Virus record (IMG/VR): IMGVR_UViG_3300027759_000046
Location: 62,001 to 126,000 of that record
Length of the DNA stretch: 64,000 bases
Reading direction: 5' to 3' (one strand)
Positions 1 to 64,000 of this stretch are shown here, one piece after another. The notes beneath the pieces were generated by a model. That model made no database searches. It was not told the origin of the DNA and was given only the letters and a program-made list of their open reading frames with translations. A program made the position numbers and the translations under genes. Position 1 is the first letter of the stretch. Each line of letters begins with the position of its first letter.

Positions 1-2
1 AA

Positions 3-233
3 CGTTGGATGCACGTGTGGTCCTCGTGGGCCCATTGGATCCAGGTCAATATCTTCTGATTCAATATCAGCAGATCCACCCATTCTTTTTATTTGAGCAA
101 GGCCTTCTTCCTGAGAGTTTACTGGAATCAAAGTGTTTTGACCAACTACATAGTAGCCGTCTTCGCGCTCTTCAATTCTCAATGGTCCAGACAGATCGAA
201 TTCCATGCCATCACTAAATTTAAGTTTTGACAT
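3..233 (-). CDS. Hypothetical protein, runs off the window edge (MSKLKFSDGMEFDLSGPLRIEERED...)
   Basis: My translation from ATG at 233; open to the window edge, co-oriented with upstream genes; absent from the ORF track. Confidence 0.6.
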   Translation of the reverse strand, partial: MSKLKFSDGMEFDLSGPLRIEEREDGYYVVGQNTLIPVNSQEEGLAQIKRMGGSADIESEDIDLDPMGPRGPHVHPT

Positions 234-244
234 AGTTAACTGAT

Positions 245-604
245 TTATTTAGGCATCTTTGCCATAGCTGGATCAACTTTCTTGTTGATAGCTTTACCTT
301 TGATAACAAGCTTAGAGATCTTAGGATCAACTTCTTTCTTAGAAGCAGTTCCACGACCCTTAGGCATATCGGCCATTTCAGGTTTCACCATTTTATTAGA
401 AGCAGAACCACGACCCTTAGGCATATCAGCCATTTCAGGTTTTACAGTTTTACTGATTGCTCTACCTTTTCCAACAGGAAGTGCAGACATCTCATCATCA
501 ACTTGTTTTGTAATTCTTTTGCCTTTAGCTGGAGCGCCTTTAGCAAGATCTTGATTCGTTTTCTTTTCAAAAAGATACTCTTCGTAGCTTAAAACTGATT
601 TCAT
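245..604 (-). CDS. Small basic repeat protein, putative internal head protein
   Basis: N-terminus MKSVLSYEEYLFE (CTS-like); about four KGR...KPEMADMP repeats; directly downstream of the capsid gene. Confidence 0.6.
   Translation of the reverse strand: MKSVLSYEEYLFEKKTNQDLAKGAPAKGKRITKQVDDEMSALPVGKGRAISKTVKPEMADMPKGRGSASNKMVKPEMADMPKGRGTASKKEVDPKISKLVIKGKAINKKVDPAMAKMPK
340..450. repeat. 57-nt tandem repeat inside the basic protein gene
   Basis: tagaagcag..ccacgacccttaggcatatc.gccatttcaggttt occurs twice, 57 nt apart. Confidence 0.8.
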
Positions 605-681
605 GTGAATTTTGTTTTTTTGTAATTTCTTTTTTGCTAATCCTAGCTAGGTTATTTATTAGTGAAAGTCGGCTAAAAAAG

Positions 682-708
682 AAAAGGCTCCCTTTTGAGG
701 AGCCTTTT
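682..708 (-). terminator. Intrinsic terminator after the major capsid gene
   Basis: AAAAGGCTCC/GGAGCCTTTT stem followed by a U-tract on the minus strand. Confidence 0.85.
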
Positions 709-730
709 ACTATGAATAATCTAGTTAAGA

Positions 731-2410
731 TTAAGCTGCGTATCCAGTTGAAGGAGCAACAGAACCAGTCAATACTCCTAGGCCAGTTACTTCCATAGTG
801 ATGTATTGTGTTTCTGGGTGCCATCCAGCTTCCGTGATAGCATAACGAGATTTCATACCAATTTTCGGAGAGAAAGTACCCTCTGCAATTGTTTGAAGAC
901 TCTCAGCCATGATATATGGAAGGAATTTAACACCTGGCTCTTCGTCAGCGCCTTTACGTCCGATGTGGATGCGGTTGTCGCTGAATTTCAAGTTAGGATC
1001 TACGTATACAGTTAAACCGTGTACTTTACCAGCTGGGTAAAGTTGACCAGGTCCTGAAGGAAGATCGTTATTGAATGGAGCAAAAGAGTAACCAGCAACG
1101 TCAGCAAGAGCTGAAGCTACACGGCCGTTAGTAACGATGTATGTACCAGCACCGAAACGACCTCTGTGATAAATCAAGTTAGCCATTTCAAGGATTTTAG
1201 TAACAACACGACGTTGTAGAGTTGAGATGTTTTCGAAACCTGAACCGATCGTAAGATCTAAGTTAACGATTCCAGCGCCTTCAACTGCTTCTAACGTAGT
1301 TTTATGAGTTTTACCTAAGTTAAATACTCTGTCAACTAATTTTTTGTTGATACCTTGTGCAAGTTCATTAACTGCTACGTTCTCTAACATAGAGATTACG
1401 TCGAAATTCCAAACTCGGTTAAGATCTTGGATTTGCTCAACAGTTGCAGAGATTGCTACTTGGTCTCCTTTTGCCTCAATGAATTTCGTAAACATACGAA
1501 GACCCATTTGACGGAATTTAGAAGCTTCAGCAACTTCACGAGTCATACCGTCGTAGTTAACTTGAGAACCAGTAGAACCTAAGAAAGGACCATCGAAATC
1601 AACGTCAGCTTCAGTTGTAGTTGAAGTGAAACCTGAAATGTGGTTTTCTAAAGCAGATACTAGAGCTGCAGTTTGAGTAGTCAAAGACTTAGTGTAAGCG
1701 TGAGAAGCACCATTAACTGTAATAGTTGTGAAAGTTTCACCGTTAGTTACGAAATCATTGATTGTCTTAGTCTCATCGCCAGTTGTGTTAACTACTTTAA
1801 ACATAGCTACTCCATCAATACGTGAGAATCCGATGAATGATAAGTTCAATACGTCTCCACCACCTAAATCGATCTTAGAAGTATCACCAGCTACGAAAGA
1901 AGCTAGAGTACCTGTAGAAAGAGTAGTAGTTTTAACGAAACCGTTGATTTTGATTACGAAAGGCTCGTATTGTTTGTCAACGTTACCACCTTGGTATACG
2001 TAATCCAAATAAGGTAAGAAACCTACTGGAGAATCCATAGGAACTACACCAACTAGATCGAAACCTACAGTTTTAGCAGCTACTTGAATAGCGATAGGTA
2101 ACAAGCTTGGGAATTTATCACCAGAACCAGCTACGTTATAGCTATTTTTTGCACCATTTGTGAATGGAGTCATTGAAGAAGTTGGAGCAGAGATTGCACC
2201 CATTGCAGATACTGAACCTGGTTGTTGTAAGAACAAACCTGGAGCAGTGCTCTCGTTTAATGAACCTGCGTTATCAAAGATTGCGTGGTTGTGAGCGTAA
2301 TCTACCAACCAAGGGCGAGATTGTACGTTTGCACCATAACCTTCTAATACTGGGGTCCAAGTTTCCGTAACTGAAGCGTCATTCAGTCTTTTGAAAATTT
2401 TTGTTGCCAT
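731..2410 (-). CDS. Major capsid protein, T4 gp23-like
   Basis: W.PVLE N-arm, SLNE|ST maturation site, VGVVPMDSPVG, KFLPY, F.PKIGMKSRY motifs. Confidence 0.93.
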   Translation of the reverse strand: MATKIFKRLNDASVTETWTPVLEGYGANVQSRPWLVDYAHNHAIFDNAGSLNESTAPGLFLQQPGSVSAMGAISAPTSSMTPFTNGAKNSYNVAGSGDKFPSLLPIAIQVAAKTVGFDLVGVVPMDSPVGFLPYLDYVYQGGNVDKQYEPFVIKINGFVKTTTLSTGTLASFVAGDTSKIDLGGGDVLNLSFIGFSRIDGVAMFKVVNTTGDETKTINDFVTNGETFTTITVNGASHAYTKSLTTQTAALVSALENHISGFTSTTTEADVDFDGPFLGSTGSQVNYDGMTREVAEASKFRQMGLRMFTKFIEAKGDQVAISATVEQIQDLNRVWNFDVISMLENVAVNELAQGINKKLVDRVFNLGKTHKTTLEAVEGAGIVNLDLTIGSGFENISTLQRRVVTKILEMANLIYHRGRFGAGTYIVTNGRVASALADVAGYSFAPFNNDLPSGPGQLYPAGKVHGLTVYVDPNLKFSDNRIHIGRKGADEEPGVKFLPYIMAESLQTIAEGTFSPKIGMKSRYAITEAGWHPETQYITMEVTGLGVLTGSVAPSTGYAA

Positions 2411-2428
2411 TTTATTAAAAATGTTTTT

Positions 2429-4411
2429 TTAGTTTTGTGCTCTTCTTTTGAGAGCGTCTAGATAGCTATTTGAATAACCTCTTAGACTTTCGTTTACTTG
2501 TACTAACGATATGTAGCCCTCTTTACCTTGGCTTTCGTTAATTGTTTGATTATTTATATTATTTGCTTGCGCAATTCTTTCATTTACTGTTCTAAGATCG
2601 CGAGAATCCCAGAATGCTTTAGCTTGATAAGGAGTGTTGATCACTTGAGTAGAAGCTTGAGCAGCCATCCAATTACGTTCAGCATCATTCATACTTTCAA
2701 ATACTGTTTTGTATTTTTCTGGCATGAAACGAACGTAAGCTGGAGTGTTTTCCGTTTGTTTATTCATTACTGATTCCATGATATTGATAACTTCACCTTC
2801 AGTAAAGAAGATAGCGCCTCTCATAGTTTCAACGATTGCTGTTTTAGTATCAGCATCCAAAGCATAGAATTTTTGCTTGTTAGATTCACTAAGAAGTTTC
2901 AAGAAAGGATATTTGTTTTCAAGAACTGCATTCGCTGAATTAGATTTGATATGAGATAAGATACCGTCAACTGCGTTAGCTAATTCATCAACTCCTGAAG
3001 CATCTGTAACTTCGTAGCTTGCACTTTCGTTAAGTTTCTTAACGTCAGATAACAATCTGCGAGCTTTGATATTTGTGTTTGGAGTAATCTTTTCATTCAT
3101 TGTTTCAGCGATGTACTCAGAATAAGCAATTCCTTTCTGTACGTTTTCGCCAAGATACTCAGAATATTTGATTGCTGCATCTAGGTTTTCAGCTAAGTAG
3201 TTTGCAAATTTAATACCTTTTTCAGCATTCTCTGCAACGTATTCAGCGTATTGAATTCCTTTGTCAACGTTCTGAGCTAAGTAGTTTGAGTAAGCAATAT
3301 TCTTCTCAACGTTTTCAGCAACATACTCGCCGTAATTGATAGATTGGTTAACTTTCTCTCCTAGATAATCAGAGTATTGAATGTTTTTCTCAACTTTTTC
3401 TGCTAAGTAATCACCGTAATCGATAACGTTGTTAACTTTTTCTGCAACATGCTCAGTATATCCAATACCTTTATTTAGCATGGTTGAAAGGTAGTTTGAA
3501 TACTCAACCATTTTTTCCATTTCACTTGCTAAGTAATTTACATACTCAACTAGTTTTCCAGTTTCTGGTGATTCATTGCTATTTTCATTAAGAGAGCGAA
3601 TTCCAGCGTTGTTTTTCGAAAGGTTTTCTTGAAGAGCATCGAATTTCTTCTTAACCAATTGCGAATACTGGTTCATTTCTTCTCTTGATACAAAGTCATT
3701 AGCCATTTGCTTATTATTATTTTGTTGTTTAGTGATTTCAGAATTATTTATTCTATAGATCTTTACAGAATCTTCAAATGAGAAGCTTTCTGATATATCT
3801 GTTAACTTATTTGTGATGGAAGTTGTCTTAATGCCGTCCAAAGACTCAAAAAGTACAGAAAAATTGTCCCTTAAGCTCTCAGAAACCTGAGTTAGGGAAG
3901 CTTGTGAGAATCCTGGTTCAGCAACGATATCGTAAGTAAAGATTTTTTGAATCTTAACGACTCCGCTCTCGTTTACGTTACCTGCTGCTCTTGATGAAGT
4001 TGAGATTGTACAACCTGACTCAACTAGAGTCTTTGCAATACGACCACATGGAGTATCAAGAACTTTAAGTTTAATACGAACAGTATTTGAAGGTTCGTCA
4101 TAAGTAAGAGCTTCAACCACGTGAGAAACGTTCTTTAGGGAAACGTCAAAACTTTGTGGATGGTCTAACTCTCCGAATAACTGACCCTTTTGGATCTTCT
4201 CATTTAGATATGAAAGATGAGGCAAGTACTCTTGCTTCTCATAGATACGATTGTTCTCGTTCTTTTGTCCAAAGACTGCACAAATACCCTCAAGGATAAT
4301 TGAGCCATCGTTTGATTTTGAAACGTTCAACGCTTCGTTAACTCGCTCGATGATGAATAATTGACTATCATCGAAGCCAGTCTTTAGTAAGTTTGTTTTA
4401 GCGCTAGTCAA
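2429..4411 (-). CDS. Prohead core protease (gp21-like) fused to a scaffold-like repeat region
   Basis: LEGICAV..KNENNRIY, GELDHP, SSRAAG, TYDIVAEPGF motifs; long helical C-terminal region; TTG start. Confidence 0.9.
   Translation of the reverse strand: MTSAKTNLLKTGFDDSQLFIIERVNEALNVSKSNDGSIILEGICAVFGQKNENNRIYEKQEYLPHLSYLNEKIQKGQLFGELDHPQSFDVSLKNVSHVVEALTYDEPSNTVRIKLKVLDTPCGRIAKTLVESGCTISTSSRAAGNVNESGVVKIQKIFTYDIVAEPGFSQASLTQVSESLRDNFSVLFESLDGIKTTSITNKLTDISESFSFEDSVKIYRINNSEITKQQNNNKQMANDFVSREEMNQYSQLVKKKFDALQENLSKNNAGIRSLNENSNESPETGKLVEYVNYLASEMEKMVEYSNYLSTMLNKGIGYTEHVAEKVNNVIDYGDYLAEKVEKNIQYSDYLGEKVNQSINYGEYVAENVEKNIAYSNYLAQNVDKGIQYAEYVAENAEKGIKFANYLAENLDAAIKYSEYLGENVQKGIAYSEYIAETMNEKITPNTNIKARRLLSDVKKLNESASYEVTDASGVDELANAVDGILSHIKSNSANAVLENKYPFLKLLSESNKQKFYALDADTKTAIVETMRGAIFFTEGEVINIMESVMNKQTENTPAYVRFMPEKYKTVFESMNDAERNWMAAQASTQVINTPYQAKAFWDSRDLRTVNERIAQANNINNQTINESQGKEGYISLVQVNESLRGYSNSYLDALKRRAQN
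3091..3553 (-). repeat. 11 tandem 14-aa repeats (xIxYxEYLAExxxK) in the protease-scaffold
   Basis: LVEYVNYLASEMEK through GIAYSEYIAETMNE, counted in the translation. Confidence 0.9.
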
Positions 4412-4431
4412 CTTGTATAAGACTTTTTTGT

Positions 4432-4439
4432 TATTTATA
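4432..4439 (-). promoter_or_regulatory. T4-type late promoter TATAAATA upstream of protease/capsid operon
   Basis: Exact TATAAATA about 20 nt upstream of the gp21-like start. Confidence 0.8.
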
Positions 4440-4477
4440 TAGCGACCTATCGGTTAAAATAGACAGCTATACTAACA

Positions 4478-5356
4478 TTATTTATCAAAGCCTTTCAGTA
4501 ATTCTTTAAGCGTAGTTAACTCTTCTTCAGATAATTTAGATAGATCAGGTTTATTTACCTTGATCTCAAATATAAAAGAGCCGTTTGTCCCAGCTGGCGT
4601 AAATAATCCATGGTCAGGAATTCTAACTCTAATATCTGATAAACTATTTACAGTTAGTGATTTTATGCGATATTTTTTACCCAGGGGATTTTCCAAGATA
4701 ATTTCGTCTGAAAATAAGACATCTCTGAGCTCAACATTAGTTGTCTGAACAATATCAAAGTCTTTAAGTTGCAGCCCCTGTAGATCTATAATTATTCTAA
4801 CTATTAGATCCCCAGATACGCTATTTTGCCTAGCCTTTCCAAAAAAGTCAGACCGTTCAAAGACCTGGCTAGAACCGGCTCCCTTAATTCTAAGAATAAC
4901 TGCATCAACTGATCCGCCAATCTTTGTGATAGGGTATGCAGTCTTACTCAAGTTAACCTTTATCTTATAAGACTTATTATCAAATGATGATTTATCAAGG
5001 CCAGATTTTGAAATTTGATATTCTACTGTGAATTCAACGCCTGCCATTAGTTCGCTTAGCGAAAACTTACGGTCCCTTACGATATTTAGATGAGACGGAT
5101 CAAATCCATTAAAAGAAAAGTCATGAAATGTTGTGAAATATTCGTTAACTGATCCGCCATTTAACGTCCGATCATAGTCGGCTCTTTTATTTGAATCTCC
5201 GAGTGTTTCGTAAGCTTCAACTATTTTCTTAAAGTGCTCTTCTCCTTCCGGGTTTCGGTCGGGGTGATACTGTTTAGTAAGTTTGCGGTACGCCTTTTTA
5301 ATTTCATCAGAATCAGCATTCTCTTGAATCTCAAGGACTTCATAATAATTTTTCAA
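4478..5356 (-). CDS. dnaJ: DnaJ/CbpA-like co-chaperone (J domain plus C-terminal domain, no Zn finger)
   Basis: [33 protein letters not shown]. Confidence 0.9.
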
Positions 5357-5443
5357 AATAGATAAATCTGAAATAGTATTTCTAGTATAATACTATTAAG
5401 TAGATAATGGTTTACCTTAACCTCTGCTAAAAAAATCCGCCAT

Positions 5444-7234
5444 GTGAAACCAGCCATATTTACCTATTACAACAAAGCCGTCGAGTCAGTATTCTTTGAC
5501 AATATTGAATCCTTGATTAGAAATTCAGAACCGAATGCCTATTCAAAAATTATTATCTGTACAGAAGAAGAATTACCAAAGGCAATAATCTCTAAACTTA
5601 GGAGAGTTATGCCAATTGTAAGAACTTATCCAAATAGCCTATCTCAAAATTTATTAGATTTAGCGAAAGGCCCAATGTTTGTAAATCCTCTACTCTTGAG
5701 CGCATTTTCGCAATACGATCAAACTCTTACAGTATTTGATTCTTCAATATACGTAACCTCTGCTGTAACAAATTCAAATTTTCAAAACTGGTTCTATCAA
5801 TCACATCATGGCAAGATAAGTCATCAACTGTTTAAGATAACGCCGACTATCCAATTGTATCAGAGTGCGCGTGCATTTATGAGCTCAATGAAGCCAAGCG
5901 ATCCAGACAGCCTAAACGTATTTAGTTACTTTATTATAAACTGTCAATTACTGGCAACCAAGCATATTGTACCAGAAAAGTTAATTTTTTCAAATCCAAA
6001 ACCGGAAGATGTAATTAAATTGAATAGGCTCGTTGCAATTTCAACAATAAATCCAGTAGCCTCTCCGGAAAGGATTCGCGAAATCATAAAGACCCGTGCG
6101 GACCTATTGAGTTCACAAAAGCCTAGGCTTCTCTCAGCAATAATTTCAAAATTTTATAACTACATTGATCAACTGTCTTCGCCTGACGAGTTTGAAGATG
6201 ATGGCAAAACTTACATGCCTAGCACGCTAATCGTTGAAGTTCCGACAAATGATCCAACTTCTGCTGGCATTTCTCGAATGTTAAGGCTTGCAGTTGAACT
6301 ACCTCATTCAAATACAACAGCAGGCGGAATAACTGAGACTCTAAAACTTGCAAAGAAAATTCCAACTTCACCTCTAATCAGATTTCAAAGAATTACTGGA
6401 AGTTATCCTATCGACCTTGACCTACACTGGACAGTCGGTCTGCCGGATAACACTTTTCCAGAATGTGATGCCTGCATAACATATTCAGATAATCCATACC
6501 TAAATCAGCTAGTTAGTTTACCTCAAGTTGATAAAGTTATTCTGTACATGTTATCATACGGCATGGCAATCGATCGAGAACGCGCAAACGTTTTAAATCC
6601 AGACGTAATAGTCACATGTTCAACCAAAAAACTTGAAGAAGCAATTGCAAAAGAAGGAGTAAAAGTTCATAGAATCGGATTTGGTTTAGATATGGATCAC
6701 ATGTATGTCGACCCAAAAATTAAACGCAATAAGTATTTAGCTCTACTCTATCACCCATCATTGGCTAAACGATATGATTTAGGTGTAAAAATTGCAAACG
6801 CACTCTATTCAAACGGAACGATTGATGGAGTAATAACAGTCGGTTCATCAGTTAATTACGACATGCACAAGCATCCAATTGGACTCGTTAAACATTATCC
6901 GAATGCAAAACCAGCAGAGGTTAGAGCAGTTTTTAATCAAACTCAATGTTTTTTAATGCCATCAATTACTGAGGGTCTAAATCTTACACCAATTGAATCT
7001 ACTCTATGTGGATGCCCAGCAATTATTTGTGACGGCGCAATCAATGAAATATTTTATGAATCTCAAAACTGTAAAATTGCAAGAATTGATAATGAATCAC
7101 AAATGATTAATTTAGCAACTGATATTATTCAAAATTTCGATTTGTACTCTGAAAAATTCATGACCGATATGCAGGCAAGAGTTGCTGAAAATACTTGGGA
7201 AAATGTTGTTAAAAAATTAAATGAACTAATATAA
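5444..7234 (+). CDS. Glycosyltransferase, C-terminal GT4 (GT-B) domain with unknown N-terminal domain
   Basis: FLMPSITEGLNLTPIESTLCGCPAI resembles the GT4 E-x7-E signature. Confidence 0.75.
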   Translation: MKPAIFTYYNKAVESVFFDNIESLIRNSEPNAYSKIIICTEEELPKAIISKLRRVMPIVRTYPNSLSQNLLDLAKGPMFVNPLLLSAFSQYDQTLTVFDSSIYVTSAVTNSNFQNWFYQSHHGKISHQLFKITPTIQLYQSARAFMSSMKPSDPDSLNVFSYFIINCQLLATKHIVPEKLIFSNPKPEDVIKLNRLVAISTINPVASPERIREIIKTRADLLSSQKPRLLSAIISKFYNYIDQLSSPDEFEDDGKTYMPSTLIVEVPTNDPTSAGISRMLRLAVELPHSNTTAGGITETLKLAKKIPTSPLIRFQRITGSYPIDLDLHWTVGLPDNTFPECDACITYSDNPYLNQLVSLPQVDKVILYMLSYGMAIDRERANVLNPDVIVTCSTKKLEEAIAKEGVKVHRIGFGLDMDHMYVDPKIKRNKYLALLYHPSLAKRYDLGVKIANALYSNGTIDGVITVGSSVNYDMHKHPIGLVKHYPNAKPAEVRAVFNQTQCFLMPSITEGLNLTPIESTLCGCPAIICDGAINEIFYESQNCKIARIDNESQMINLATDIIQNFDLYSEKFMTDMQARVAENTWENVVKKLNELI

Positions 7235-7989
7235 TGACCAACGTAATAATTATCCCAGTTCACAATCAAGTATTTCACCTAAAGGCTTGTATTGAAAGTA
7301 TTAAGAAACATACAAAGAATTATTCTCTAATAATAGTCGACGACGGCTCAACTGATTATGAGACGGTTAAATGGATCGATGATTTACCTGATAAGATATT
7401 GATTCGTCATACTAAAGCAATGGGATTCTCTAAAGCATGTAATGACGGAATCGACTATGCTATAAAATATCTAGACTTTAACATTTTATGTTTGCTAAAT
7501 AGCGATACCGTAATTGTTACGCCAGACTGGTTAGATAAAATGGAGACAGAATTCAGTAAATTTGATAAGCCTGGGGTTGCAAGTGTTGTTAGCGATAATG
7601 CAACAACTCAAACAATACACAATCCTGCGAAATATTTAACTCAAATCGATACTAAACCGACCTTTAAGTCCCAACTAATTCATGGATTCTGTTATTTCAT
7701 GAGCCGCGAAGTCATCTTAACTCTCGGCAGATTTGATGGAGACCTATTTCCACATTACGGCAGTGAAGACGATTATTCGTTAAAATGTATAAGAAACGGG
7801 TTCACAAATTTCGTAGTCGGCAGCATCTTTATTAAACACAATGCTTCGACTAGCTATTCAGCGGAACGCCGAGAAGCCTTAATTGCAAAAAGCGTGCCGG
7901 CTCTATTAACCAGATGGACTCGGCAGTACGTTAGCGAATGCATAAACAGAAGTCTTCACATTCAAAAAATGCTAAACGAAAATGTATGA
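7234..7989 (+). CDS. GT2 family glycosyltransferase
   Basis: IIIPVHN, IVDDGSTD, GFSKACNDG, LLNSDT, GSEDDYSL. Confidence 0.9.
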   Translation: MTNVIIIPVHNQVFHLKACIESIKKHTKNYSLIIVDDGSTDYETVKWIDDLPDKILIRHTKAMGFSKACNDGIDYAIKYLDFNILCLLNSDTVIVTPDWLDKMETEFSKFDKPGVASVVSDNATTQTIHNPAKYLTQIDTKPTFKSQLIHGFCYFMSREVILTLGRFDGDLFPHYGSEDDYSLKCIRNGFTNFVVGSIFIKHNASTSYSAERREALIAKSVPALLTRWTRQYVSECINRSLHIQKMLNENV

Positions 7990-8635
7990 TATAAATCACA
8001 TATCCATGCAAGAATGGGCAGACCTAGTTAAAGAATATGCCAACTTTGAACCTCAATCAATCATGGATATTGGGGCAATGGATGGAGCGGATACTGAAAC
8101 TCTAGAATCAAATTTTAAAACAGGTAACGTTTACATAATTGAACCTCACCCAGTTCTCTATTCACGAATTTGCAAAAATCGGCCAGAGTTCAAGAGCTTT
8201 AATTTTGCAGCGTCCAACCAAACCTCTGAACTCGAATTCAATACTATCAATATTGAAAATTCAAACTTGGGGATCTCTTCATTATATGAAAGAGTTGACG
8301 ATTTAAGTTGGGCCTTGCCTAGTCAATTTGACAAGACCTCAGTAAAGTCAATGCGAATGGACGAATTTATGGAGTCTCAACAGATTGATACAATTGATCT
8401 ACTTAAAATAGATGTTGAAGGACACAGCTTTGAAGTATTAAAAGGATTTGGCGAACGTCTTAAATCAATCAAATGTATTCACATAGAAAATGAACATACT
8501 GAGGTCTGGAAAAATCAAAAACTATATCCAGAAGTAGAACCTATTCTGGTAAATAATGGATTCGTAATGCTCTCAATTAAAGTCGGATGGCCTCAAACTG
8601 ACTCAATCTGGATTCAAAAAAACTGTTTAAAATAA
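7982..8635 (+). CDS. FkbM-family methyltransferase
   Basis: DIGAMDG, IEPHP, IDLLKIDVEGH. Confidence 0.88.
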   Translation: MYDINHISMQEWADLVKEYANFEPQSIMDIGAMDGADTETLESNFKTGNVYIIEPHPVLYSRICKNRPEFKSFNFAASNQTSELEFNTINIENSNLGISSLYERVDDLSWALPSQFDKTSVKSMRMDEFMESQQIDTIDLLKIDVEGHSFEVLKGFGERLKSIKCIHIENEHTEVWKNQKLYPEVEPILVNNGFVMLSIKVGWPQTDSIWIQKNCLK

Positions 8636-8644
8636 TAATTTAAT

Positions 8645-9334
8645 ATGATTAACATGACCTACATTTACGATGAGTTTATGCACAAACTAAAAACTCAAGA
8701 AAATTTTTCTCTTGTGAGATACGGAGACGGCGAATGGGCTGTAGCTTTAAGAAAGGAGCCAACATATTCCATAATTTTAAGAAGGTTTGAAAAGGTAGAC
8801 GGCCTAATCAGATCAGGAGATACAATGCTTGACATTATAAAGTCTGGTCCCAAGTATTATTTTGGTCTTCAAAATCTTGCGCTAAGCCTTTGGCCTGAAG
8901 ATATCGAAAGCGCTATTCCAGATGGGGTCAATGTGATAAATGCAGATATGCTACACAGACTATCTGAAATGGGTTCTCTTGGAGACTTCTTTGATGTTTT
9001 AAAAACTCGAGAGCTTATCCTATTGGGGCCAGAATACCTTAAGAACCTAAATTTCTTAACCTTTGATCACGTTATTTCGCCTGATCCAAATTCTTGGGAT
9101 TATTGCGATGAGCTGCAGGCTCAAATTGAAGAAAAACTTGCAGGTAAAACTAATCCAGTAATTCTCTATTCGGCAAGCATTGCTGCTAAAATAATTATCG
9201 ACCGTATGTACAATAAGTATGGCGAAACGATAACTCAAATTGATACAGGTTCTCTATTGGATCCTTACGCTGGGGTCCATACTCGAGAATACCATAAAAC
9301 TGTATTGGAAAGACTTGCTTCACAGAAAAACTAA
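8645..9334 (+). CDS. GT-D fold-like (DUF1792-like) glycosyltransferase
   Basis: FSLVRYGDGE and IDTGSLLDPY motifs; paralog of 57664..58410. Confidence 0.6.
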   Translation: MINMTYIYDEFMHKLKTQENFSLVRYGDGEWAVALRKEPTYSIILRRFEKVDGLIRSGDTMLDIIKSGPKYYFGLQNLALSLWPEDIESAIPDGVNVINADMLHRLSEMGSLGDFFDVLKTRELILLGPEYLKNLNFLTFDHVISPDPNSWDYCDELQAQIEEKLAGKTNPVILYSASIAAKIIIDRMYNKYGETITQIDTGSLLDPYAGVHTREYHKTVLERLASQKN

Positions 9335-9335
9335 G

Positions 9336-10163
9336 ATGAAATTAGCTGCAGGATATGTCGTATTTGACGGATTGGAGACTCTTAGGGCGTCCCTAGCGTC
9401 AGTCAGAAATCAGGTCAATATAATTATTGTCTCATACCAACGGGTTTCCTGGGGAGGAACTATGGCGAAACCTGAGCTGATCCCAACTCTCAATGAATTA
9501 AAAAAAGAAGGGCTAATTGATCATATTATTGAGTTCACGCAGTTTAGACCAAGTAATCTAAAAACGCCAGACTCTGTAATTCAGGCCAAATCATTTGAGC
9601 TCAATAAGAGACAGAGTTGCCTTGATCTCGCACGTAGTCTTGGAGCAACACATTATCTTTCAATGGATGCTGACGAATGCTATCGAGATTCTGAATTTGC
9701 ATGGGCAAAGGCTGAGATTGAGACTCACTCACTTGATGCAACTGCTCTACACTATATTAACTACGTTACTCCAACTCTGCACAGAGGTCATTCGCGCTGG
9801 AAAATTCCATTCATCTATCGAGTTACTCCAACTTGTAGACATCATACTCTACAGCAAATATTTTCAGGAGTTGATCCAACTCGAGGTATGATAGACGACT
9901 CTTATCGCAAGAGTCGAGTATTTGAAAGGGATATAATCTCAATGCACCACATGGAAATGGTTAGGCACGATATTGAGGCCAAGTACCATGCATCAAGCAG
10001 ATTCTTTCCAAATCGAGAAAACCTAAATATTTTAGCGAATGATGTGGTTGAGGCCCAAAGAACTGGGTCTCTTAAATTTACCGGGCCTCATCTTGGAGAT
10101 GACGATCCCAAAGTAAGTAAATCCTTAATTGAGTGTCCAAACGAATTTGGGATAGACTTTTAG
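9336..10163 (+). CDS. Putative GT-A fold glycosyltransferase
   Basis: MKLAAGYVVFDGLETL start, NKRQSCLDLAR..THYLSMDADE (DxD motif); glycosylation cluster context. Confidence 0.6.
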   Translation: MKLAAGYVVFDGLETLRASLASVRNQVNIIIVSYQRVSWGGTMAKPELIPTLNELKKEGLIDHIIEFTQFRPSNLKTPDSVIQAKSFELNKRQSCLDLARSLGATHYLSMDADECYRDSEFAWAKAEIETHSLDATALHYINYVTPTLHRGHSRWKIPFIYRVTPTCRHHTLQQIFSGVDPTRGMIDDSYRKSRVFERDIISMHHMEMVRHDIEAKYHASSRFFPNRENLNILANDVVEAQRTGSLKFTGPHLGDDDPKVSKSLIECPNEFGIDF

Positions 10164-10972
10164 TCTGACGCGATTGTAACGTGTTTTGCTAAGTACAGGG
10201 AGGCAGCATTCTGCACAGTTGCAAGAGTTGCGCCTGGCGTAGCTGGCATTTTAGCATCGATTGCTGCAGCCAAGCCGTTAAGTACTACTTCTAATTGATT
10301 TCCCAATACCGCATTATTGAATACTCCGTCCTTACCGATCTCAACGTTTCCGCCCGTAATCTTAACTGTTCTAGCGTCAACTGTAACTTGAGAACCTGTT
10401 GTTAAATTAATCTGCGAATCCGATACGATCCGAATTACATTATTCTCTAATGAAATTGATGACTGATTGTCCTTGTGTTCAATCAACACGTTTGACGTCT
10501 TTTGATCAATTCGAATGAAAGATTTTTTCATCTCCATTTGCAGACCAATCTCACGATCAAACCAAAATTTAATCTCTTCATCTCCGTCAAACAGGATAAA
10601 ATGAGCTCCTTCGTATTTAGTTGGAGTCTGAGCTCCTTTCTTAAGCTCGTCCTTAATATCTTCTCCGACCTCCTGAACTTGACAGTATTCTGGTGAGTAA
10701 ATATCTCCATTGCTAAATCTGACCTGAACTACTGCACCGACTTTTGGAATCGATAGGGATCCAGCGCGAGCGTCCTGGCCAAAGAATAGGGGCTTATTTG
10801 CTGGAGTTGCCCATGGCAAATCAGCGACTTCAATATCGTCAAACAGCGAAAATACTCTGACACGACAGCGACCTTCATATAGAGGATCCATAATGTCTTC
10901 TACCTTTCCTAGATAGACTTCCGTAAATTCTTCAACCGCTGAGTTGGTTTTAATGCTCGTATTATCAATCAT
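10160..10972 (-). CDS. Baseplate central spike, gp5/VgrG-like OB-fold plus beta-helix
   Basis: GKVEDIMDPLYEGRCRVRV..LPWA..SLSIPKVGAVVQVRFSNGD; no lysozyme domain. Confidence 0.85.
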   Translation of the reverse strand: MIDNTSIKTNSAVEEFTEVYLGKVEDIMDPLYEGRCRVRVFSLFDDIEVADLPWATPANKPLFFGQDARAGSLSIPKVGAVVQVRFSNGDIYSPEYCQVQEVGEDIKDELKKGAQTPTKYEGAHFILFDGDEEIKFWFDREIGLQMEMKKSFIRIDQKTSNVLIEHKDNQSSISLENNVIRIVSDSQINLTTGSQVTVDARTVKITGGNVEIGKDGVFNNAVLGNQLEVVLNGLAAAIDAKMPATPGATLATVQNAASLYLAKHVTIASD

Positions 10973-11003
10973 ATAATAGTTATACTTCTAATTTAGTAAT
11001 AGG

Positions 11004-12326
11004 TTATGGATAAACGTCTCCAAGATCGCCATTGCCAACTACGCTCGGTGGATTCGGGGTTGGGTAAATATCGCTCTTAAGATTGCTCGTAAGCGGCGGG
11101 CCAACTGGGGCTTGACGACCCGTTAGTGAGGCTCCAAACTTATTGATTGCGCCAGCTACTCCATTTAAACCGCCTTCGTCATACACATTACCTAAGGCCT
11201 TGCCTTCTAGGGCAGTTTGTATATCATTCATGAAAGATCCAACGATTGCGCCAGGCAATCTCATTGCTGTGCTAGTAATATTATTTATGCGGTTTGCAAT
11301 TCCTTGAGCCGCTCCACCAAATAGGTTAAATTGACCAAGCCTATTTGAATAAGTATTACCTAAGTCGCTAGCACTACGATCCCCATTGTGAATTGTTTTA
11401 ATATCATTAACATCGCTAATCGGAACAGGCTGGTGTTCAACCCAACCAACATTCACTTTGAAACTTGGTGAAAATGGTTTATCGTCAGTTGATATTTTAT
11501 GTTCAGTTTGGCCGCCTGATCCAGCTATAAAGTCTGAAAAATCAAATTCGCACATTTTAAGTCTAAACTTAACAACCTTTAAACCTGATACAGTATTTTT
11601 TTTAGCATCCTCTTTGAATAATTTATAGTCATTAGTTTTATCGTACGTATTGTAGTCAACCAAATTTCTAATTTCAATTAGGCTTATTTCCATATCAAAC
11701 CATCTTAGATTATCCGGCAGTCTGTATGACAGGCGTTGCTCATCGTATATTGCATAGCGATAATTTTCAGCAATATCGGTTAAGGGCTGAGTAACTGACT
11801 CAAGGCAATTAAAAGTTAAAGTAGCTTTCTTATTACCTTCTTTTACACGACCAATCGTCTTCCATAGGTCCGAAATTCCTTGCACTGATTGGAAATACCA
11901 AGGTGAAGACTGTATGGTGCTTAGTCCTTTGATTGCCTTGCCTAAACAGACCGCTGGGTTATAAGAGTCGCTTCCAGTATTAGGCATAGTCTTGTGATCT
12001 GCCCCGTAATAATCAGTCAGCCAGTCATACGCACAGTATTCAACAAGATTGTGAGCCTTCTCGGAAGTAATCACAGAGTCTCTTGAATATCTAGTTGGAT
12101 CAACTGATGCATTAGTTAAAAACCAATCCATTGGGCCAATCAATAGGTTATCGTTTGAGATTCCATCTGTTGCAAATTGCGCTCTCGATGGAAAAAAATC
12201 AACGACAAAGGTTAGAAAAACTGGGTCTTGAAAGTCAAATATTGACGACTTTACGAACATATCGACCATTGGCGAGCTTGTAGAGATTGAATCTGCAAAC
12301 TTTACGTTATTTGGATTAGTTATCAT
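11004..12326 (-). CDS. Putative tail tube-like/baseplate protein
   Basis: WYFQSVQGISDLW, LTFNCLES, LPDNLRWFDMEI; baseplate cluster context. Confidence 0.5.
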   Translation of the reverse strand: MITNPNNVKFADSISTSSPMVDMFVKSSIFDFQDPVFLTFVVDFFPSRAQFATDGISNDNLLIGPMDWFLTNASVDPTRYSRDSVITSEKAHNLVEYCAYDWLTDYYGADHKTMPNTGSDSYNPAVCLGKAIKGLSTIQSSPWYFQSVQGISDLWKTIGRVKEGNKKATLTFNCLESVTQPLTDIAENYRYAIYDEQRLSYRLPDNLRWFDMEISLIEIRNLVDYNTYDKTNDYKLFKEDAKKNTVSGLKVVKFRLKMCEFDFSDFIAGSGGQTEHKISTDDKPFSPSFKVNVGWVEHQPVPISDVNDIKTIHNGDRSASDLGNTYSNRLGQFNLFGGAAQGIANRINNITSTAMRLPGAIVGSFMNDIQTALEGKALGNVYDEGGLNGVAGAINKFGASLTGRQAPVGPPLTSNLKSDIYPTPNPPSVVGNGDLGDVYP

Positions 12327-12328
12327 TA

Positions 12329-13864
12329 TTAAGTAGTAATTTCATTTTTTGGTCGAGGTAATAACCAGTGTCTTCTAGCCAAAAGCATCTCAGTTTCAAA
12401 TTTACCGTCAAGGTACTTGTAATCAATTGATGATACGTAATAGAAACCGCTTAGCCCCTTATCATAAAATTCAGCCGCCATATTTTGATCGTATTCTGGA
12501 TTACCAGTTTCAACGCTAGCCGGGTCAAAGTCTTCTGAATTTTCCTTTCGTGAAACTGCTGCGTTCATTGCAGCTTGTCGTTGTAAAAATATTGCAACTG
12601 CAACTCTAGAACCTCTAATAATATTCGCGTTTAGACCGTCTAGTCTAATTTTCAACATGTTCTTTTGAGTCTCTTTTAGGTTATGATCATTGATTATGTG
12701 TGCAAACTTATATTGATTATGAGCGTTTCCGTAATCGATTCCGCGCCATTCACCAATAATTGAGTCAGCATTTGCGTACTCGTCTAGGATAACTGTTTGC
12801 GGAGCTCGACCGTCTGCTCCAGCTGGTGTAGTAATCGGTTCTGCATAGTGCTCAATGAAGTTAACTGAATCTGCATCAGAATCTTTTGTTTCAGAATTTC
12901 CGCCGTGATCATACCAATAGGCCTGTCTCCTTAATCCATTATTAACTAGGACCTCGCCATGATTACTAACTAACGAAAATTCATGAATGAACGATTCCGA
13001 ACCCTTTGCTGATTTATAATTACTTAACACAATATCAACCGGCGAATTGTCAGCATCAGCGTCTAGAGCCGGATCCACCTGATTTTTATTTAGAGCAGTT
13101 TGAACTAGCGTAGTAAATCCCTTATCTAACTCCTTATCTTGACCAAACATCTTCTCAACATTTATGAAATTAAGCGTGTAATATCGATCAATAAAACAGT
13201 CAAAGAAGTTTGAATCATCGGAGTAAGCCATCTTTTTAATATGTGAAATGAATGATTTGTAAGAGTAATTAGGCATAAGCCAAGTCATTTGGTCTTTCGT
13301 ATCCGCCTCTGCTAAATTATCTGCAAAGCCTAATTGCAATTCATCAGCGACTTTCTGTAAAACCCCCTTTGATGTTAAGTTTGGATAAGATCTTGAAAAC
13401 TGACCGTTTAATTTTGGAATATAGAGATCCCCGCTAATTGTATAGATGGTAGTTGACGTTCCGGGCAAGCTAATTGAACTCACGTTATTAATCAAATAGT
13501 CGCCAGCTAAGCTCTTAAGCTTTTTGTTTGGTGATTGGATAAACACACTTGCGATAATATTCGCAAGTGGATAGCCGCCTGCACCAAATACCGAATGTCC
13601 ATCAATTAATGTGATTGATATTCTTGGAACCAATTCATTTTGCCAAACGTGTATTGACTTGATAGCATCTGCTGGTAATCTGACTTGGCCTATCATAACG
13701 ATTGGCGTCATCAAACCCTTACGTTCAGAATAACCTATAAAATCGGCCTTTTTATCAAAGATCTCATTACCATTAGCATCCTTGAACTGTTTGGTGTCCC
13801 TAACCGCAATCTGAGTTGGCGTAATCTTTGGCGTAGATCTAATTAAAATTTTATCAATTGCCAT
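12329..13864 (-). CDS. Putative baseplate hub protein (gp27/GpD-like)
   Basis: Size, position between spike and LysM-like gene, C-terminal GLSGFYYVSSIDYKY. Confidence 0.6.
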   Translation of the reverse strand: MAIDKILIRSTPKITPTQIAVRDTKQFKDANGNEIFDKKADFIGYSERKGLMTPIVMIGQVRLPADAIKSIHVWQNELVPRISITLIDGHSVFGAGGYPLANIIASVFIQSPNKKLKSLAGDYLINNVSSISLPGTSTTIYTISGDLYIPKLNGQFSRSYPNLTSKGVLQKVADELQLGFADNLAEADTKDQMTWLMPNYSYKSFISHIKKMAYSDDSNFFDCFIDRYYTLNFINVEKMFGQDKELDKGFTTLVQTALNKNQVDPALDADADNSPVDIVLSNYKSAKGSESFIHEFSLVSNHGEVLVNNGLRRQAYWYDHGGNSETKDSDADSVNFIEHYAEPITTPAGADGRAPQTVILDEYANADSIIGEWRGIDYGNAHNQYKFAHIINDHNLKETQKNMLKIRLDGLNANIIRGSRVAVAIFLQRQAAMNAAVSRKENSEDFDPASVETGNPEYDQNMAAEFYDKGLSGFYYVSSIDYKYLDGKFETEMLLARRHWLLPRPKNEITT

Positions 13865-14442
13865 TATTTAATTTTATTTTTAATTAGAGTCTCTTTAAGT
13901 TTTGATCTAGAGATAGGAGTTGGGCAATCTTGTTTACTAATTGAAGTAACGTCCCCACCAAATATAATTTTACCATTTGCCACTTTTACGCTGCTATCGA
14001 GAGCAACGTTAGGCGGAACCAACGGAGCTGCTCCAGCTTTCTTCTGTAAATACTCAGCACGACGCTTATCCTTTTTGGTTTTGGGAGTAAAGACAACGTT
14101 TGATTTCTTTTTTCTAGGCCCAAATTCTGCAAGAGTAGGAGCTGCTCCAAATTTATTCAAGGTAGCTGAATCTGGGATTCGAATAACATCTCCAATATTT
14201 AACGAAAATGGATTAGAGTAGCCATTGTATTTTAATAATAGATCAGCATAGTCAGTTTTTTGATAAAATATGTACGAGATCAAGTCAGGTCTCATGCACG
14301 TCTCATCAGTCACAGCGTATAACTGTCCGCTGTTTATTCTGATTCCAAGATACGATACTGCTCGACGAATCAAGTCAACAACGACATCACCGTTGGGTTT
14401 CGTAAACTCTTTTTTATTGGTAAGTGTTTTTAGTCCTAGCAT
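13864..14442 (-). CDS. Baseplate wedge protein, LysM/tail-X-like (gp53-like)
   Basis: MRPDLISYIFY..YADLLLKYNGYSNPFSLNIGDVIRIP. Confidence 0.75.
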   Translation of the reverse strand: MLGLKTLTNKKEFTKPNGDVVVDLIRRAVSYLGIRINSGQLYAVTDETCMRPDLISYIFYQKTDYADLLLKYNGYSNPFSLNIGDVIRIPDSATLNKFGAAPTLAEFGPRKKKSNVVFTPKTKKDKRRAEYLQKKAGAAPLVPPNVALDSSVKVANGKIIFGGDVTSISKQDCPTPISRSKLKETLIKNKIK

Positions 14443-14451
14443 GTCTCTATA

Positions 14452-16440
14452 TTATTGTTTATCTTGGCGACGATCGTAATACATCCACAAGATTGAATCA
14501 TCAATTTCGTTTTCCGCAACCTTCTTTGGATCGTCTGCTCCTGCATAACCGTACGCTCGTCTAATTCTACTTCTGTAATTTACGTAAGTATTGCCTTTTA
14601 GTTTATCTTGATCACCTGCATCTAGATCATTAAATGATTTCTTGGCTTTCTCGCTCCATTCAGTATTATTTGTCTCTCCGAATGTGTCATTCGCTGATGA
14701 AAACGGTCGCAGCTTAGATGACATCATCTTGGTCTCACCTAAGTTAAAAATTCTCTCAATTGCAACCTTATCTCGAGGTTTACCTTGTTGCAACGCAACC
14801 TTAAATGTTACGCCAGTCGGAAAATCATCTGGTCCCATCTCTTCGTCAAATACCATATCGCAGGCTGAGCACACAAGATCCCCCATTGTCATAATTGGAT
14901 TAAGTGGATTGCCGACAACTAGGTGCCATTCACCAATAGGTCGATCAGATAGAGCTGATCTAACTGATATTAACTTGGGAACTGCTTCGGCTAGTGCACT
15001 AATTGCAACAGTCTGCGCAACATTTGCAGCTTTGTTTTTAATCTTGGTGAAATCTTCATTGCCTGCATCTTGCATCATTGAAATTCCCTGATCTGCTGCT
15101 GCTTTTATACTGTCCATCACCGACGACGCAAGTTTCACCATGTCTGCACCCGAATTGTTCTCAAATGAGGTTGCCCAGTTTGTTAAAATATTGCCAAGCG
15201 CCTCCGTCGTTGTAGGATCAAACTTTACACCAGTTCTTGGAAAATATCTGGCCAATTGGCCTAGAAATTGCGCATCATTATAGGTCAAATTCAAGAAACT
15301 TGAAATAAGATCAAGTGCAACAATTTTTGGACTAAGACCATTAAACGATCTAAATGAATAATGAAACTCTATCGTAAATGGCGAATTCCAGCCGTCTTGC
15401 ATACCCCTTTCCCTTCGAGTACTTTGGTGAATTACATTCACTGGGCCGTACACTCGATTCCAGTATGGACCGTTTGTTTCGTACTGACCCTTTAGAAATG
15501 TCTGCAGCTTTCCCTCCATGCCGCTTAATTGCTGAAGCTGCGCATTGTTGCCCTTTAGCCCAACATACACCTTTTTAAGCTGGTCAGCCTTACCCTTTAG
15601 TTCCTTAACGCCGTCAAACATTTTTACTAAATCGTCGACCGTCACCTCATTTCCTTCAATATCCTGCTGCTGAACTGAAACTGTGGTCCATTTGAGATTC
15701 CACTTCAACATTCCAGTCTTTGCGAGAGAATTATTTGTGCCTTCGCCCCACCAAGTAACCGCTTGTGCAACTGGAATAGGATGCTTCTCGCCAGGTATCG
15801 TGAGCTGATCTTCAACCGGAAATGGATATCGTCTAAGAGTAATCATACGGTTATTTGGAATTTTACCGTAGTTCTTACAAAACATAAAATCAGTCATTGC
15901 GTAAGGCTGGAAGCCAGTAACGCTGAATCCGGACTGTTTTGCTCCCCATAAAATAATTGCCTTTGCTGTAGGGTTTACTAGAGATGGAGAATTTTTTATC
16001 TGAAATTTTGCAATGTCCGCCTTTTTAAGCTCAAGCAATTTAACGTTATCTGCTATCTGTTTTTGAACCGATTCAAGGTCACTAATTTTATTTTCTTTAC
16101 TTAATACTTTGGCCTGCTGTCTTAGCCTTGCCTGTTTATTATTAATTTCGTTAGTTGCTTGAGTATTGGCAGCATCATTTTCGCCAGTATTGGTTCGGCT
16201 TGGCGAAAATCCAATAAAGTGGCCAGCCGGCTCATAAGAGAGACCGTTCCTAAACTTGGAATACTGGAAAATTGAAAATTTATTGAAAATTGACTCTGGT
16301 GCCGAATTAATCACCGAGCCGTTACCTTCTCCGCCTAATACCTTTGATAGATCATAGATGCTACTGCTCGTAGCAAGCTTCTCCATGTAGTTGGTACCGC
16401 TAAATATCTGTTCAACCTTTAATGCCCAATCATTCGCCAT
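14452..16440 (-). CDS. Large baseplate/tail-tube initiator-like structural protein
   Basis: KNYGKIPNNRMITLRRYPFP; C-terminal WHLVVGNPLNPIMTMGDLVC..GPDDFPT; cluster context. Confidence 0.5.
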   Translation of the reverse strand: MANDWALKVEQIFSGTNYMEKLATSSSIYDLSKVLGGEGNGSVINSAPESIFNKFSIFQYSKFRNGLSYEPAGHFIGFSPSRTNTGENDAANTQATNEINNKQARLRQQAKVLSKENKISDLESVQKQIADNVKLLELKKADIAKFQIKNSPSLVNPTAKAIILWGAKQSGFSVTGFQPYAMTDFMFCKNYGKIPNNRMITLRRYPFPVEDQLTIPGEKHPIPVAQAVTWWGEGTNNSLAKTGMLKWNLKWTTVSVQQQDIEGNEVTVDDLVKMFDGVKELKGKADQLKKVYVGLKGNNAQLQQLSGMEGKLQTFLKGQYETNGPYWNRVYGPVNVIHQSTRRERGMQDGWNSPFTIEFHYSFRSFNGLSPKIVALDLISSFLNLTYNDAQFLGQLARYFPRTGVKFDPTTTEALGNILTNWATSFENNSGADMVKLASSVMDSIKAAADQGISMMQDAGNEDFTKIKNKAANVAQTVAISALAEAVPKLISVRSALSDRPIGEWHLVVGNPLNPIMTMGDLVCSACDMVFDEEMGPDDFPTGVTFKVALQQGKPRDKVAIERIFNLGETKMMSSKLRPFSSANDTFGETNNTEWSEKAKKSFNDLDAGDQDKLKGNTYVNYRSRIRRAYGYAGADDPKKVAENEIDDSILWMYYDRRQDKQ

Positions 16441-16507
16441 TAATACTACGTTATTTGATATTATTTATCAATGGAGTCTAAAGTTACGAGAAATGGCAGA
16501 CTTCAGA

Positions 16508-16954
16508 TTAAGAGTATGGATCTAGGTCCGGGTTTGGAATTTTATGCCAGCGCCTTTCGCTGCCGCTTCCAGCCAATTGAACCTCTTCGGCTGTGTCCTT
16601 GATGAATCGTAGAGCCTCTTCGTAATCACCGTCTGTTAACAGGTCGTCCACCATTTGAGCAGCAGAGTCTGATAACTTAACTCGATAGACTACTGGGTGA
16701 CGTTGATCATTGGCTCTGCATCGCAGCGTCATCAGGCTTAGGTTTCCGCCAAATGCTTTTTTCTCTGGATCGTCCTTGCCGCTAATATCGCTAAGACCTA
16801 GCCCATGTAATCTGTCCAAGTTTTGTGATCTAGCTAGGGAAGGTTCCTTAACAAAAGATTCGATTCCTTTGCAGTCAGCAATGCCGTAATACCAATGGGA
16901 TTCTCCAGTACCGCGTGACTCGTTAAATGATTTAAATGAATTTGCGTATTTCAT
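16508..16954 (-). CDS. Putative head cargo protein (CTS-like N-terminus)
   Basis: MKYANSFKSFNE; RLHGLGLS motif; GATAAATA upstream. Confidence 0.55.
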   Translation of the reverse strand: MKYANSFKSFNESRGTGESHWYYGIADCKGIESFVKEPSLARSQNLDRLHGLGLSDISGKDDPEKKAFGGNLSLMTLRCRANDQRHPVVYRVKLSDSAAQMVDDLLTDGDYEEALRFIKDTAEEVQLAGSGSERRWHKIPNPDLDPYS

Positions 16955-17044
16955 AGGCTTAAAATTATTATACCTTTATTTATCCTGGACAGGATTCACA
17001 GTTTATAAGTATATTAGTTCTATAAACCACCTAAAACCCGTGTT

Positions 17045-17449
17045 ATGAAAAAGTTAGTAGTTGTATTAGGAGTTGCATTAATCACGTCCTTCAATGCCTT
17101 TAGTCAAAAAATCGATATTCACGTTACTCAAGTATCTGTACGCGAATCAGCAGACGGTCTGCCAGACACAGAGTACTCACTAAATGTTAATTCTTACTAT
17201 TTTATTAACCTGGATGCAGGCACCGTTGTGTATCAAAGCCCTAAATACGATATCGATGTAAGTCGACGCATCATAAGTAAAGACTTAACCGGCAGTATTA
17301 TTACGATCGTTTACGAAGACGATGGCTTTACTCCAACTCTAGTCATTGATAAAAGTACGAATTCGGTTAACTGGATCAATCAAGACTCATCTGCTAAATT
17401 AACGTATGAATTCAGAAAGTTTAGCATGGAAATCAAGGAAAAATCTTAA
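17045..17449 (+). CDS. Secreted protein with Sec signal peptide
   Basis: MKKLVVVLGVALITSFNAFS|Q. Confidence 0.7.
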   Translation: MKKLVVVLGVALITSFNAFSQKIDIHVTQVSVRESADGLPDTEYSLNVNSYYFINLDAGTVVYQSPKYDIDVSRRIISKDLTGSIITIVYEDDGFTPTLVIDKSTNSVNWINQDSSAKLTYEFRKFSMEIKEKS

Positions 17450-17469
17450 CTCAATCAATTCACAATAAA

Positions 17470-17495
17470 AAAGCCCTTCCAGACAGAAGGGCTTT
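17470..17495. terminator. Bidirectional terminator
   Basis: AAAGCCCTTC-cagaca-GAAGGGCTTT between convergent genes. Confidence 0.85.
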
Positions 17496-17518
17496 CGTTG
17501 TTTAATATAGTTTGACTA

Positions 17519-18157
17519 TTATTTAGGAGCAGTAGTGGGTGCAACAACTAGTGCCTGCTTAGCCGCAACTGTTGGAACTATGAAAGTTCTAACGAAGTAC
17601 GCCCAATATGTAATTTGAGTTTTACCAGTTGTGTCAGCTGGATCAGCGATCATTGTATTCCATTTTGCATTTTCCAATGATTCTTTGGCATACGGTAAAA
17701 AAATTTCCTGAACTGGTGAATTGCTTGCGCCATTATAGATTGGAGTCAATTGAGAACTTGCTTGATTAATGAAGGCTAGCGCATTCTCTTTTGGAAAAGC
17801 ATTATTGATTGATCTAGGCTGTCTTCCTAGATACGCCATTGCCAAGAAAATTGATTGAACAATGTTAGCACGCTCTTTGAACCAAGCAACTTGAGAGTTG
17901 GCAACCCTTGTATTATCAGGATCAGACGCAGTTTCCGCTTTCACCCACGGTGCAGGCTTTGCAGCGTTTGCGAATTGTGGTACTGAGATATAGCTATCAA
18001 AGTCAGCTTGACTCTTAAATGATAATTTATAGGTAAGCCCGTCTGTTGCTTTAAATCCTGTGCCAGGCGCAGCAACTGCTGCATCAGCCTCTTCTGCTAA
18101 ATTCAGGTCAGTCAAATTCTCATTTAACCACTGTTTGTATCCTTTAATTAGTTGCAT
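17519..18157 (-). CDS. Putative head cargo protein; N-terminus similar to 18763..19377
   Basis: MQLIKGYKQWLNE then an Ala/Pro linker. Confidence 0.6.
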   Translation of the reverse strand: MQLIKGYKQWLNENLTDLNLAEEADAAVAAPGTGFKATDGLTYKLSFKSQADFDSYISVPQFANAAKPAPWVKAETASDPDNTRVANSQVAWFKERANIVQSIFLAMAYLGRQPRSINNAFPKENALAFINQASSQLTPIYNGASNSPVQEIFLPYAKESLENAKWNTMIADPADTTGKTQITYWAYFVRTFIVPTVAAKQALVVAPTTAPK

Positions 18158-18250
18158 GTGATATATTAATTCTTTTTGTAAAGTTATTTATCTTGGCTAA
18201 CCTATAGATTTTGTAGTATATTATAACTAACCAACTAACTAACATACAAT

Positions 18251-18694
18251 ATGAAAAAGTTAATCCTAATCGCTCTAAGTTTAATAAGTTTAAGCGCAGG
18301 CGCACAAAATCTTAAAAAGTTTTACCGTGTTGAATTAGATACAATTCAGCATATTAACTGGAATGCAGATTTAACCCTTAGTCAAGCCCTATCTTCAGGT
18401 TCAGTAAAGTATCCGTATTACTGGGCAGATCATATTGTTTGGGAATACGATTTAAGTAACATGACTGCTACTTGGATCAGTGGATCAACTCGAAAAGTCT
18501 ATAAGATTCGTCGAGTTTCAAATCTAAACGGAGTATTACGATTTGAGGTTGGAAATGAGGCTGAAACTGGTTGGATTGATAGCATTAAGGCTACTAGCAG
18601 CGGTCTCTTCTTATTAACTAGCGAAAACGTTGATTTAGTAAATGGACAAAAAGACGGATCTTTTACTCGAAATGCAAAAATGACAAGTCATTAA
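18251..18694 (+). CDS. Secreted protein with Sec signal peptide
   Basis: MKKLILIALSLISLSAGA|Q. Confidence 0.7.
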   Translation: MKKLILIALSLISLSAGAQNLKKFYRVELDTIQHINWNADLTLSQALSSGSVKYPYYWADHIVWEYDLSNMTATWISGSTRKVYKIRRVSNLNGVLRFEVGNEAETGWIDSIKATSSGLFLLTSENVDLVNGQKDGSFTRNAKMTSH

Positions 18695-18713
18695 TTTAAA
18701 CTTCACTATAATA

Positions 18714-18741
18714 AAAAAGGAGGACATTAGTCCTCCTTTTT
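18714..18741. terminator. Bidirectional terminator
   Basis: AAAAAGGAGGAC-atta-GTCCTCCTTTTT between convergent genes. Confidence 0.88.
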
Positions 18742-18762
18742 CTTTTTATAAAGTATTTACAG

Positions 18763-19377
18763 CTATCCCTGAGCAGGTGGAGTAACTGGAGGTGTAGTAG
18801 AAACCCAAGGCATACCTGCCTTAACGCACTGTTCTCTCCAAATCTTTGGCCAATTAGTATCCCATTCAGCTACCCATTTCTTACCGCTTTGGCGATCAGA
18901 CGAATCTAGCATGCTGTACATGTTTTTAACAATCGTAACATCTACGTTATCCGATCCGCCAGTTGCTAACGCATTCATTTGAGCAAGTTTCATTGGACTC
19001 TTTAATCCACGTAGGGCATGTATCTCCAATGCAGCAGTTACTGAATCTACGATACTCCCGCCAAACGTTTTTTTAGTAGGATTGTTCGGATCTCTCGTAA
19101 GAGATATTGATCCTTGACTAGGCATAATCTTTTTAAGAGCAACTCGATTTGAGTTCTCATCGTTACTGGAGCCAGCGTCAGTAATTGAACCATCAGTTGC
19201 ATTCCAATATTGATATTTTGAATGAGCTAAATCGTCAGCGAATGGATATTGGTAAGCAACTCCATTTGATTTTAGAGTATAGCCTTCAGGCTTTGCACCT
19301 GGACCAGAAGTTCCAGCCACCGGAGCCGCTTGTGCATCCTCATTGAGCCATTGTGTGTATCTTTTAATAATTGCCAT
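18763..19377 (-). CDS. Putative head cargo protein
   Basis: MAIIKRYTQWLNE then an Ala/Pro linker. Confidence 0.6.
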   Translation of the reverse strand: MAIIKRYTQWLNEDAQAAPVAGTSGPGAKPEGYTLKSNGVAYQYPFADDLAHSKYQYWNATDGSITDAGSSNDENSNRVALKKIMPSQGSISLTRDPNNPTKKTFGGSIVDSVTAALEIHALRGLKSPMKLAQMNALATGGSDNVDVTIVKNMYSMLDSSDRQSGKKWVAEWDTNWPKIWREQCVKAGMPWVSTTPPVTPPAQG

Positions 19378-19407
19378 TTAGATTTATTTTTTGTAGAGTT
19401 ATTTATT

Positions 19408-19746
19408 CTAGTACTGAACTGATTTACGTTCCTGAAGTCGATTCCAGCGATTGAACCGGTTAACTGCAAATCCTGAAAACCAACCCTTATGAGATCTTGA
19501 CTCAGTTGTACGATTAACTCTCTCAATATTATCCATGTACAGCCCAGGCACAGTTCGGATCATCTCGCCGTGAACATTAACTGGCTCATCCAATTCTACT
19601 TCAATTCTGAAAACATCAGGTTCATACGAGTTATGGTAGACTTCACTGACCGTTGCCGATGCTCCGTCTATTTCTTGGAATAATGCATTCTGCATCTCTT
19701 CTGCTTCCGCTCTGACAATAACCTTGTCTCCGATTTTGAATTTCAT
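19408..19746 (-). CDS. Hypothetical protein with SH3/KOW-like N-terminus
   Basis: MKFKIGDKVIV. Confidence 0.5.
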   Translation of the reverse strand: MKFKIGDKVIVRAEAEEMQNALFQEIDGASATVSEVYHNSYEPDVFRIEVELDEPVNVHGEMIRTVPGLYMDNIERVNRTTESRSHKGWFSGFAVNRFNRWNRLQERKSVQY

Positions 19747-20009
19747 ACTGGTAGTTTTATGATTTTTAGGGTTAACTCGCCTGACCCCTTAATTAGTCGG
19801 TGCCATTCATGTCTATTAATATTTATTGCGTGATCGAGTGAAAAAGGCAAGCGGTCCTCTAATTGAATTTGCCAATCAGTTTTTTCAACTGATTCGACTA
19901 TTCTGGACTCATCGTCTCGGTGCCACATGAGCTCAATTGGGTCAATGTCTGCACCAAATTTGCGAGTTACAATATTACCGTTAATTTCAAGATCAGTATA
20001 AGGTTTCAT
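19743..20009 (-). CDS. Small cupin-like hypothetical protein
   Basis: LMWHRD..WQIQLE..HEWHRLIKG. Confidence 0.55.
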   Translation of the reverse strand: MKPYTDLEINGNIVTRKFGADIDPIELMWHRDDESRIVESVEKTDWQIQLEDRLPFSLDHAININRHEWHRLIKGSGELTLKIIKLPV

Positions 20010-20557
20010 TACCAGAATCCAGGATAAGTTTTACCACCCCATAGATGCGCGTATCGGTTGATACGGCAGGCCCAGTAACCTGCTTTTGTTTTATCTTTCT
20101 TAAGATGACATTGATGGCGAGCGGCAAAGGATGCGCGGGCTTTAGGATTGCTAACCTTTGCAGTTAGGCCTCCATGAACATCGCCGAATGAAATCTTTTT
20201 AATATTACCAGTGTGAGGATTCTTTACGAATACGTGATACTTCTTGGCTCCTCCACGTTGAGGATAATTTAATTTTACTGACTTTCCGTGATATTCAGAT
20301 TCGTTAATCTCTTCAATTGGAAAATCTAACGGAACGATTCGACCCTCAAAAACGGCAGTTTTACCAAGATCAGTTTCAATAAAGAGAATCTTATCGACTC
20401 CCGTAAAATTCATTTCGCCCGCATCAAATCGATTACGCGCCTCCACTAATAACTGAATATGCGCATTGCTACCGGGTCTAAAAATAGACTCAGCAACCGA
20501 CATTCCACGATCAAGATGATACTGTAGATTTTCAGAAATTAGAGTAGGGTTTACCAT
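20009..20557 (-). CDS. Conserved hypothetical phage protein with basic C-terminal module
   Basis: Likely start MVNPTLISE; INE then KKYHVFVK..KISFGD..ARASFAARHQC..AGYWAC. Confidence 0.65.
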   Translation of the reverse strand: MVNPTLISENLQYHLDRGMSVAESIFRPGSNAHIQLLVEARNRFDAGEMNFTGVDKILFIETDLGKTAVFEGRIVPLDFPIEEINESEYHGKSVKLNYPQRGGAKKYHVFVKNPHTGNIKKISFGDVHGGLTAKVSNPKARASFAARHQCHLKKDKTKAGYWACRINRYAHLWGGKTYPGFW

Positions 20558-21003
20558 GCTTCGTTCATTGGAGTAATTTGGCCACCACATTCGCAAGTCA
20601 TGTCTTCATTACATTCTTGTGATTCGTAAGTCATATTACACTCATTGCAAGAGTATAAACCTTCAGCCATTTCGTCGATTTCCTCTCCGAATTTTTTAAT
20701 TGGGCCTTCTGCTTCAGCTTCCGGTGCTCCATTTAATTCATTCATAAGAAAATCAGCAACCTCTTCGATATCGTCTTTCGATGTTGCAATATGATCGGCT
20801 GCCCAATCATGGCCGTTGTGAAGTAGTTGATTAACTTGAGTCTCGTCCATTTCCAACATTATATCAATTAGTCTCTTAATTGTTTTAAGATTACCAAAGA
20901 ACATGTAATGATCAACCTCTTCAGAACCAGCTTGCGCCATTTCAGGATTAGTCATTTTAGGATCTTGTTCAAATGCTTCAAACGTTTTTACTAAATTTTT
21001 CAT
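20551..21003 (-). CDS. Putative head protein with C-terminal Cys cluster
   Basis: MKNLVKTFEAFE; CNEC..CxC. Confidence 0.55.
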   Translation of the reverse strand: MKNLVKTFEAFEQDPKMTNPEMAQAGSEEVDHYMFFGNLKTIKRLIDIMLEMDETQVNQLLHNGHDWAADHIATSKDDIEEVADFLMNELNGAPEAEAEGPIKKFGEEIDEMAEGLYSCNECNMTYESQECNEDMTCECGGQITPMNEAW

Positions 21004-22535
21004 TATTGATTATTATTTTGTTTTAGAAAATCTGAAAACTCAAGAATATGAGTTGCTTTCTTTTTCTTCTTTTTTATTGGGCTGAAATTATCGCCTGAAC
21101 CTAGAGAGGTTGGTGTAGGCGGTGTGATTGGTCCCATTGAACCAATTGAGCCGGGTACCTGTGCCGAAACTCCAGGCGCTCCAGCCTCTTCAAACGCAGC
21201 TTCTTTTTTAACATCGAGTACTGATGGTCCGGGAATGAACATGCGGCTTATTGCATCGCCTTTCATTTCGCCTTCTCGACCCTTCAGCGCTTTACCAACA
21301 ACCATAGCTGTTTTATTTAGGGTCTTAGCGTAAATATTGTGAACCAATGATCCAAAATTGGCAAATGCTTGCCCTGCCGGAGTCATTGGCTTGTTGTCTG
21401 GGCCAAGTAAAAGATCCATTAAAGAAGATAATCCTCTACGGAACTTCATGATCCTAGAATCATCCGCAATCTGCTTGCCAGTCACAGGTAGAGCAACTCG
21501 CTCATATAATTTAAGTTTCTTATTAAAATCAAAATGAATTCCCTTGGTTCTATCAAGTTGAATACTTTTGCTTCTAGCCTTTTCGCGTAATGCTATTTTA
21601 GCTTGAGTTAATAGGTCTTCCAGATACTTGATTGTTTCAGGATGACTTGCTTTACGCAATTTAGTCTGGCCCTTTAGTCCGTTAATCTTAATATCAATAT
21701 TGTTTAGTTCTGTTTCTAATTCTTTCTCTGTCTGAAAATTACCAATATTTAATTCTAAGATTCGACGCAAGATTGTTGCCTCTTCTCTGGTAAAACCTGA
21801 TGATTGGCCTGAAAGTGTTTCAAATCGCTCTTCTCCAATCTCTTCTTTAATCTTATCTTCAGTATATCGTTTAGCTCTCTCAAACTCTACTTTATCTTCC
21901 TCTGGGAAATCTTCAATTATTTCTTCAACTACCGTCCAATCACTTATAATCTCGTCAGCAATCTCTTCCTTTTCTTCAACGGTTTCAGCAGTTTGGATTT
22001 TATCTAAGTTAAGTTGATTTGCTTTACCAGCGCCAGTAATAATCACCAAATAAGAGCTCTCTAACGAGCGTTGAACATCTTCAATTTTTCTTGAAATTTC
22101 TTCAGCAACTTGTTTTACTTGAGCATCTTCTCTGGCTTTGAGTTTGTCGTACATGTCGTCGAGCACGCTAATCCTCTTTGCTATTTGTGCCTGCTGCTTA
22201 GCTAATGACTTAAGTAAATCATTGTGTGCAGTACCGCCCTTTGCAAATTCGTCCTTAATTAATCGGCTGATTCTATCAAGTCTATTTTTGCAGTATTTTA
22301 GGTAATTTTCAACATTGTGTTTGGATTTAATAATATCCTCCTCTTTCCACGCTTCGACCTTAATTGCCTGATCTATTAAGTTATCAAGAAATTCGTCCAT
22401 CTTTTTTAGCGCATCAAGCTGTTCTGTTGTGTACTCAGAAGAGTCCACATCAGGTTCACCAGAGCCGATTTGAATTAAATTGGCCTCTGCGAGTAAATCC
22501 TCTAGGTGTTTAAATCTTTTTACTTTTAGAAACAT
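21003..22535 (-). CDS. Long coiled-coil protein, putative virion component
   Basis: Helical acidic/basic heptads; LLAE near the N-terminus; C-terminal ILEFSDFL. Confidence 0.55.
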   Translation of the reverse strand: MFLKVKRFKHLEDLLAEANLIQIGSGEPDVDSSEYTTEQLDALKKMDEFLDNLIDQAIKVEAWKEEDIIKSKHNVENYLKYCKNRLDRISRLIKDEFAKGGTAHNDLLKSLAKQQAQIAKRISVLDDMYDKLKAREDAQVKQVAEEISRKIEDVQRSLESSYLVIITGAGKANQLNLDKIQTAETVEEKEEIADEIISDWTVVEEIIEDFPEEDKVEFERAKRYTEDKIKEEIGEERFETLSGQSSGFTREEATILRRILELNIGNFQTEKELETELNNIDIKINGLKGQTKLRKASHPETIKYLEDLLTQAKIALREKARSKSIQLDRTKGIHFDFNKKLKLYERVALPVTGKQIADDSRIMKFRRGLSSLMDLLLGPDNKPMTPAGQAFANFGSLVHNIYAKTLNKTAMVVGKALKGREGEMKGDAISRMFIPGPSVLDVKKEAAFEEAGAPGVSAQVPGSIGSMGPITPPTPTSLGSGDNFSPIKKKKKKATHILEFSDFLKQNNNQ

Positions 22536-22536
22536 A

Positions 22537-22959
22537 TTACTTTTGTTGCAATAAGTATTGCGTTTTGTTAGTTAAGTCTAAGATTTCATCTGCTAAGTTG
22601 TAAAGCTCTGAATCCTCATCTCGGTCAAACAGGTTTCTAAAGGTTCCGCGTAATGCATCGTTCACCAATTCAAAGAATACTGGCAATGCCATCTCGTAAT
22701 CGTAGATCATTACAGCAGCCTCTCCGAATTTAAGGTTTTGTGAACCGTATTTACCAGCAATTGCCTCAACGATCGTGTCCATTTGATCGATGAACTCTTC
22801 GTAGAACATACCGAAATGGCGATGTTCTGTATCTAGACCAGTTTGCCAGTGAATTATTTTAGCCTGATCAGCAATTTGCATTAGTGAAAGCATGAAATAG
22901 CCGATTGTAGCCTTGTCCTGCATTTCTTGTGGTTCTGTTAAATCTTCCATTCCGAACAT
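22537..22959 (-). CDS. Ferritin/Dps-like four-helix protein (DUF5856-like)
   Basis: KIIHWQT..EHRHFGMFYE..DTIVEAIAGKYG..DEILDLTNKTQYLL. Confidence 0.65.
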   Translation of the reverse strand: MFGMEDLTEPQEMQDKATIGYFMLSLMQIADQAKIIHWQTGLDTEHRHFGMFYEEFIDQMDTIVEAIAGKYGSQNLKFGEAAVMIYDYEMALPVFFELVNDALRGTFRNLFDRDEDSELYNLADEILDLTNKTQYLLQQK

Positions 22960-23141
22960 TATGATTTATGTAATTTTTGTCGCTTTTCCCAAGATTTAAA
23001 AGGTGTCACCCAGAAATTACGTTCAATATTCTTTTGTAAGTAATCGTATACGTCATTTCCTTCAGGATGCTGCATGACAGCATTCTTTAGAGGTTCTTTG
23101 CCCTTTCTCCAGTTTTCAACGTTTTTATGAGTCTTCTCCAT
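22959..23141 (-). CDS. Small hypothetical protein
   Basis: Operon-coupled ORF with an AATAAATA motif upstream. Confidence 0.55.
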   Translation of the reverse strand: MEKTHKNVENWRKGKEPLKNAVMQHPEGNDVYDYLQKNIERNFWVTPFKSWEKRQKLHKS

Positions 23142-23208
23142 ACTAGGTTATTTATTAAACAAAGAAGGGCCGCTTTTGGCGACCCTATTCAGTGTATGTA
23201 TAATTTGA

Positions 23209-26160
23209 TTACTTTGTAAATATGTTGAATATATTATGATTCTGTGGGTCCTGCCACATTGGTCCACTGCGGCATTCAAGATGCTTTTTAAATTCTTTAA
23301 AGCCTGCATCGACTTTACAATAGACAATCTCAGATGAGTTTACGACTGCTAGTACTGAAAACTCATCAACTTTAGCGTAATATAAAATATGATGCCATCC
23401 TAAAAAGTTTATGAATTCCTGTTCGTTTCGGCTATTCTCAAAAAAGTCTTTAATTCCAGCAAGCAAGTCATCTTCATGGCCGCAACCCGTTTCCCAAATT
23501 CCTCCAGAAAAAATAGAGGCAAACCATCTCTCAAAGTCTTCAATAACTTGAGGTTCATTTGAAAATTCCTCTGAGATAAGATCAAAAAGAGGTAACCATG
23601 TTTGGTTGAGCCATATTCTATTAATTGTGAATAACCTAGCTCTTGGATCATTTTTTAAAATATCTTCACAAAACTCAACAATCTTTAAATTTTCGCCAAC
23701 GATTAACTTAAGTTCTTCAAGCTTTTTAATTATTACTGAGCGACCGTTGACAAAACCTGCTCTTGATGATATTAATCTGCCGCTGTTCCCCTTAACCTCA
23801 ATATTAACCGGGCCTGCAGCAATATCACCTTCGCCTGCTTTCTTTTTACCATCTTTAAACAATATTGAAATTAGCTCGCCCTTTCCCTTTCCTTGAGTAT
23901 TTCCAATTTTATTAGTTATCTGAAACCTTAGAATGGTCTTAAATATTTCGGGATTAACTCCAAAGTCCTGAGCCGTTAATTCTCCAGAAGACGATATGTT
24001 TGAAATATCGTAGCCTTTACCGCCCGCTATTGTTTCGTAGAAACTTTCAAGGTCAGCGGCTGATTCATTTAGAATATCACCACACTCTTGAGCAAAAGAT
24101 TCTGCATCGGTGCTTAAATATCCACGGTTAATCAATTCTTCCGCAATTTTCCCTAATGTGTCAGAAGATTCGTGCATAGACATCTCCTTTTTAAGTTTAG
24201 CTAAGATGCTAGAATATTTATCGGGTGAAGATTTTCTTAGTTTTTTTAAACTATCAAATTCTCTTTCTGACTCGTGATCATCGTCTGTCCGTGGAACTTC
24301 ATTTGCAAAATTTGCCTCAACTGCTTCGTTTAACTTAGGCTGTGCCAATTCGTTAATATCGCGATTCATATTGAAAAATTCTGAGTGAATTGCTTGAGGT
24401 GCAGCTGATTTAAAATTTTGATAATCTTCAGATCTTAACGAGTTCATAATCGAATCTTTAACTCCAGCAATTGGTAATTCAACTAGAGAAACGTCATTTC
24501 TAAAATTAAGATTTCGTGATCTCTTTTTAGCTAATTCCATTTGTAAAGCCAAGTCCTTGATTCGACTCTTTGTTCCAGATATAATAACTGGTTCAAAATC
24601 AGGTTTGATTGCTCTCAATAAGTTCTCAACCTCTCCGTCCTGTACCATTCGGTGGCCGGTGATAAAGCTTGGGTGTTGCGAAGTAACTTTGTCTAAACAG
24701 CCTTTAACGGTTTCTTGTTTAAAAGGTTTAGTCTTATTTACTGAACCGTCATGAATGCATACCATTAAACACGGATAGCCATTCATATCAAACAATTTCT
24801 GTGCAGATTTAAGATGACCTGGGTGAAAGGGTTGAAAATCTGAGATGATTAAGTTAACTCTTTTGGATTTACGTTCGTTATCTGGAACTTCTGCAAAGGT
24901 TTCAAAATAACCAAGATCTCGCTCTTCTCCAACAAATTCGCTGAATGTTGGAAAGTAATTCTCGTAAACAGCATCACCTAATAGGACATTACTAATCTTC
25001 TCAATTTGAGAAACCAGATTAGCTCGCATTGGCTTGGTGAAGAATGTTGAACTAACTCGAACCGTTTTCTTTCTAAACATATTTAAGAAGACTCGATAAA
25101 TCTCCTTGTAGTTAGGATTCGACTCAATAATCTGAGTAACCTTTTTGTCGTGAATAAGGTCGAAATTTACGTTAAAGTCTTCTCTTCTCAGGAATTCTGG
25201 AATTTGAATATCTAAGTCAATGTATTTTTCGCCGAACTCAGAAATGAATTCTAAATAGATGTGATTGACTAGCGAAATATATTTTTGCTCGTATGAATCT
25301 CCTTTAAGTGGAATTTCTCGCAATTCGCTAAGTGAATATCTCTCAATAAAATTCATTAAGTCGATAACAATAATCCAAATATAGTCGTCCGATTTCTTTT
25401 GAACTCGGTCTTGTGCTTTTTGTTTTGCATTCGCCTGAAATACTGGATCTACTAATTTAGCCAAGAAGACTGAATCTTCTGAGTTATTGTTGGGATCGTA
25501 AAAACGAAATACCAAACCTTCAATATCTTTGTCTAGAGTATCCCTTAGGAACGTTGTTCCAAGCTCAGGATTTAGAACTGACACAATATACTTCGTGAAT
25601 GATGTTGTCTTAAATTTATCAACCAATTCTTCGAAAGGCGTGTAGATGAATTCATGCATTTTCTCTTTTTGATCTGGAGAAAGCTTGCCTTGAAATACGA
25701 TCGGTGGACGTTCAATATTTAAAATATCAGCCCATTTGTCAAGAGTATCTTTATCTTGAATAGTCTCCGACATCTCGCCCTTTTCATCAAGGATATGAAT
25801 GTAGCTTAAGATTAAGCCATTTTTAGGAAGTCTATCGTATGCAATAGTTTGTGCTTTTGGGCTAGTAAACCACTCCATTCCGAAATGGTAGTTATCTGGT
25901 ACTTTGCTTACGGTATCAGGCCCAAGGCTCTCAAAGTGTCTAATAGCCGGCTCAAAGTAACGGCTGAGTACTCTATCGATGTACGTAATCTCTGCGTTCC
26001 TCTTAAAGAAGCGGAACTTACCCGTGCTAGGGTCTTTTTGGGCGCCAAAGAAGGCCCCATCCATTTTCTCATTTACAATTACTGTTTTGTTTAAAAGGCC
26101 TTCTAAGAATTCCTTTCCGCGTTTATCATAAACGTCTCTTAAGTGTGATAGTCCTGGCAT
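23209..26160 (-). CDS. Multidomain protein: ATP-dependent (RNA) ligase-like, HxGH nucleotidyltransferase, PD-(D/E)xK nuclease-like
   Basis: NEKMDG (motif I), FGMEWF, IEGLVFR, LAKL; DFQPFHPGHLK; GEGDIAAGPVNIEVKG. Confidence 0.7.
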   Translation of the reverse strand: MPGLSHLRDVYDKRGKEFLEGLLNKTVIVNEKMDGAFFGAQKDPSTGKFRFFKRNAEITYIDRVLSRYFEPAIRHFESLGPDTVSKVPDNYHFGMEWFTSPKAQTIAYDRLPKNGLILSYIHILDEKGEMSETIQDKDTLDKWADILNIERPPIVFQGKLSPDQKEKMHEFIYTPFEELVDKFKTTSFTKYIVSVLNPELGTTFLRDTLDKDIEGLVFRFYDPNNNSEDSVFLAKLVDPVFQANAKQKAQDRVQKKSDDYIWIIVIDLMNFIERYSLSELREIPLKGDSYEQKYISLVNHIYLEFISEFGEKYIDLDIQIPEFLRREDFNVNFDLIHDKKVTQIIESNPNYKEIYRVFLNMFRKKTVRVSSTFFTKPMRANLVSQIEKISNVLLGDAVYENYFPTFSEFVGEERDLGYFETFAEVPDNERKSKRVNLIISDFQPFHPGHLKSAQKLFDMNGYPCLMVCIHDGSVNKTKPFKQETVKGCLDKVTSQHPSFITGHRMVQDGEVENLLRAIKPDFEPVIISGTKSRIKDLALQMELAKKRSRNLNFRNDVSLVELPIAGVKDSIMNSLRSEDYQNFKSAAPQAIHSEFFNMNRDINELAQPKLNEAVEANFANEVPRTDDDHESEREFDSLKKLRKSSPDKYSSILAKLKKEMSMHESSDTLGKIAEELINRGYLSTDAESFAQECGDILNESAADLESFYETIAGGKGYDISNISSSGELTAQDFGVNPEIFKTILRFQITNKIGNTQGKGKGELISILFKDGKKKAGEGDIAAGPVNIEVKGNSGRLISSRAGFVNGRSVIIKKLEELKLIVGENLKIVEFCEDILKNDPRARLFTINRIWLNQTWLPLFDLISEEFSNEPQVIEDFERWFASIFSGGIWETGCGHEDDLLAGIKDFFENSRNEQEFINFLGWHHILYYAKVDEFSVLAVVNSSEIVYCKVDAGFKEFKKHLECRSGPMWQDPQNHNIFNIFTK

Positions 26161-26165
26161 AGTAT

Positions 26166-26744
26166 TTAGTCTAATGAACCGTAATCGCCTCTACTCATTG
26201 CTGCTGCAAATTCTCTGTCGGAGTGTGAATCCTTAGTGATATTGAAGCGAACGGCATCGGCTGCGAGTTCTTGATTTTGTTTTAAAAATTGAATAAGTGC
26301 AAGTGTATCGATATCTTGGTATTCGCCAGATCCTCCAAATTCTACAAGTTGTTTCTCTAATCCTCTTACTTCTGGAATTTCAAAAAGCCAAATTCTGAAA
26401 GTGACGATTTCTCCATGAGACGCTGATCTTTCTGACATCTCGGTTAGATGGTTTACTATTTGCTCGAGTGCATCAGCTTGGTCAAGAGGTCTTTCCCAAA
26501 CTTTCCATTCTTTACCTTCACGATTTATATTTACTGAAGTAGACGTGCCTGACCCAGTCGGTACTGAAATTGACATTAGATTTGGGCATAATTCCATTAT
26601 CTCAGCTAGATCACCTGCAAAATGTTCAATCGTTTCGCCACGTAATCCGTGATCAGTTGCCAGGCCCTTGTTCTTTAGCCAGTTCAGGCGCTCTCGTCTA
26701 GCGGATTCAGATATGAAATCGGTAAAGCCTTTAAGATTTTTCAT
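26166..26744 (-). CDS. Putative head cargo protein
   Basis: MKNLKGFTDFISE; WLKNKGLA motif. Confidence 0.55.
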   Translation of the reverse strand: MKNLKGFTDFISESARRERLNWLKNKGLATDHGLRGETIEHFAGDLAEIMELCPNLMSISVPTGSGTSTSVNINREGKEWKVWERPLDQADALEQIVNHLTEMSERSASHGEIVTFRIWLFEIPEVRGLEKQLVEFGGSGEYQDIDTLALIQFLKQNQELAADAVRFNITKDSHSDREFAAAMSRGDYGSLD

Positions 26745-26760
26745 GCAAGATACTTTCTTG

Positions 26761-27369
26761 TTATTTATTAGGCTCGATGCCTAAAAGTCGATAGCATTCA
26801 TTATTAAATAGGGTCGCAGATAATTCATCAAAATGATTAAACACAAGGCTTAGACCATTTTCGGACTCAGAATTTGAAAGCCATGATCTTCCGATATCTA
26901 ATAGATGTGCCATTTGAGACTGTTCTTCTTGCGTTGAATGAGCTCCGTCCCAAGTATCTTTAGTACGACCAGAATCTCCAGTTTGACCTGCGACTGATAC
27001 GACTAGAGTTTTGCAGTTTTTAAATAGATCAGAACTTAGCAGCGAGAAATATTCTAACTCAGCTTTAGTTTTAGTTAATCGACCACGTAGAATTGCCCAA
27101 GTGTATGCTGAAACAATTGCTCTGTCAAATACCCAGATTTTATCCTTGTATTCTGGACGCTGATTCATTTCCATAATGGTCATGATGTTGCCAAGACTAA
27201 AATAGTGTAGGCTTGGACTCTTTTCGTCTGACACCATGTCAAGAGTCTTAACGTGATTTGCGAAATAGAATTTATAATACTCTAATCTTGGATCATTACA
27301 GGTCTCTAGGAAATTGTTAATTAAGAATGTTTTGCCCGAATGTCTTGGGCCTTCGATGAATAATATCAT
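26761..27369 (-). CDS. P-loop nucleotide/polynucleotide kinase-like protein
   Basis: ILFIEGPRHSGKT Walker A; WVFDRAIVS. Confidence 0.75.
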   Translation of the reverse strand: MILFIEGPRHSGKTFLINNFLETCNDPRLEYYKFYFANHVKTLDMVSDEKSPSLHYFSLGNIMTIMEMNQRPEYKDKIWVFDRAIVSAYTWAILRGRLTKTKAELEYFSLLSSDLFKNCKTLVVSVAGQTGDSGRTKDTWDGAHSTQEEQSQMAHLLDIGRSWLSNSESENGLSLVFNHFDELSATLFNNECYRLLGIEPNK

Positions 27370-27896
27370 ATTAGTTTTAATCTTTCTGAGTTACCAAATT
27401 CTTCAAGGGACCGTGCTGTATCCCAATCGATTGTAATTATTTTACTCTTATCTACGAAAATAAAGTCAATATCAATATTAATCCCTGCATCTAGGAACCA
27501 TGCCGTGTATTTAATGATCTCCCAAAGAGAGTCTTCGTATATCGTAATTGAGGTTGCTTCGTGCTCGCGAATTAAGTCTATCGCAATTTCAGCCTTATCT
27601 CCTTCTCTGCCGAGGAAAAAGGTCTTTTCAAATCGAATTTGATGATCTGCCAATAATTCAATAACTCTAGGCTGACATGCCTTAACTCTATGGGTTATTA
27701 GATAGTTTAGACAGTCGTCCTTGGTTCGATCTATCGTATTTTTAATACCCCGAATGTTGAATTTTTGATCTAGTGATTCTGGCGAATCAAACCATTCGTA
27801 GGGCTCTTTACCTTTAGCTTCACTGCATGTGTAACCGGGTACCCTAAATAGGGTTTCGTCAAAATCAAAGATATTAATGTGAGTGCTATTTTTCAT
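27366..27896 (-). CDS. HAD-superfamily phosphatase (RNA-repair Swiss-army-knife-like HAD)
   Basis: NIFDFDETLFRVP, LITHR, ITIYEDS. Confidence 0.72.
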   Translation of the reverse strand: MKNSTHINIFDFDETLFRVPGYTCSEAKGKEPYEWFDSPESLDQKFNIRGIKNTIDRTKDDCLNYLITHRVKACQPRVIELLADHQIRFEKTFFLGREGDKAEIAIDLIREHEATSITIYEDSLWEIIKYTAWFLDAGINIDIDFIFVDKSKIITIDWDTARSLEEFGNSERLKLI

Positions 27897-27954
27897 GAAG
27901 ATCTTTTACTGATAAATAAACTAGTAGTTTTAACCATAATGTACCAAATTTAGC

Positions 27955-28425
27955 ATGACACGAACCCTTAGACATACCAGAGAATATAACGGCAACCGAT
28001 ATCACTTGGTTAGAGACTGCGTGCAGCATCAAAAGCCGTTCGCAATCTATAATTTCACATCTTCCAAGCAATACGATCAGTTTTTAGGTGATCTAGACTC
28101 ATTCGGTAAGCTTAATTATTGCATTCAGACGATAACTTCGCTAGCCGAAGTTCATAGAAACATGAGAATGGTTTATCCAAGCATCTTTGTGACAAACGAA
28201 GGCACTGATGTTAAATTAGACGACTTTAAAAAGATTATCAAGGGATCATTACCTCATTATAAGCTAGATTCAGTCGTTTGTCTATACGATGGCACAGTTT
28301 CAGTATTCTATAAGAACGGTCAACATCACTCAATCGGTAATACGATTTACTCAAGTAATCAAATTAACGAATTCAACAGCGATTTTTATCAAATCGAGAG
28401 TACTTATTATACTTTCATTATGTAA
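27955..28425 (+). CDS. Hypothetical protein
   Basis: Intact ORF with GATAAATA upstream at 27911. Confidence 0.6.
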   Translation: MTRTLRHTREYNGNRYHLVRDCVQHQKPFAIYNFTSSKQYDQFLGDLDSFGKLNYCIQTITSLAEVHRNMRMVYPSIFVTNEGTDVKLDDFKKIIKGSLPHYKLDSVVCLYDGTVSVFYKNGQHHSIGNTIYSSNQINEFNSDFYQIESTYYTFIM

Positions 28426-28458
28426 AACTTTACCGGTTTTTTAGGTAAAATAATACTA

Positions 28459-28905
28459 ATGGAAGAACTTACACCCCAACCCAAAAGAACGATCGCGGAG
28501 GTCTTTCGTAGTAAACGAGAAGACTATTCTGGTGAAATTTACACAGGTATTAAATTACTGGAGAACGTACGTAAAATCCCAGAGGCGCAAGTTACTTTTT
28601 TAAGTCTTAGACAGCGAGTTTTAGAGGAAAATCACACTCTAATCGAGCATTTCACCAACTTAAAAAAGAACTATCGTGAAAAGAAGGGCGAGGAATGGAT
28701 AGAAGCTTCAAAAAGTAGTCAATTACGTTTTAATTCCAACGAAAAGACAACAATTGTGGATGGCCGAACTGCAACGATTAAAGAGAAATTAGAACAAATT
28801 GAGAATCAAATTGGATTCTACTCAGAATCAATCAAAACGATCGACTCTGTCTTATTTGGGATAAAAACACGTATCGATGTTCAAAAACTATTGGACGGGC
28901 ATTAA
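28459..28905 (+). CDS. uvsY: UvsY-like recombination mediator
   Basis: Helical 148-aa protein immediately upstream of uvsW, the conserved T4-like synteny. Confidence 0.6.
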   Translation: MEELTPQPKRTIAEVFRSKREDYSGEIYTGIKLLENVRKIPEAQVTFLSLRQRVLEENHTLIEHFTNLKKNYREKKGEEWIEASKSSQLRFNSNEKTTIVDGRTATIKEKLEQIENQIGFYSESIKTIDSVLFGIKTRIDVQKLLDGH

Positions 28906-28920
28906 AATTATCCGACATGA

Positions 28921-30450
28921 TTGTTAACTTTTAAACTTGCTTCAGACAAACAACATTTACAGCTAATAAGTCACGACACCAAAGGTGAATTAAAGGATCT
29001 GCAACTCTATTTTAGAAAGAGACAAAAAGGCTATCACTTCAATAAATTATATCAGCGTAAACTGTGGGACGGTTACGATAAATTCATCGATAAGGACCTT
29101 AAAATCGGTGTGGGTCTGTGGAAAGAGATCCTAAATTTCGGAAAGAAATACGATTACGAAATTACAATTGAAGGCCTCGACGATCTTCTAAATCTATCAT
29201 TTACAAAGGATCAATTGGAAAAATTTGCGTCAGTTTTACTTGACGGAACTGGTATTGACGTTCGTGATTATCAGTTGGAAGCAGCTCATCGAGCTCTAAA
29301 ATACAAGTTCTGTTCCCAAGAGCTTGCAACCTCAGCGGGTAAGACCCTAATCCTATTTTTATATCTTTCTTTTCTTAAACGTAAGGGCGTAATTTCCAAA
29401 GAAAAAAAGGCCTTAATTGTTGTTCCGAATATCTCGTTAGTAGGTCAAACTGCTGAGAAATTTGAGAAAGATTATAAAACTGGACTGCTTGATTGGACTG
29501 TTCTGCAAATAGGCGGATCAAACAAGTATTCAGATAAACTATTCGAGAGCTCAGATCTAGTTATCTCAACCTACCAGAGTCTAAAGAACAAAGATGCCTC
29601 ATTCTTTGAGAAATTTAGCTGCCTATGTATTGACGAGGCTCACACAAGCCGAGGTAATTCAATTCGTGATATTCTACTTGGCTGCAAGAACGTTGAGTAC
29701 AAATTAGGACTGTCTGGTACCATTAAAATTGAGGAAGAGTACTCAGATTTCTTTAAGATTCAGGAGTTCTTAGGCCCATTAAGCATGGTGCTTAAGTCAA
29801 ACTTCCTGATTGAACAACAGCATTCGCCAAACGTCTACATTAAAATGCTATCTCTTAAGTATCCCGAGTCCGAGCCATTCGTTAAGAAATATTTGGAGCT
29901 TAGGGAACGTGGCCAAGCTGGCAAAGAGATGTTTACTGCTGAACGCGAGTTCATTGTGTCATATCAACCTAGAATTAACTTTATTGCAAGCATGTGCAAG
30001 AAACTAGAAGGCAACAAGCTCATTCTGTTCATTAACGTTAAGGATCAGTACGGTCAACGCATTTGCGATAAGATTCTTGAGGAGAATCCCAAGGCATATT
30101 ACATCGACGGTGGCGTTGGTGATAAGGATCGTAGCGATTACAAAGAGAACATGGAAAAGGGTCAGGGTGTTGTGCTCATTGCCTCTTATGGAACCTTCTC
30201 AACCGGTATTGACCTTAAGAACGTAAATCATATTATCTTTGCAGAGAGTTATAAATCCGAAATTACAATTCGTCAATCTATTGGTCGAGGAATGCGTAAG
30301 TTAGCTGGAAAACATCAAGTCGTTGTTTACGATCTAGTTGACGATCTAGCCGGTTATATCGTGAAACACGGTCAAGCCAGAGAAAAGATCTACAAGAAAG
30401 AGCAATTCATTCTTTCAAAACACTCATTTGATTTAGGCAAGTTCCTATAA
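28921..30450 (+). CDS. uvsW: UvsW-like SF2 DNA helicase
   Basis: VRDYQ, ELATSAGKT, IDEAH, GLSGT, TFSTGIDL, QSIGRGMR. Confidence 0.92.
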   Translation: MLTFKLASDKQHLQLISHDTKGELKDLQLYFRKRQKGYHFNKLYQRKLWDGYDKFIDKDLKIGVGLWKEILNFGKKYDYEITIEGLDDLLNLSFTKDQLEKFASVLLDGTGIDVRDYQLEAAHRALKYKFCSQELATSAGKTLILFLYLSFLKRKGVISKEKKALIVVPNISLVGQTAEKFEKDYKTGLLDWTVLQIGGSNKYSDKLFESSDLVISTYQSLKNKDASFFEKFSCLCIDEAHTSRGNSIRDILLGCKNVEYKLGLSGTIKIEEEYSDFFKIQEFLGPLSMVLKSNFLIEQQHSPNVYIKMLSLKYPESEPFVKKYLELRERGQAGKEMFTAEREFIVSYQPRINFIASMCKKLEGNKLILFINVKDQYGQRICDKILEENPKAYYIDGGVGDKDRSDYKENMEKGQGVVLIASYGTFSTGIDLKNVNHIIFAESYKSEITIRQSIGRGMRKLAGKHQVVVYDLVDDLAGYIVKHGQAREKIYKKEQFILSKHSFDLGKFL

Positions 30451-30455
30451 AAAGC

Positions 30456-30490
30456 GAAAACCTCCCGGATAGCGATATCGAGAGGTTTTC
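30456..30490. terminator. Hairpin terminator between convergent genes
   Basis: GAAAACCTC ... GAGGTTTTC stem. Confidence 0.6.
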
Positions 30491-30523
30491 AATAGCCGAG
30501 GCTATTACGGTCCTAAGTCCGTA

Positions 30524-31309
30524 TTATCTTTCTTGAATTTCTTCGACTGCCCATTCTGTAAAAAGCTTTTGTGCAGTCTGTGCAAATTTATTAGGCCTTT
30601 TGCTAATCTCGTTTAAATCATTCCAAATTTGTTCAGCTTTAATCTTTTCTTTTTGTAATTCTTCGCGAATGTTGTCTGCGTCAGTCTTAAACTGTGCAAG
30701 CTCATCAGGGACGTCCGCTAGGCCCAACTTAACAAGTCTTAAAAATCTTGGATCATGTGCAATTCTAATTAATTCCGCCCATTCCTCTTCATCGTCTCTT
30801 GCCTCAGTTTTAGTATCATGATATGTCATTAGTTCGTCTTCGATCGAATTAACAAAATCTTCGCCGGTTGTATCTGGTACAATAATTAACCAGCCACCGC
30901 TATTGCCGCCCCAACCGGTATTGTCAATCCACGAATAGTACTCTTGAATATCTTCTTGAAAAAATTCTCTCTGGTCTTGAATCCAACTCCACCACATGCT
31001 ATCAAGCTCATCATCACTTAATTCGTCTTCAGTCATTCCAACTGCCTGTCTAATTGTCTCAAAGTCTGGCCACGTATGAATTTTTGCATCGATTGCAAAA
31101 TGACCTTCTCGAATATTGCGGCTCTCTCTATTCCACCAATACTCGTTTTCAAGTTCTCCCCACATGCGTTCAACGTCGTCCATTAGTTCAGGAATCCCTT
31201 CTTCGAAATAAAAGTCTCCATAGTCTCGGCCATAGTCTCTTGATAGAGTCGTCAGAACCTCATTCCATCTGCGTGCTTCAGTAATAAATTGTGAGAATGT
31301 TTTTACCAT
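30524..31309 (-). CDS. Putative head cargo protein, acidic
   Basis: MVKTFSQFITE; RLVKLGLA motif. Confidence 0.6.
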   Translation of the reverse strand: MVKTFSQFITEARRWNEVLTTLSRDYGRDYGDFYFEEGIPELMDDVERMWGELENEYWWNRESRNIREGHFAIDAKIHTWPDFETIRQAVGMTEDELSDDELDSMWWSWIQDQREFFQEDIQEYYSWIDNTGWGGNSGGWLIIVPDTTGEDFVNSIEDELMTYHDTKTEARDDEEEWAELIRIAHDPRFLRLVKLGLADVPDELAQFKTDADNIREELQKEKIKAEQIWNDLNEISKRPNKFAQTAQKLFTEWAVEEIQER

Positions 31310-31698
31310 TATCTGCCGGCTTTGCTTATTTCAATTGCCTGTAATTGTTTAATTGCCTTTTCTCGGCTGGGATGAGTTCCCAATACTTTCTTGCCGCTCT
31401 TGTCAGTTACGACCCATTTGTTACCGCGTTTAAGTACCTTTTCATTTAGCGCTTGGTACTCGGAAAATCTTGCAACTCGATTCTCTGCTAAAGCCGGCTC
31501 CATGATCGGTTGCGAAGCTAGTTGGTTTACCGAAATCGATTCGACTTTATTTACTAATTCAGTTACTTTAGCTTTAATCATTTCAAGTTTTTCAATTTGA
31601 TCTTGAGTTAAAGATTCATTTGCTTCTTCTACGATAAACAAATATTCAATAAACGAGTCGATTTGATTTTCCATTTTAAATTGATATTTTTGAGGCAA
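31309..31698 (-). CDS. Hypothetical protein with short basic C-terminal module
   Basis: ARFSEYQALNE then KRGNKWVV..KKVLGTH..AIKQLQAIE. Confidence 0.6.
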   Translation of the reverse strand: MPQKYQFKMENQIDSFIEYLFIVEEANESLTQDQIEKLEMIKAKVTELVNKVESISVNQLASQPIMEPALAENRVARFSEYQALNEKVLKRGNKWVVTDKSGKKVLGTHPSREKAIKQLQAIEISKAGR

Positions 31699-32287
31699 TC
31701 ACGAGGCCAAGTATAAGTTTAGTATACACAAGTTGAAAGTGATAATAGGTCAAAATGATTTGGTGTTCGTCTTTTGCCAGGCTAACTAATCCCTTTTTCA
31801 GAGTAAGTTGGCCTAACTGATTTAGCACTCTAACCATTTGAACTCGGTCTCTGATCATGCTAGATAAAATCTCAGCCATCGTTGAGTAACTTAAGCTAGT
31901 TCGGTTGTCCTGAATTAGAGCACACCAATCTTCAGCAGCTTCAACTGCATTACGTTTTACCAAAAGATCTTTTGATTTTAGACCCTTATCTAATATTTTT
32001 AAAATTTTGTCTAAGTCTTTTACCTTATCGGCAATTTCGTTGATCCAATACAATTCTTGTTCAAAAATTACTATTGCTATCTTGGTTTTATCCTTGCCAT
32101 AACCAAATTTAACCAGTTTTGGGTCTATTGGTCTTGCCTGAAAAAAGTCAGAGTCCTCATCGAATAAAAACGTTGGAGACTTAGGCATTTCACCAATCTC
32201 TATCTCGAACTCACCAAATGGGAAGTTCTGGAGAAACGGGTACTTTCGAGTAACCAGCTGAGATTGTTTACTGGGTGAAATTATCAT
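31676..32287 (-). CDS. Hypothetical protein
   Basis: Intact ORF with AATAAATA upstream. Confidence 0.6.
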   Translation of the reverse strand: MIISPSKQSQLVTRKYPFLQNFPFGEFEIEIGEMPKSPTFLFDEDSDFFQARPIDPKLVKFGYGKDKTKIAIVIFEQELYWINEIADKVKDLDKILKILDKGLKSKDLLVKRNAVEAAEDWCALIQDNRTSLSYSTMAEILSSMIRDRVQMVRVLNQLGQLTLKKGLVSLAKDEHQIILTYYHFQLVYTKLILGLVIASKISI

Positions 32288-32353
32288 CCTTTTGATTTTT
32301 GTTTATTTATTTGGTACATTAAACCAAAATACTCTTTACTGATACAAGACAAT

Positions 32354-33811
32354 ATGACTCACAGCTTAGACCATCAAATTAAATCACTAGATCTTAAACA
32401 GAATGCAATTAAGATCCTAATTAACTCATTCTACGGTGCCTTCGGTAACCGATACTTCTACTTCCATAATAACGATATTGCCCAGTCAATCACTCTACAG
32501 GGCCAAGATCTTATTAAATTCTCAATTCGAGCAGTCAATCACTATTTTATTAACAAGTGGCATCTTGATACTGAGTTGCATGAAAAGCTTGGAATTGCCG
32601 GTAAAACGATTACGCCGATTACTAAAGAAGCTGCGATTTACACAGATACTGACTCAGTCTACGTATGTTTCGATTACGCAATTCGATCAGTCGACGGCCT
32701 AAAGCTATCAAATAAAGAATCGCTAGAGTTCTGTTTATCAATCAATCGTAATCGATTAAAAGATTATTTCGAGCAAGCATTTGAGAAGTACTCATCTCAT
32801 TTTAATACAGACAATCGTCAAAACTTTGAGCTTGAGAATCTATCTAAGTCCGGTATCTGGCTTGCCAAAAAGAAATACATTCTTAAAGTTTCCTATAAAG
32901 ATAACAAGCACGAGCAGCTGCTCGACAAAGAATCACTAATCATTAAAGGGCTTGAAGCAATTCAGGCATCATATCCAATCTGGGCAAGAAATCACCTGCA
33001 AGCTCTTTACACGTATCTATTAGATGTTGGCTACGACCTAGATCTAGAAGGTGACCTCATTCCAAAATTAACTGAGTTGAAATCCGAATGCGAAGCCTTA
33101 CCGGTTGAAGATATTGCTTTTAACTTCTCGGTTAGAGTTTATGAAAACTATCTAAAGAGTCTGGTGCCTCTTGTCTTAGAAACAGGTATGCCGATTTACG
33201 GCCGTGCCGTTTCATATCACAATCACCTAGTTAAAAAGAATAACAGTCAAAAATACGCTCTGATTAGAAGTGGTTCCAAGATTAAATTCTATTATGCTGC
33301 GCCTAACGAACATGAATTTGATATTTTCGCCTATGCGCCAGGTTCTTATCCAGAAGAGTTCGCAGTTCCATTAGATAGAGAGCAACAGTTCTTCCGACTA
33401 ATCGTTGAACCCATCAATAAATTATTGGTTGCAATGGGTTATCCTGAGCTTACTCCAAGCCTTACTCGTAAAGTCGAGATTATTAAGTCAAGAAGCCGCA
33501 AGGCCGAATTTACACCAGAAGAGATTTATCCACTATACTCAGTTAACTCTGAGACCCTAGACTTCGCTGAGATTCCTGAGAGCTGTCAAGAGTACGTTAG
33601 CGATCCAGATAAAAAGGTCCCAGCCGAAATATTCACTGTCTATATTTCAGCAATTTCCAAATTCGGTTTAAACACAGTAATTGTTCCTAAACACGAATTA
33701 CATAAGTATCGAGAACGTATTGCCAAGAAAAAAGGTCTTGAGATTGAAGTTCCAAAGCCTGAACCTAAACCTAAAAAAGCGAAAGCTGTAAAAGAAGTAA
33801 ATGAAGCGTGA
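32354..33811 (+). CDS. Family B DNA polymerase, C-terminal half only (gp43B-like)
   Basis: Begins at motif B (KILINSFYG), has YTDTDS, KKKY, KGLE; no exonuclease or motif A. Confidence 0.88.
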   Translation: MTHSLDHQIKSLDLKQNAIKILINSFYGAFGNRYFYFHNNDIAQSITLQGQDLIKFSIRAVNHYFINKWHLDTELHEKLGIAGKTITPITKEAAIYTDTDSVYVCFDYAIRSVDGLKLSNKESLEFCLSINRNRLKDYFEQAFEKYSSHFNTDNRQNFELENLSKSGIWLAKKKYILKVSYKDNKHEQLLDKESLIIKGLEAIQASYPIWARNHLQALYTYLLDVGYDLDLEGDLIPKLTELKSECEALPVEDIAFNFSVRVYENYLKSLVPLVLETGMPIYGRAVSYHNHLVKKNNSQKYALIRSGSKIKFYYAAPNEHEFDIFAYAPGSYPEEFAVPLDREQQFFRLIVEPINKLLVAMGYPELTPSLTRKVEIIKSRSRKAEFTPEEIYPLYSVNSETLDFAEIPESCQEYVSDPDKKVPAEIFTVYISAISKFGLNTVIVPKHELHKYRERIAKKKGLEIEVPKPEPKPKKAKAVKEVNEA

Positions 33812-34922
33812 AGAAGTAATTTATTTCGTAGAGACTCTGCTCAGAAAGAGATTTCACGATAATCTCGAGAAGCAAAAGATCGAAGACGATACTGACCGTA
33901 AGATTAATTTTGCGTGTCCAATCTGTGGAGACTCTGAGAAAAAATCTTCAAAGAAACGTGGCAATCTCTATCTAGATACTGGCGCATACAAATGTTTTAA
34001 CGACGGCTGTATGGCGTACATGACTCTTGGCGAATTTGTTGCAAAGATGAGTCGCGAACACGGCATTATGTTGCCAAGTTTCGTGATGGATATTGAGTAC
34101 AAACCAACCAAGGTAAAGCGTGACGATAATCAATTAATTAGATTCTTAACGTCAGATACTGGTGAGCTTGTTAAAATCACCGATATCATAAATCGATTCG
34201 GCTTAAAGAGGTTAGATCAATTAGAAGGTCCATCTAGAGCGCTAGACTATCTTAAAGGCCGAGACCTTAACCTAATTGAAGATTTCGGAGATTGCCTCTA
34301 CACTGATTCGTCAGACAGTAGAGTCTATATTTTTAATTTCGATAAGAGATCCGGTCGTGTGTTGGGGTTCTCAATGCGTAGTCTAAATCCGGATGCCGAA
34401 CGTAAGTACATCATTAAGTCTTATACTGATCTCGCAAACGTATTTGTTCAAAAGAATATCTCAAAGCAATTGGTTGAGGATGCAAATTTCCTAAATAACT
34501 ATTTCAATATCTTAAACATTGATTTCGCAAAGCCTATCTTAATGGCTGAAGGCCAGTTTGACTCTCTGTTATTAGAGAATTGCATCGCAACCTCTGGTGT
34601 TAGTAAAGCCCGGAGCATTATGTCAAACCTTGGTGCAAAAAGCGGAGTCCGAATAATATTTGATAGGGACAAGGCAGGTCGTACCCAGATGATGCAGTTT
34701 ATTAAGCAAGGCTACTCAATCTTTCTCTGGAATAAAGCACTAAGCGAAATTAAATCAATGTGCGAGAGCGCATCAGAGTACATCAGTCTATCACATGTGA
34801 AAGATATTAATGATCTATTCTCATTTATCCGAAAAAAGAAACCTGATTATACTCTTGAAAAATTTAACTCTTGGATCAATTGTAATTTTAGTGAGACTGT
34901 CTATGATCTAGTCTACCTATAA
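33801..34922 (+). CDS. DNA primase, T4 gp61-like
   Basis: NFACPICGDS..KRG..YKCFNDGC Zn finger; TOPRIM EGQFDS, IFDRD. Confidence 0.9.
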   Translation: MKREEVIYFVETLLRKRFHDNLEKQKIEDDTDRKINFACPICGDSEKKSSKKRGNLYLDTGAYKCFNDGCMAYMTLGEFVAKMSREHGIMLPSFVMDIEYKPTKVKRDDNQLIRFLTSDTGELVKITDIINRFGLKRLDQLEGPSRALDYLKGRDLNLIEDFGDCLYTDSSDSRVYIFNFDKRSGRVLGFSMRSLNPDAERKYIIKSYTDLANVFVQKNISKQLVEDANFLNNYFNILNIDFAKPILMAEGQFDSLLLENCIATSGVSKARSIMSNLGAKSGVRIIFDRDKAGRTQMMQFIKQGYSIFLWNKALSEIKSMCESASEYISLSHVKDINDLFSFIRKKKPDYTLEKFNSWINCNFSETVYDLVYL

Positions 34923-34925
34923 ATA
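34918..34925 (+). promoter_or_regulatory. T4-type late promoter TATAAATA
   Basis: Exact match at the end of the primase gene, ahead of the gp4-gp2-portal genes. Confidence 0.7.
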
Positions 34926-34930
34926 ACCTT

Positions 34931-35437
34931 ATGAAACCAAAAGAGCAAAAGAGCATCAAGACCTTCTTAAAACCTAGAGCGGGCGCGATTCGTCAAGGAT
35001 ATTTTAAGCCTGCAAATCCAGATAAGTACATTGGTGATCCAAATCAAATCATTTTTAGATCAAGCTGGGAATTCAAATTTCTAAAGTGGTGCGATTCAAG
35101 TCCAACTATCCTAGCCTATTCATCTGAGCCGGTTGGGATCCTGTACTACAGTCCATTAGATAAACGTGGCCATACGTATTATGTGGATTTCTATATCGTT
35201 ACTAAAGATGCTGAAGGAAACGAACAAAAATGGCTCATTGAGGTAAAACCTAACAAGTATGTCAAACCGCCCACTGCTCCTGACCGTATGACCAATAAGC
35301 AGACCGCTAATTATGTTTATGCTGCTAAGCAATACATTGTGAATCAGGCTAAATTTGAAGCGGCCAAGGACTTTGCAGCACAGAGAGGTCTTAAATTCGG
35401 AATAATAACCGAAAACTTTCTGTTCAAATCGATATAA
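34931..35437 (+). CDS. Head completion nuclease, T4 gp4-like (TnsA-type)
   Basis: QGYFKPANPDKYIGD..IFRSSWE..SSE..YYVDF..IEVKP. Confidence 0.9.
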   Translation: MKPKEQKSIKTFLKPRAGAIRQGYFKPANPDKYIGDPNQIIFRSSWEFKFLKWCDSSPTILAYSSEPVGILYYSPLDKRGHTYYVDFYIVTKDAEGNEQKWLIEVKPNKYVKPPTAPDRMTNKQTANYVYAAKQYIVNQAKFEAAKDFAAQRGLKFGIITENFLFKSI

Positions 35438-35446
35438 AAGAAGATA

Positions 35447-36097
35447 ATGGCAATTAAACTCCTAGAAGACTACGTTCAAACTGGAATAGTTAAAGATTTT
35501 CAGTCACCTGTTCCAAATTACCGATTTGACTCAGAGGGAGTTCCCTATAATTTTAGGGCTCTTGCTCCAGGCCACATTTACACGTTCGTTTCACTAAGAG
35601 AGCGCGGGTCAGACAGCTTACCAAGCCTAGACGAATACCAAACAAATCCGACTCCGGGTAAAAAGCCGTATTTTGATAACCGGCCAATCTTTTTATCACT
35701 AGGTCAAGAAGGTCCAATGGAAATTGGGCTAAACTTAAAAATGATGCCTGATCAGCTCAGGAAAAATTTCATTCGAGTTTACTTAAAGAACAATGTGTTG
35801 CCAGTTATTGAAAACTTAACTGACGATAAGGGAAACTTGATTGAAATTACCCAAAGGTTAAGATCTCCAGAAATTAAAAAATTACTCCAAATGGACCGAC
35901 GTTACGTTAGATTGGCTGGCGACCTATCAAGCTTTAATTTTGAGTTCCTGGTTGATAAATATAACAGAGAAGAGATGAGATTCTTAAAAATGATTGACTG
36001 GCCGGACGTTCCAAAACTTGGTGAATCCAATTACGTCCAGGACAAGACAATTGTTTCAAAGACTCCAATTTCGTACTTTTTAACAAAATTTACATAA
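35447..36097 (+). CDS. DNA end protector, T4 gp2-like
   Basis: PGHIYTF, FDNRPIFL..IGLNLKMMP; adjacent to gp4. Confidence 0.6.
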   Translation: MAIKLLEDYVQTGIVKDFQSPVPNYRFDSEGVPYNFRALAPGHIYTFVSLRERGSDSLPSLDEYQTNPTPGKKPYFDNRPIFLSLGQEGPMEIGLNLKMMPDQLRKNFIRVYLKNNVLPVIENLTDDKGNLIEITQRLRSPEIKKLLQMDRRYVRLAGDLSSFNFEFLVDKYNREEMRFLKMIDWPDVPKLGESNYVQDKTIVSKTPISYFLTKFT

Positions 36098-36104
36098 CAT
36101 ATAA

Positions 36105-37793
36105 ATGGCAGGATTCTTAGACAGTAACCCAATGAGATCATTAAGATCTAGACTCACTGAATTGAGCAAATTTGGGCAGAAATATGACGATCTACTCGTT
36201 AAAAACTCACAAGCAATCGGTTTTATTGAGGGTCAAATGCAACAAGCCGGTTCAGGATTAGGTAGCGATCTAATGAGAGCTACTCTGGCCTTATCTGATA
36301 CAACATCAGCTCTAAAGACCAAATCTATTGCATTCTTTCAAATGGATTACGTGTCCAAACGAGAAAGACTTCGTGATATTGCATCAAACGGCGAAATTGA
36401 ATTTGTACTTGAGACTATTACTGACGACAGTATCGTATTTGATGATGATAACCGCTTTTGTTACGCAAATGACCTAGTCGGAGAAATTCAGTACATGGGT
36501 CAAAACAAGAAACAACGACTTGAATTTCAAGAAAAGGTTCTAAACAAATATCAAGATACTTTTCAAAATATCTACAGTAAATGGGGCTTTGATCAAGGAA
36601 TTTCAGCATGGCAGTACTTCTATCAATGGTTAATTGAAGGTCACTTGGCCTTTGAGATAATTTACGATGACTTGTTAAAACCTACTCAGATTATCGGCTT
36701 TAAAGAATTGGATCCAGCGACTCTCTATCCAGAGATGAAGAAAGATGCAGGTGGATCATTAGTTCTACAATGGCAACAAAAAGATCCTCTGTCTAAAACA
36801 ACTAGAACTTTATCAGATTCTCAAATCATCTATATTTCATACTCAAATCACATGAGAACCAAACGAGTTAGTTTCGTTGAGAGACTTGTTCGTTCATTTA
36901 ATATGTTGAGAATCATTGAACACTCTAAAGTTATTTGGCACACAATGCACGCACCAATTCGTCTTGTTACAACTGTACCAATCGGAACCAAGTCAATGCA
37001 AAAGGCAAAGGAAGACGTTAGGGAATTTACCAATACTCTTAAGGAAGATATTTCATTTGATGGAGACTCTGGTGAATTAAAAGTTGACGGAAAGCCAAAT
37101 ATCTTGTTCTATAAGAATTATGTTGTTCCAGTAAATGATCAACAGCAACAGGTTAAAATTGAGCCATTGGAATACTCTGGACCAAACTTAGCCGGTTCAG
37201 AATTATTGAAATACTTCCATGAGAAGTTAAAAATGGACTCTAAAATTCCTGGGACCAGATTTGGTGAAGGTGGTGGAGCATTCACACTTAACGCAGAAGG
37301 TATTTCAAGAGAAGAGATTCGATATAATAAATTCATTCAACGTTTACGTTCAGCATTCAAAGAGTTAATCACAAAGCCTCTTTACTTGCAAATGTGCTTA
37401 GACATGAAAGAATTACAAAACGATCCTAAATTCGCAAACGCAGTCGGTCTTAACTGGTACGATGATAACGTATTTGAAGAACTTAAAGATCAAGATCTTA
37501 TTAACAAACGTCTTGCTACAGTTAACGCTCTTAAAGCAGTTGTTGATGATGCAAATAAACCATACTTCTCAACAGAATTCTTGATTCGTGAGTACTTAAA
37601 AATGAGCGATGAAGATATCCAAAAGAATAAGGATTATCAAGCGGTTCAGATGGGAGAAGCTGAAGAGGCTAAGGGCGGAGCCGGTGGAGCCGGTGCTCCT
37701 GGCGGAGGTGGTGGAGCTGCTGCTCCTGGCGCGCCCGGTGAGGAAGGCGGCGGAGAATTTAAGACAGAATTAGGAGCCAAAGGCCAACTTTAA
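36105..37793 (+). CDS. Portal protein, T4 gp20-like
   Basis: EIEFVLETITDDSIV, WLIEGHLAFE, KMDSKIPGTR, REEIRYNKFIQRLR. Confidence 0.92.
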   Translation: MAGFLDSNPMRSLRSRLTELSKFGQKYDDLLVKNSQAIGFIEGQMQQAGSGLGSDLMRATLALSDTTSALKTKSIAFFQMDYVSKRERLRDIASNGEIEFVLETITDDSIVFDDDNRFCYANDLVGEIQYMGQNKKQRLEFQEKVLNKYQDTFQNIYSKWGFDQGISAWQYFYQWLIEGHLAFEIIYDDLLKPTQIIGFKELDPATLYPEMKKDAGGSLVLQWQQKDPLSKTTRTLSDSQIIYISYSNHMRTKRVSFVERLVRSFNMLRIIEHSKVIWHTMHAPIRLVTTVPIGTKSMQKAKEDVREFTNTLKEDISFDGDSGELKVDGKPNILFYKNYVVPVNDQQQQVKIEPLEYSGPNLAGSELLKYFHEKLKMDSKIPGTRFGEGGGAFTLNAEGISREEIRYNKFIQRLRSAFKELITKPLYLQMCLDMKELQNDPKFANAVGLNWYDDNVFEELKDQDLINKRLATVNALKAVVDDANKPYFSTEFLIREYLKMSDEDIQKNKDYQAVQMGEAEEAKGGAGGAGAPGGGGGAAAPGAPGEEGGGEFKTELGAKGQL

Positions 37794-37819
37794 TAGTATA
37801 AGATCTAAAAACCTATTGC

Positions 37820-38920
37820 ATGGAGTCAACAATCTTTACGATTGACGCATACTTATCAAATCAAGAAAGAGCCGATGTTTGTCAGAATTTAATTCAACAA
37901 ATTCGTAAGCTCTACCCAACACATAAGATCCTACTTATAAACAAGTATCACAGTGCTTGGGGTCTTGATGCACAAGTTGATCATTATTACTATTACGGTG
38001 AAGGCTTCATGGTAGGCTATCCACCTGAGCGTATCTTATCCTCTGGTAAATATGAGATGCCGTATACTTATGTCAAGACTCATTACGGCACCTTTGAAAA
38101 TTGGTTTCCACTAGTTAATGTAACTGACCACGTCGCCGGTATATTTAATAGTTTTATTATCTCAGCCAGACTTGCTAAAATGTTGGGCTTTGATAAAATT
38201 GTCAAAATTGAATATGATACTATTTTTGACGAAACCGAATTCATAAATCTACAATCAGACATTGCTTGTTTCGAAGATTACTTGTTCTACGGAACTCGCA
38301 AAGAAGGCGAATGGGCCCAACCTCATCAATACTTAGTAGACGTTCACATTATTGGATATTCAGCAAAGCTCTTTGATTCTTATGGGCTTGTTAAAAACGA
38401 TGATGATTATTGGAATCTATGCGAGCGTATCAATTACTATGGCAAATGGATTGAATACATCATACCTGCCGTAGTTGAAGAGCGAAAGGCCTTAACTCCA
38501 GTAATTGGTACTGCAATTCCAGGTAAATTTAATACTCTATTTGAACACACTCAGTTTGATGTAATTAATTCTCCAAGTGAGTGGTCTAATGTTTGGAAGC
38601 ACGTTCCAAAATTATGTAAAGCGGCAAACTCAATCGGCCCTATTGAAAATTTACTTGTAATATTCTATTGGAACAATAATGAATCTGGTGTAATCAAGAC
38701 AAGATGTGTAGTGCAAGACGTAGATACTGACAAGGTAATCTATGAAAAGGAAATTGACCTATTAGCTAAGGCAAATTGGCTATTTGATTCAATTAATCTA
38801 ATTAGACCAGTTAAGGTTACTACATGGACTACGACCGGCGACGAAACTTTTACGCAAACTCAAGTAATAGAGCTAAGCGACTTGCAAAATCTCGCACCAA
38901 GATTTTTATTCAATGACTAG
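37820..38920 (+). CDS. Hypothetical protein, possibly glycan-related
   Basis: First gene of the second sugar cluster; KIEYD motif. Confidence 0.45.
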   Translation: MESTIFTIDAYLSNQERADVCQNLIQQIRKLYPTHKILLINKYHSAWGLDAQVDHYYYYGEGFMVGYPPERILSSGKYEMPYTYVKTHYGTFENWFPLVNVTDHVAGIFNSFIISARLAKMLGFDKIVKIEYDTIFDETEFINLQSDIACFEDYLFYGTRKEGEWAQPHQYLVDVHIIGYSAKLFDSYGLVKNDDDYWNLCERINYYGKWIEYIIPAVVEERKALTPVIGTAIPGKFNTLFEHTQFDVINSPSEWSNVWKHVPKLCKAANSIGPIENLLVIFYWNNNESGVIKTRCVVQDVDTDKVIYEKEIDLLAKANWLFDSINLIRPVKVTTWTTTGDETFTQTQVIELSDLQNLAPRFLFND

Positions 38921-39368
38921 ACCATACATAATATCACATAGAGGTAATCTAAGCGGCCGAATTCCAGAAAGAGAAAACACGCTAGACTATATTGACGAAG
39001 CGATCGCAGAAGGTTTCGATGTTGAAATCGACCTATGGTTCCATGATAGTAAATTCTTCTTGGGTCATGATGGCCCTGAAACAGAAGTTCAGATGCAGCA
39101 ATTGATTGATAGATCCTTTAATTTATGGGTTCACGCAAAAAATCTAGATGTCGTAACTTATCTGCTTCAAACTGAACTTCATTGGTTCTGGCATGATAAG
39201 GACACCATGACTCTAACTAGCGAAGGAATTCCATGGGCTCAACCTGGTCAATTTGTACCAAACGGAATAACCGTTGAGTTTGAAATCATAAATATTCCAT
39301 CATACGCACTAGGGGTATGTACTGATAATCCAATTGACTACAAAAATACTATAAAACATGAAGATTAA
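38913..39368 (+). CDS. Glycerophosphodiester phosphodiesterase-like (GDPD) protein
   Basis: ISHRGN..ENT..FDVEIDL..LGHD..WVHAKN. Confidence 0.8.
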   Translation: MTRPYIISHRGNLSGRIPERENTLDYIDEAIAEGFDVEIDLWFHDSKFFLGHDGPETEVQMQQLIDRSFNLWVHAKNLDVVTYLLQTELHWFWHDKDTMTLTSEGIPWAQPGQFVPNGITVEFEIINIPSYALGVCTDNPIDYKNTIKHED

Positions 39369-40464
39369 TATCCTAATTCCAATGGCAGGTCTTGGTACCA
39401 GATTTAAAAACGAGGGATTCGACCTACCCAAGCCTCTAATCGAAGTCAATGGCAAAACTCTAATTGAACATTCAGTTAGCACACTAGGCATTGAAGGCCA
39501 ATACATATTCATTACTCGTCAATACGATGACCAGACTCACAATGCGCTATTATCGGCTAAGCTAAAACAACTGTATCCGACATCAGTTGAAATTACCTTA
39601 TCTGAACCGACTAGGGGATCAGTTGAGACCTGTTTAGCCGCTGCTAAATTGATCAATACAACAGATCCATTAATCATCACTAACTGTGATCAGATCACAG
39701 ACTGGGACGCAGCAGAGTTTTTGGAATTCGTTTCTCAAAGGTCAATCGCAGGAGCAATCGTTACCTACACTTCAAGCAATCCAAAGAATAGTTTTGCAGT
39801 AGTTGAATCCGGTCGAGTCGTTGAAGTTGTTGAGAAAAATCCAGTAACTGATATTGCTCTAATTGGTCTACACTATTGGAAACATGGAGAAGACTTTGTC
39901 AGAACCGCAAATGAACTAATGAAATCATTTGAAGATAACGGTCGACCTGAGTGCTACATTTCCGAGACATATAATTACCTTATTCAAGAGGGTCGATTAA
40001 TCAAGAACTTTCATATTGATGAAAACCAGTATATTTCATTGGGTACTCCATACGATCTAACAATTTACCAAGGAAAGGTTAAGGAATTTTATACGGATAA
40101 ACCTAAAACACTCTTTTGCGATATTGACGGTACTCTACTAAAGCATGTACATAAATTTAGCGAGCTTATTGACACTGTTCCTAAATTGCTCGATGGAGTT
40201 AGAGAAAAAATTAATCAATGGGATTCTCAAGGCCACAAGATAATCTTGGTTACTGCACGTAAGGAATCAGCTCGTGAAATGACGGAAAAACATCTTAAAG
40301 ATTTGGGACTCTGTTGGGATCATCTAATCATGGGCGTAACAAGCGGTAATCGAATTCTAATAAACGATAAACTAAATAAAACAAATCCGGATCGAGCACA
40401 AGCAGTTAATGTTATAACTAACTCAGGCTTTGGCACAATCGACTGGGAAACATACGGACTATGA
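39358..40464 (+). CDS. Sugar-phosphate nucleotidyltransferase fused to HAD phosphatase
   Basis: IPMAGLGTRF..PKPLI, NCDQ; C-terminal FCDIDGTL, VTAR, INDK. Confidence 0.85.
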   Translation: MKINILIPMAGLGTRFKNEGFDLPKPLIEVNGKTLIEHSVSTLGIEGQYIFITRQYDDQTHNALLSAKLKQLYPTSVEITLSEPTRGSVETCLAAAKLINTTDPLIITNCDQITDWDAAEFLEFVSQRSIAGAIVTYTSSNPKNSFAVVESGRVVEVVEKNPVTDIALIGLHYWKHGEDFVRTANELMKSFEDNGRPECYISETYNYLIQEGRLIKNFHIDENQYISLGTPYDLTIYQGKVKEFYTDKPKTLFCDIDGTLLKHVHKFSELIDTVPKLLDGVREKINQWDSQGHKIILVTARKESAREMTEKHLKDLGLCWDHLIMGVTSGNRILINDKLNKTNPDRAQAVNVITNSGFGTIDWETYGL

Positions 40465-41315
40465 AATTACCATTTATATTTACAGAAGACAAACATTTTT
40501 GGGAGGTTAAAAGCACACTTCGCGGAAAAATTGGTGAACTACTTAACATATTTCCAGAAAAAGAGTTACCTTTAAGAATAGACGTAGCTAGTTCAATCAC
40601 TGGCGAAGTTATGTATACCATGCAAGCTACCGAACACAGTTGGTTTGAAAAATACGACTTTTATTTTCAAGATATATTTGTCTATACTGCAAGCGACCAG
40701 CTTGTGTGGGAACAACGCTGGGATATACTTAAAGATCCAGCATATAGTCTCTTTTATCTCTTAAACTGTTTCAAAGATACTCGCGGTATTGTTATAGGAG
40801 CACATGACGGAAGATACGGAGAGTGGGTAACTTTAATAAAAGACAAAAGGCATAAAATTTTACTAGTTGAAGCTTCACAAGAGCAATTTGATTCATTGCA
40901 AAAGGGATATAATAAAAATACAAGCGTCACTCTTATGAAAAAATTGGTCACTACTGACGGTAAAACGGTGCCATTTTTTGAAGGCGGCAATGGATATGGT
41001 AATAGTGTCTATCGAGTGCATCTTGAAAATTATCTAAACGGCCAAGAAATCAGAGAAACTTTGACGGACTCAATTAGTATAGTAGACTTAATTGAAAACT
41101 TTTCAACTGAATTAGATTGGATTCATATTGATACTGAGGGATATGATGCAAAATTAATTCTTGCTCTTAAGGAAAGACGTGATCTACTACCTCGCCTAAT
41201 TGTTTTTGAAGACATTCACATACCTCTCGAAGAAAAACACGAATTGGAAAATTTCCTAGTTATTGAAGGCTACTCAATGCATTCATACGACGGTAATACT
41301 TTTTGCATAAGATGA
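40461..41315 (+). CDS. FkbM-family methyltransferase with N-terminal extension
   Basis: IGAHDG, LVEAS, IHIDTEGYD. Confidence 0.8.
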   Translation: MKLPFIFTEDKHFWEVKSTLRGKIGELLNIFPEKELPLRIDVASSITGEVMYTMQATEHSWFEKYDFYFQDIFVYTASDQLVWEQRWDILKDPAYSLFYLLNCFKDTRGIVIGAHDGRYGEWVTLIKDKRHKILLVEASQEQFDSLQKGYNKNTSVTLMKKLVTTDGKTVPFFEGGNGYGNSVYRVHLENYLNGQEIRETLTDSISIVDLIENFSTELDWIHIDTEGYDAKLILALKERRDLLPRLIVFEDIHIPLEEKHELENFLVIEGYSMHSYDGNTFCIR

Positions 41316-41641
41316 TAGTAAATAGAATTGAAAACATGAAAGGCGGTTGGTTCGTTGGAAACTTTGAACCTAGTTGCCATAAGACTCCAAATTTTGAAGT
41401 CTCTTATAAAGTCCACGCTCAGAACGAGAACTGGCCAACTCACTATCATACTGAGATAACTGAAATAAATTTACTTGTTAGAGGAACCATGATTTTACAG
41501 GGCAAGACTCTGATTGCTGGTGATATTTTTACTCTGGAACCCTATGAGATTGCAGATCCAATTTTTACAACTGAATGCGAAATCGTCTGTGTCAAAACTG
41601 GATCAGTAAATGATAAAATATGCGTAATCAATGCAAACTAA
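41303..41641 (+). CDS. Cupin, sugar epimerase/isomerase-like
   Basis: GWFVGNF, HYH..EINL. Confidence 0.7.
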   Translation: MHKMIVNRIENMKGGWFVGNFEPSCHKTPNFEVSYKVHAQNENWPTHYHTEITEINLLVRGTMILQGKTLIAGDIFTLEPYEIADPIFTTECEIVCVKTGSVNDKICVINAN

Positions 41642-42527
41642 AATAACCGTAATAGGCGGAGCTGGATTCATCGGATCACATCTTGTATCACTTCTGCTAG
41701 CAAATAATTATCAAGTAATAGTAATAGATGATCTTTCTACAGGATCACTGAGCAATCTTAAAAATGATCTAGCTAACCCTAACCTTTCGTGCTATAAACT
41801 TGATGTTAGTAAATCCGCTATTGCTCTAGCCTCTTTGATCGAAGGCTCATCTCACGTCTTTCACCTTGCTGCCAAGACCTCAGTTGAGGAATCCATGGCC
41901 AGCCCAGTGGAGTACTATACCTCAAATCTAATAAGCACAGCGGTTGTACTTGAGGCAATGAAGCGAGCTGATATCAAACACCTAATCTTTAGTTCAACCA
42001 GTGCAGTGTATGGAGATACTCAAACATTTCCAACTCACGAATACTGCGAACCGTATCCAATGTCTCCGTATGCCCTAAGTAAATTAATGGCCGAGAAATT
42101 ATGCGAACACTATACAACAATTTCAACCGTTTGTCTACGGTACTTTAACGTATATGGAGATCGACCAAACTTAACCGGTTCATATAAACCAGTGATGTCT
42201 GTGTTTCTAGAAAAGGCTAGATCTGGTGAACCGTTGCCCATCATAAATGGAGGTGCTCAGTCTAGAGACTTTATTGCAGTAGAAGACGTTGCTTTAGCAA
42301 ACTTTGCGGCCATGAAAATAGAGAAAGGCCATCATATCTTTAATGTCGGTACAGGCTTAGACATAAGCGTTAAGGAGATTGCTGATAAAATCTCAGAGAA
42401 TCAAATTGATGCAGGCAGTAGGATTGAACCGGCTAGATCTCTTGCAGATATCACTAAAATACAGGTAGAGTTAGGATGGAATCCTGTGCACAAATTCGAT
42501 GAGTGGATTAGTCCTCGTATATCGTAG
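41631..42527 (+). CDS. NAD-dependent nucleotide-sugar epimerase/dehydratase (GalE-like)
   Basis: GGAGFIGSH, HLAA, YALSK (YxxxK), LRYFNVYG, RDFI. Confidence 0.92.
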   Translation: MQTKITVIGGAGFIGSHLVSLLLANNYQVIVIDDLSTGSLSNLKNDLANPNLSCYKLDVSKSAIALASLIEGSSHVFHLAAKTSVEESMASPVEYYTSNLISTAVVLEAMKRADIKHLIFSSTSAVYGDTQTFPTHEYCEPYPMSPYALSKLMAEKLCEHYTTISTVCLRYFNVYGDRPNLTGSYKPVMSVFLEKARSGEPLPIINGGAQSRDFIAVEDVALANFAAMKIEKGHHIFNVGTGLDISVKEIADKISENQIDAGSRIEPARSLADITKIQVELGWNPVHKFDEWISPRIS

Positions 42528-42882
42528 CGAACGAACGACGCCCGTCAATTGAAATATCTAGACCCAATGCAGTTTTGTGAATGTCACCAATATCGTCTAG
42601 TGTAAACGCATTAGCCTTAACATTGTAAAGTTTAGACATCATTACGTAATTTTGAATTTGTAAATTTGCTTCAGCCTCAAGGTTTTCAAGAGGACCTCCT
42701 TCAAATTCAAATAGGTATTTTGTAACATCAAGCCCATATTCTGGCTCACCCAGTACTTCTCCCTTTTTGGTTAACAGTGTCATTCTGATCTGTTCAATAG
42801 TATTCTCAATATTGCCAGATTCGGAAATCTTTTCCGGAATGTAATTCGGATCGCCTGGTGCTCTGAAATAGAAATCTATCAT
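42508..42882 (-). CDS. Baseplate wedge subunit, gp25-like
   Basis: EQIRMTLLTKKGEVLGEPEYG..YLFE. Confidence 0.8.
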   Translation of the reverse strand: MIDFYFRAPGDPNYIPEKISESGNIENTIEQIRMTLLTKKGEVLGEPEYGLDVTKYLFEFEGGPLENLEAEANLQIQNYVMMSKLYNVKANAFTLDDIGDIHKTALGLDISIDGRRSFATIYED

Positions 42883-42884
42883 AA

Positions 42885-43619
42885 TTAGAAATTGACTAGG
42901 AACATCCAGTCAGCTGAATTTTCGCCTTTCATCATTTCCATTACGGTAGTAAGCTCTGCTTCTGCTTTCGTAACTAATGACGTGTAGTTTGGTTTTACTC
43001 CACCCGGTAGGTTAAAATCAAATGAAGTTAATAAATCACCCAATCTGATTTTTGCTTTAGCTCTGACGTATCTTTGAAATAATTCGTCCTCGTAAAGATC
43101 TTCAGCTGGTATTTTCTTTGCAACTTGTGCAACGACTGGAGTAGAAGGATTTCTACCCATTATTGTAAGCTTATGAGTATTCTTATTGTAATCGTACGCT
43201 AGAGTATCAATCGTAAAATTCTTTGCAATATCCAGGAATGAGAATAGGACGGTTCGGTACATAAGAGATTCTCCAATAAACGGAGTCAAGAAAATCTCAG
43301 ATCCAATAAACTTGTTATCTGCAAAATCTTTATCAATTGTTCCAAACATTGATCCGCCCTTTGCCTCTTTTACTTGATGAACGAATTGAACGCAATCTGG
43401 CATTTGAATCGTTCTCTCCTTTTTGAATAGTGGATTCGAAAATATTGTAAGAGGTAATAGCAAGTACCTAGGCTCAATCGCATGTCTCCAGTTATCGTAG
43501 AAATATCTTTCCGCAATAGTAATGATACGTACGATTTCCTGTTCCGGAATTGAATACGGTAAGGCCTTTGCAAAAGTTAGTTCGTTTTGAATATCAAGTA
43601 TTAGTTCAGCTTGAGTCAT
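42885..43619 (-). CDS. Neck protein, gp13-like
   Basis: LFQRYVRAKAKIRLG..LPGGVKPNY..AEAE. Confidence 0.7.
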   Translation of the reverse strand: MTQAELILDIQNELTFAKALPYSIPEQEIVRIITIAERYFYDNWRHAIEPRYLLLPLTIFSNPLFKKERTIQMPDCVQFVHQVKEAKGGSMFGTIDKDFADNKFIGSEIFLTPFIGESLMYRTVLFSFLDIAKNFTIDTLAYDYNKNTHKLTIMGRNPSTPVVAQVAKKIPAEDLYEDELFQRYVRAKAKIRLGDLLTSFDFNLPGGVKPNYTSLVTKAEAELTTVMEMMKGENSADWMFLVNF

Positions 43620-43634
43620 TTAATTTTGCTAATT

Positions 43635-44015
43635 TTAAACTGCTTTTTGTGCAGTCTGTGCATCAGTTGTTTTCTGAGCATCCATTTTCTTAGATAGGTC
43701 TAATAATTTACTATCTAAATCTAGTTTCTTAGCATCGTAGTCAACCGCTTTTGGGTCCAGTTTCTTAAGTTCAGCATTAAGCTTATCAACTTCAACTTGT
43801 ATAGCTAAAGAGGCTGTAGATTCATCAACTTTCACAGTTTTTGAATAATCAGGCTCATTTGTATCTAACGGAGTTAAATCAGCTTTCTTTACTTGATCAA
43901 TTGTTTTCTCCTTTTTTACTGGATCTGCTGGTTTTACTGCTAATGCATGCTTCTTAGGCTCAACTAGAGTATTGCCATTTTTAAATTCGTCGAACTTTAA
44001 AAGTCTATTCTTCAT
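43635..44015 (-). CDS. Putative head protein, charged
   Basis: MKNRLLKFDEF CTS-like N-terminus. Confidence 0.5.
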   Translation of the reverse strand: MKNRLLKFDEFKNGNTLVEPKKHALAVKPADPVKKEKTIDQVKKADLTPLDTNEPDYSKTVKVDESTASLAIQVEVDKLNAELKKLDPKAVDYDAKKLDLDSKLLDLSKKMDAQKTTDAQTAQKAV

Positions 44016-44034
44016 TTAGTGTAATATCTTTTTA

Positions 44035-45438
44035 TTATTTATTAAGCTTATTGTTTTCCGCCGATTGATTGAACTTCGCGGTCTCAGGTTCTTCTTTACA
44101 AAAGTCGTCAAACGTTTTAACGGCACGACCTCCAGGATTAGAACCATATCGATCAGCCATAGGATTAGTCTTTAAATCTAATCTCGAATACGGTTGACTT
44201 GTTGTCCATTGAGCAGGTAGACCTCCAACTGGCACATTTACGTCAGTTGGCATTATGTTCTGATCAATTGATTGGTTAAATGAATCAGCCGGCACAGCGA
44301 ATGTACCGTTTTCTTCAACTTGACCGCTTTTAACAATGGCCCATATCTTTTCTTTATCTACTCCATCCGGTAATCCCTTAGCAAAGCTTTCAAAATCATC
44401 TTCTGCGATGAATTGTCGCATTAGCGTACCGGAAACTCCATCAGAATCTCCTTCTTCTTGACCAGCTCCTTTAATAAATTCCGGTCGAACTGTTTCAATT
44501 CGTTGTAATTGCTTTATTCCACCCAACCATTTTTCCATAGCCGCAAATCGCTTCATGTCAGCTGGTAAAGCGTATAAATTTATCTTATTATTCGGTGCAT
44601 CTTGTGTTTTACCAAGGTCTTCAACCCATTCGTATGCGGATCTTACTGGTGTAACCTCAGATAGGTGAATTTGAATATTTGAGTCTTTGCCAAAATATAA
44701 TTCCAAGATAGAGACGGCCATTTCGCCAGTAACTCCGCCTTCTGGTTTTGGCGAAACGAATACATGAAATTCGTCGTTCTCTGCCGCATACTGTTTAATC
44801 ATATCGTAATGACCTGTATGAGGCGGTTTAAATTTACCAGTAAATATCCCAATCTCTTTTAATTCAAGTTTAGGTAAGTGATCTGCTGTAACTCTGTGAG
44901 TGTTTACCGTAATAGGTAATTCTTTTTCAAGCTCTTTTGCAAGAGTCAAATTATTAATATCATCATCGAAGAATTTAAAATCAGTGTAACCCATTTCGTA
45001 AAGTCTTCTAAAAGCTTGCTGTTTCTTTTCGGCAACCGATCCGTGAAATCCTTCAGCTGGATCGTTTACTGCAATTACGAATTTAGGATGAATATCGATT
45101 CCGTTATCTAGAAAGAATTCTCTAATCATTGCCCCTTTATTTCTTGCAGTAACAATACCGACCGCCGTTGAATTTTCGTAAGTATCTTTAAGAATCGTTA
45201 AGATATCCTCAACTAGTTTACCTGCTTTCAAGATCTGAGGATCTTCGAATTGACTATAATTAACTTCGTGATGTGGCTTATGCTCATATTCATTGAACTC
45301 TTGTGGAGTCAGGTGAAATACTTCGCCAGTCTTAGAATCTTTCACAGCGATCCTTGCATTAGTTACAACTAATGTATCGTCTAGGTCAAATATTGTAATT
45401 GATTCGCCACTAAAGGCCATTTCATTAAGTCTTTTCAC
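44035..45438 (-). CDS. HAD phosphatase fused to HxGH nucleotidyltransferase
   Basis: IFDLDDTL, VTAR, FFDDD; GKFKPPHTGHY; likely GTG start (VKRLNE). Confidence 0.75.
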   Translation of the reverse strand: MKRLNEMAFSGESITIFDLDDTLVVTNARIAVKDSKTGEVFHLTPQEFNEYEHKPHHEVNYSQFEDPQILKAGKLVEDILTILKDTYENSTAVGIVTARNKGAMIREFFLDNGIDIHPKFVIAVNDPAEGFHGSVAEKKQQAFRRLYEMGYTDFKFFDDDINNLTLAKELEKELPITVNTHRVTADHLPKLELKEIGIFTGKFKPPHTGHYDMIKQYAAENDEFHVFVSPKPEGGVTGEMAVSILELYFGKDSNIQIHLSEVTPVRSAYEWVEDLGKTQDAPNNKINLYALPADMKRFAAMEKWLGGIKQLQRIETVRPEFIKGAGQEEGDSDGVSGTLMRQFIAEDDFESFAKGLPDGVDKEKIWAIVKSGQVEENGTFAVPADSFNQSIDQNIMPTDVNVPVGGLPAQWTTSQPYSRLDLKTNPMADRYGSNPGGRAVKTFDDFCKEEPETAKFNQSAENNKLNK

Positions 45439-45443
45439 TAATA

Positions 45444-46508
45444 TTATACCTTTATTTTTTGAGAAGCGGTCATCATGCACTCCATTAAGTACTGGTGACA
45501 TTCATTTAAGTAAGATTCGTAGTTCTGAGTCTCGTCTGGTGTCATATCGTGTTTGTGAGCTTCATGAATAAGAACTTCTTCACAAATTCTCTTGATCGCC
45601 TGTTTTGCGCTATCTGATAAGCCTGGCACGTAACTTTCTGGCATTGCTGACCAACACTCATTTAAGAATTGATCGAATGAACCGGATACTCGACCTTCTG
45701 CGAGTTTTTGGTCGTATGCATGAAACGGCACTGATGCGCCTGGATGTATAGTATTGATTGTGTAGCCATGCTCTCTGCTAGTGTATCTGTCCCAGCTAAT
45801 ACCTGTAACATCGTCTAGTGGAATAATTTCACCATTGTCTGCGGTAATTTCTCCAGTCCTTAGATCTAACTGATTAGTTGGATTTGATACCTTATATTGT
45901 TCGCGATACGCATTGAACGTAATCGGTTTCTTTGGACCGTCTTCCCAGTCCTTAATTAGATGAGAGAACACACGGTTATAGTAATTAGGGTCATTACGTT
46001 TCTCTCGGTCAGTCTGCATTGGCGTTTTATTGTAAATTGAATGACTTGGTGCACCGCTTGCTGAGTCAACTTCAGTTGCCTCAATTGAATTGTCCTCAAT
46101 GCTCTCAATCTCCTCGTCTCCACCGAATTTGCTAACTTCTACCTGAATTCGGTATTCAACTCCTTCATGTTCGCCAACTAACTCCGCGTAACCCATACCT
46201 TCGTCCCATTCAGTATACTCAGTGTCTAAATCAAAATCAACAATAGCCTCTTCTCCCCAAACTGTTAGAATTTTTATGAAAGTTTCGCTGTCCGTGATTC
46301 TACGCACTTTGTAACCAGCTGCTTGAATTTCAGCCAGGTCCTCTGGCTTATTACCCATGATTTTGATAACACCAGGTTTACCGGGTTCAGCTAAACCTAG
46401 TCCTTTAAGCCTTTTAAAATTGTCTTGATGTGATTTTGGATTGGCTCCCATGGAGGTAGCCTCTTTATCCATGAATTGAGGAAGTCTTCTTTTGCCGAAT
46501 TTGCCCAT
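45444..46508 (-). CDS. Hypothetical acidic protein, putative head cargo
   Basis: RLKGLGLA motif; internal SFDQFLNE and YESYLNE; TATAAATA upstream. Confidence 0.55.
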   Translation of the reverse strand: MGKFGKRRLPQFMDKEATSMGANPKSHQDNFKRLKGLGLAEPGKPGVIKIMGNKPEDLAEIQAAGYKVRRITDSETFIKILTVWGEEAIVDFDLDTEYTEWDEGMGYAELVGEHEGVEYRIQVEVSKFGGDEEIESIEDNSIEATEVDSASGAPSHSIYNKTPMQTDREKRNDPNYYNRVFSHLIKDWEDGPKKPITFNAYREQYKVSNPTNQLDLRTGEITADNGEIIPLDDVTGISWDRYTSREHGYTINTIHPGASVPFHAYDQKLAEGRVSGSFDQFLNECWSAMPESYVPGLSDSAKQAIKRICEEVLIHEAHKHDMTPDETQNYESYLNECHQYLMECMMTASQKIKV

Positions 46509-46533
46509 TAGTATAACCCTTTTTTTGTAGGGT

Positions 46534-46541
46534 TATTTATA
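46534..46541 (-). promoter_or_regulatory. T4-type late promoter TATAAATA
   Basis: Exact match about 25 nt upstream of the 46508 start. Confidence 0.75.
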
Positions 46542-47301
46542 TGGCGGTGTCGAGGCTAGAAACGACTCCACGTTTAGAAACCGCTAACCCAGCGCAATGG
46601 TTTGCAAATCTAATTGCTGTATCCAGGTTTCGAGTTTTAGCATACGACGCAGCAAGGCCAGCCAGAAATGAATCTCCTGCGCCCGATACGTCTTTAACCT
46701 CAACTCTCTTTTCTGGTGAAACAATGACTTGGCCAACTCGGGCGCCCTTATCTCCGAGCGTAACAATGATCTTAAAGCCAAAATCCTTTATGAATTCTGA
46801 ATCGTGATTTGGATTCTCCCACTCCTTTGAATTAATTTTGATCCATGAGAAGTTTCTGGCCCAATAACCAAGAGGCTTCTTTGTATCTAGGAAACTTACC
46901 TTTGCCACTTTAGCAATTTCTTCAAGAGTTTGAGTACTTAAGAAGCCCTTGCAATAGTCAGAGACAATAACGATATCAGCTTCATAGATTCGGTCAATGA
47001 TTCTGCTGTCAAGCTCTAGGGGATCAACTGGCCCATCATGATCCACTCTTAATAAGATATAGTTAGAAGCTTGATCGACATACCTGTGTTTAACGATATC
47101 ACCACCTGGCTGTTTTATAAATTTAATCTCAGCATCAGGCAATAGCTCGCTAACGTTTGCATAGACGTTTGCCGCCATGCCTCCATTTGTTACCTTTTGT
47201 CCACTCACAAATACTGGAGTTGGGGCCTCAGGGTTAAGTCGTGTGCAGGTGCCGTATTCAAATACGTCTAGGCATTCTTCGCCAATTACTAAAATTCTCA
47301 T
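46537..47301 (-). CDS. hldE: HldE/RfaE heptose-7-phosphate kinase domain (PfkB family)
   Basis: MRILVIG..LD..G...RLNPEAPTPV, GGMAANV, SDYCKG, DVSGAGDSF. Confidence 0.88.
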   Translation of the reverse strand: MRILVIGEECLDVFEYGTCTRLNPEAPTPVFVSGQKVTNGGMAANVYANVSELLPDAEIKFIKQPGGDIVKHRYVDQASNYILLRVDHDGPVDPLELDSRIIDRIYEADIVIVSDYCKGFLSTQTLEEIAKVAKVSFLDTKKPLGYWARNFSWIKINSKEWENPNHDSEFIKDFGFKIIVTLGDKGARVGQVIVSPEKRVEVKDVSGAGDSFLAGLAASYAKTRNLDTAIRFANHCAGLAVSKRGVVSSLDTAI

Positions 47302-47311
47302 GTAAAATAAA

Positions 47312-47701
47312 TTATTTGTTATTGATAATCCTAGTAGTTGAATAGTCTCCAACTCTACTAAAATATATTACTTCGTCCGCCCATTCGGATCCGATTACCT
47401 TTTTATTTTTATATTCTTCGCCGACTACCATCACGGTCGGTCTAACTGACTTAACTAATGAGGACAACACTTCATCACTGTCAAAATTAACAACCTCATC
47501 GACCCATTTTATCGATCTCATAAATTCTATACGAGAGGCTAGTGAATTAACTGGTCGATCTTGACCCTTTAACTCTTTAATGCGATCGTCTGTGTCAAGC
47601 CCAACAATTAAAAAATCGCCTAAACTCTTTGCAAATTCCAAGAGCCTGATATGACCGACATGCATTACATCAAATGTTCCATTAACCCAAATTAGTTTCA
47701 T
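47312..47701 (-). CDS. HldE/RfaE heptose-1-phosphate adenylyltransferase domain
   Basis: NGTFDVMHVGH, GLDTD..LKGQDRPVN, YSTTRII. Confidence 0.9.
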   Translation of the reverse strand: MKLIWVNGTFDVMHVGHIRLLEFAKSLGDFLIVGLDTDDRIKELKGQDRPVNSLASRIEFMRSIKWVDEVVNFDSDEVLSSLVKSVRPTVMVVGEEYKNKKVIGSEWADEVIYFSRVGDYSTTRIINNK

Positions 47702-48638
47702 AGTCTTTAATTTTTTTGGTAAGCGACCTAAAAAAAGGTTCGCTGTCTAGTATATGATTATCTCCAGGATTTAGAAATTCGGCCCTTACGAAACCGCCAT
47801 CGTCCAAATAGTCATGATAGCAGTCAATTAGCCTTGAACCCAGCGAGTATTGCAACATAGACTTAAGAGTCTTATATGCCAACATTCTCTCATCCTCTGA
47901 TCCACTAACGAGCCCTTCGTCTAATTTAACTGAGTCTCTAAATGGAGGCGGAGGCATCAATACTGCAACGCCAAGACCCGGGTACAATTCAGTAAATTCA
48001 GTTACTCTCTCTATAAATCTGTCAAATACGCGACATACTGTATCTTCAATTGATTGTTTTTTTAATCCGGAATTACGTATGATGCTTGTTCTAATATCAA
48101 TTTCACCAAGTAGAAAGAGAGCAAAGTCATTTTCAATAAATGGAATTGATCTATAGAAATCTGTCGTTACCTGCTTACTAAAGCGATTCATCGACAGAGA
48201 AAGATGAGATACTCCTGTGAATTGGCCAAACTCAGCCTTCTTATTCTTAAACAGGTAAGCAACATTTGAATCTCCGATTATCCATACATTTGGAAAACCT
48301 GGTTTTCTGATCTTTATGTCAGTTATTAAAAATGGAACATCAATCACTTGAAGATCGCCTGAGTCCATGTTAATTACTCTTAGCTCTACGCCAAAATTAA
48401 ATTTAGTAGTTAGTTGATTCTCTTGATTTACGATATGCGAATCCGACCTAAACTCTGCCCAATAATTACCACGCGGATCCGTGTTAAGCTCAACTCTTGA
48501 ATATTCGGTTGTTTTGAAAACTCTATCCCATACCTCAATCTTGATTCTGGACTTGGCAGACCCAACGTATTGGAAAAATATCTTAAACAGATCAGCGGTT
48601 CCGTGATTGGAAACCTCGTAGCTGGTTAAGCGAATCAT
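47682..48638 (-). CDS. Protein with C-terminal SGNH/GDSL-like domain
   Basis: IIGDSN, LLGEIDIR, GDNH. Confidence 0.55.
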   Translation of the reverse strand: MIRLTSYEVSNHGTADLFKIFFQYVGSAKSRIKIEVWDRVFKTTEYSRVELNTDPRGNYWAEFRSDSHIVNQENQLTTKFNFGVELRVINMDSGDLQVIDVPFLITDIKIRKPGFPNVWIIGDSNVAYLFKNKKAEFGQFTGVSHLSLSMNRFSKQVTTDFYRSIPFIENDFALFLLGEIDIRTSIIRNSGLKKQSIEDTVCRVFDRFIERVTEFTELYPGLGVAVLMPPPPFRDSVKLDEGLVSGSEDERMLAYKTLKSMLQYSLGSRLIDCYHDYLDDGGFVRAEFLNPGDNHILDSEPFFRSLTKKIKDYETNLG

Positions 48639-49018
48639 TTGACTTGAGAATCGCCCGCCCATACACGATAAGAATCTTGGTCAAAGTGTTCGGTTGAGAC
48701 CTCAAAAATCTCTCCATCAAATAGAGCCTCTAGTTGATGCGGCTGCCCTGGTCGTTGTCGAACAACATCACCTTCGACTAGACGCTGTTCATGCACTTCA
48801 GCAGTTTCAGTATCAATCCAACGATAAAGGAACTCCCCGAAGTTTACATACCAGGTCTCATCCTTAATTAGGTGATAGTGCATTGAGAACTTACAACCCT
48901 TTTTGAACTGTAAGATCTTGCCACAGTAATTTTCATTATTTTCAATAATAATTTCTTTACCCCAGCCTTTGGGTACTTCGCATCCTTTACAGACGCTTGG
49001 CTTGATTTGATGTCCCAT
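48635..49018 (-). CDS. Cupin, sugar isomerase-like (mannose-6-P isomerase type II/lyxose isomerase-like)
   Basis: KGWGKE, FSMHYH..KDETWYV, PHQL, EVST. Confidence 0.8.
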   Translation of the reverse strand: MGHQIKPSVCKGCEVPKGWGKEIIIENNENYCGKILQFKKGCKFSMHYHLIKDETWYVNFGEFLYRWIDTETAEVHEQRLVEGDVVRQRPGQPHQLEALFDGEIFEVSTEHFDQDSYRVWAGDSQVK

Positions 49019-50994
49019 TATTTAATAGATAATTTTTCGTCTTTCGCCTTATACGTGATCACCAGATGATCTCCTTCCTTGATCTTATTGTCAATATAGG
49101 CTTCAGCAATGAGGTCTTCTACGTGTGACTGGATCACTCTCTTTAACGGCCTAGCTCCAAACTTAGGATCATATCCTTTTTCAATCAAGAAGTCCTTTGC
49201 CTGTTTAGTAACTTCAATTGTATACCCGTTTTCTTTAACTCGAGCAGCTAGATCAGCAATATCAATCTCAATGATTTTACGAATATCGTCTTTCTCAAGT
49301 GAATTAAAAATGATAATATCGTCTATTCGATTTATGAATTCTGGCGCAAACTGTTTGCTAATTGCCTTTTGTAAAACTTGATGAGCCAGATCTTTCTGCT
49401 TTTCAATTGAGTCAGCTGTTGCAAAGCCAATGCCTGCACCAAACTCTTGTAGACCCTTAACTCCAACGTTTGAAGTCATGATGATCACAGTATTTTTAAA
49501 ATCAATCTTACGCCCTAATCCATCAGTCATGTGGCCTTCGTCCAATACTTGCAATAGGGTATTAAAAATATCCGGGTGAGCTTTTTCAATCTCATCAAGT
49601 AGAATCACAGAATAGGGTTTACGTTTTACCTTCTCAGTCAACTGACCGCCATTCTCGTATCCAACGTATCCTGGAGGAGCTCCCAACATTTTACTTGCGG
49701 TAAACTTCTCTCCGTACTCTGACATGTCTATTCTGATCAAGGCATCTTCTGATGAGAACATGAATTTTGCTAACTGCTTAGCCAATTCAGTTTTACCAAC
49801 ACCGGTGGGGCCTAGGAACATGAATGTACCGATTGGTTTCTTTTTGGACTTTAGACCTGCTCGAGAACGTTGAATTGCTCGGGTTAATTTTCGGACCGCA
49901 TCGCCTTGGCCAATAACGCTCTGAGCTAACGTAGTTTCCATGTTAGCAACTTTCTCAAGTTCAGAACCTTGTAAACGAGTAACTGGAATACCTGTGATTG
50001 ATGCAACAACTGCTGCAATATCAGCCTCATTTACTTCAAGCCTATTAACTTTCAGAGACTCTTCCCAAAGTTTCTTCTCATCGGAAATTTCGTCAATTAC
50101 TTTTAGAGCTTCGTCTCTAAGCTTAGCAGCTAATTCGTATTGCTGTGATTTAACTGCTTTATCTTTTTTCTCAGTAACTTCGCCTAATTTTTCTTCAAGT
50201 TTCTTAATTGAATCCGGTACAACTACTCCATTAATGTGGACGTTTGACCCAGCTTCATCCATTAAGTCGATTGCTTTGTCTGGTAAAAACCTGTCCTGAA
50301 TGTATCGATCACTATAGGAAACGCATGCATCTAGTGCATCATCGCTATAGTGAACAGAGTGGTGATCCTCGTATTTGGATCTGATATTTTCCATGATTTG
50401 ACGAGTTTCGGCTGAGCTAGATGGATTTACCAAGATTTGTTGAAATCTACGATTAAGTGCTCCATCTTTTTCAAATGATCCACGGTACTCATCGACTGTT
50501 GTTGCACCAATGCATTGAATCTCTCCACGGCTAAGTGCTGGCTTCAAGATATTAGCCGCATCTAATGAACCGCTCGCAGAGCCAGCTCCAATTAGTGTAT
50601 GAATTTCGTCAATGAATAGAATAATATTTGGGTTCTGTTGAACCTCTTGAATGATTTGTTCCATGCGCTCTTCAAACTGACCTCGGTATTTTGTACCAGC
50701 GACCAAGTTTGCAAGCTCAAGAGAGATAATCTTCTTATCGAACAGGACTCTTGGACAAGTTCGGTCAATAATCATTTCAGCAAGACCTTCGACTATTGCA
50801 GTTTTACCAACACCAGGTTCACCAATTAAAAGCGGATTATTTTTCTTTCTACGTGCCAAGATTTGGCTGCATCTCTTTATCTCAGCAGATCGGCCAACGA
50901 CCGGATCAAGCTTGCCTTCGAACGCTAATTGCGTTAAGTCCTTACCGAAGGAATCCAACATTGGAGTTTTACTGTTTTGCGATTGTTTTGCCAT
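49018..50994 (-). CDS. clpC: ClpC-like AAA+ ATPase lacking the N-terminal domain
   Basis: Two Walker A motifs (GEPGVGKT, GPTGVGKT), UVR-like M domain, IGF loop. Confidence 0.9.
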   Translation of the reverse strand: MAKQSQNSKTPMLDSFGKDLTQLAFEGKLDPVVGRSAEIKRCSQILARRKKNNPLLIGEPGVGKTAIVEGLAEMIIDRTCPRVLFDKKIISLELANLVAGTKYRGQFEERMEQIIQEVQQNPNIILFIDEIHTLIGAGSASGSLDAANILKPALSRGEIQCIGATTVDEYRGSFEKDGALNRRFQQILVNPSSSAETRQIMENIRSKYEDHHSVHYSDDALDACVSYSDRYIQDRFLPDKAIDLMDEAGSNVHINGVVVPDSIKKLEEKLGEVTEKKDKAVKSQQYELAAKLRDEALKVIDEISDEKKLWEESLKVNRLEVNEADIAAVVASITGIPVTRLQGSELEKVANMETTLAQSVIGQGDAVRKLTRAIQRSRAGLKSKKKPIGTFMFLGPTGVGKTELAKQLAKFMFSSEDALIRIDMSEYGEKFTASKMLGAPPGYVGYENGGQLTEKVKRKPYSVILLDEIEKAHPDIFNTLLQVLDEGHMTDGLGRKIDFKNTVIIMTSNVGVKGLQEFGAGIGFATADSIEKQKDLAHQVLQKAISKQFAPEFINRIDDIIIFNSLEKDDIRKIIEIDIADLAARVKENGYTIEVTKQAKDFLIEKGYDPKFGARPLKRVIQSHVEDLIAEAYIDNKIKEGDHLVITYKAKDEKLSIK

Positions 50995-51017
50995 GTATAT
51001 GTATTGTAGTTATTTTA

Positions 51018-51647
51018 TTAATCCCACCAGCCTCTTAAGCCGCTGCCGTCAAATTGATTTTGCCAGTGATCCCAACTTTCATTGTGATCCAGGTCTTCAG
51101 GAGCATTCTCGAATTTTGAATAGTCTTGACCTTTCATTAAGTGCCATAACTCATCCCATAATTGTTCTTCGATTTCACGAGCTCTTGCAAATACCTTGCT
51201 ATTGTGTTCTTTTTCTTCTGGTGTATCCTGATCTTTGATCTGCACATAACCTTCTTGTTCAGCAGGTTCAAACTCCCATGGGTGATGTATAATCTCTCCC
51301 AATTCAGCTTCAGCTAATTCAATAAAATCATCATCAACGAAGTGTTGCATAAGATCTGCAGCTCGCTTCATTGCTCTAATCTTCTTAGAAGAGCTAGACT
51401 CAACTTCATGACCTCGTCTTTCAATATTTACAGCCATGTCCTCAAGCGCAGCTTGCATTAGTGGCAATACTGCATGTTGACCGCTCCACCATCTGTAATT
51501 CCAGACAGCTTTACGAAAATGCCAAAAGTTTTTTAGGCCACGAGGCAAATCATATCTAATGAAATCCCAGGTTTTCCAGTACCATTTTTCTCTATCAATC
51601 ATTCTCTTGAAACTTTCAAAGAATGTGTCTGCGAAATTTACTTCCAT
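51018..51647 (-). CDS. Hypothetical protein
   Basis: Intact ORF, Trp-rich. Confidence 0.65.
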   Translation of the reverse strand: MEVNFADTFFESFKRMIDREKWYWKTWDFIRYDLPRGLKNFWHFRKAVWNYRWWSGQHAVLPLMQAALEDMAVNIERRGHEVESSSSKKIRAMKRAADLMQHFVDDDFIELAEAELGEIIHHPWEFEPAEQEGYVQIKDQDTPEEKEHNSKVFARAREIEEQLWDELWHLMKGQDYSKFENAPEDLDHNESWDHWQNQFDGSGLRGWWD

Positions 51648-51648
51648 A

Positions 51649-51936
51649 TTATTGAGGTGTTGTTTGATTAATTATTATACTATCGTCTACTGGTTTCGGT
51701 TTAGGTTTTAGACCGGAATCGCAGTGAAATTTTTTGCACGGTACAGGTATTCTAACCGTGTCAGGTTTAAGATAAACTGGTTTTTCAACAATTACGGTGT
51801 CCCTATGTTGAACAGTTGAAGACTCAACCACTTTTGTTCGGTTTGAAGCCGCAGCAACGATACCAGTTACGATAAATCCAGCAGTTATTAATATAGTACT
51901 AGCGCCCATTAGGGCAAGTTTTGTAAATTTAGTCAT
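51649..51936 (-). CDS. Small membrane-anchored protein
   Basis: N-terminal hydrophobic helix; HRDTVIVE..DTVRI. Confidence 0.6.
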   Translation of the reverse strand: MTKFTKLALMGASTILITAGFIVTGIVAAASNRTKVVESSTVQHRDTVIVEKPVYLKPDTVRIPVPCKKFHCDSGLKPKPKPVDDSIIINQTTPQ

Positions 51937-52375
51937 TAATGTGAGAGATTATAGATTGCAGCGAATGCTTTACATTTTGTCTAAATGCATTTTCCATAGC
52001 TGTGCGACGTTGTTCAACTTCGTTAACGAATGCTTGGTACAGAGACCTTTGTAATTTTTGGGAAATTTTGATATTGTAGCCAAACACGTGATTGATCACA
52101 ACCAACTCATATTCAGTTAAGATAATAAGTATTTGCTTGCGATCGTTCTTTAGGAAATATCGACCACTGAGTGGGCTAATTAGCAATTCACTATCCGCCT
52201 TAACTAGCATCTTCTTGAAGAGTAGAGCAGCGTCTAATTCGGAACTATTTTTTTCTGGTCTTTCTCGGTCGAGTGGGTTAAATGCTCTCAGCAATTTAAT
52301 TGAGAGTGTTTGAGAAAGACGTCTAAACCTGTGAACTGTCGGTTTAATTGACGCTAATATTTGATCAGTTGTCAT
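51929..52375 (-). CDS. Hypothetical protein
   Basis: Operon-coupled ORF. Confidence 0.6.
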   Translation of the reverse strand: MTTDQILASIKPTVHRFRRLSQTLSIKLLRAFNPLDRERPEKNSSELDAALLFKKMLVKADSELLISPLSGRYFLKNDRKQILIILTEYELVVINHVFGYNIKISQKLQRSLYQAFVNEVEQRRTAMENAFRQNVKHSLQSIISHIND

Positions 52376-52388
52376 AAGTTAAATGTAC

Positions 52389-52778
52389 TTAAAATTTAAA
52401 GAATTTTCCTATTAATTTTTCAAAGTCAATTAAACCACCCTCACTCATTCTCTTTGGTAATTCGTACTCTTTAAAGTCCGTACTAACTCTGATCTCCTCA
52501 ACTTCTTTCCATAGACTTGGAATATCGTAACATATTGGAGCACCGTCCTTGTCCCAAGCTTGATTAATCTCACCACTAAGAGAATCCCTTTCATATAAGT
52601 ACCAATCAATCCAGTCTCGACCAACTTCACCGTAATACGCGCTCAATAAGAGATGAATTACCTCAGAATACTCTTCTTCGTACGTCATTAGGTCAATGCC
52701 TAGTTTATTAGCGGCGAAACTACGTTCCTGCTGATTTTGAATCTGCGTAATGATTCTCTCAAATACCTCAAGCTTCAT
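52389..52778 (-). CDS. Hypothetical protein
   Basis: Likely start MKLEVF; DWIDWYLYE. Confidence 0.6.
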   Translation of the reverse strand: MKLEVFERIITQIQNQQERSFAANKLGIDLMTYEEEYSEVIHLLLSAYYGEVGRDWIDWYLYERDSLSGEINQAWDKDGAPICYDIPSLWKEVEEIRVSTDFKEYELPKRMSEGGLIDFEKLIGKFFKF

Positions 52779-52974
52779 GTGATTCGGGTTTTGGTGGATC
52801 AAGAATTATCATAAAATCTTCAATTGCAGTTTCAATGCCAGCTGAGATCAGATTAGTTAAGTCTTCTTCAGTCGATACCATATTCATGCTCTGTGCAACT
52901 GCTAAAGTTTTCACCAAGCTAACTGCGTGTTCTTTTGCGAAGTCCGCAATATTTAGGTTATTTAGATTCTGCAT
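52768..52974 (-). CDS. Small hypothetical protein
   Basis: Overlap-coupled ORF. Confidence 0.5.
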   Translation of the reverse strand: MQNLNNLNIADFAKEHAVSLVKTLAVAQSMNMVSTEEDLTNLISAGIETAIEDFMIILDPPKPESHEA

Positions 52975-53329
52975 CTGTTTCGGAAATTTTAAATAGTTCG
53001 TAATTACTATTTCGGGTTTTAAATTTAAGGTAGTCTTCGCGCTGCTCTACTATTTCAGTAACAGCAGTCGTTTGCCAAGTAAAGAATTGGTTAAAAGGAG
53101 ACATGATAAGTGAATAACCAATAGCAGGTTTATCGTGCTCAGCTTTAAAACGACCTTCGTCATTCCACTCTAACCACTTTATTGCTTTAGACTGGTTAGT
53201 TAACCCATCACGTTCACGAACCAGTTTCCAATTAAACTCGTTTTCAACTACTCCTTGCTCAACCGCAATTCTTAATACATTATCCTTATCGAGAACTGCT
53301 GGGATTTTAATTTGATTTAACCTACTCAT
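52958..53329 (-). CDS. Hypothetical protein
   Basis: Overlap-coupled ORF; WQTTAVTEI. Confidence 0.6.
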   Translation of the reverse strand: MSRLNQIKIPAVLDKDNVLRIAVEQGVVENEFNWKLVRERDGLTNQSKAIKWLEWNDEGRFKAEHDKPAIGYSLIMSPFNQFFTWQTTAVTEIVEQREDYLKFKTRNSNYELFKISETDAESK

Positions 53330-53562
53330 GATTGTGTACTAAATTTTTTATCTAATCTACCAAACGTCTTATCGTCCAGTCTATGGTTAAGACTTCGAGA
53401 TACTTCAAAGAAGGTTGGAGTGTCCAATTTATCGAAATACTGCTTTTCAAAAAGACGAATCAGTTTTCTAGCAGCTGACTCTTGAAGCGGATGCTCACAT
53501 GAGTCAATTACTTTCTCTATCCAATTGGCAACATCGCCGTAGTGTTTACTTATTGCTGCCAT
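53326..53562 (-). CDS. Small hypothetical protein
   Basis: Overlap-coupled ORF. Confidence 0.55.
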   Translation of the reverse strand: MAAISKHYGDVANWIEKVIDSCEHPLQESAARKLIRLFEKQYFDKLDTPTFFEVSRSLNHRLDDKTFGRLDKKFSTQS

Positions 53563-53752
53563 CGTAAATATCGTTTAATTGTTTCTCAAGTTTATTGGCT
53601 CTAAGATCTGTCATCCAGGCAGTTGCAACCCATATTGCGCAGTTGTACTTCCAAATGTCAAATTTTCCAGCGGCTGCGTCAACTCCTAGTGATATTGCAA
53701 GAGTAATTGTCATTATAATATAGATGACTTTCATAAATGTATTCATATTCAT
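53546..53752 (-). CDS. Small membrane protein
   Basis: Two hydrophobic segments. Confidence 0.55.
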   Translation of the reverse strand: MNMNTFMKVIYIIMTITLAISLGVDAAAGKFDIWKYNCAIWVATAWMTDLRANKLEKQLNDIYDGSNK

Positions 53753-53754
53753 TA

Positions 53755-53970
53755 TTATTTTAGTTCTTCGTTTATTCTGTGTTCAATATCGCGAGCAACC
53801 TTAATTGCTCCAAATTCGGAGATCCAATTCGCTAATAGCGGCCCACCATTAAATTCAATGTACTCAATTAAATTCTGGTGCTGGCAATTCTTTAGCCAAT
53901 TAAGAGCATGTACGTCAACCGTTTCTTTATAGAACCGCTCGTCGCTTTCAATTATCTTATTTTCTTCCAT
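53755..53970 (-). CDS. Small hypothetical protein
   Basis: Operon-coupled ORF. Confidence 0.5.
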   Translation of the reverse strand: MEENKIIESDERFYKETVDVHALNWLKNCQHQNLIEYIEFNGGPLLANWISEFGAIKVARDIEHRINEELK

Positions 53971-54208
53971 ACTTTATAAATTTATAAGTTATTGAATCAC
54001 CTACTTGAGTATGTCCAGTGCAAGGAACCGTATCCGCATTTGACAGTACAGCTTTCCATCGAGGAGACATTTCGTCATGAATTGAAACTGGCTGAACTCG
54101 GTAGGTCTTAACTACTGCAAATTTTTTGATTACAATAGACTCAGGTTTTCTGGTTTCGCAAGCGGTAAACATAATTGCTCCAGCTAATATGATTAGTATA
54201 GCTTTCAT
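53957..54208 (-). CDS. Small lipoprotein
   Basis: MKAILIILAGAIMFTA|C lipobox-like signal. Confidence 0.65.
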   Translation of the reverse strand: MKAILIILAGAIMFTACETRKPESIVIKKFAVVKTYRVQPVSIHDEMSPRWKAVLSNADTVPCTGHTQVGDSITYKFIKYGRK

Positions 54209-54396
54209 TGTTCTACGAATGATTCAGTTGTGATAGCAATAATTCGTTCACGTTGACTCTTGGTCAGCATAGAGCGATCTTGCCAAATTTGATTTAGTGC
54301 CTTACCTAATTCTTGTTCAGTATAGGTAGAGCCGTCTGAGAAACCGCCTGATGAGTTAAGCTCAAACTCTTCTTTAGTAACAGTAATATAGTTCAT
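54205..54396 (-). CDS. Small hypothetical protein
   Basis: First ORF after an AGTATAATA -10-like element. Confidence 0.5.
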   Translation of the reverse strand: MNYITVTKEEFELNSSGGFSDGSTYTEQELGKALNQIWQDRSMLTKSQRERIIAITTESFVEQ

Positions 54397-54448
54397 ATCT
54401 AAGATTATTTAGTCTTAAATATTATACTACAATTACAGTACTTTAGTT

Positions 54449-54715
54449 TTAGGTATTGGATTTTTTGCTCTTTTTGGGATTAGCGCCAAACCAATATGGG
54501 TTTCCGCTTTGAGCAACTTGAGCCTGTTGCATAAATTGAGTGTAGCCTTGGGATTCTTTAGTTGATGCAGCTTTCCACGCTTTTTCTTTAGGATAGCCTT
54601 TGCTTCCAGGCTTTGCAGGAGATTCGCCGCGCTTTCTTTTAGCCTGAACATTATCCCAAAGTCCAGGCTTTTTCTTTTCAGTAATAAATGTTGTAAATGA
54701 TTTAACGTGATTCAT
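54449..54715 (-). CDS. Small putative head protein with basic module
   Basis: MNHVKSFTTFITE then KKPGLWDNVQAKRKRG..PGSKGYP..AW. Confidence 0.65.
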   Translation of the reverse strand: MNHVKSFTTFITEKKKPGLWDNVQAKRKRGESPAKPGSKGYPKEKAWKAASTKESQGYTQFMQQAQVAQSGNPYWFGANPKKSKKSNT

Positions 54716-54716
54716 C

Positions 54717-55121
54717 TTACTTTGCAGTATTGCCAAACAACATTGCAACAATAATACCTGCAATTGAGCTGATGATGATCCATAAAAATTTAGTCACAGT
54801 GCCTTTAAATGACATTAGTTCTTTATGCTCATCAATTATTTTAGAGTAATCGCGTTCAGCCTCTTCTTTCTTTTTACGGAATTCAGTATTCTTGTTAACA
54901 CGAACAACAATTCCATCTTCTGGATCAAGTAATTGTTTCTTAATTAGGCGCAGGTCTTCGTGCATATCTTCTTGCGAAGATTCAATACCTGAAATCTTTT
55001 CTTGAATTACTTTAATTTCACCATTGGGCATCTTTGCCTTGATTAGTTCAAGTGCTTCAAGGATTTCATTCATCATGTTATCAACATCGCCATCCTGCGA
55101 TCTGCTAGTGCGTCCACTCAT
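54717..55121 (-). CDS. Coiled-coil protein with C-terminal TM helix
   Basis: FLWIIISSIAGIIVAMLFG. Confidence 0.6.
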   Translation of the reverse strand: MSGRTSRSQDGDVDNMMNEILEALELIKAKMPNGEIKVIQEKISGIESSQEDMHEDLRLIKKQLLDPEDGIVVRVNKNTEFRKKKEEAERDYSKIIDEHKELMSFKGTVTKFLWIIISSIAGIIVAMLFGNTAK

Positions 55122-55141
55122 GGTGTATTCGGAAAATATTT

Positions 55142-55441
55142 TTACATTAATTCTGCGTTATCGGAGTCAGTAGGTTCTTCTTCGATAGCTGGTTGTTCTT
55201 GATTGTCTGCCGGCTCTTCTGGGTTGTCCGCAGGTTCGTCCATCATCATAAGATTAGGTTCTTCGCCCTGTGGCATTTCGTTGCCCATTGGCTCTTGTGC
55301 TGGTGCAGGCAATTCCAATTGACCTTGACCCATGTCAGGTCCGTCCATGTGAATGTTAGCATCAACCTCAGGTTGATTGTCCAATCCTTGTGTTACGAAA
55401 TCTTCAAAGCTAAGAATTCTACTTTTGTTTAGATTATCCAT
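55142..55441 (-). CDS. Acidic low-complexity protein, putative head protein
   Basis: RILSFEDF then an E/P/D-rich tail; GATAAATA upstream. Confidence 0.55.
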   Translation of the reverse strand: MDNLNKSRILSFEDFVTQGLDNQPEVDANIHMDGPDMGQGQLELPAPAQEPMGNEMPQGEEPNLMMMDEPADNPEEPADNQEQPAIEEEPTDSDNAELM

Positions 55442-55479
55442 TTTTAAGTAGGTAATTTTGGTTTATTTATCTTTATTGG

Positions 55480-55506
55480 TGGAACAATTTGAGCCTCGCT
55501 CTGGTC
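55480..55506. repeat. Left arm of an inverted repeat flanking 55512..56309
   Basis: TGGAACAATTTGAGCCTCGCTCTGGTC; 13-nt core exactly complementary to 56359..56371. Confidence 0.8.
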
Positions 55507-55511
55507 AAATG

Positions 55512-56309
55512 TTAATTAGCAAGTGGTGTTCCGCAGCTAGGGCAGAACTGCCAATTACTCTTTTTTATTCTGGTGCCGCAACCTGTGCAATAAGATCGGA
55601 TTTCACCAATTTCTACAGGTTTTTGACTCTCAGGTAGGATCTTGTATTGATACACTGAGCAGGTCCATGAATTGAACGTGCCGTAGCTATTAGTAAATCC
55701 TTGATCTGATTTAGCGCCCTTTTCAACACGGCCAGTTTCTAAAGATCCAGCAACCGGTGCTGATGCACTACTGGTCAAAGTTAGATTTCCGACAGCAGAG
55801 TTGGTTGAGCAGTACAAAGTATTGACAGTAGACCCACCATACACAGGGTTAGCTGTCCAGGATGGAGTAGAATACGGCATGTACTGTATCTGTGAGTCTA
55901 TTTCAGAATAGAAGTCAACTTTAATGTTGCCATTAAAGAAAACAGCACTCTTAGCTGCCTCAGAGTCTTCAACTTCATACGTTGAGAATTTAAACTTACG
56001 ATCCTCATCAATGAATCTCTCTAAGTAAACTCTTTGGCCAGGATTCACAATGATTCCGCCGCCTGAGATGACGCGGCCGTTGACACTGATCTTAGCTAGG
56101 ACTCTTACTGTTTTTGGGTTGAATAATTCTATCTCAAAATGAGATTCGTCCTTTAGATAGACAGTTGTTCCGCTATATAATCTTAGACGATTTTTGCTCT
56201 TTGTAATGTGAGCTTCAGGTTTGGGGTCATAGTTCGAATACGAGATTGAACTGCCCACGTTTAGGGTGTTTGTTTGTTGGTACATAGTAGTTATGTTTTT
56301 TTTGCTCAT
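55512..56309 (-). CDS. Hypothetical protein with beta-rich N-domain and C-terminal double zinc ribbon
   Basis: FEIELFNP..YLERF..FKFSTYEV; CTGCG..CPSCG. Confidence 0.75.
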   Translation of the reverse strand: MSKKNITTMYQQTNTLNVGSSISYSNYDPKPEAHITKSKNRLRLYSGTTVYLKDESHFEIELFNPKTVRVLAKISVNGRVISGGGIIVNPGQRVYLERFIDEDRKFKFSTYEVEDSEAAKSAVFFNGNIKVDFYSEIDSQIQYMPYSTPSWTANPVYGGSTVNTLYCSTNSAVGNLTLTSSASAPVAGSLETGRVEKGAKSDQGFTNSYGTFNSWTCSVYQYKILPESQKPVEIGEIRSYCTGCGTRIKKSNWQFCPSCGTPLAN

Positions 56310-56355
56310 CTCTTTGTAACCCTATTGATTACTCAAAGGCCCGCGGACCCGAGAC

Positions 56356-56380
56356 GAACAGAGCGAGGCTCTATGTTCCA
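56356..56380. repeat. Right arm of the inverted repeat, in a structured 5' leader
   Basis: GAACAGAGCGAGGCTCTATGTTCCA. Confidence 0.8.
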
Positions 56381-56412
56381 TCTTTATTATACTTGATTAT
56401 TTATTCAAGTTT

Positions 56413-56489
56413 TGGTACTCTCGGAGAGACTCGAACTCCCAACCCCTTCGTCCGTAGCGAAGTGCTCTATTCCATTGAGCTACGAGAGC
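56413..56489 (-). tRNA. tRNA-Arg(ACG), CCA encoded
   Basis: Cloverleaf; anticodon arm CTTCG-CT ACG GA-CGAAG. Confidence 0.95.
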
Positions 56490-56495
56490 ATTTAG

Positions 56496-56569
56496 TGACC
56501 CCGACAGGATTCGAACCTGTGACCTACTGCTTAGAAGGCAGTTGCTCTATTCCGCTGAGCTACGGGGCC
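56496..56569 (-). tRNA. tRNA-Arg(TCT)
   Basis: Anticodon arm ACTGC-CT TCT AA-GCAGT; no CCA. Confidence 0.95.
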
Positions 56570-56574
56570 ATTTG

Positions 56575-56655
56575 TACCTCGGGTGGGAATCGAACCCACA
56601 AGCATTTTGCACTCGATCTTAAGCCGAGCGTGTTTACCAATTTCACCACCGAGGC
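56575..56655 (-). tRNA. tRNA-Leu(TAA)
   Basis: Anticodon arm CTCGG-CT TAA GA-TCGAG; variable arm; no CCA. Confidence 0.93.
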
Positions 56656-56656
56656 G

Positions 56657-56733
56657 TGGGGTGACAGAGGGGAATCGAACCCCCGATCTTCTGAACCACA
56701 ATCAGACGCTTTAACCAACTAAGCTACCGCCAC
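56657..56733 (-). tRNA. tRNA-His(GTG), CCA encoded
   Basis: Anticodon arm TCTGA-TT GTG GT-TCAGA; C73. Confidence 0.93.
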
Positions 56734-56735
56734 AG

Positions 56736-56805
56736 AGGTCAGTGTTGGAATCGAACCAACTCCGTGGGATTTGCAGTCCCACCGGCCTCCACGACCGAAC
56801 TGACC
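56736..56805 (-). tRNA. tRNA-Cys(GCA)
   Basis: Anticodon arm TGGGA-CT GCA AA-TCCCA; U73; short D arm. Confidence 0.9.
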
Positions 56806-56809
56806 TAAT

Positions 56810-56844
56810 AAAAAATGGGGCTTAAACTTGCGCTTAAGCCCCAT
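56810..56844 (-). terminator. Intrinsic terminator upstream of the tRNA operon (putative attenuator)
   Basis: 11-bp stem ATGGGGCTTAA/TTAAGCCCCAT plus U-tract ending about 5 nt before tRNA-Cys. Confidence 0.85.
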
Positions 56845-56868
56845 GTAAGGTTTTAGTTTTCCATCACA

Positions 56869-56940
56869 TCACGGCCTAAGTCTCTCAGATCTAGATCTGC
56901 GAGTACATAAACTTAATCGATGTAATGATAGTGTTTTCAT
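56869..56940 (-). CDS. Putative leader peptide MKTLSLHRLSLCTRRSRSERLRP (23 aa)
   Basis: Translated by hand; 10 of codons 6-20 are cognate to the five downstream tRNAs; last codons can pair with the terminator 5' arm. Confidence 0.65.
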   Translation of the reverse strand: MKTLSLHRLSLCTRRSRSERLRP

Positions 56941-56974
56941 GTTAATAATATACTATAAAATTCCTTTTCGGTTT

Positions 56975-56982
56975 TATTTATA
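56975..56982 (-). promoter_or_regulatory. Late promoter TATAAATA (plus a TATATT -10-like element at 56947..56952) upstream of the leader/tRNA operon
   Basis: Exact motif; TATATT lies 6 nt before the leader ATG. Confidence 0.65.
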
Positions 56983-57026
56983 TTAAACTTATTTCTTATC
57001 AGAGTTTTGAATCATAATATATGTAG

Positions 57027-57683
57027 TTAAATTTTTTGTAGCATTAAATATGCGTCATCCGTAAATTGGCCCTTTCGTACAACCGCATTATACCAGCTAA
57101 AATCAATCACTCGATATTTAGCATGGTTACCGGCCCGTCGGATTCGTTGAGTTCCATGAATCTCATTATTCCATGGACTCTCATTCGTAATCAGTAAATC
57201 CAATAAATCAAGTCTATTCCAGATACCAAATTGATGATTCAATAAATACGGAGACTCTTCAGCAAATTCTAGAATCTGATGACCTTCAAACAAACTGTGA
57301 TCTTTAAATATTCCGAATTCTGGTTTATTTGGAGGGCGAGACGTGATATAGAAAGCGGAGAGATTTTCATCTTTTAAATCAGTAAAACACTTATTAAAAA
57401 TGTCTAATTCTAATTTACGATATGGCCAAAAATCTTCTTGCATGTATGCGATATACGGAGTATCAATCGCGTTTAAGATAGTAATTAGTCGATTGCTCCA
57501 CTCGCCTGATCCAGTTTTTAAATTGATCCAGCCATTCTGCTCTACTGATAATTCTTCAGTACAAAAATATTTGCGACAGTCAATTAAGTTTCCATCAGTA
57601 AATTTAAAAAATGGATCCCAACAGAAACTGTATTTATCGCAAGTGTGTAATATTAGACTAATTTCAGTCATGCAATAATTCAT
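57027..57683 (-). CDS. Putative GT-A fold glycosyltransferase
   Basis: LILHTCDKYSFCW, WSNRL, YMQEDFW, SPWNNE. Confidence 0.6.
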   Translation of the reverse strand: MNYCMTEISLILHTCDKYSFCWDPFFKFTDGNLIDCRKYFCTEELSVEQNGWINLKTGSGEWSNRLITILNAIDTPYIAYMQEDFWPYRKLELDIFNKCFTDLKDENLSAFYITSRPPNKPEFGIFKDHSLFEGHQILEFAEESPYLLNHQFGIWNRLDLLDLLITNESPWNNEIHGTQRIRRAGNHAKYRVIDFSWYNAVVRKGQFTDDAYLMLQKI

Positions 57684-58410
57684 TTTTTTGCCAAGGTCTA
57701 GTTATGTAACCTGCATAAGGATCTAACGCAGATCCGATATCAATTTGAGTTATATCTGAATACCTAAAATACAAATTACTTATTAGCATCTTTCCGGCAA
57801 TCGTACATGCATATAAAATAACTGGGTCCTCAGTATTTTCAATCAAGTCTATCACTTGATTCTCTAAAGTATCGTAGCTTTCCCAAACATTCTCAGGTTC
57901 AGTACTCACATATTTACAGCTCTTTGAAACTATTGATAATTTGCCTAAATATATTGGACCAACGATAATTAAATTTCGGTTTTTAAATGATTCAAATAGA
58001 TCAAGTAGTCCATAATTAGCATATATATGCATAAAAATTACAGAGTTATTCTTCAAGAATTCTGGAGAAATTTCATCATAGAAATTTTGTAATTCTAATG
58101 GAAAATTATTTGAAATTAGCTCGCAGCATGGAGTATTATTCTCAATGCCTACAATTAGATTAGAATCACTTATCTTTAATATTGGGAGAATCGATTTCTT
58201 AAAAAGTTCTTCGTATTTCGGTAGAACTGGTGTTCCTCCTAATCCCAACAAGACTTTTAAGTCACCGTCTCCTAACCGAATCAACGAAAAGTGTTTATTC
58301 GTTTGAATATTTTCAACTATTCTATTGTAAATTAATTCGCTGGAATGATTCTCTATAGATGGGGCCCAATAATTCCAAGCTTTTATTTTATCTTGGTGAA
58401 ATCTCTGCAT
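57664..58410 (-). CDS. GT-D fold-like glycosyltransferase, paralog of 8645..9334
   Basis: FSLIRLGDGD; IDIGSALDPYAG. Confidence 0.6.
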   Translation of the reverse strand: MQRFHQDKIKAWNYWAPSIENHSSELIYNRIVENIQTNKHFSLIRLGDGDLKVLLGLGGTPVLPKYEELFKKSILPILKISDSNLIVGIENNTPCCELISNNFPLELQNFYDEISPEFLKNNSVIFMHIYANYGLLDLFESFKNRNLIIVGPIYLGKLSIVSKSCKYVSTEPENVWESYDTLENQVIDLIENTEDPVILYACTIAGKMLISNLYFRYSDITQIDIGSALDPYAGYITRPWQKNELLHD

Positions 58411-59612
58411 TAATCGTTGGATTTTCCCAATTTTCGCTTTACTGCTTCTCTTGTTTTTTCCATCTTTGCCGCGTAACTAGGATTTTTCTTTTTATTGAAT
58501 GCAATTTGCTGATTTAGTGAACCTGATATTTTTTGCAGGTTCTTGCCTCTAGTCTTAATTAACCAATCAGCTAGCGCATTTACTCCAAGTTCTTTGAATT
58601 TACCGTTTGCGTCCGGTGCATTAGAATCGTGCCATTCAAGGCGTTTCTTTTCAGATACTGTTGCATTGTCAGCGATTGCTGCATCTATCATTTGTTCAAG
58701 TTGAGCATCTGTGAAACCTAGCTTTAACATCGGCTCCCTAAAAGAGTACCGTAATTTGCTAGTAAGTCTCTGCTTAATTTGCTCTGGAGTAGTTGCGTAA
58801 TATCGAGTGTCTCTGTGGTTTACGAAAACTTGACATACGGCCTTAACTCGACGAACCATCTTCATTGGCTCTTTAATTAACTGTGCCATTCTTGAAGCTT
58901 TACCCTCATCGAATCCATAGCTATTAAATAGACCAGCGGCTCGCATAATATCCTTTTCTTCAGGTTGAACGTTTTCAACATCAATAAAATTGTTGCTCGC
59001 AAGACCTAGGGCCTTTAGCCGATTATAATTACGTTGCTGATTTTCACGAACTCCTTCCAGACTCTGGAATTTATCTAAGATTGAGTCGATTTGCTCGTCA
59101 TTTTGACCGGTTCTAGCTGAGTGAGCTAGTGCTGATATACCTGCACCCATTTCTCTATATTCTGGACTTAACGTAGCATCCGGATCTTTTCGGCTTATTG
59201 AAATAATATCAATTAGAATGTCCTGTAGGAAATTTACAACTGCATCCGGGTTAACACTAGACATTTCAGAATCAAGATCATCATCACCGTCTAGAATATT
59301 AACGTATTGAGCAACTTGATCCGCGATTTGTCTTAATTCGCCTTGTGTATCTGGCATTTCAGCATTAACCGAAGACCTCTTGATTTTCTTTAGCGCAAAG
59401 ACTGGAACCTTTGCAATAGTTTCACGGCTACCTGTTAATTTAACTCTTGCGAATTCACCATCAATTGATAGTAGTTGGCCAGGACCGCGATACGATTCAA
59501 CCCAATCTCCGGGTTCTAATTCTGGATTGTCCTCGTTCTTTGCGAACTCTGCATCTGGATCCTGTAAGAATTTATCAAGATCAAAATCTTCAAATAATTT
59601 AACGTGTTTCAT
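58410..59612 (-). CDS. Modular putative head cargo protein
   Basis: MKHVKLFEDF; SH3-like segment; RLKALGLA; basic C-terminal module. Confidence 0.55.
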   Translation of the reverse strand: MKHVKLFEDFDLDKFLQDPDAEFAKNEDNPELEPGDWVESYRGPGQLLSIDGEFARVKLTGSRETIAKVPVFALKKIKRSSVNAEMPDTQGELRQIADQVAQYVNILDGDDDLDSEMSSVNPDAVVNFLQDILIDIISISRKDPDATLSPEYREMGAGISALAHSARTGQNDEQIDSILDKFQSLEGVRENQQRNYNRLKALGLASNNFIDVENVQPEEKDIMRAAGLFNSYGFDEGKASRMAQLIKEPMKMVRRVKAVCQVFVNHRDTRYYATTPEQIKQRLTSKLRYSFREPMLKLGFTDAQLEQMIDAAIADNATVSEKKRLEWHDSNAPDANGKFKELGVNALADWLIKTRGKNLQKISGSLNQQIAFNKKKNPSYAAKMEKTREAVKRKLGKSND

Positions 59613-60006
59613 TGTATTTGATAATCAGTTCGCCTAGAACCTCAATTTTTCCAACGATTCTTTGAAAGTCCATCTGTTTTAGTGAAATTGCTTTAGTAGA
59701 GCCGTCAATTGATTTTAGGTGTTCCGATAATTCTTTTTTGGCCTCAGCTAGGTTAAATTTGCCGGCTGCTGCTTTTTGATAGTATGGAAGTTTAACTTTA
59801 AAATGCTGATAGGTTAGGAGAGCATCTCCACCCTTTTCCTTGGCATTCTGTGCAATCTTTGAGGCTCCGCCCAAACGATTCTTAGCGAATTCTTCAAGAG
59901 TCTCAACCTTCTTGGCTTCATGCAGAGCATTGAAATCCATGAATGTCGTGGCAAGCTTGGTCTTCGGTAAAGTTTTTTGGTGTAGTTCCCAGTTTATGAT
60001 TGACAT
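59599..60006 (-). CDS. Putative head protein
   Basis: TTFMDFNALHE; TATAAATA at 60026..60033. Confidence 0.55.
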   Translation of the reverse strand: MSIINWELHQKTLPKTKLATTFMDFNALHEAKKVETLEEFAKNRLGGASKIAQNAKEKGGDALLTYQHFKVKLPYYQKAAAGKFNLAEAKKELSEHLKSIDGSTKAISLKQMDFQRIVGKIEVLGELIIKYNETR

Positions 60007-60024
60007 CAGTCAGAGTATTTTAGG

Positions 60025-61761
60025 TTATTTATATTCAACCTTGACTCTAGACCTGAACTCTGGTGGGAATTGAGTACCTGCGCTCTTAAATAGATCTGCA
60101 AAACACCCATCTATTAAGTAGGTCACAGCCCAATCTTCTGGGGTTCGGATTGACCGACCGACTCCTTGTAGGACCGAAACCGAGGTCTTCCAGTTATACC
60201 ATTGCTGTGAATAGTTTAATTTGGCCGCAACGTACTTGTCACCTAGGTAAGGGTACGGAACCTTTAGAAATATTTGAAATCTTGATAAGTCGTCAACTAG
60301 GTTTAGGCCTTCAAGTAGAGAAGGCCCCATTGCAACTGTGCCACGATTCTTCTTCATCTTCTTCAGCATCTTCTCCTTTTCCTCAGAGCCTTTGTACAGC
60401 AGAACTCTCTTTCTGACATCCTTAGGTAGAGCCTTCCAAATCTTTTGGCCCAACTCATAGGATCCAGTGTGAATGATTCCTGATTCTGTCTTATGCGTGT
60501 TTAGGATCTCAGTTACTCGAGCAACCGCCCAATCCAGATTGTCAGCTAGGAATCGGGTCGACAGTTTCTTGCCAGGATAAAATATGATTGGCGATCTGTC
60601 CCACTTGAAATGACTCTCAATCTTAAAGTATTTTGCATCTTTGATTCCATGATTTCGCATAAAGTCCTGAGTACCTCCCATCGTCGCTGTCATTAGCAAT
60701 TTGAATCCAAATTTATTGAAGAAGTGCTTGTGTAATAAGTAGTACTCATCGATACAATTGAACGTGATTGACGTTTCTCCAGGATTCTTAACCATCTTAT
60801 GGACTCCAGTCTTTTCAATGATATCACTATAGTCTTCTAATTTGCAGTGCACGTCTTTTAACCAGTCAGTCAAGTTAAAGGTTGCTAACCAGTCTTGTGG
60901 AACCGAGTCTTCTCCGAATTCTTTACCTGCAACTTCTCGAATATCAGCAGTCTCTTTAACCAGACCTCCAAGTATTTTAGTGATCTCCTTTAGATGAGCT
61001 AAGATAACGGCTGGTGCCTCTTCTGCATAGACCTCCTCAATGTTCTTCTTAAGACCCATTAGATTTACGTTAGGGATCTTAAGTCCAAGATCGCCAATGT
61101 TCTCAAGAATCTTTTCAACCTTCTTGTGAATTTCATGTGATACGATTGGGCTAAAGTGGCTCTGTACAATATCCAATAGTTTGTGAGCCTCATCACAGAC
61201 AACAAAATCTCTCTGTGGAAAAGGTGAACCTTTACCTTTACCTTGCTGTTGCTGCTCAACGTAATTTCTTTGAATGAGAGCGTAAGGATATGTGAGTAGT
61301 GCAATTGGCGATTTGATCGCCTTTTTACGAGAGGTTAAGTAACCGCATTGCTTAAAACACGGAAGAGCCTCAGCTGATTCGTATGAGACTCCTTTGCTCT
61401 TGCACTCTCCGACTGAAAATCTTTCTCCATTGACTGCACACGTGTAATTGTCAACTCCTTTAATATTACCCCAATTCCAGAGTTGCATGCTACGAAAGTC
61501 CTTGACGTATTGATCGTGTAGAGCCAAGTCAGATGCAAGGATATAGCCACGATTTCCTTTAAAAGCCAAAAAATCCGCAAACAACATTGCGATCACAGAC
61601 TTACCTGAACCAGTCGGGGCGTCCAATAGGAATACTCCATTTGAATCTTCATCGTATGCTTCTATGATTGCAAGGATAGCCTCTTTTTGTTGAGGTCTAA
61701 ACTCGAACATTGGATGCTTACCCTTAACAAACTGTTCAAATTCGGCCTTTAGTTTACTCAT
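60025..61761 (-). CDS. DinG/XPD-family helicase
   Basis: RPQQ, DAPTGSGKS, four-Cys cluster, CDEAH, MTAT, EGLNL, QGVGRSIR. Confidence 0.88.
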   Translation of the reverse strand: MSKLKAEFEQFVKGKHPMFEFRPQQKEAILAIIEAYDEDSNGVFLLDAPTGSGKSVIAMLFADFLAFKGNRGYILASDLALHDQYVKDFRSMQLWNWGNIKGVDNYTCAVNGERFSVGECKSKGVSYESAEALPCFKQCGYLTSRKKAIKSPIALLTYPYALIQRNYVEQQQQGKGKGSPFPQRDFVVCDEAHKLLDIVQSHFSPIVSHEIHKKVEKILENIGDLGLKIPNVNLMGLKKNIEEVYAEEAPAVILAHLKEITKILGGLVKETADIREVAGKEFGEDSVPQDWLATFNLTDWLKDVHCKLEDYSDIIEKTGVHKMVKNPGETSITFNCIDEYYLLHKHFFNKFGFKLLMTATMGGTQDFMRNHGIKDAKYFKIESHFKWDRSPIIFYPGKKLSTRFLADNLDWAVARVTEILNTHKTESGIIHTGSYELGQKIWKALPKDVRKRVLLYKGSEEKEKMLKKMKKNRGTVAMGPSLLEGLNLVDDLSRFQIFLKVPYPYLGDKYVAAKLNYSQQWYNWKTSVSVLQGVGRSIRTPEDWAVTYLIDGCFADLFKSAGTQFPPEFRSRVKVEYK

Positions 61762-61792
61762 GTATTTGTTTGTTTGTTATAGTACTATATTC

Positions 61793-62506
61793 TCACTTCC
61801 AATAGTTTTGGTCTTTATAGAAATAGGATTCGTTGTTGCGGTTTAGCCAGTTTCTAAAGACTAGCTGTACCATTTTAGAATAACCATATCTCTTGAATCG
61901 ACGATTGTCTTGTGTAATTAATTCAGGAACTAATTTGAAGTTCGCAGGCTTAATCTTTCTGCTCAGTAACCAATCTTCGCTTTGATGAGCCCTTTCGTCG
62001 AATCCGCCAAGCTCGTTAAATATAGCTCTTCGCATTAGCATAAATCCGCCAATTGCGAATGGTCTGGTCTTGGACAGGTACCATGTAACAATTTCATTTA
62101 GTAAAAATATTAGCACAGCGCGAATGTCTAGCTCACCTTTATACTTTGGATAAGTACCAAGCATTGCGTAATTGCCAGTATACAAAGAGGCAATTGACTC
62201 TCTAATAACATCTCGGTGAGTGAATGTGACATCTGCATCCAAGAATAATAAGTATGGAGTATCTGCTAACTTCGCACCAGCATTTCGACCGACAGCTGGC
62301 AAGCCACCTTTAATTACTTCAACGTTAAGGTCCAGCTGTTCTGATAACTCTTTAATTATGTTGAGAGTTGAATCAGTAGATCCAGCGTCTGCGATAATTA
62401 CTCTAACTCCGTCTATTCCATTTTGTCGTTTAATATGTCTAAGAGTTCGGCCAATATAGGCTTCCTCATTGAGGCATGGAATTACAATAGTTAAAGATTC
62501 TTTCAT
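61793..62506 (-). CDS. GT2 family glycosyltransferase
   Basis: IVIPCLNEE, DAGSTD, GRNAGA, FLDAD, GGFDE..SED. Confidence 0.9.
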   Translation of the reverse strand: MKESLTIVIPCLNEEAYIGRTLRHIKRQNGIDGVRVIIADAGSTDSTLNIIKELSEQLDLNVEVIKGGLPAVGRNAGAKLADTPYLLFLDADVTFTHRDVIRESIASLYTGNYAMLGTYPKYKGELDIRAVLIFLLNEIVTWYLSKTRPFAIGGFMLMRRAIFNELGGFDERAHQSEDWLLSRKIKPANFKLVPELITQDNRRFKRYGYSKMVQLVFRNWLNRNNESYFYKDQNYWK

Positions 62507-63219
62507 TACTTAATTAAAGTTAATTTTTGAGAGCTTAGATCAAAGCCAGTAGTCTCGTACACCACGTACGAAGTATTTTCAATCCAATCGCCAGTATTTA
62601 AGTATCGGACACCGTCCACTTCCTTATCAGCTGGCGTATGAATGTGACCGCAGACAACAGTATGACAATTTCTTTTCTTTGCCTGTCGAACCATTTCATT
62701 TTCAAAATCAGTTACGAAAGAGATCGCAGCCTTCACATTATCCTTTAGGTATTTCGATAAGCTTGTTTTCTTGTTGAACTTCTTTAGGAATCGGTCAATC
62801 ACAATTGCCATATCATAACCAACTGATCCCAGGACTCCAAGCCAATGCATCTTTACAATACCGTCGTACTTATCTCCGTGGCAAAACCAAATACCTGCCT
62901 CAGTGAATTCATCGACAACTCTAATTCCGCCAATCTCAACTGGCAAATATTCTCTAAGAAACTCATCATGATTTCCAGCAATCCAGATAACCTCGTGTTT
63001 CTTTGAAACTTTCAATAACTTTCGGATAAGTCGAGTATGTTCAACTGAGAATTTCTTGTATTTCTTAAAGAGCCAGCCGTCAATGATATCGCCGACCAAG
63101 ATCAAGCGATCGAATTCAGTATTCTTAAGTAGTTCAATTACCCCTTCAGTATTGCAGCCCTTTGAGCCAATATGAACGTCTGATATTACTAGAGTTTTCA
63201 TAATTAATCTTTTTCCCAT
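62506..63219 (-). CDS. Metallophosphoesterase, UDP-2,3-diacylglucosamine hydrolase (LpxH)-like
   Basis: SDVHIG, GDIIDGW, GNHD, HGD, CGHIH, NTGDW. Confidence 0.85.
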   Translation of the reverse strand: MGKRLIMKTLVISDVHIGSKGCNTEGVIELLKNTEFDRLILVGDIIDGWLFKKYKKFSVEHTRLIRKLLKVSKKHEVIWIAGNHDEFLREYLPVEIGGIRVVDEFTEAGIWFCHGDKYDGIVKMHWLGVLGSVGYDMAIVIDRFLKKFNKKTSLSKYLKDNVKAAISFVTDFENEMVRQAKKRNCHTVVCGHIHTPADKEVDGVRYLNTGDWIENTSYVVYETTGFDLSSQKLTLIK

Positions 63220-63515
63220 CCGTCTACTTCATGATCGTATTCGCAACATGGGAACTGACGGCCCTGTTCGTCGACGTGAGTCCATACTTTGCCATCTTCA
63301 ATCCATACCCAAGGTTCATCCGCTTTTCCTGGAAGTTCAGGTCTTTCTAACGGCGGATGATACGCATTTACATCAGTGTGTCTGTGATTACAGTCGCATC
63401 CTCTTGGAACGCAATCATCGCACGAGTAAGAGTTCTCTTTACTCGAGTATCCGGGCATGTATACCCATGTTGCGATCTTGCCGCAATCACATAATTCTTT
63501 ACCAGCTATCAACAT
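63204..63515 (-). CDS. Cys-rich hypothetical protein
   Basis: CDCG..CDDC..CDCNH..PCCEY. Confidence 0.6.
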   Translation of the reverse strand: MLIAGKELCDCGKIATWVYMPGYSSKENSYSCDDCVPRGCDCNHRHTDVNAYHPPLERPELPGKADEPWVWIEDGKVWTHVDEQGRQFPCCEYDHEVDGWEKD

Positions 63516-63702
63516 CAGTTAAATCTATTTCAGTTCGGGTTAAATGACTAAAGACGCGTAATTCACTACCAATTCCGTTTGGTGTACATTTCCAAGTAAG
63601 CAGCCCAACCTCACCGTATATAGCCTTAATATGAGAAAGCCATTTATCAAACTTCTTCTGCTGTTTGTCATCTAGTTCTATTGTTATTTGTTTATTCGCC
63701 AT
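63499..63702 (-). CDS. Small hypothetical protein
   Basis: Intact coupled ORF; TPNGIG..IDLTDVDSW. Confidence 0.6.
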   Translation of the reverse strand: MANKQITIELDDKQQKKFDKWLSHIKAIYGEVGLLTWKCTPNGIGSELRVFSHLTRTEIDLTDVDSW

Positions 63703-63719
63703 TTGATCTAATTAAAAAT

Positions 63720-63794
63720 TGAAGAGGGAGGAATCCAACCCACAGTCACGGCCGTTAAGGCTTGCTCTCATTAATGTCACTGAGCTACTCTTCC
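63720..63794 (-). pseudogene. Degenerate tRNA-like element
   Basis: GGAAGAG-TA-GCTC D arm and acceptor match; T loop TTGGATT; disrupted anticodon arm. Confidence 0.55.
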
Positions 63795-63798
63795 TTTG

Positions 63799-63876
63799 TA
63801 CCCTCTGAGAGACTCGAACTCTCACCCTAAGACTAGATCCTAAGTCTAGCGCGTCTACCAATTCCGCCAAGAGGGC
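63799..63876 (-). tRNA. tRNA-Leu(TAG)
   Basis: Anticodon arm CTAGA-CT TAG GA-TCTAG; canonical T arm. Confidence 0.93.
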
Positions 63877-64000
63877 AAATTGTGGATGATTCAGTCTAAC
63901 TGTACCTTGTTGGCTATCCACCTAGCCCATTTCTTATCTGATCTTCTTCAGCATCACTTTGATGTTTGAACCTGGCTGATAGTGATCGCCAATTATTTGC

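What the first reader, a model, noticed from the sequence alone, without database searches (positions are those of the whole stretch)
245..60006. A T4 capsid-targeting-like motif tags a large set of unrelated proteins
Many ORFs start with K-x-(F/Y)-x-x-(F/Y/W)-x-x-E or close variants: SYEEYLFE (604), SFKSFNE (16954), GYKQWLNE (18157), RYTQWLNE (19377), TFEAFE (21003), GFTDFISE (26744), TFSQFITE (31309), KFDEF (44015), SFTTFITE (54715), SFEDF (55441), LFEDF (59612) and TFMDFNALHE (60006). Internal or C-terminal copies occur in 21003..22535, 23209..26160, 31309..31698, 44035..45438 and 45444..46508. Established: the T4 internal-protein CTS is MKTYQEFIAE, and gp21 cleaves after Glu in (I/L)-x-E. 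Many of these genes have an NATAAATA late motif upstream. Inference: a large cargo of head-packaged, protease-matured proteins injected with the DNA, which would be candidate early anti-defence or host-takeover effectors.
Basis: partly seen in the sequence, partly recalled or inferred. Interest (0 to 1): 0.72.

Follow-up and report, generated by a model that had tools for sequence, protein, structure and literature searches.

The report
Capsid-targeting tag on many phage proteins
About one gene in nine of this uncultured 253-kb T4-like jumbo phage starts with the same short tag, which matches the T4 signal that loads proteins into the phage head and is then cut off, so the phage probably packs some 30 unrelated proteins into its capsid.

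Summary
The window is part of a 253-kb T4-like jumbo phage contig. Twenty-four of 296 called genes start with [FYW]-x-x-[FYW]-[ILVM]-x-E inside the first 25 residues, against about 1 expected (p about 1e-24). About 11 more carry a looser form. Six strict, five loose and one doubtful case lie in the window.

The four conserved positions match the four T4 CTS positions mapped for targeting (residues 4 and 7) and for processing (residues 8 and 10). The mature parts are unrelated to each other. Orthologues keep the tag at 31-35% identity, and synonymous codons vary freely at the conserved positions.

The genome encodes a gp21-fold protease (window 2429-4411). It is fused to a helical scaffold part with 8-11 tandem 14-residue repeats that carry the same core motif.

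For 32 of 34 tagged genes the nearest upstream promoter-like motif is the late-like ATAAATA. Relatives with 41-77% capsid identity carry 14-27 tags each.

Known domains among tagged proteins are cell-wall hydrolases, nucleotidyltransferases and, in a relative, an Acb1-like protein. Most have none.

Packaging, cleavage and injection are inferred, not shown. Only part of the claimed internal copies hold.

Verdict: a greatly expanded variant of the T4 CTS system.

The parts
245..604 (-). Tagged gene, strict tag (S-Y-E-E-Y-L-F-E, Glu at residue 13). 119 aa, mature part basic (pI 10.3). Lies directly downstream of the major capsid gene.
   Evidence: orthologue in G002 keeps the tag at 53% identity; ATAAATA at -55
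731..2410 (-). Major capsid protein, gp23-like. L-N-E at residues 51-53 holds the last Glu before the conserved core and is a candidate propeptide cut.
2429..4411 (-). Prohead protease (gp21/Peptidase_S77 fold, about residues 24-220) fused to a helical scaffold-like C-terminal part. Holds nine phi-N-E sites against 0.6 expected.
   Evidence: ATAAATA at -27
3077..3559 (-). Array of 8-11 tandem 14-residue repeats (I-x-Y-x-[ED]-Y-[LVI]-[AG]-E-[NK]-V-x-K-x, residues about 285-445) inside the protease-scaffold protein. The core is the same as in the tag.
   Evidence: no DNA-level tandem repeat; modelled as one long helix at low confidence
16508..16954 (-). Tagged gene, loose tag (S-F-K-S-F-N-E), 148 aa.
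   Evidence: ATAAATA at -29
17519..18157 (-). Tagged gene, strict tag (G-Y-K-Q-W-L-N-E), 212 aa, no Pfam or PHROG family.
   Evidence: ATAAATA at -34
18763..19377 (-). Tagged gene, strict tag (R-Y-T-Q-W-L-N-E), 204 aa, no Pfam or PHROG family.
   Evidence: ATAAATA at -29
20551..21003 (-). Tagged gene, loose tag (T-F-E-A-F-E-Q-D), 150 aa.
26166..26744 (-). Tagged gene, strict tag (G-F-T-D-F-I-S-E), 192 aa.
   Evidence: ATAAATA at -24
30524..31309 (-). Tagged gene, strict tag (T-F-S-Q-F-I-T-E), 261 aa, acidic.
   Evidence: the G002 orthologue at 31% identity keeps T-F-S-Q-F-I-L-E; only close homologues in the large protein database
43635..44015 (-). Tagged gene, loose tag (K-F-D-E-F-K-N-G), 126 aa.
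   Evidence: ATAAATA at -27
45444..46508 (-). Untagged at the N-terminus, but with two internal strict copies (F-D-Q-F-L-N-E at residue 278, Y-E-S-Y-L-N-E at residue 330). Both are conserved in the G002 orthologue.
   Evidence: ATAAATA at -32
54449..54715 (-). Tagged gene, strict tag (S-F-T-T-F-I-T-E), 88 aa, very basic (pI 10.3). Conserved in the distant relative G006 with its tag.
55142..55441 (-). Tagged gene, loose tag (L-S-F-E-D-F-V-T-Q), 99 aa.
   Evidence: ATAAATA at -29
58410..59612 (-). Tagged gene, loose tag (M-K-H-V-K-L-F-E-D-F-D-L-D). The aromatic residues are kept and Asp replaces Glu at the cut position. 400 aa.
59599..60006 (-). Doubtful member: the motif-like stretch (T-F-M-D-F-N-A-L-H-E) starts at residue 21. 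135 aa, no homologue in relatives.
36105..37793 (+). Portal protein (context: head module).
   Evidence: phrog_213, E 1.6e-61

Best explanation
The 10-16-residue N-terminal tag (consensus M-K-x-[LIV]-K-x-[FY]-x-Q-[FW]-[ILV]-[NTS]-E) is a T4-type capsid targeting sequence. It is made late, together with the head proteins. Its amphipathic helix, through the two aromatic residues, takes the protein into the prohead core. That core is built by the protease-scaffold fusion protein, whose 14-residue repeats carry the same aromatic-x-x-aromatic-aliphatic-x-Glu core. After shell assembly the gp21-like protease cuts after the Glu of phi-x-E. This frees the cargo from its tag and chops the scaffold repeats into short peptides. 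About 30-35 unrelated proteins (six strict and five loose in this window) would then stay in the head with the DNA and leave it at infection. What is shown: the motif, its position, its conservation at the protein level, the protease and scaffold genes, and the late-like promoter context. What is inferred: binding to the core, cleavage, retention in the head and ejection.
For: There are 24 strict N-terminal hits against about 1 expected, and the HMM's top 22 scores all fall at residues 1-15. The mature parts are unrelated. Orthologues keep the tag at 31-35% identity, while half of the tagged proteins have no homologue in a 75%-capsid-identity relative. Synonymous codons vary freely at the conserved positions. 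The conserved positions equal T4 CTS residues 4, 7 (targeting) and 8, 10 (processing) (CTS sequence). A gp21-family protease is present: Pfam S77 at 33-35 bits over a cut-off of 27, phrog_207 at E 4e-37, and a fold match to 5JBL with TM 0.76, with invariant His84 and Ser139/140. The scaffold part holds 8-11 repeats with the same core and nine phi-N-E sites against 0.6 expected. The repeats are conserved in all relatives looked at. The nearest upstream promoter-like motif is ATAAATA for 32 of 34 tagged genes against 110 of 262 others (p 3e-9). The protease-capsid operon has the same motif, and there is a weak gp55 homologue. The tag is clade-wide: 20, 27 and 14 strict tags in G002, G006 and the first 160 kb of G009, and at least 120 IMG/VR stretches match, with the in-frame spacing dominant. 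Homologues of a tagged enzyme in cultured phages lack the first ~25 residues. A separate, untagged signal-anchored SLT endolysin exists, so the tagged cell-wall hydrolases are extra.
Against: There are no experimental data of any kind for this phage or its clade. The complex prediction of tag with protease-scaffold gave no answer (score 0.00). The scaffold model has low confidence (pLDDT 53). Most mature parts are acidic, unlike the basic T4 internal proteins. The tags are Phe-rich and the scaffold repeats Tyr-rich, so the likeness is one of pattern, not of sequence. The profile test of that likeness is partly circular. Tenacibaculum phage PTm1 (28% capsid identity) has a protease-scaffold with different repeats, and no such tags were seen in the 50 kb examined. 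About 11 members lack a canonical cut site.
Confidence: 0.7

Rival explanations
1. The motif is only an extended recognition and cleavage site of the prohead protease on proteins that reach the head by other means. It would be a propeptide with no targeting role.
For: The phi-x-E half is shared with the capsid protein's L-N-E site and with many scaffold sites. T4 gp23 is cut at F-G-S-F-L-T-E, which also fits the pattern.
Against: The two aromatic residues are conserved even in the roughly 11 members that have lost the cut site. In T4 these are the targeting positions, not the processing ones. A fixed distance from the initiator Met is not needed for a cleavage site alone.
Confidence: 0.12
2. 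The tag takes proteins into the prohead core, but they act there as assembly or scaffold accessories. They are degraded or expelled before DNA packaging, so they are not injected cargo.
For: The tag resembles the scaffold repeats. Most cargo is acidic, and acidic proteins are poor company for packed DNA. T4 core proteins gp22, gp67 and gp68 are degraded to fragments by gp21.
Against: Enzymes such as lysozyme, CHAP, VanY, nucleotidyltransferase, NUDIX, an Acb1-like protein and a HAD hydrolase make little sense as scaffold parts. Rapid turnover of the tagged set between relatives fits accessory cargo rather than assembly parts.
Confidence: 0.1
3. The tag addresses proteins to some other place or partner. 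Examples are export to the cell envelope (several tagged proteins are cell-wall enzymes) or recognition by the phage's own ClpB-like ATPase or J-domain protein.
For: Four tagged proteins carry peptidoglycan-related domains. The window encodes a double-AAA Clp-type ATPase and a protein with a J-domain-like start next to the protease gene.
Against: The tag has no hydrophobic core and no tagged protein has a membrane-like segment. True signal-peptide-like N-termini in the same window look quite different. Most tagged proteins have no envelope-related domain. This reading does not explain the match to the T4 CTS positions or to the scaffold repeats.
Confidence: 0.05
4. The shared N-terminus has no function of its own. 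It would be a leftover of common descent, or a conserved nucleotide element (translation start region or recombination cassette) that happens to be translated.
For: The genes lack Shine-Dalgarno sites and have A-rich leaders, so start regions could be under unusual constraint.
Against: Synonymous codons at the conserved residues follow genome-wide usage. Similarity stops at the tag. The tag is kept in orthologues down to 31% identity and across relatives with 41% capsid identity.
Confidence: 0.03

Closest known systems
Capsid targeting sequence (CTS) of phage T4 internal proteins IPI, IPII, IPIII and Alt, removed by gp21
   Same: Both are extreme N-terminal propeptides of 10-19 residues. Both have aromatic residues three apart (T4 Tyr4 and Phe7), then an aliphatic residue and a Glu two further on (T4 Ile8 and Glu10). 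In both, the tag is conserved on otherwise unrelated proteins, the phage has a gp21-fold protease, and the gene context is late.
   Different: The tag here is about three residues longer, with a Lys two residues before the first aromatic. It sits on about 30-35 proteins per genome instead of a handful. Most cargo is acidic. The protease is fused to the scaffold, and the scaffold holds tandem copies of the tag's core, which T4 gp22 lacks. The capsid protein is only about 26% identical to gp23 over the part that aligns.
Head-protein propeptides of the phiKZ-like giant phages (phiKZ, 201phi2-1, SPN3US), cut by a gp21-related protease
   Same: These are jumbo phages with tens of different head proteins. 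A T4-related prohead protease cuts after Glu, and the propeptides are inferred to target proteins into the prohead (PMC5694885).
   Different: Those propeptides are mostly over 100 residues long and share no single short consensus. The cut motif has Ser, Ala or Gly at P3. No scaffold counterpart has been confirmed there. Here the tag is short, uniform and recognisable by eye.
Protease-scaffold fusion proteins of other tailed phages (own knowledge: P2 gpO, the lambda C/Nu3 nested genes)
   Same: A head maturation protease and a scaffold function are encoded in one reading frame next to the capsid gene. PTm1's orthologue is annotated as 'prohead core scaffolding protein and protease'.
   Different: Those systems are not known to use an array of 14-residue repeats that mimic a cargo tag, nor to load a large cargo set.
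Cargo-loading peptides of encapsulins (own knowledge)
   Same: A short terminal peptide is enough to load unrelated cargo proteins into a shell with the HK97 fold.
   Different: Encapsulin peptides are usually C-terminal, bind the shell protein directly and are not removed. The resemblance is in how it works only, not in descent.

Membership tests
T4-type capsid targeting sequence (CTS) | Propeptide of about 10-19 residues at the extreme N-terminus | tested here: met
   The Glu that ends the motif is at residue 10-16. The first aromatic is at residue 4-8 in 21 of 22 strict members.
T4-type capsid targeting sequence (CTS) | Targeting residues: two aromatic residues three apart (T4 residues 4 and 7) | tested here: met
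   Position 0 is F18/Y4/W1 and position +3 is F16/W5/Y2 in 23 strict members. Both are kept in the loose members too. T4 mapping from PMC9026906.
T4-type capsid targeting sequence (CTS) | Processing residues: aliphatic at P3 and Glu at P1 (T4 residues 8 and 10) | tested here: met
   I12/L9/V2 at +4 and Glu in all 23 strict members at +6. This is not met in about 11 loose members, some of which have Asp or a shifted phi-N-E.
T4-type capsid targeting sequence (CTS) | A gp21-family prohead protease in the same genome | tested here: met
   Window 2429-4411: Pfam Peptidase_S77 above the curated cut-off, phrog_207, and a fold match to T4 gp21 5JBL with TM 0.76, E 4e-10.
T4-type capsid targeting sequence (CTS) | Tag conserved on otherwise unrelated, fast-changing proteins | tested here: met
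   One similar pair among 34 mature parts. Orthologues keep the tag, and half of the set is absent from relative G002.
T4-type capsid targeting sequence (CTS) | Expression late, together with head genes | tested here: inconclusive
   Only promoter-like motifs were tested. ATAAATA is the nearest upstream motif for 32 of 34 tagged genes and for the protease-capsid operon. The gp55 homologue is weak (E 2.7e-4). There are no transcript data.
T4-type capsid targeting sequence (CTS) | Physical incorporation into proheads, removal of the tag by the protease, delivery into the host | not testable with these tools
   The complex prediction gave no answer. No cultured member of the clade was found.
T4-type capsid targeting sequence (CTS) | Common descent of the tag with the T4 CTS | tested here: inconclusive
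   The tag is too short for a homology test. The pattern and spacing are identical, but convergence on the same protease and core cannot be excluded.
T4 gp21 prohead protease (Peptidase S77) | Protease fold with conserved His and Ser | tested here: met
   His84 and Ser139/140 are invariant in nine sequences and lie in the stretches aligned to 5JBL. TM 0.76. That they are the catalytic residues is inferred.
T4 gp21 prohead protease (Peptidase S77) | Stand-alone protein of about 210 residues with a separate scaffold protein gp22 | tested here: not met
   Here a 660-residue fusion carries a roughly 430-residue, mostly helical C-terminal part. T4 gp21 is 212 aa and gp22 is a separate gene.
Sec-type signal peptide (rival) | Hydrophobic core of 10 or more residues after a basic N-terminus | tested here: not met
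   No hydrophobic 19-residue stretch in any tagged protein. The tag is amphipathic and ends in Glu.

The most novel reading that the evidence does not exclude
The tag is one unit of the scaffold's own 14-residue repeat. Cargo would be loaded by slotting its N-terminal helix into the repeat array of the protease-scaffold fusion, and the same protease would then dissolve both. That would give the CTS a physical docking partner, which is still unidentified in T4. It would also make the tag a sequence-only marker for reading the whole head-delivered protein set (cell-wall enzymes, nucleotide enzymes, Acb1-like anti-defence proteins, many orphans) of a large uncultured jumbo-phage clade straight from metagenomes.
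Probability: 0.35. Interest if true: 0.8.

Novelty: new variant of a known kind. Interest (0 to 1): 0.68.

Why it matters
In T4 the CTS is a classic signal, but it is seen on only a handful of proteins, and what it binds in the prohead core is still unknown. Here the same four-position signal marks about 11% of the genes of a jumbo phage. It recurs across an environmental clade (14-27 strict tags per genome, and at least 120 IMG/VR stretches match one narrow DNA pattern).

The tag's core also occurs as tandem repeats in the protease-scaffold protein, which suggests a concrete and testable docking partner.

If it works as in T4, three things follow. The tag lets one list the proteins a phage carries into the cell from sequence alone. 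It points to dozens of orphan proteins as first-minute effectors. It offers a short loading tag for packaging foreign proteins in phages of hosts outside the enterobacteria.

Tried and rejected
- **Complex prediction.** Protease-scaffold (with alignment) plus residues 1-40 of the 26166-26744 protein scored 0.00. The tool says this is neither for nor against binding.
- **Tandem Repeats Finder.** It found nothing at the DNA level in the scaffold repeat region. The repeats exist only at the protein level.
- **Pfam and PHROG on the first ten in-window tagged proteins.** No family matched.
- **Protein Atlas.** No usable lead for 30524-31309 or 58410-59612.
- **Large protein database search for 30524-31309.** It returned only seven close homologues, 77-88% identical, too shallow for a structure model.
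- **PTm1 (cultured, 28% capsid identity).** No tags in the 50 kb read, and different scaffold repeats. It therefore cannot serve as an experimental proxy.
- **Lak-B5.** No protease-scaffold match within 20 kb of its capsid gene under code 11. This was not pursued.
- **Nucleotide-level element.** Rejected by codon variation.
- **Paralogous family.** Rejected.
- **Signal peptide.** Rejected.
- **Profile from the scaffold repeats.** It ranked three tags first in the proteome. The repeats were picked with the same pattern, so this is weak.
- **Literature.** A search for the tag strings found no paper.


Full report
**What the window is.** The 64-kb window is bases 62001-126000 of a single 253,137-bp virus contig, rated 94% complete. 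My own gene call gives 296 genes covering 90% of the contig.

The protein of window 731-2410 (minus strand) is a gp23-type major capsid protein. Its best GenBank matches are:
- uncultured huge phages (LR756500, 38% identity);
- Prevotella Lak megaphages (32%);
- Tenacibaculum jumbo phages (28%).

More than 2,000 T4-like phages match more weakly, and nothing is close at the DNA level. Only 7 of 296 genes have a Shine-Dalgarno-like 4-mer, and the leaders are 48% A. From general knowledge this fits a Bacteroidota-type host, but that is an inference.

**The observation.** With the strict pattern [FYW]-x-x-[FYW]-[ILVM]-x-E inside the first 25 residues, 24 of 296 proteins match, against 0.85-1.0 expected from composition (Poisson p 1e-24 to 1e-26). 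The per-position rate is about ten times that in the rest of the proteins. One of the 24 (genome 128774-129022) lacks the M-K start, sits behind the other promoter-like motif and is probably a chance hit.

The consensus is M-K-x-[LIV]-K-x-[FY]-x-Q-[FW]-[ILV]-[NTS]-E. An HMM of the motif places its 22 best scores at residues 1-15 of 22 different proteins.

A further eleven or so proteins keep the basic start and the two aromatic residues but have an altered second half, with Asp for Glu, a shorter spacer, or a phi-N-E a few residues later. Orthologues of several of these in a relative carry the canonical form, so they are decayed or variant copies of the same tag.

In the window:
- six members are strict (starts 604, 18157, 19377, 26744, 31309, 54715);
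- five are loose (16954, 21003, 44015, 55441, 59612);
- one is doubtful (60006, where the motif begins at residue 21).

**Internal copies.** This part of the finding holds only partly.
- 45444-46508 has two strict internal copies (residues 278 and 330). Both are kept in an orthologue that is 46% identical.
- 23209-26160 (an RNA-ligase fusion) has two that lose the Glu or the pattern in relatives.
- 44035-45501 has only loose matches.
- 21003-22535 and 31309-31698 have none by these criteria.

**The tagged proteins are unrelated and the tag is selected as protein.** With the first 22 residues removed, only one pair among 34 tagged proteins shows similarity at E 1e-3. At the conserved positions both Phe codons, both Glu codons, both Asn codons and many Ile and Leu codons are used, roughly as in the genome at large. 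The constraint therefore acts on the peptide and not on the DNA or mRNA.

In relative G002 (270 kb, capsid 75% and protease 71% identical) there are 20 strict N-terminal tags. Orthologous pairs keep the tag even at 31% identity. The same holds for one pair at 35% identity in the more distant G004. About half of this genome's tagged proteins have no homologue in G002. The picture is a stable tag on a fast-changing set of proteins.

**Comparison with the T4 signal.** The T4 CTS is M-K-T-Y-Q-E-F-I-A-E. Suppressor analysis in T4 placed targeting mainly at residues 4 and 7, and processing at residues 8 and 10. An Asp at position 10 blocks processing but not targeting (PMC9026906). Those four residues (Tyr, Phe, Ile, Glu) have exactly the spacing and chemistry of the four conserved positions here: aromatic, aromatic at +3, aliphatic at +4 and Glu at +6. 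The T4 gp23 maturation site F-G-S-F-L-T-E fits the same pattern. T-even internal proteins are described as a diverse set sharing only the CTS (PMC3012670).

**The protease and an unexpected scaffold.** Window 2429-4411 (minus strand, just upstream of the capsid gene) encodes a 660-residue protein. Its N-terminal part is a gp21-type prohead protease:
- Pfam Peptidase_S77 scores 33-35 bits against a cut-off of 27;
- phrog_207 'head maturation protease' scores E 4e-37;
- the best PDB sequence hit is T4 gp21;
- the AlphaFold model matches 5JBL with TM 0.76, E 4e-10;
- His84 and Ser139/140 are invariant in nine sequences.

The remaining ~430 residues are mostly helical in a low-confidence model. 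They contain 8-11 tandem 14-residue repeats, I-x-Y-x-[ED]-Y-[LVI]-[AG]-E-[NK]-V-x-K-x. Each repeat holds the core of the tag: aromatic-x-x-aromatic-aliphatic-x-Glu. The repeats cannot be seen at the DNA level.

The repeats are conserved in every relative examined, including the distant G006, G008, G009 and G010 lineages and, in degenerate form, LR756500. The same protein has nine phi-N-E triplets where 0.6 are expected. One of them is invariant across the alignment. The capsid protein has L-N-E at residues 51-53, the last Glu before its conserved core. Since [ILV]-N-E is also the commonest ending of the tags, phi-N-E is probably the preferred cut site. T4 gp22 has no such repeats.

**Expression context.** The most enriched upstream 8-mer is ATAAATAA, found before 55 genes and peaking 21-30 nt before the start codon. 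It lies within 80 nt of 17 of 34 tagged genes against 42 of 262 others (p 2e-5). Following tightly packed operons upstream, it is the nearest promoter-like motif for 32 of 34 tagged genes against 110 of 262 others (p 3e-9). It also precedes the protease-capsid operon. A second motif, GTATAAT, precedes 27 genes but only two tagged ones. A weak homologue of the T4 late sigma factor gp55 exists at genome 25504-25857 (E 2.7e-4). Replication proteins in the window (polymerase part, primase, helicases) are untagged. These are motif counts, not transcript data.

**Range.** Of 131 matches, 88 had the 12-base in-frame spacer, and the commonest start was M-K-H-I-K-L-F-E-Q-F-I-N-E. All five large contigs tested from this set carry a capsid protein 41-56% identical to the window's. 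G006 (234 kb, capsid 41%) has 27 strict tags, and the first 160 kb of G009 has 14. Tenacibaculum phage PTm1, the nearest cultured relative (28%), has a protease-scaffold with different repeats and no such tags in the 50 kb read. No paper in the library holds the tag strings.

**What the cargo is.**
- Of the 30 tagged proteins of this genome that were scanned, 25 have no Pfam family at E 0.01. The ten in-window ones also have no PHROG family.
- The exceptions all lie outside the window: phage lysozyme, CHAP, VanY/M15, a peptidoglycan-binding domain and a nucleotidyltransferase.
- Across 97 tagged proteins from five genomes, further single hits are NUDIX, SET, cytidylyltransferase, HAD hydrolase, ATP-grasp and an Acb1-like (anti-CBASS) protein in G006 (31 bits, cut-off 27).
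- Homologues of a tagged cytidylyltransferase in cultured Stenotrophomonas phages align only from residue ~25, which means without the tag.
- The genome has a separate, untagged SLT enzyme with a signal-anchor next to a small membrane protein, which is a likely lysis pair. The tagged wall hydrolases are therefore additional, as expected for enzymes that act at entry.
- Unlike the T4 internal proteins, most mature parts are acidic. Two small in-window ones (245-604 and 54449-54715) are very basic.

**Conclusion.** The most likely reading (about 0.7) is a T4-type capsid targeting and maturation signal, expanded to roughly 30-35 proteins per genome. It is used by a large uncultured clade of jumbo phages whose protease is fused to a scaffold built from copies of the same motif. 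Binding to the core, cleavage, retention and ejection are inferred by analogy. The one structural test I could run gave no answer.

The rival readings are less likely. They are a cleavage site without a targeting role, core accessory proteins that are not injected, another cellular address, or a functionless shared leader. The reasons against each are given with each rival explanation in this report.

This is a new variant of a known kind rather than a new kind. Its interest lies in three things: the scale, the conservation of the four T4 positions over a very large evolutionary distance, and the link between scaffold repeats and tag.

Noticed in passing
window 4478-5356 (-): A 292-aa protein directly upstream of the protease-scaffold gene starts like a J-domain (Y-Y-E-V-L, then H-P-D). 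This suggests a phage DnaJ-like co-chaperone beside the head genes. Its PHROG matches are all of unknown function.
   Followed up: partly
window 49018-50994 (-): A 658-aa double-AAA Clp-type ATPase (AAA_2, AAA_lid_9, ClpB_D2-small, UVR motif) is encoded by the phage.
   Followed up: no
window 17045-17449 (+) and 18251-18694 (+): Two small proteins with classical signal-peptide-like starts lie on the opposite strand, interleaved with three tagged genes.
   Followed up: no
window 23209-26160 (-): A 983-aa protein has an RNA-ligase domain at the N-terminus and a weak cytidylyltransferase-like stretch. It holds two internal motif copies that are poorly conserved in relatives.
   Followed up: partly
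window 32354-33811 (+): This ORF matches only the C-terminal part of DNA polymerase profiles (positions 499-838 of 856). The polymerase gene therefore seems to be split.
   Followed up: no
window 60025-61761 (-): An untagged helicase (phrog_2488) starts M-S-K-L-K-A-E-F-E-Q-F-V-K-G. This looks like the targeting half of the tag without the Glu.
   Followed up: no
whole genome (G000); window examples at 5444, 51018, 54205: A second promoter-like motif, GTATAAT(A), precedes 27 genes and almost never a tagged one.
   Followed up: partly
G000:C1:129297-130123 (-), outside the window: An SLT-domain protein with a signal-anchor-like start sits next to a 107-aa membrane protein. This is a likely endolysin and holin pair, and both are untagged.
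   Followed up: partly
L255:5918-6457 (-) = G006:105915-106457: In a distant relative, a tagged Acb1-like (anti-CBASS) protein lies next to the tagged orthologue of the window's small basic protein 54449-54715 and a tagged ATP-grasp-like protein.
   Followed up: partly
L119 (LR756500) about 32495 (+): In this 462-kb phage the scaffold repeats often have His at the second aromatic place (Y-x-E-H-[IL]-A-E). One ORF nearby starts M-K-F-L-E-T-Y-E-N-H-I-E-E, which hints that tag and repeat may change together.
   Followed up: no
window 5444-10163 (+) and 37820-42527 (+): Two blocks of plus-strand genes have N-termini that look like glycosyltransferases, nucleotidyl-sugar enzymes and an epimerase. 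They were read from the translations only and not searched.
   Followed up: no
window 21003-22535 (-): The N-terminus (M-F-L-K-V-K-R-F, then L-L-A-E at residues 14-17) and its G002 orthologue (L-I-L-E at the same place) share a different conserved start that also ends in phi-x-E. This may be another kind of propeptide.
   Followed up: partly

What the first reader, a model, noticed from the sequence alone, without database searches (positions are those of the whole stretch)
23209..26160. Ligase-nucleotidyltransferase-nuclease polyprotein with internal LNE sites
The 983-aa protein joins three modules. First, a ligase-type adenylation domain with motifs I (EKMDG), III, IV (EGLVFR) and V. Second, an HxGH nucleotidyltransferase. 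Third, a C-terminal PD-(D/E)xK-like domain (GD..IEVKG). Linkers contain PKLNE|A and ILNE|S plus a CTS-like TFSEFVGE, so the prohead protease may split it into modules. Inference: a virion-delivered nucleic-acid cut-and-repair or nucleotide-cofactor enzyme, possibly countering tRNA-cleaving or NAD-depleting defences.
Basis: partly seen in the sequence, partly recalled or inferred. Interest (0 to 1): 0.66.

Follow-up and report, generated by a model that had tools for sequence, protein, structure and literature searches.

The report
Phage RNA ligase–NMNAT-like–nuclease fusion enzyme
A freshwater jumbo phage encodes a 983-residue enzyme that joins an RNA ligase, an NAD-synthase-like nucleotidyltransferase and a restriction-enzyme-like domain, and it sits behind a phosphatase and a kinase gene, so it most likely repairs RNA cut by host defences rather than being a capsid-processed polyprotein.

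Summary
The ORF is real: 983 aa on the minus strand of window 23209-26160. All three modules hold up.

- **RNA ligase, aa 1-395.** It passes the Pfam RNA_ligase cut-off, keeps K32, and folds like Trl1 and T4 Rnl2.
- **HIGH-superfamily nucleotidyltransferase, aa 433-606.** It is closest to archaeal NMN adenylyltransferase (TM about 0.7).
- **Probable PD-(D/E)xK domain, aa 713-983.** E762, D779, E788 and K790 are invariant or nearly so across a Pfam-less phage family. Structural matches to HhaI, MspI and HinP1I are weak.

The ligase-NTase pair is a conserved ~600-aa core in uncultured T4-like jumbo phages, all labelled "hypothetical protein". The nuclease domain is a lineage-specific addition.

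In about 50 related loci the gene follows a DxDxT HAD phosphatase (HAD_SAK_1 type) and a small P-loop kinase. I read this as an RNA end-healing and sealing cassette. The role of the NTase domain is unknown.

Capsid delivery and protease splitting are not supported. The protein lacks the T4-like N-terminal leader that at least 11 other proteins of this phage carry. Its four-gene unit also ends in its own terminator.

One puzzle remains. A leader-like (L/V/I)(N/T)E motif marks the core boundary in 95 of 95 family members that have a C-terminal extension.

The parts
23209..26160 (-). Whole gene: 983-aa ligase / HIGH-NTase / REase-like protein (P0001)
   Evidence: Full-length homologues are 57-81% identical.
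25447..26160 (-). RNA-ligase adenylyltransferase domain, aa 1-238. Motif I EKMDG (K32), III FGMEW, IV EGLVFR, V LAKLVDP.
   Evidence: Pfam PF09414 at 29.6 bits, above the cut-off of 27. PHROG 548 'RNA ligase'. Foldseek matches Trl1-LIG, T4 Rnl2, T4 Rnl1 and REL1. Motif conservation.
24976..25446 (-). All-helical domain after the ligase, aa 239-395. Very strongly conserved (KSDDYIW..DLMN.IE; KEIYR..N.FRKK).
   Evidence: It is covered by the long Foldseek alignments to Trl1-LIG and Rnl2, which also have helical C-domains.
24865..24975 (-). Flexible linker, aa 396-432, with the conserved linear motif ENYFP(T/S)FxEF(V/I)G and GYFE.
   Evidence: Low pLDDT. The motif core is conserved but the last residue varies among E, D, T and Q.
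24343..24864 (-). HIGH-superfamily nucleotidyltransferase domain, aa 433-606. FQPFHPGH (H446, H449) and IHSEFF.
   Evidence: Profile against PDB sequences hits only NMNAT, NadR and NadM, best 1f9a at E 0.0024. Foldseek: archaeal NMNAT TM 0.67-0.72, then NadD and PPAT. Pfam CTP_transf_like is below its cut-off.
24274..24342 (-). Disordered acidic linker, aa 607-629, holding PKLNE|A (aa 608-613). DINE|L (aa 601-605) lies just upstream of it.
   Evidence: pLDDT below 50 for aa 608-629. [LIVM][NT]E[SANT] is present in 95 of 95 members with an extension.
24025..24273 (-). Helical bundle, aa 630-712, leading into the C-terminal domain. It holds the non-conserved ILNE|S.
   Evidence: Standalone relatives of the C-terminal domain also carry an N-terminal stretch of about 80-130 aa.
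23212..24024 (-). Restriction-endonuclease-like (PD-(D/E)xK) domain with a large helical insert, aa 713-983. Candidate catalytic residues are E762, D779, E788 and K790.
23166..23186 (-). Terminator-like hairpin (8 pairs, 6 G-C, T-rich tail), 23 nt after the stop codon
   Evidence: A contig from an RNA library ends at 23188 (weak evidence).
26166..26744 (-). 192-aa ORF (P0140) immediately upstream, with a T4-CTS-like leader MKNLKGFTDFISE|S
   Evidence: A leader-bearing small ORF sits between kinase and ligase in about 23 related loci.
26761..27369 (-). 202-aa P-loop kinase (P0138): EGPRHSGKT, FDRA..SAY, R.KD
   Evidence: Weakly like dNK, TMPK and AAA_28. Conserved upstream of the ligase gene in about 50 loci.
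27366..27896 (-). 176-aa HAD phosphatase (P0139): FDFDETL (DxDxT), THR, R..K, EDS. First gene of the unit; it overlaps the kinase gene by 4 nt.
   Evidence: Homologues match Pfam HAD_SAK_1, best E 3.5e-10 in 5 of 14. Conserved in about 50 loci.
2429..4411 (-). Context only: 660-aa ORF with an N-terminal T4-gp21-type prohead protease domain (Peptidase_S77). Relevant to the processing hypothesis.

Best explanation
The gene encodes the sealing enzyme of an RNA end-healing and sealing cassette that works inside the infected cell.

**Proposed pathway.** The unit runs from 27896 to about 23166 on the minus strand.
1. A HAD (DxDxT) phosphatase removes 3'-terminal phosphate.
2. A small P-loop kinase phosphorylates 5'-OH ends.
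3. The N-terminal module of this protein rejoins the ends. It is a classic ATP-dependent RNA ligase that would form a lysyl-AMP intermediate on K32, with its helical C-domain.

The likely substrates are tRNAs or other RNAs cut by host ribonuclease defences. This is the same logic as T4 Pnkp plus Rnl.

**The two other modules.**
- Fused to the ligase in every family member is a HIGH-superfamily nucleotidyltransferase of archaeal-NMNAT type. I infer it transfers AMP from ATP to a 5'-phosphate. The acceptor is either NMN (making NAD+) or a nucleic-acid or nucleotide end. Which one cannot be settled here.
- The C-terminal restriction-endonuclease-like domain is a later, lineage-specific addition. 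It is normally a standalone phage protein. It probably cuts nucleic acid, either trimming damaged ends or attacking competitor or host DNA, as proposed in the literature for Rnl2-HNH fusions.

**Shown versus inferred.** Shown: domain identities, conservation of catalytic motifs, gene order, family distribution. Inferred: substrates, the pathway, and the cellular rather than capsid site of action.
For: **Domains.**
- Ligase: Pfam above its cut-off, PHROG 'RNA ligase', and Foldseek matches to Trl1, Rnl2, Rnl1 and REL1.
- Ligase motifs: motif I Lys in 84 of 87, motif IV acid and motif V K235 conserved.
- NTase: only NMNAT-type hits by profile and the best structural matches.
- NTase motifs: FQP and the second His invariant in a 23-sequence alignment and at least 90% conserved in 91; the first His mostly kept.

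**Operon.**
- HAD, then kinase, then an optional small ORF, then ligase-NTase, in about 50 of 62 IMG/VR loci, down to 43% ligase identity. The same order holds in a 269-kb contig with a short-form gene.
- The HAD and kinase ORFs overlap by 4 nt.
- The HAD family has invariant DxDxT, (T/S)HR, K and ED motifs. Members match HAD_SAK_1, the 'Swiss Army Knife RNA repair' HAD, at E 3.5e-10.

**Literature.** Jumbo phages pair RNA ligases with polynucleotide kinases and SAK-type or PNK-type HAD phosphatases. They often carry several ligase paralogues, and Rnl2-HNH nuclease fusions exist (PMC7824862, section 3.4.9).

**This genome.**
- Two more PF09414 ligases, an AAA_33 kinase and 24 tRNA genes.
- A separate ATP-dependent DNA ligase, so this enzyme is not needed for replication.
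- Contigs of a lake metatranscriptome library, 100% identical, lie across the unit.

**C-terminal domain is accessory.**
- It is absent from the 602-690-aa forms and from four related genomes estimated at 92-100% complete.
- It exists as standalone 330-430-aa proteins, 352 cluster representatives.
Against: - The kinase looks more like small-molecule nucleoside or nucleotide kinases than like known polynucleotide kinases. Its matches are dNK 6ybh at E 0.016 and Thymidylate_kin, AAA_28 and dNK neighbours. The genome's AAA_33 PNK-like gene lies elsewhere.
- The query's own HAD protein does not reach HAD_SAK_1 directly. Its only hit is a weak 5'-nucleotidase match. Membership rests on homologues.
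- No known RNA-repair pathway needs a HIGH NTase, so one third of the conserved core is unexplained.
- Ligase motif V has one Lys, not the KxK of Rnl1 and Rnl2 (the KxK is from my memory).
- The most distant relatives (27-40% identity) lack the HAD-kinase neighbours.
- No activity has been measured for any family member. All are 'hypothetical protein'.
- The RNA-library contigs cannot prove transcription or timing.
Confidence: 0.55

Rival explanations
1. NAD+ (or related dinucleotide) salvage is the core function. The P-loop kinase is a nucleoside kinase such as a nicotinamide riboside kinase. The HIGH domain is a true NMN adenylyltransferase. Together they form a split NadR. The HAD enzyme is a nucleotidase, and the ligase is merely co-encoded. 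The cassette would restore NAD+ after depletion by host NADase defences.
For: - The NTase is closest to archaeal NMNAT, NadR and NadM by sequence profile and by fold.
- The kinase's neighbours are Thymidylate_kin, dNK and AAA_28. From memory, AAA_28 is the Pfam family of the NadR kinase domain.
- The HAD gives weak 5'-nucleotidase hits.
- Jumbo phages are known to carry NadR-like NTase-kinase fusions (PMC7824862, PMC9503650).
- Kinase plus HAD phosphatase plus HIGH NTase is also the logic of ADP-heptose synthesis (established pathway).
Against: - There is no NadV/NAPRTase in a genome about 94% complete.
- The NTase falls below the Pfam cut-off.
- The residue before FQP is Asp or Glu in most members, where NMNAT-type enzymes have Arg, Lys or Thr (comparison from memory).
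- The ISxTxxR-like string is not conserved.
- This reading does not explain why the NTase is fused to an intact RNA ligase in every member, nor the HAD_SAK_1 affinity.
Confidence: 0.2
2. The protein is packaged into the prohead and cut by the gp21-type protease at (L/I/V)(N/T)E sites. This releases ligase-NTase and nuclease modules that are injected with the DNA.
For: - The genome encodes a Peptidase_S77 protease and a gp23-like capsid protein.
- At least 11 proteins start with a T4-IP-like leader ending F[ILV][NTSA]E. A loose form of the motif is 5.6-fold enriched at N-termini.
- The same kind of motif lies in the only long disordered linker. It is present in 95 of 95 members with an extension, although the extensions are otherwise unalignable.
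- A leader-bearing gene sits directly upstream in many lineages.
- The 602-aa forms end just before the motif.
Against: - The protein has no N-terminal leader and there is no room for one upstream.
- [LI]xE is not enriched overall, 15 against 13.8 expected.
- The second site and the 'CTS-like' Glu are not conserved.
- The unit diverges from the helicase operon, has no TATAAATA and has its own terminator. The promoter evidence is weak.
- No hub domains of known injected polyvalent proteins were found (PMC5512222).
- The conserved motif could simply be a helix cap at a domain boundary.
Confidence: 0.12
3. The two AMP-transferring modules act on the same polynucleotide end. The HIGH domain would adenylylate an RNA 5'-phosphate to give AppRNA for ligase step 3. 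Alternatively it would join NMN to a 5'-triphosphate-A RNA, which is post-transcriptional NAD capping.
For: - The fusion is obligate across the family, including relatives that lack the HAD-kinase neighbours.
- NMNAT chemistry and ligase step 2 both transfer AMP to a 5'-phosphate (established chemistry).
- Three members have lost the ligase lysine. The two of these visible in the 23-sequence alignment, P0112 and P0116, keep the NTase motifs.
- The unusual acidic residue before FQP hints at a non-standard substrate.
- A review lists NMNATs as unproven candidates for RNA NAD-capping (PMC8131947).
Against: - No HIGH-superfamily enzyme of this type is known to act on polynucleotide ends (my knowledge).
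- The ligase lysine is kept in 84 of 87 members, so the ligase can adenylylate by itself.
- There is no direct evidence of any kind.
Confidence: 0.08
4. A DNA-level function. This would be a nick-sealing or 'cut and rejoin' enzyme of replication or recombination, or a restriction-like weapon with a ligase attached.
For: - The gene lies next to a helicase, and in relatives near a family-B DNA polymerase.
- The C-terminal domain resembles type II restriction endonucleases.
Against: - The genome has its own ATP-dependent DNA ligase.
- The ligase domain matches RNA-ligase families, not DNA ligases.
- The nuclease domain is missing in most family members.
- HAD_SAK_1 and kinase neighbours point to RNA end healing.
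Confidence: 0.05

Closest known systems
Phage T4 RNA repair: Pnkp (P-loop kinase plus DxDxT HAD phosphatase) with Rnl1 or Rnl2
   Same: The same three activities are encoded together: a DxDxT phosphatase, a P-loop kinase and a lysyl-AMP RNA ligase. The phage background is T4-like, with gp23-like capsid and gp21-like protease.
   Different: The kinase and phosphatase are separate small proteins of other families: HAD_SAK_1-like, and dNK/TMPK/AAA_28-like rather than AAA_33. The ligase carries an extra HIGH NTase and here a nuclease-like domain. Motif V has a single Lys.
Fungal and plant tRNA ligase Trl1 (ligase-kinase-CPD in one chain)
   Same: Trl1-LIG is the best Foldseek match (9r3w at E 7e-7; also 9qw7, 6n0t, 6n67, 8rbj). 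Both are multi-domain, with an adenylyltransferase, a helical domain and then an alpha/beta nucleotide-binding domain.
   Different: The domain after the ligase is a HIGH NTase, not a P-loop kinase. There is no 2H/CPD domain, and no KptA/Tpt1 in the genome. Sequence identity is only 10-13%.
Archaeal-type NMN adenylyltransferase, NadM and NadR (HIGH superfamily)
   Same: It shares the FQPxHxGH signature and the fold: 1f9a TM 0.72 with rmsd 3.2, and the M. thermautotrophicum NMNAT at TM 0.67-0.72. A P-loop kinase is encoded nearby, as in NadR.
   Different: It is fused to an RNA ligase, not to a Nudix or kinase domain. It falls below the Pfam cut-off. It has an acidic residue where NMNATs have Arg or Lys. 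There is no NadV partner.
Rnl2-HNH endonuclease fusions of jumbo phages (Iyer et al. 2021, PMC7824862)
   Same: An RNA ligase is fused to a DNA-type nuclease domain in a jumbo phage. This is a precedent for 'repair plus attack' in one protein.
   Different: The nuclease here is C-terminal, of restriction-endonuclease (PD-(D/E)xK) type, and separated from the ligase by a HIGH NTase.
HinP1I, MspI and HhaI monomeric type II restriction endonucleases
   Same: The helix (E), strand, strand (D), strand (E.K) order matches the PD-(D/E)xK core. These are the only recurrent whole-domain structural matches.
T4 internal proteins and their capsid-targeting leader cut by gp21
   Same: This phage has many proteins with a near-identical N-terminal leader and a gp21-type protease. 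A leader-end-like motif lies in the target's disordered linker.
   Different: The target has no N-terminal leader. The resemblance is internal only.

Membership tests
Covalent nucleotidyltransferase RNA ligases (Pfam PF09414 RNA_ligase) | Profile match above the curated cut-off | tested here: met
   29.6 bits against a cut-off of 27, over aa 26-236. 33.6 bits in the genome scan.
Covalent nucleotidyltransferase RNA ligases (Pfam PF09414 RNA_ligase) | Motif I KxDG with the AMP-accepting lysine, plus motifs III and IV | tested here: met
   EKMDG (K32), FGMEW and EGLVFR are present. Lys is kept in 84 of 87 relatives.
Covalent nucleotidyltransferase RNA ligases (Pfam PF09414 RNA_ligase) | Adenylyltransferase fold | tested here: met
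   Foldseek matches Trl1-LIG, T4 Rnl2, T4 Rnl1 and REL1, E from 7e-7 to 2e-3.
Covalent nucleotidyltransferase RNA ligases (Pfam PF09414 RNA_ligase) | Lysine adenylylation and RNA sealing activity | not testable with these tools
   Needs purified protein.
Rnl2 family specifically | Motif V KxK and an Rnl2-type C-terminal domain | tested here: inconclusive
   Motif V is LAKLVDP with one Lys. The KxK expectation is from memory. The helical C-domain was not modelled or searched alone, and Trl1 scores as well as Rnl2.
HIGH-superfamily nucleotidyltransferases (Pfam PF01467 CTP_transf_like) | (H/T)xGH signature at the first strand-helix turn | tested here: met
   FQPFHPGH. The second His is invariant in 23 sequences and at least 90% conserved in 91. 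The first is His, or Thr/Ser in some.
HIGH-superfamily nucleotidyltransferases (Pfam PF01467 CTP_transf_like) | Profile match above the curated cut-off | tested here: not met
   17.6 and 19.2 bits against a cut-off of 21. One homologue cluster carries the precomputed PF01467 label.
HIGH-superfamily nucleotidyltransferases (Pfam PF01467 CTP_transf_like) | Rossmann-like NTase fold | tested here: met
   TM 0.67-0.72 to archaeal NMNATs and 0.54-0.62 to NadD and PPAT.
NMN adenylyltransferase (archaeal, NadM or NadR type) | Second ATP motif (SxTxxR-like) and a basic residue before the FxP motif | tested here: not met
   ISGTKSR occurs only in the query's close relatives. Others have AAEPSR or similar. 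Asp or Glu precedes FQP in most members. The reference motifs are from memory.
NMN adenylyltransferase (archaeal, NadM or NadR type) | Partner enzymes of NAD salvage in the genome (NadV; a Nudix or NR-kinase fusion) | tested here: inconclusive
   There is no NAPRTase. A neighbouring P-loop kinase with weak AAA_28 and TMPK likeness could be an NR kinase.
PD-(D/E)xK nuclease superfamily | Conserved E ... D ... (D/E)xK on a helix-strand-strand-strand core | tested here: met
   E762 lies in a helix, D779 at the start of a strand, and E788-x-K790 in the next strand. D, E and K are invariant, and G.GE and GD nearly so, in 66 sequences.
PD-(D/E)xK nuclease superfamily | Significant structural or profile match to a known member | tested here: inconclusive
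T4-type capsid-targeted, gp21-processed proteins | N-terminal targeting leader ending in (L/I)xE | tested here: not met
   The N-terminus is MPGLSHLRDVYDK in all homologues. At least 11 other proteins of the genome have the leader.
T4-type capsid-targeted, gp21-processed proteins | Accessible (L/I)xE site and a cognate protease in the genome | tested here: met
   LNE at aa 610-612 lies in a disordered linker. Peptidase_S77 is present.
T4-type capsid-targeted, gp21-processed proteins | Presence in virions as processed fragments | not testable with these tools
   The phage is uncultured and no proteomics is available.
HAD_SAK_1 / PNK-type RNA-repair cassette (operon level) | DxDxT phosphatase and P-loop kinase encoded with the ligase | tested here: met
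   Gene order is conserved in about 50 of 62 loci. HAD motifs are invariant. HAD_SAK_1 is matched by 5 of 14 homologues, best E 3.5e-10.
HAD_SAK_1 / PNK-type RNA-repair cassette (operon level) | Kinase of a polynucleotide-kinase family | tested here: inconclusive
   The nearest are dNK, TMPK and AAA_28, not AAA_33.

The most novel reading that the evidence does not exclude
The obligate fusion means the two AMP-transferring modules cooperate on one RNA 5' end. The NMNAT-like domain would adenylylate RNA 5'-phosphates or install an NAD-type cap, and the ligase would use or compete for that end. That would be the first HIGH-superfamily enzyme acting on polynucleotide termini. Alternatively, or in addition, the core is released from its C-terminal extension by the prohead protease at the universally conserved (L/V/I)(N/T)E boundary motif. 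In that case the enzyme would be an injected RNA-repair protein.
Probability: 0.12. Interest if true: 0.85.

Novelty: new variant of a known kind. Interest (0 to 1): 0.55.

Why it matters
RNA ligase, kinase and phosphatase sets are a known phage answer to tRNA-cutting defences. An RNA ligase permanently fused to an NMNAT-like nucleotidyltransferase is not described in the three comparative surveys I read (PMC7824862, PMC9503650, PMC5512222). Every database copy is labelled 'hypothetical protein'.

The family is large. It has 327 word-search hits and 62 IMG/VR loci, and this phage's own sequence turns up mainly in freshwater, lake and river metagenomes. It therefore offers a defined, testable enzyme.

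Possible outcomes:
- It may link RNA repair with NAD metabolism.
- It may reveal a new end-modifying chemistry.
- It may provide a new ligase for RNA work.

The C-terminal domain also defines a Pfam-less, phage-only family of probable nucleases (352 cluster representatives). The genome-wide T4-like leaders show that capsid targeting of internal proteins extends to these distant jumbo phages.

Tried and rejected
**Searches that gave nothing useful.**
- phmmer of the whole protein against PDB sequences gave only a spurious coiled-coil hit.
- The ligase-region profile against PDB sequences gave no hits.
- The C-terminal profiles A3 and A8 against PDB sequences gave only chance hits.
- Pfam and PHROG scans of 16 and 66 C-terminal relatives gave nothing.
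- PF11463 (R-HinP1I) scanned over the genome gave no match.
- Foldseek of the C-terminal domain against PDB gave no match at E 0.001 or better.
- BFVD returned only uncharacterised phage proteins.
- Megablast of 10 kb against cultured phages gave no match. tblastn found only six uncultured huge phages at 24-28% identity.

**Ideas tested and dropped.**
- The 522-aa gene next to the short-form ligase, or the 192-aa upstream ORF, might be a detached C-terminal domain. Neither shows similarity.
- Short-form phages might carry the nuclease domain elsewhere. It is absent from five related genomes, 83-100% complete.
- An NAD link through KptA or 2H: both are absent. NadV and an NAD-dependent ligase are also absent.
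- The other CTP_transf_like genes of the window belong to a sugar-nucleotide cluster (PfkB kinase, cupin) and are unrelated.
- The late-promoter argument is weak. TATAAATA occurs 6 times against 5.7 expected, although one copy sits just upstream of the protease gene.
- Standalone C-terminal relatives lie on contigs too short to give context.

**Not available or not used.**
- The Burroughs and Aravind 2016 RNA-repair paper is not held.
- The third word search was left unused.

Full report
**Observation.** Window 23209-26160 holds one uninterrupted 983-codon ORF on the minus strand. Only 10 further open codons lie upstream of its ATG. The window is bases 62001-126000 of a 253,137-bp IMG/VR virus record estimated 94% complete. 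GC content is about 38%. No alternative genetic code was needed.

**Domain anatomy: N-terminal ligase.** The full-length AlphaFold2 model, built from 91 aligned relatives, has mean pLDDT 77.
- Residues 1-238 match Pfam RNA_ligase above its curated cut-off (29.6 against 27 bits) and PHROG 548 'RNA ligase'.
- With the helical domain that follows (aa 239-395), this region gives the top Foldseek matches. These are the fungal Trl1 ligase (E 7e-7), T4 Rnl2 (E 6-9e-6), REL1 and T4 Rnl1.
- The motif I lysine is kept in 84 of 87 relatives. The motif IV acid and K235 of motif V are conserved.

**Domain anatomy: NTase.** A low-confidence linker (aa 396-432) carries the conserved motif ENYFP(T/S)FxEF(V/I)G.
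- Residues 433-606 are a HIGH-superfamily nucleotidyltransferase.
- A profile of this region hits only archaeal NMNAT, NadR and NadM among PDB sequences. The best is 1f9a at E 0.0024, and the alignments cover FQPFHxGH.
- The structural matches are archaeal NMNATs at TM 0.67-0.72 and rmsd 3.2-3.9. NadD and PPAT follow.
- The Pfam CTP_transf_like score stays below its cut-off.

**Domain anatomy: C-terminal region.** Residues 608-629 are the only long disordered stretch and contain PKLNE|A. A helical bundle (aa 630-712) leads into the C-terminal domain.
- Modelled alone (aa 700-983), the domain reaches pLDDT 90.9 and pTM 0.88.
- It has a helix carrying E762, a strand starting at D779, and a strand with E788-V-K790. 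A helical insert of about 125 aa follows, then more strands.
- Foldseek finds nothing significant in the PDB.
- The ESM-Atlas shape search lists the R.HinP1I family as its first named match. Language-model neighbours are HinP1I, SmaI and Eco47II.
- Each line of evidence is weak, but they agree.
- D779, E788 and K790 are invariant, and G759, E762 and G778 nearly so, in 66 relatives of only 12-35% identity.
- I therefore call it a probable nuclease-fold domain with about 0.7 confidence.

**Family.** The word search found 327 relatives.
- Among 124 distinct sequences, 17 are core-only (605 aa or fewer; at least 12 of them end right after ...NRDL(S)).
- 51 have short tails (606-700 aa).
- 8 are intermediate (701-900 aa), and 2 of these have the G.GE...GD...E.K signature.
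- 48 are longer than 900 aa, and 47 of these have the signature.
- The ligase-NTase pair is thus the conserved core, and the nuclease-like part is an addition.
- Five related genomes, 83-100% complete, lack that domain altogether.
- The word search and family scans left the C-terminal domain open. I therefore used the one exhaustive search on it.
- That search found 352 cluster representatives, mostly standalone proteins of 330-430 aa. They have no Pfam, PHROG or PDB sequence link.
- All named copies of the core are 'hypothetical protein'.
- Among deposited phages, only six uncultured huge phages match, at 24-28% identity.

**Context.**
- The capsid protein is gp23-like. Its nearest relatives are an uncultured 462-kb phage (38%) and the Lak megaphages (32%).
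- The gene is the last of a four-gene minus-strand unit that diverges from a helicase operon.
- The unit ends in a terminator-like hairpin 23 nt past the stop codon.
- Gene 1 (176 aa) is a HAD phosphatase with FDFDETL. Gene 2 (202 aa) is a P-loop kinase. Gene 3 (192 aa) begins MKNLKGFTDFISE|S.
- In 62 IMG/VR loci, the order HAD, kinase, optional small ORF, then ligase-NTase is kept in about 50. This holds down to 43% ligase identity. It also holds in a 269-kb short-form contig.
- The HAD family has invariant DxDxT, (T/S)HR, K and ED motifs.
- 5 of 14 HAD members match Pfam HAD_SAK_1, 'HAD domain family 1 in Swiss Army Knife RNA repair proteins', with best E 3.5e-10.
- The kinase has invariant EGxRxxGKT, FDR and R.KD motifs.
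- The kinase resembles deoxynucleoside or thymidylate kinases and AAA_28 only weakly.
- The most distant relatives (27-40% identity) lack these neighbours.

**Genome inventory.** The genome holds:
- a separate ATP-dependent DNA ligase;
- two further PF09414 RNA ligases next to an AAA_33 kinase;
- 24 tRNA genes.

It has no NadV, NAD-dependent ligase, KptA or 2H phosphoesterase.

The phage DNA occurs mainly in freshwater, lake and river metagenomes. Eight small, 100%-identical contigs from a lake metatranscriptome library lie across the unit. Their outer ends, at 23188 and 27896, coincide with the hairpin and the first start codon.

**The processing idea: what favours it.**
- The genome encodes a Peptidase_S77 (T4 gp21-type) domain at the start of a 660-aa ORF beside the capsid gene.
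- A script over the whole genome found at least 11 ORFs that begin with M-K-x(0-6)-F-x-(Q/E/D)-F-(I/L/V)-(N/T/S/A)-E. From memory, this is close to the T4 internal-protein leader MKTYQEFIAE|A, which gp21 cuts.
- A loose form of the motif is 5.6 times denser in N-termini than elsewhere.
- The same leaders occur in relatives. They include the small ORF between kinase and ligase in about 23 loci.

**The processing idea: what counts against it.**
- The target has no such N-terminus.
- Its internal TFSEFVGE lies in a family-wide conserved motif, but the last residue varies.
- [LI]xE is not enriched, at 15 against 13.8 expected.
- ILNE|S is not conserved.

**The processing idea: what stays unexplained.** All 95 distinct family members with any extension carry [LIVM][NT]E[SANT], often two or three copies, within 22 residues of the core's end. 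The extensions are otherwise unalignable. This fits a cleavage site, but it also fits a domain-boundary cap. I put processing at about 0.12.

**Mechanism.**
- My best reading (0.55) is an intracellular RNA end-healing and sealing cassette. It is analogous to T4 Pnkp plus Rnl and fits the jumbo-phage pattern of RNA ligases with kinases and SAK-type HAD phosphatases (PMC7824862, section 3.4.9).
- The NMNAT-like domain is the unexplained part. It may make NAD+ in a split-NadR reading with the neighbouring kinase (0.2). It may act on a polynucleotide 5'-phosphate (0.08).
- The nuclease-like domain is an accessory. It parallels the Rnl2-HNH fusions noted in the same paper.

**Novelty.** The three surveys I could read do not mention an RNA ligase fused to a HIGH NTase. 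They cover jumbo phages, viral NAD+/ADP-ribose systems and polyvalent proteins. The key 2016 RNA-repair survey is not held, so prior description cannot be excluded. I rate the finding a new variant of a known kind.

**Limits.**
- No activity has been measured for any family member.
- Model coordinates could not be inspected.
- The reference motifs of T4 Pnkp, NMNAT, NadR and the T4 leader are quoted from memory.

Noticed in passing
Whole genome G000. Examples in the window: 26166-26744(-) and 30524-31309(-). Elsewhere: G000 137990-138577(-), 153652-155340(-), 157896-158663(-), 172454-172918(-), 194715-195122(+), 197402-198001(+), 205353-205979(-), 220763-221971(-).: At least 11 ORFs begin with a T4-internal-protein-like leader, M-K-x-F-x-(Q/E/D)-F-(I/L/V)-(N/T/S/A)-E. 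Examples are MKTFSQFINEN, MKSFKQFLNEA and MVKTFSQFITEA. This suggests a large set of capsid-targeted, protease-trimmed proteins in this distant T4-like jumbo phage. The same leaders occur in relatives down to 27% ligase identity.
   Followed up: partly
window 26166-26744 (-), and the equivalent position in L015-L035, L059-L064 and L073: A small, fast-evolving, leader-bearing ORF (140-198 aa) sits between the kinase and the ligase gene in about 23 loci. It is absent from the 620-aa short-form clade. Its function is unknown, and it is possibly an injected internal protein.
   Followed up: partly
window 2429-4411 (-) and 731-2410 (-): The prohead protease domain (Peptidase_S77, aa 28-221) is only the first third of a 660-aa ORF. 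The rest could be a fused scaffold. An exact TATAAATA lies 21-28 nt upstream of its start. The gp23-like capsid gene follows.
   Followed up: no
G000 127729-128211(-), 131710-132162(-), 132506-132823(-); tRNAs at G000 118413-140279; a tmRNA call at 247539-247907: A second RNA-repair neighbourhood holds two more PF09414 RNA ligases and an AAA_33 (PNK-like) kinase beside an array of 24 tRNA genes. ARAGORN also calls a tmRNA.
   Followed up: no
window 44035-50994 (-): A sugar-nucleotide-like cluster holds a PfkB kinase, a 129-aa cytidylyltransferase-like protein, a cupin, and a 488-aa protein with an internal HIGH-like motif. A 658-aa ClpB-type double AAA+ protein follows.
   Followed up: no
window 5444-8635 (+): Two glycosyltransferases and a methyltransferase lie on the opposite strand between the head genes and the baseplate genes.
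   Followed up: no
C-termini of short-form homologues (P0076, P0080, P0094, P0112, P0116): The 618-636-aa forms end in a conserved ...P.II(Q/E)IE(D/S). This is another I-x-E, at the very C-terminus, after a tail that starts with the (L/I)(N/T)E motif.
   Followed up: no
Homologues P0112 and P0116, plus one other in alignment A5: Three family members have replaced the ligase motif I lysine with N, N or R. P0112 and P0116, the two seen in the 23-sequence alignment, keep the NTase motifs.
   Followed up: no
window 22537-22959 (-) and 22959-23141 (-), 21003-22535 (-): The genes after the terminator are syntenic with the cassette in nearly all loci. They are a 60-aa ORF, a DUF5856 / phrog_858 protein and a 510-aa protein of unknown function.
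   Followed up: no
window 23188 and 27896: Contigs from a lake metatranscriptome library end exactly at the terminator hairpin and at the first start codon of the four-gene unit. Contig ends are weak evidence.
   Followed up: no

Follow-up and report, generated by a model that had tools for sequence, protein, structure and literature searches.

Complementary and co-varying leader and trailer arms suggest a closed-loop mRNA in an uncultivated freshwater jumbo phage

We found that a gene of an uncultivated freshwater jumbo phage has a 5' leader and a 3' trailer that are complementary to each other, and that the two arms change sequence together in hundreds of related phages, so that the mRNA most likely closes on itself next to a previously undescribed, strongly conserved three-way-junction RNA in its leader. 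The analysis started from an earlier note, made from the sequence alone, on a stretch of 64,000 nucleotides from the IMG/VR record IMGVR_UViG_3300027759_000046 (positions 62,001 to 126,000), which we call the window. The note described a zinc-ribbon gene (55512..56309) bracketed by inverted repeats with a 13-nt perfect core, local hairpins with complementary CUC and GAG loops in both arms, and two further leader hairpins, and proposed mRNA circularisation, RNase III processing, autoregulation or recombination sites of an invertible or mobile cassette as possible roles. The observation proved to be correct in sequence and position, apart from the assigned start codon. Of the proposed interpretations, only a part was supported, namely the end-to-end pairing on the mRNA, while we found no support for an invertible or mobile cassette.

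An inverted repeat around a single phage gene

The sequences TGGAACA-ATTT-GAGCCTCGCTCTG (55480-55503) and CAGAGCGAGGCTC-TA-TGTTCCA (56359-56380) were found exactly as described, and a repeat search reported the core as arms of 16 nt at 55491-55506 and 56356-56371 with 94% identity. The 13-mer occurs only at these two places in the window, even with two mismatches allowed. However, a perfect 13-nt inverted repeat within 2 kb is not unusual by itself, because the window contains six such seeds and Markov shuffles gave a mean of 4.4. Because the additional 7-nt arm extends the complementarity, the gene ranks first among 81 window genes for complementarity of its flanks (score 32, next 22, median 14), but chance was only rejected after the comparison with relatives described below. 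A repeated genome-wide element was also ruled out, since the arm pattern matched at no more than two sites in each of the 24 IMG/VR contigs it hit, always at the flanks of this gene where both arms were recovered. The features of the locus are listed in Table 1.

Table 1. Features of the locus in window coordinates, in order along the predicted mRNA
Feature	Position	Strand	Description
tRNA cluster	56413-56805		Upstream of the gene
Promoter-like motifs	56386..56405	-	AATAAATAA (56405-56397) and TATAAT (56391-56386); place the predicted 5' end of the mRNA at about 56380
5' arm	56356..56380	-	UGGAACA-UA-GAGCCUCGCUCUG-UUC; can also form a small local hairpin (GAGC-CUC-GCUC)
Three-way-junction RNA motif	56300..56362	-	P1, 56360-56351 with 56312-56303; P2, 56350-56347 with 56340-56337; P3, 56332-56328 with 56320-56316; conserved junction nucleotides (UUGA, AAA)
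Linker	56286..56302	-	A-rich, unpaired, between P1 and the start codon
Coding sequence	55512..56285	-	257 aa; predicted beta-sandwich domain, disordered Ser/Thr/Asn-rich linker, C-terminal C4 zinc ribbon; function unknown
3' arm	55480..55506	-	GAC-CAGAGCGAGGCUC-AAAU-UGUUCCA; starts 5 nt after the stop codon, within a possible local hairpin (55511-55483)
Promoter-like motif of the next gene	55463..55470	-	ATAAATAA; about 10 nt after the 3' arm; next gene at 55441..55142

The encoded protein belongs to a family with homologues in Lak and other huge phages and at least 484 in IMG/VR jumbo and huge phages. Searches of Pfam, NCBIfam and PHROGs yielded only the zinc ribbon (PF13240), and a sequence profile search of the PDB gave only weak zinc-ribbon matches. 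The AlphaFold2 model had a mean pLDDT of 77.8, and structural comparison by Foldseek against the PDB and by VIA-align returned only generic Ig/MSP-like sandwiches with Z values of 6.4 or less. The function of the protein is unknown.

A conserved three-way junction in the leader and the probable start codon

The two further leader hairpins listed in the note (GGUC-CGCG-GGCC and GUAAUC/GGUUAC) are real and both covary, but they represent helices P2 and P3 of a three-way junction which had been missed. RNAalifold predicted 19 pairs for this motif, 16 of them with compensatory changes, and 93.2% of the cells were paired against 69.4% in shuffles, with a covariation value of 0.718 against 0.266 that was exceeded in none of 500 shuffles. 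A covariance model built from the motif scored 70.9 bits (E 1e-17) in the leader, which was its only hit in the window, and the junction is found upstream of nearly every homologue. Among the distant homologues in Lak and LR7565xx phages, which we had examined first and whose AT-rich flanks gave ambiguous scores for the arms, the model detected the junction at the loci L001, L003 and L006 (numbers with L denote loci of the family), but not at L002 or the Lak loci. A comparison with Rfam (release 15), proposed in the note as a check, showed no matching family: only tRNAs passed the gathering thresholds in the window, and a permissive scan of 55400-56420 (E≤10) gave only chance-level hits far below the gathering scores. 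Searches of the literature for a description of the motif found nothing relevant.

The reading frame 55512..56309 exists, but the ATG at 56309 lies inside helix P1 and is followed by an in-frame stop codon in several relatives. The ATG at 56285 (MYQQT...) is conserved and is most likely the true start codon. The linker preceding it is A-rich in all clades and unpaired in the folds.

Co-variation of the leader and trailer arms

The note had named the absence of complementary flanks in homologues as an outcome that would speak against the pairing, and we compared leaders and trailers across the family. In the clade of the window, both arms are identical in IMG/VR relatives whose proteins are only 51-60% identical, although the few arm differences within this clade are uncompensated (C>A in L036, G>A in L093). 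From 241 loci in which both the three-way junction and the stop codon were placed, we obtained 104 unique leader/trailer pairs, 65 of which have a leader arm matching the reverse complement of their own trailer. In the direct orientation, only 3 of the 104 pairs reached the score threshold. The exact cores cluster into 14 groups, which hold about 12-15 recognisably different arm sequences, including GAGCCTCGCTCTG, TTAGAGCCTGAC, TTAGAGCCTCTC, AAAGCCTCGTGTGGC, AAAGGTGCCTTTC, AAGTGGTGCCTAAC, CTGGGGAGCC, TGAAACCTTGTTA, TGTGTTAACTC, TCTCACTTTGTT, GGAACCTCAC and TATAGCGCC. All sit at fixed positions, as the leader arm ends -5 to +6 nt from P1 and the trailer arm starts 3-13 nt after the stop codon.

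Columns anchored on the shared GCC showed three to four different bases per position, each matched in the partner; for example, column -1 contained A/A 23 times, T/T 11 times and C/C once without any mismatch. The paired fraction was 0.747 against 0.575 ± 0.016 when trailers were shuffled, and no shuffle out of 2000 exceeded 0.639. The grouping itself was less straightforward: single-linkage clustering of the leader arms collapsed nearly everything into one class because of shared promoter and P1 sequences, and clustering on the cores still merged classes sharing GAGCC. For the same reason, the cross-class control is not clean (137 of 2966 pairs scored 20 or more). Own-versus-cross energies calculated by RNAduplex separated arm-bearing from arm-less loci, but because duplex folding over-extends into AT-rich promoters, we switched to symmetric DNA alignments. 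Transition mismatches between the arms were G.U-compatible on the sense strand 16 times and of the A.C type three times (binomial p = 0.004; about 14:3 after merging one repeated event), a bias at the RNA level, although it could partly reflect transcription-associated C>T and A>G mutation on the non-template strand.

Three large clades of the family lack the trailer arm and carry an ordinary terminator instead, so the pairing is dispensable. A natural experiment is provided by L038, the nearest relative lacking a trailer arm, which keeps the stem of the 5' hairpin but has a changed loop.

Predicted folds and transcript boundaries

Both the minimum-free-energy and the centroid structure of the predicted 906-nt transcript (55476-56381, minus strand) contain the end-to-end helix. 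Whole-mRNA folds of 17 representatives of different arm classes all contain an end-to-end helix of 12-28 bp, whereas four of five arm-less controls do not. [quoted passage not shown] The local hairpins described in the note exist but are weak, folding at -6 to -8.4 kcal/mol with z-scores of -1.1 to -2.1. Their complementary CUC and GAG loops are real, but we read them as part of the full arm complementarity, perhaps as a nucleation point, and not as an independent kissing system.

The predicted 5' end rests on promoter-like motifs. The ATAAATAA(C/A) and (T)AGTATAAT motifs recur upstream of many window genes, and in relatives a TATAAATA-like motif ends -4 to +9 nt from the start of the arm in most loci. 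TATAAATA is not enriched overall in the window, but judged against our own ATG-only gene calls, about four of its six copies lie just upstream of genes or the tRNA cluster on the matching strand, and the looser ATAAATAA motif is clearly associated with gene starts. The transcription start site is inferred from these motifs only; no transcript ends, structure probing or expression data exist, and no sigma-70 promoter was found at the arms. At the other end, a consensus scan found no intrinsic terminator at 55476-55515, and the trailer hairpin is followed by AAAUUGUUCCACC instead of a U-tract, while canonical terminators do exist elsewhere in the window. Where relatives carry a canonical terminator (types L047 and L102), the trailer arm lies upstream of it. 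The promoter-like motif of the next gene behind the 3' arm is arranged in the same way in relatives.

A closed-loop model and alternative explanations

We regard RNA-level pairing of the two UTRs as more likely than not the correct explanation. In this view, the mRNA starts just downstream of a T4-late-like promoter motif, and its first ~25 nt pair with the segment behind the stop codon by 7 + 13 + 2 bp around a 2x4-nt internal loop, closing the ~900-nt message into a panhandle. The long-range helix would abut P1, so that the stop codon (5 nt from the helix) and the start codon (about 20 nt from P1) are anchored at the same junction. The analysis itself shows that the complementarity exists, that it is maintained by co-variation of both arms across many clades, that it is thermodynamically dominant, and that the three-way junction is a real conserved structure. 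Everything on its role is inferred: closure probably protects or regulates the message; it would protect both mRNA ends from 5'-end-dependent and 3'-exonucleolytic decay, and may also couple translation to message stability, because a terminating ribosome would open the P1-proximal part of the helix, and stop and start codons are held close together. Co-transcriptional folding and translating ribosomes may prevent the thermodynamic structure from forming in vivo, read-through transcripts from the tRNA cluster, which is not separated from the gene by a terminator, would not start at the arm, and the G(A/T)GCC centre shared by the arm classes could instead reflect a sequence-specific factor. The weak local hairpins may be co-transcriptional intermediates, whose complementary loops help to nucleate the exchange. 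There was no evidence either way for covalent circularisation.

A further, unlikely reading goes beyond this model. The co-evolving ends, stacked on a dedicated three-way-junction RNA, might hold the stop codon next to the start codon such that terminating ribosomes are handed back for re-initiation and translation itself gates the opening of the protective helix. This would be a phage-encoded, purely RNA-based analogue of eukaryotic mRNA circularisation, built into one highly conserved gene of jumbo and huge phages.

Cleavage of the paired flanks by RNase III, excising a defined mRNA from a longer precursor such as read-through from the tRNA cluster, is possible in the clade of the window only and seems unlikely overall. 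The duplex of about 22 bp with its internal loop corresponds to about two helical turns, no terminator separates the tRNA cluster from the gene, and icaR shows that a 5'/3'-UTR duplex can be an RNase III substrate (PMC3868564). In several other clades, however, the conserved duplex is only 11-14 bp long (TTAGAGCCTGAC, CTGGGGAGCC, TGAAACCTTGTTA), which is short for RNase III, so that the length expected of a processing stalk is seen in one clade without being conserved and the point stays undecided. Moreover, because a promoter-like motif sits immediately upstream of the arm in most loci, a precursor is not required.

Equally doubtful is the possibility of two independent local hairpins, a 5'-terminal stabiliser and a 3' terminator or stabiliser, which do not pair with each other and resemble each other because both are bound by one factor, perhaps the zinc-ribbon protein for autoregulation, an activity that was not assayed. 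Each arm can fold locally, a 5' hairpin precedes the three-way junction even in clades without a trailer arm, L038 keeps the hairpin stem after losing the trailer arm, and some trailer hairpins are followed by U-runs (L063, L073). As RNA hairpins, however, the arms present complementary and not identical loops and bulges, and one RNA-binding protein would not see the same surface on both. In addition, the trailer arm is not self-complementary in the TTAGAGCCTGAC and CTGGGGAGCC classes, yet still matches the leader, loops and unpaired flanks co-vary between the arms, and the local hairpins are far weaker than the duplex.

Least likely is a DNA-level element, in which the arms are two copies of one protein-binding or recombination site in inverted orientation, such as an operator pair or DNA loop, an invertible switch or the terminal inverted repeats of a mobile cassette, although inverted repeats of about 20 bp bracket a single gene, the shared G(A/T)GCC centre of many arm classes might represent a co-evolving protein site, and close protein relatives can carry entirely different arm pairs (L048 versus L050), as if both sites were swapped together. 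Inversion had been named in the note as a point to check; the leader elements lay upstream of the gene in the sense orientation in the 20 window-clade leaders read directly and in the 241 loci mentioned above, and no inverted configuration was seen. Because assemblies show the majority form only and loci were oriented by the gene, this design could hardly have recovered inverted forms, and neither read-level data nor all window ORFs were screened, the latter for recombinase domains; the called neighbours carry glycosyltransferase, helicase and ClpB-like AAA domains. No conserved target-site duplication was seen, since the 8-9-nt direct repeat flanking the arms in the window (AATAAAGAT) is part of the promoter-like motifs and differs in spacing and sequence in relatives. 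Finally, a double-stranded DNA site would not produce strand-asymmetric, G.U-compatible mismatches, the arms always lie between the predicted start site and the terminator and inside the predicted transcription unit, and distant homologues in Lak phages lack the arms.

Significance and comparison with known systems

Intramolecular 5'/3'-UTR pairing is documented for only a handful of bacterial mRNAs (icaR, hbs, hok), which are the nearest known cases, each resting on experiments in one species. Here, the evidence is supplied by evolution, because about 12-15 different arm sequences are each matched by a partner about 900 nt away across hundreds of uncultivated jumbo and huge phage genomes, which is unusually clear phylogenetic support for long-range pairing of mRNA ends in the prokaryotic world. 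The pairing comes with a candidate new RNA family, the strongly covarying three-way-junction leader, which is tied to a protein family shared by freshwater jumbo phages and other huge phages of 460-640 kb. The system needs only a 900-nt RNA with compensatory mutations to be tested, and it could show how phages stabilise or meter a message late in infection.

[quoted passage not shown] There is no sequence or structural homology to hbs, and the helix described here involves the extreme 5' end, is up to ~22 bp long, sits next to a three-way junction and is supported by co-variation across many phage clades rather than by experiment, with the RNases involved being unknown. Processing stalks cut by RNase III flank rRNAs and phage T7 early genes, and the complementary sequences on both sides of our gene could likewise form a duplex of about two helical turns with an internal loop. 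In the phage family, however, no cleavage data exist, the duplex length is not conserved across clades (11-28 bp), and a dedicated promoter-like motif sits at the 5' arm.

The tac/fbi fold-back of the hok mRNA in type I toxin-antitoxin systems is discussed in PMC9841398. The very 5' end of the full-length hok mRNA pairs with its 3' end, giving a compact, stable, closed molecule, but hok encodes a small membrane toxin controlled by the Sok antisense RNA and by 3' trimming. The phage gene does not fit this type, because its product is a soluble-looking protein of 257 aa with a predicted beta-sandwich and a zinc ribbon, no antisense gene or toxin features were seen, and the Rfam scans found no antisense or toxin-antitoxin RNA. 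In S. aureus icaR (Ruiz de los Mozos et al. [quoted passage not shown] The 3' UTR here is very short, and such pairing with the ribosome-binding site was not found, because the A-rich region before the start codon is unpaired in all folds and the arm lies 70-95 nt upstream of the start codon without covering the ribosome-binding region.

Inverted repeat flanking the zinc-ribbon gene

To examine the reported inverted repeat around the zinc-ribbon gene, we first re-read both arms in the sequence and found them exactly where the earlier note had placed them, so that its observation is confirmed. An inverted-repeat search extended the core to 16 nt at 94% identity, and the 13-mer occurs nowhere else in the 64 kb window, even with two mismatches allowed. 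Taken alone, the core proves little, because the window contains six perfect 13-nt inverted seeds within 2 kb, and Markov shuffles give 4.4 on average. With the extra 7-nt arm, the gene ranks first of 81 window genes for complementarity between its flanks (score 32, next 22, median 14), but the decisive evidence is comparative and is presented below.

The window belongs to a ~253-kb IMG/VR contig from a freshwater metagenome, and all genes around the locus are on the minus strand. A cluster of five tRNA genes ends 33 nt upstream of the 5' arm, and four of the five are found in the same place in a relative (locus L009). Many window genes are preceded by an ATAAATAA(C/A) motif, which lies 15–30 nt upstream of many start codons and resembles the T4 late promoter TATAAATA, while others are preceded by a (T)AGTATAAT motif, suggesting two promoter classes in this phage, although exact TATAAATA is not enriched overall in the window. 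Both motif types precede the 5' arm, and an ATAAATAA motif follows the 3' arm by about 10 nt and serves the next gene. Canonical hairpin-plus-U terminators exist elsewhere in the window, including a strong one just upstream of the tRNA cluster, but none lies at the arms or between the tRNAs and the zinc-ribbon gene. How the tRNAs are transcribed, and whether they read through into the gene, was not established. Our gene call, which admitted only ATG starts, left three long gaps in which the sequence looks like coding sequence (non-ATG starts or interrupted genes).

Features of the locus and of the surrounding window (positions in the window unless another sequence is named)
Feature	Position	Strand	Sequence or remark
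3' arm	55480-55503		TGGAACA-ATTT-GAGCCTCGCTCTG
5' arm	56359-56380		CAGAGCGAGGCTC-TA-TGTTCCA
Promoter-like motif preceding the 5' arm	56405-56397		AATAAATAA
Promoter-like motif preceding the 5' arm	56391-56386		TATAAT
Three-way junction, covariance model hit	56300-56362		70.9 bits, E 1e-17
Helix P1, 5' strand	56360-56351		UGUUCGUCUC
Helix P1, 3' strand	56312-56303		GAGAUGAGCA
Open reading frame as listed	55512..56309		start ATG at 56309
ATG within the 3' strand of P1	56303-56309	-	probably not a start codon
Coding sequence from the most likely start	55512-56285	-	257 aa
tRNA cluster	56413-56805	-	Arg-ACG, Arg-TCT, Leu-TAA, His-GTG, Cys-GCA
Separate tRNA	63798-63876	-	Leu-TAG
Canonical terminator upstream of the tRNA cluster	56815-56844	-	13-bp stem plus a U-run
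Examples of the T4-late-like motif	60026-60033, 56975-56982, 55463-55470, 46534-46541		ATAAATAA(C/A)
Gaps in the ATG-only gene call	3707-4477, 28906-29784, 45812-46536		
Homologue with SHOCT-like tail (L006, huge phage LR745206)	2968-3990 of L006		…ILTDEEFSDKKSELLSKI

Encoded protein

The open reading frame described in the earlier note is real, but its start codon is probably misplaced. In relatives, the listed ATG is followed by an in-frame stop (ATGAGCAAAAAATAA) and in several of them opens a 4-codon mini-ORF (MSKK*), whereas the conserved N-terminus is MYQQT/MYLNQ, and the start is therefore most likely the downstream ATG. The protein has a C-terminal C4 zinc ribbon (PF13240), and AlphaFold2 modelling on a 59-sequence alignment (mean pLDDT 77.8) predicted a beta-sandwich built from residues 20–130 and 180–220, a disordered linker at 133–175, and the ribbon. 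PDB searches returned only generic Ig/MSP-like sandwiches and no solved structure with a specific match. A search of a library of viral protein models returned uncharacterised proteins of eukaryotic giant viruses, nudiviruses, nimaviruses (Wsv390) and iridoviruses (ICP-18) at E 1e-10 to 1e-4. The best match of the window protein in this library is named SHOCT domain-containing, and the homologue of huge phage LR745206 (locus L006) likewise ends in a SHOCT-like helical tail instead of the zinc ribbon. No function could be assigned to the protein. Homologues occur in Lak megaphages and in huge phages of 460–735 kb, and at least 484 are present in IMG/VR, but no cultured phage carries the gene.

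Covariation of the two arms

We compared the flanks of relatives at increasing distance. An exact-pattern scan of IMG/VR found the window-type arms in 24 contigs (25 stretches), at no more than two sites per contig, and where both arms were recovered, they flank this gene. These relatives have proteins only 51–60% identical to that of the window, yet identical 20-nt arms. For a wider sample, three protein-profile scans gave 240 loci, and we located the leader junction and the stop codon in 241 loci, counting three GenBank huge-phage loci as well, which reduced to 104 distinct leader/trailer pairs. In 65 of these 104 pairs, the leader segment just upstream of helix P1 matches the reverse complement of the segment just after the stop codon, whereas only 3 pairs reach the same score in the direct orientation. 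The matched cores cluster into 14 groups, which hold about 12–15 recognisably different arm sequences, including GAGCCTCGCTCTG, TTAGAGCCTGAC, TTAGAGCCTCTC, AAAGCCTCGTGTGGC, ATAGAGCCCTTCTA, AAAGGTGCCTTTC, AAGTGGTGCCTAAC, TGCCTTTTACC, CTGGGGAGCC, TGAAACCTTGTTA, TGTGTTAACTC, TCTCACTTTGTT (huge phage LR756500), GGAACCTCAC and TATAGCGCC. Their positions are fixed, with the leader arm ending -5 to +6 nt from P1 and the trailer arm beginning 3–13 nt after the stop.

For a column-by-column test, we anchored 35 distinct arm pairs on their shared GCC. Individual columns then show three or four different bases, each matched in the partner arm; column -1, for example, has A/A 23, T/T 11, C/C 1 and no mismatch. 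The paired fraction is 0.747, compared to 0.575 ± 0.016 for shuffled partners, with a maximum of 0.639 in 2000 shuffles. On the protein tree, arm-bearing loci occupy many clades, while three large clades lack a trailer arm and have a plain terminator instead. The sister proteins of the IMG/VR loci L048 and L050 (99/96 support, short branches) carry completely different arm pairs, GGGGAGCCA versus ATTAGAGCCTGAC, so both arms were replaced together, perhaps by recombination of the UTR modules.

Evidence for action at the RNA level

Four points favour the RNA over the DNA level, one of which, that no inversion was seen, is given with the alternatives below. Transition differences between an arm and its partner are G.U-compatible on the mRNA strand in 16 distinct contexts and A.C-type in 3 (p = 0.004; about 14:3 after merging one repeated event), whereas a double-stranded DNA site predicts symmetry, although transcription-associated C>T and A>G bias on the non-template strand acts in the same direction. 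The arms lie just downstream of the promoter-like motif and, where a canonical terminator is present (the types represented by loci L047 and L102), upstream of it. The MFE and centroid structures of the 906-nt window transcript contain the 7 + 13 + 2 bp end-to-end helix, whereas the local hairpins are worth only -6 to -8 kcal/mol. MFE folds of 17 representatives of different arm classes all contain a 12–28 bp end helix, and four of five arm-less controls do not.

A three-way junction in the leader

The two further leader hairpins described in the earlier note are P2 (GGGU/GCCU, loop CCGCGG) and P3 (GUAAU/GUUAC) of a conserved three-way junction, and they are enclosed by a 10-bp helix P1. RNAalifold on 47 diverse leaders predicted 19 pairs, 16 of them with compensatory double changes. 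Of the alignment cells, 93.2% are paired against 69.4% in shuffles and 40–48% when partners are slid, and the covariation is 0.718 against 0.266, exceeded in 0 of 500 shuffles. A covariance model built from this alignment finds one copy in the window. It also finds the junction upstream of the homologue in three GenBank huge phages and in 79 of 80 and 73 of 80 further loci, but nothing in the Lak loci or in the homologous locus L002 at E<=1. The Rfam search, which had been suggested as a check, returned no matching family. Junction nucleotides are conserved (U27, G29, A30 and A49 of the aligned window sequence), suggesting a specific tertiary fold or a binding partner, although no partner was identified here. 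The 5' strand of P1 overlaps the outer stem of the local 5' hairpin proposed in the earlier note. In the folded leader, only the small GAGC-CUC-GCUC hairpin remains, and the first ~9 nt are single-stranded unless they pair with the trailer.

The nearest relative of the window clade without a trailer arm (locus L038, IMG/VR_UViG_3300009185_003358) has lost this arm, and the next promoter follows the stop codon directly. Its 5' hairpin keeps the stem AGAGC/GCUCU, but the loop has changed from CUC to GCUU. This suggests that the local stem has a role of its own, and that the loop and 5' tail are constrained only by the partner arm.

Interpretation and comparison with known systems

The interpretation given in the earlier note was partly supported, in that its end-to-end pairing is backed by strong comparative evidence, whereas its cassette and inversion readings are not supported. 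The complementarity of the arms, their covariation and the conserved junction come directly from the analysis, while the following mechanism is our inference. In this view, the long-range helix abuts P1, with the stop codon 5 nt from one strand of that junction and the start codon about 20 nt from the other. We propose a closed-loop mRNA whose paired ends are shielded from 5'-end-dependent and 3'-exonucleolytic decay, although what the closure does is open. A terminating ribosome would open the P1-proximal base pairs and be released close to the start site.

Of the alternatives, RNase III processing remains possible for the ~22-bp duplex of the window clade, but it is probably not the general role, because several clades keep only 11–14 bp. 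Inversion had been named as a point to be checked, and no inverted form was seen: the 20 window-clade leaders continue into the junction rather than into the 3' end of the gene, and all 241 loci have the junction upstream of the gene in the sense orientation, which is weak evidence because assemblies show only the majority form.

[quoted passage not shown] The nearest parallels are the 14-bp 5'/3'-UTR helix of B. subtilis hbs, which modulates RNase Y cleavage (PMC5737220), the icaR 3'-UTR/SD pairing, which creates an RNase III substrate (PMC3868564), and the hok tac/fbi fold-back. None of them is homologous to the phage element. The defining feature of icaR is absent because the arm does not cover the ribosome-binding site, and that of hok is absent because there is no toxin or antisense RNA.
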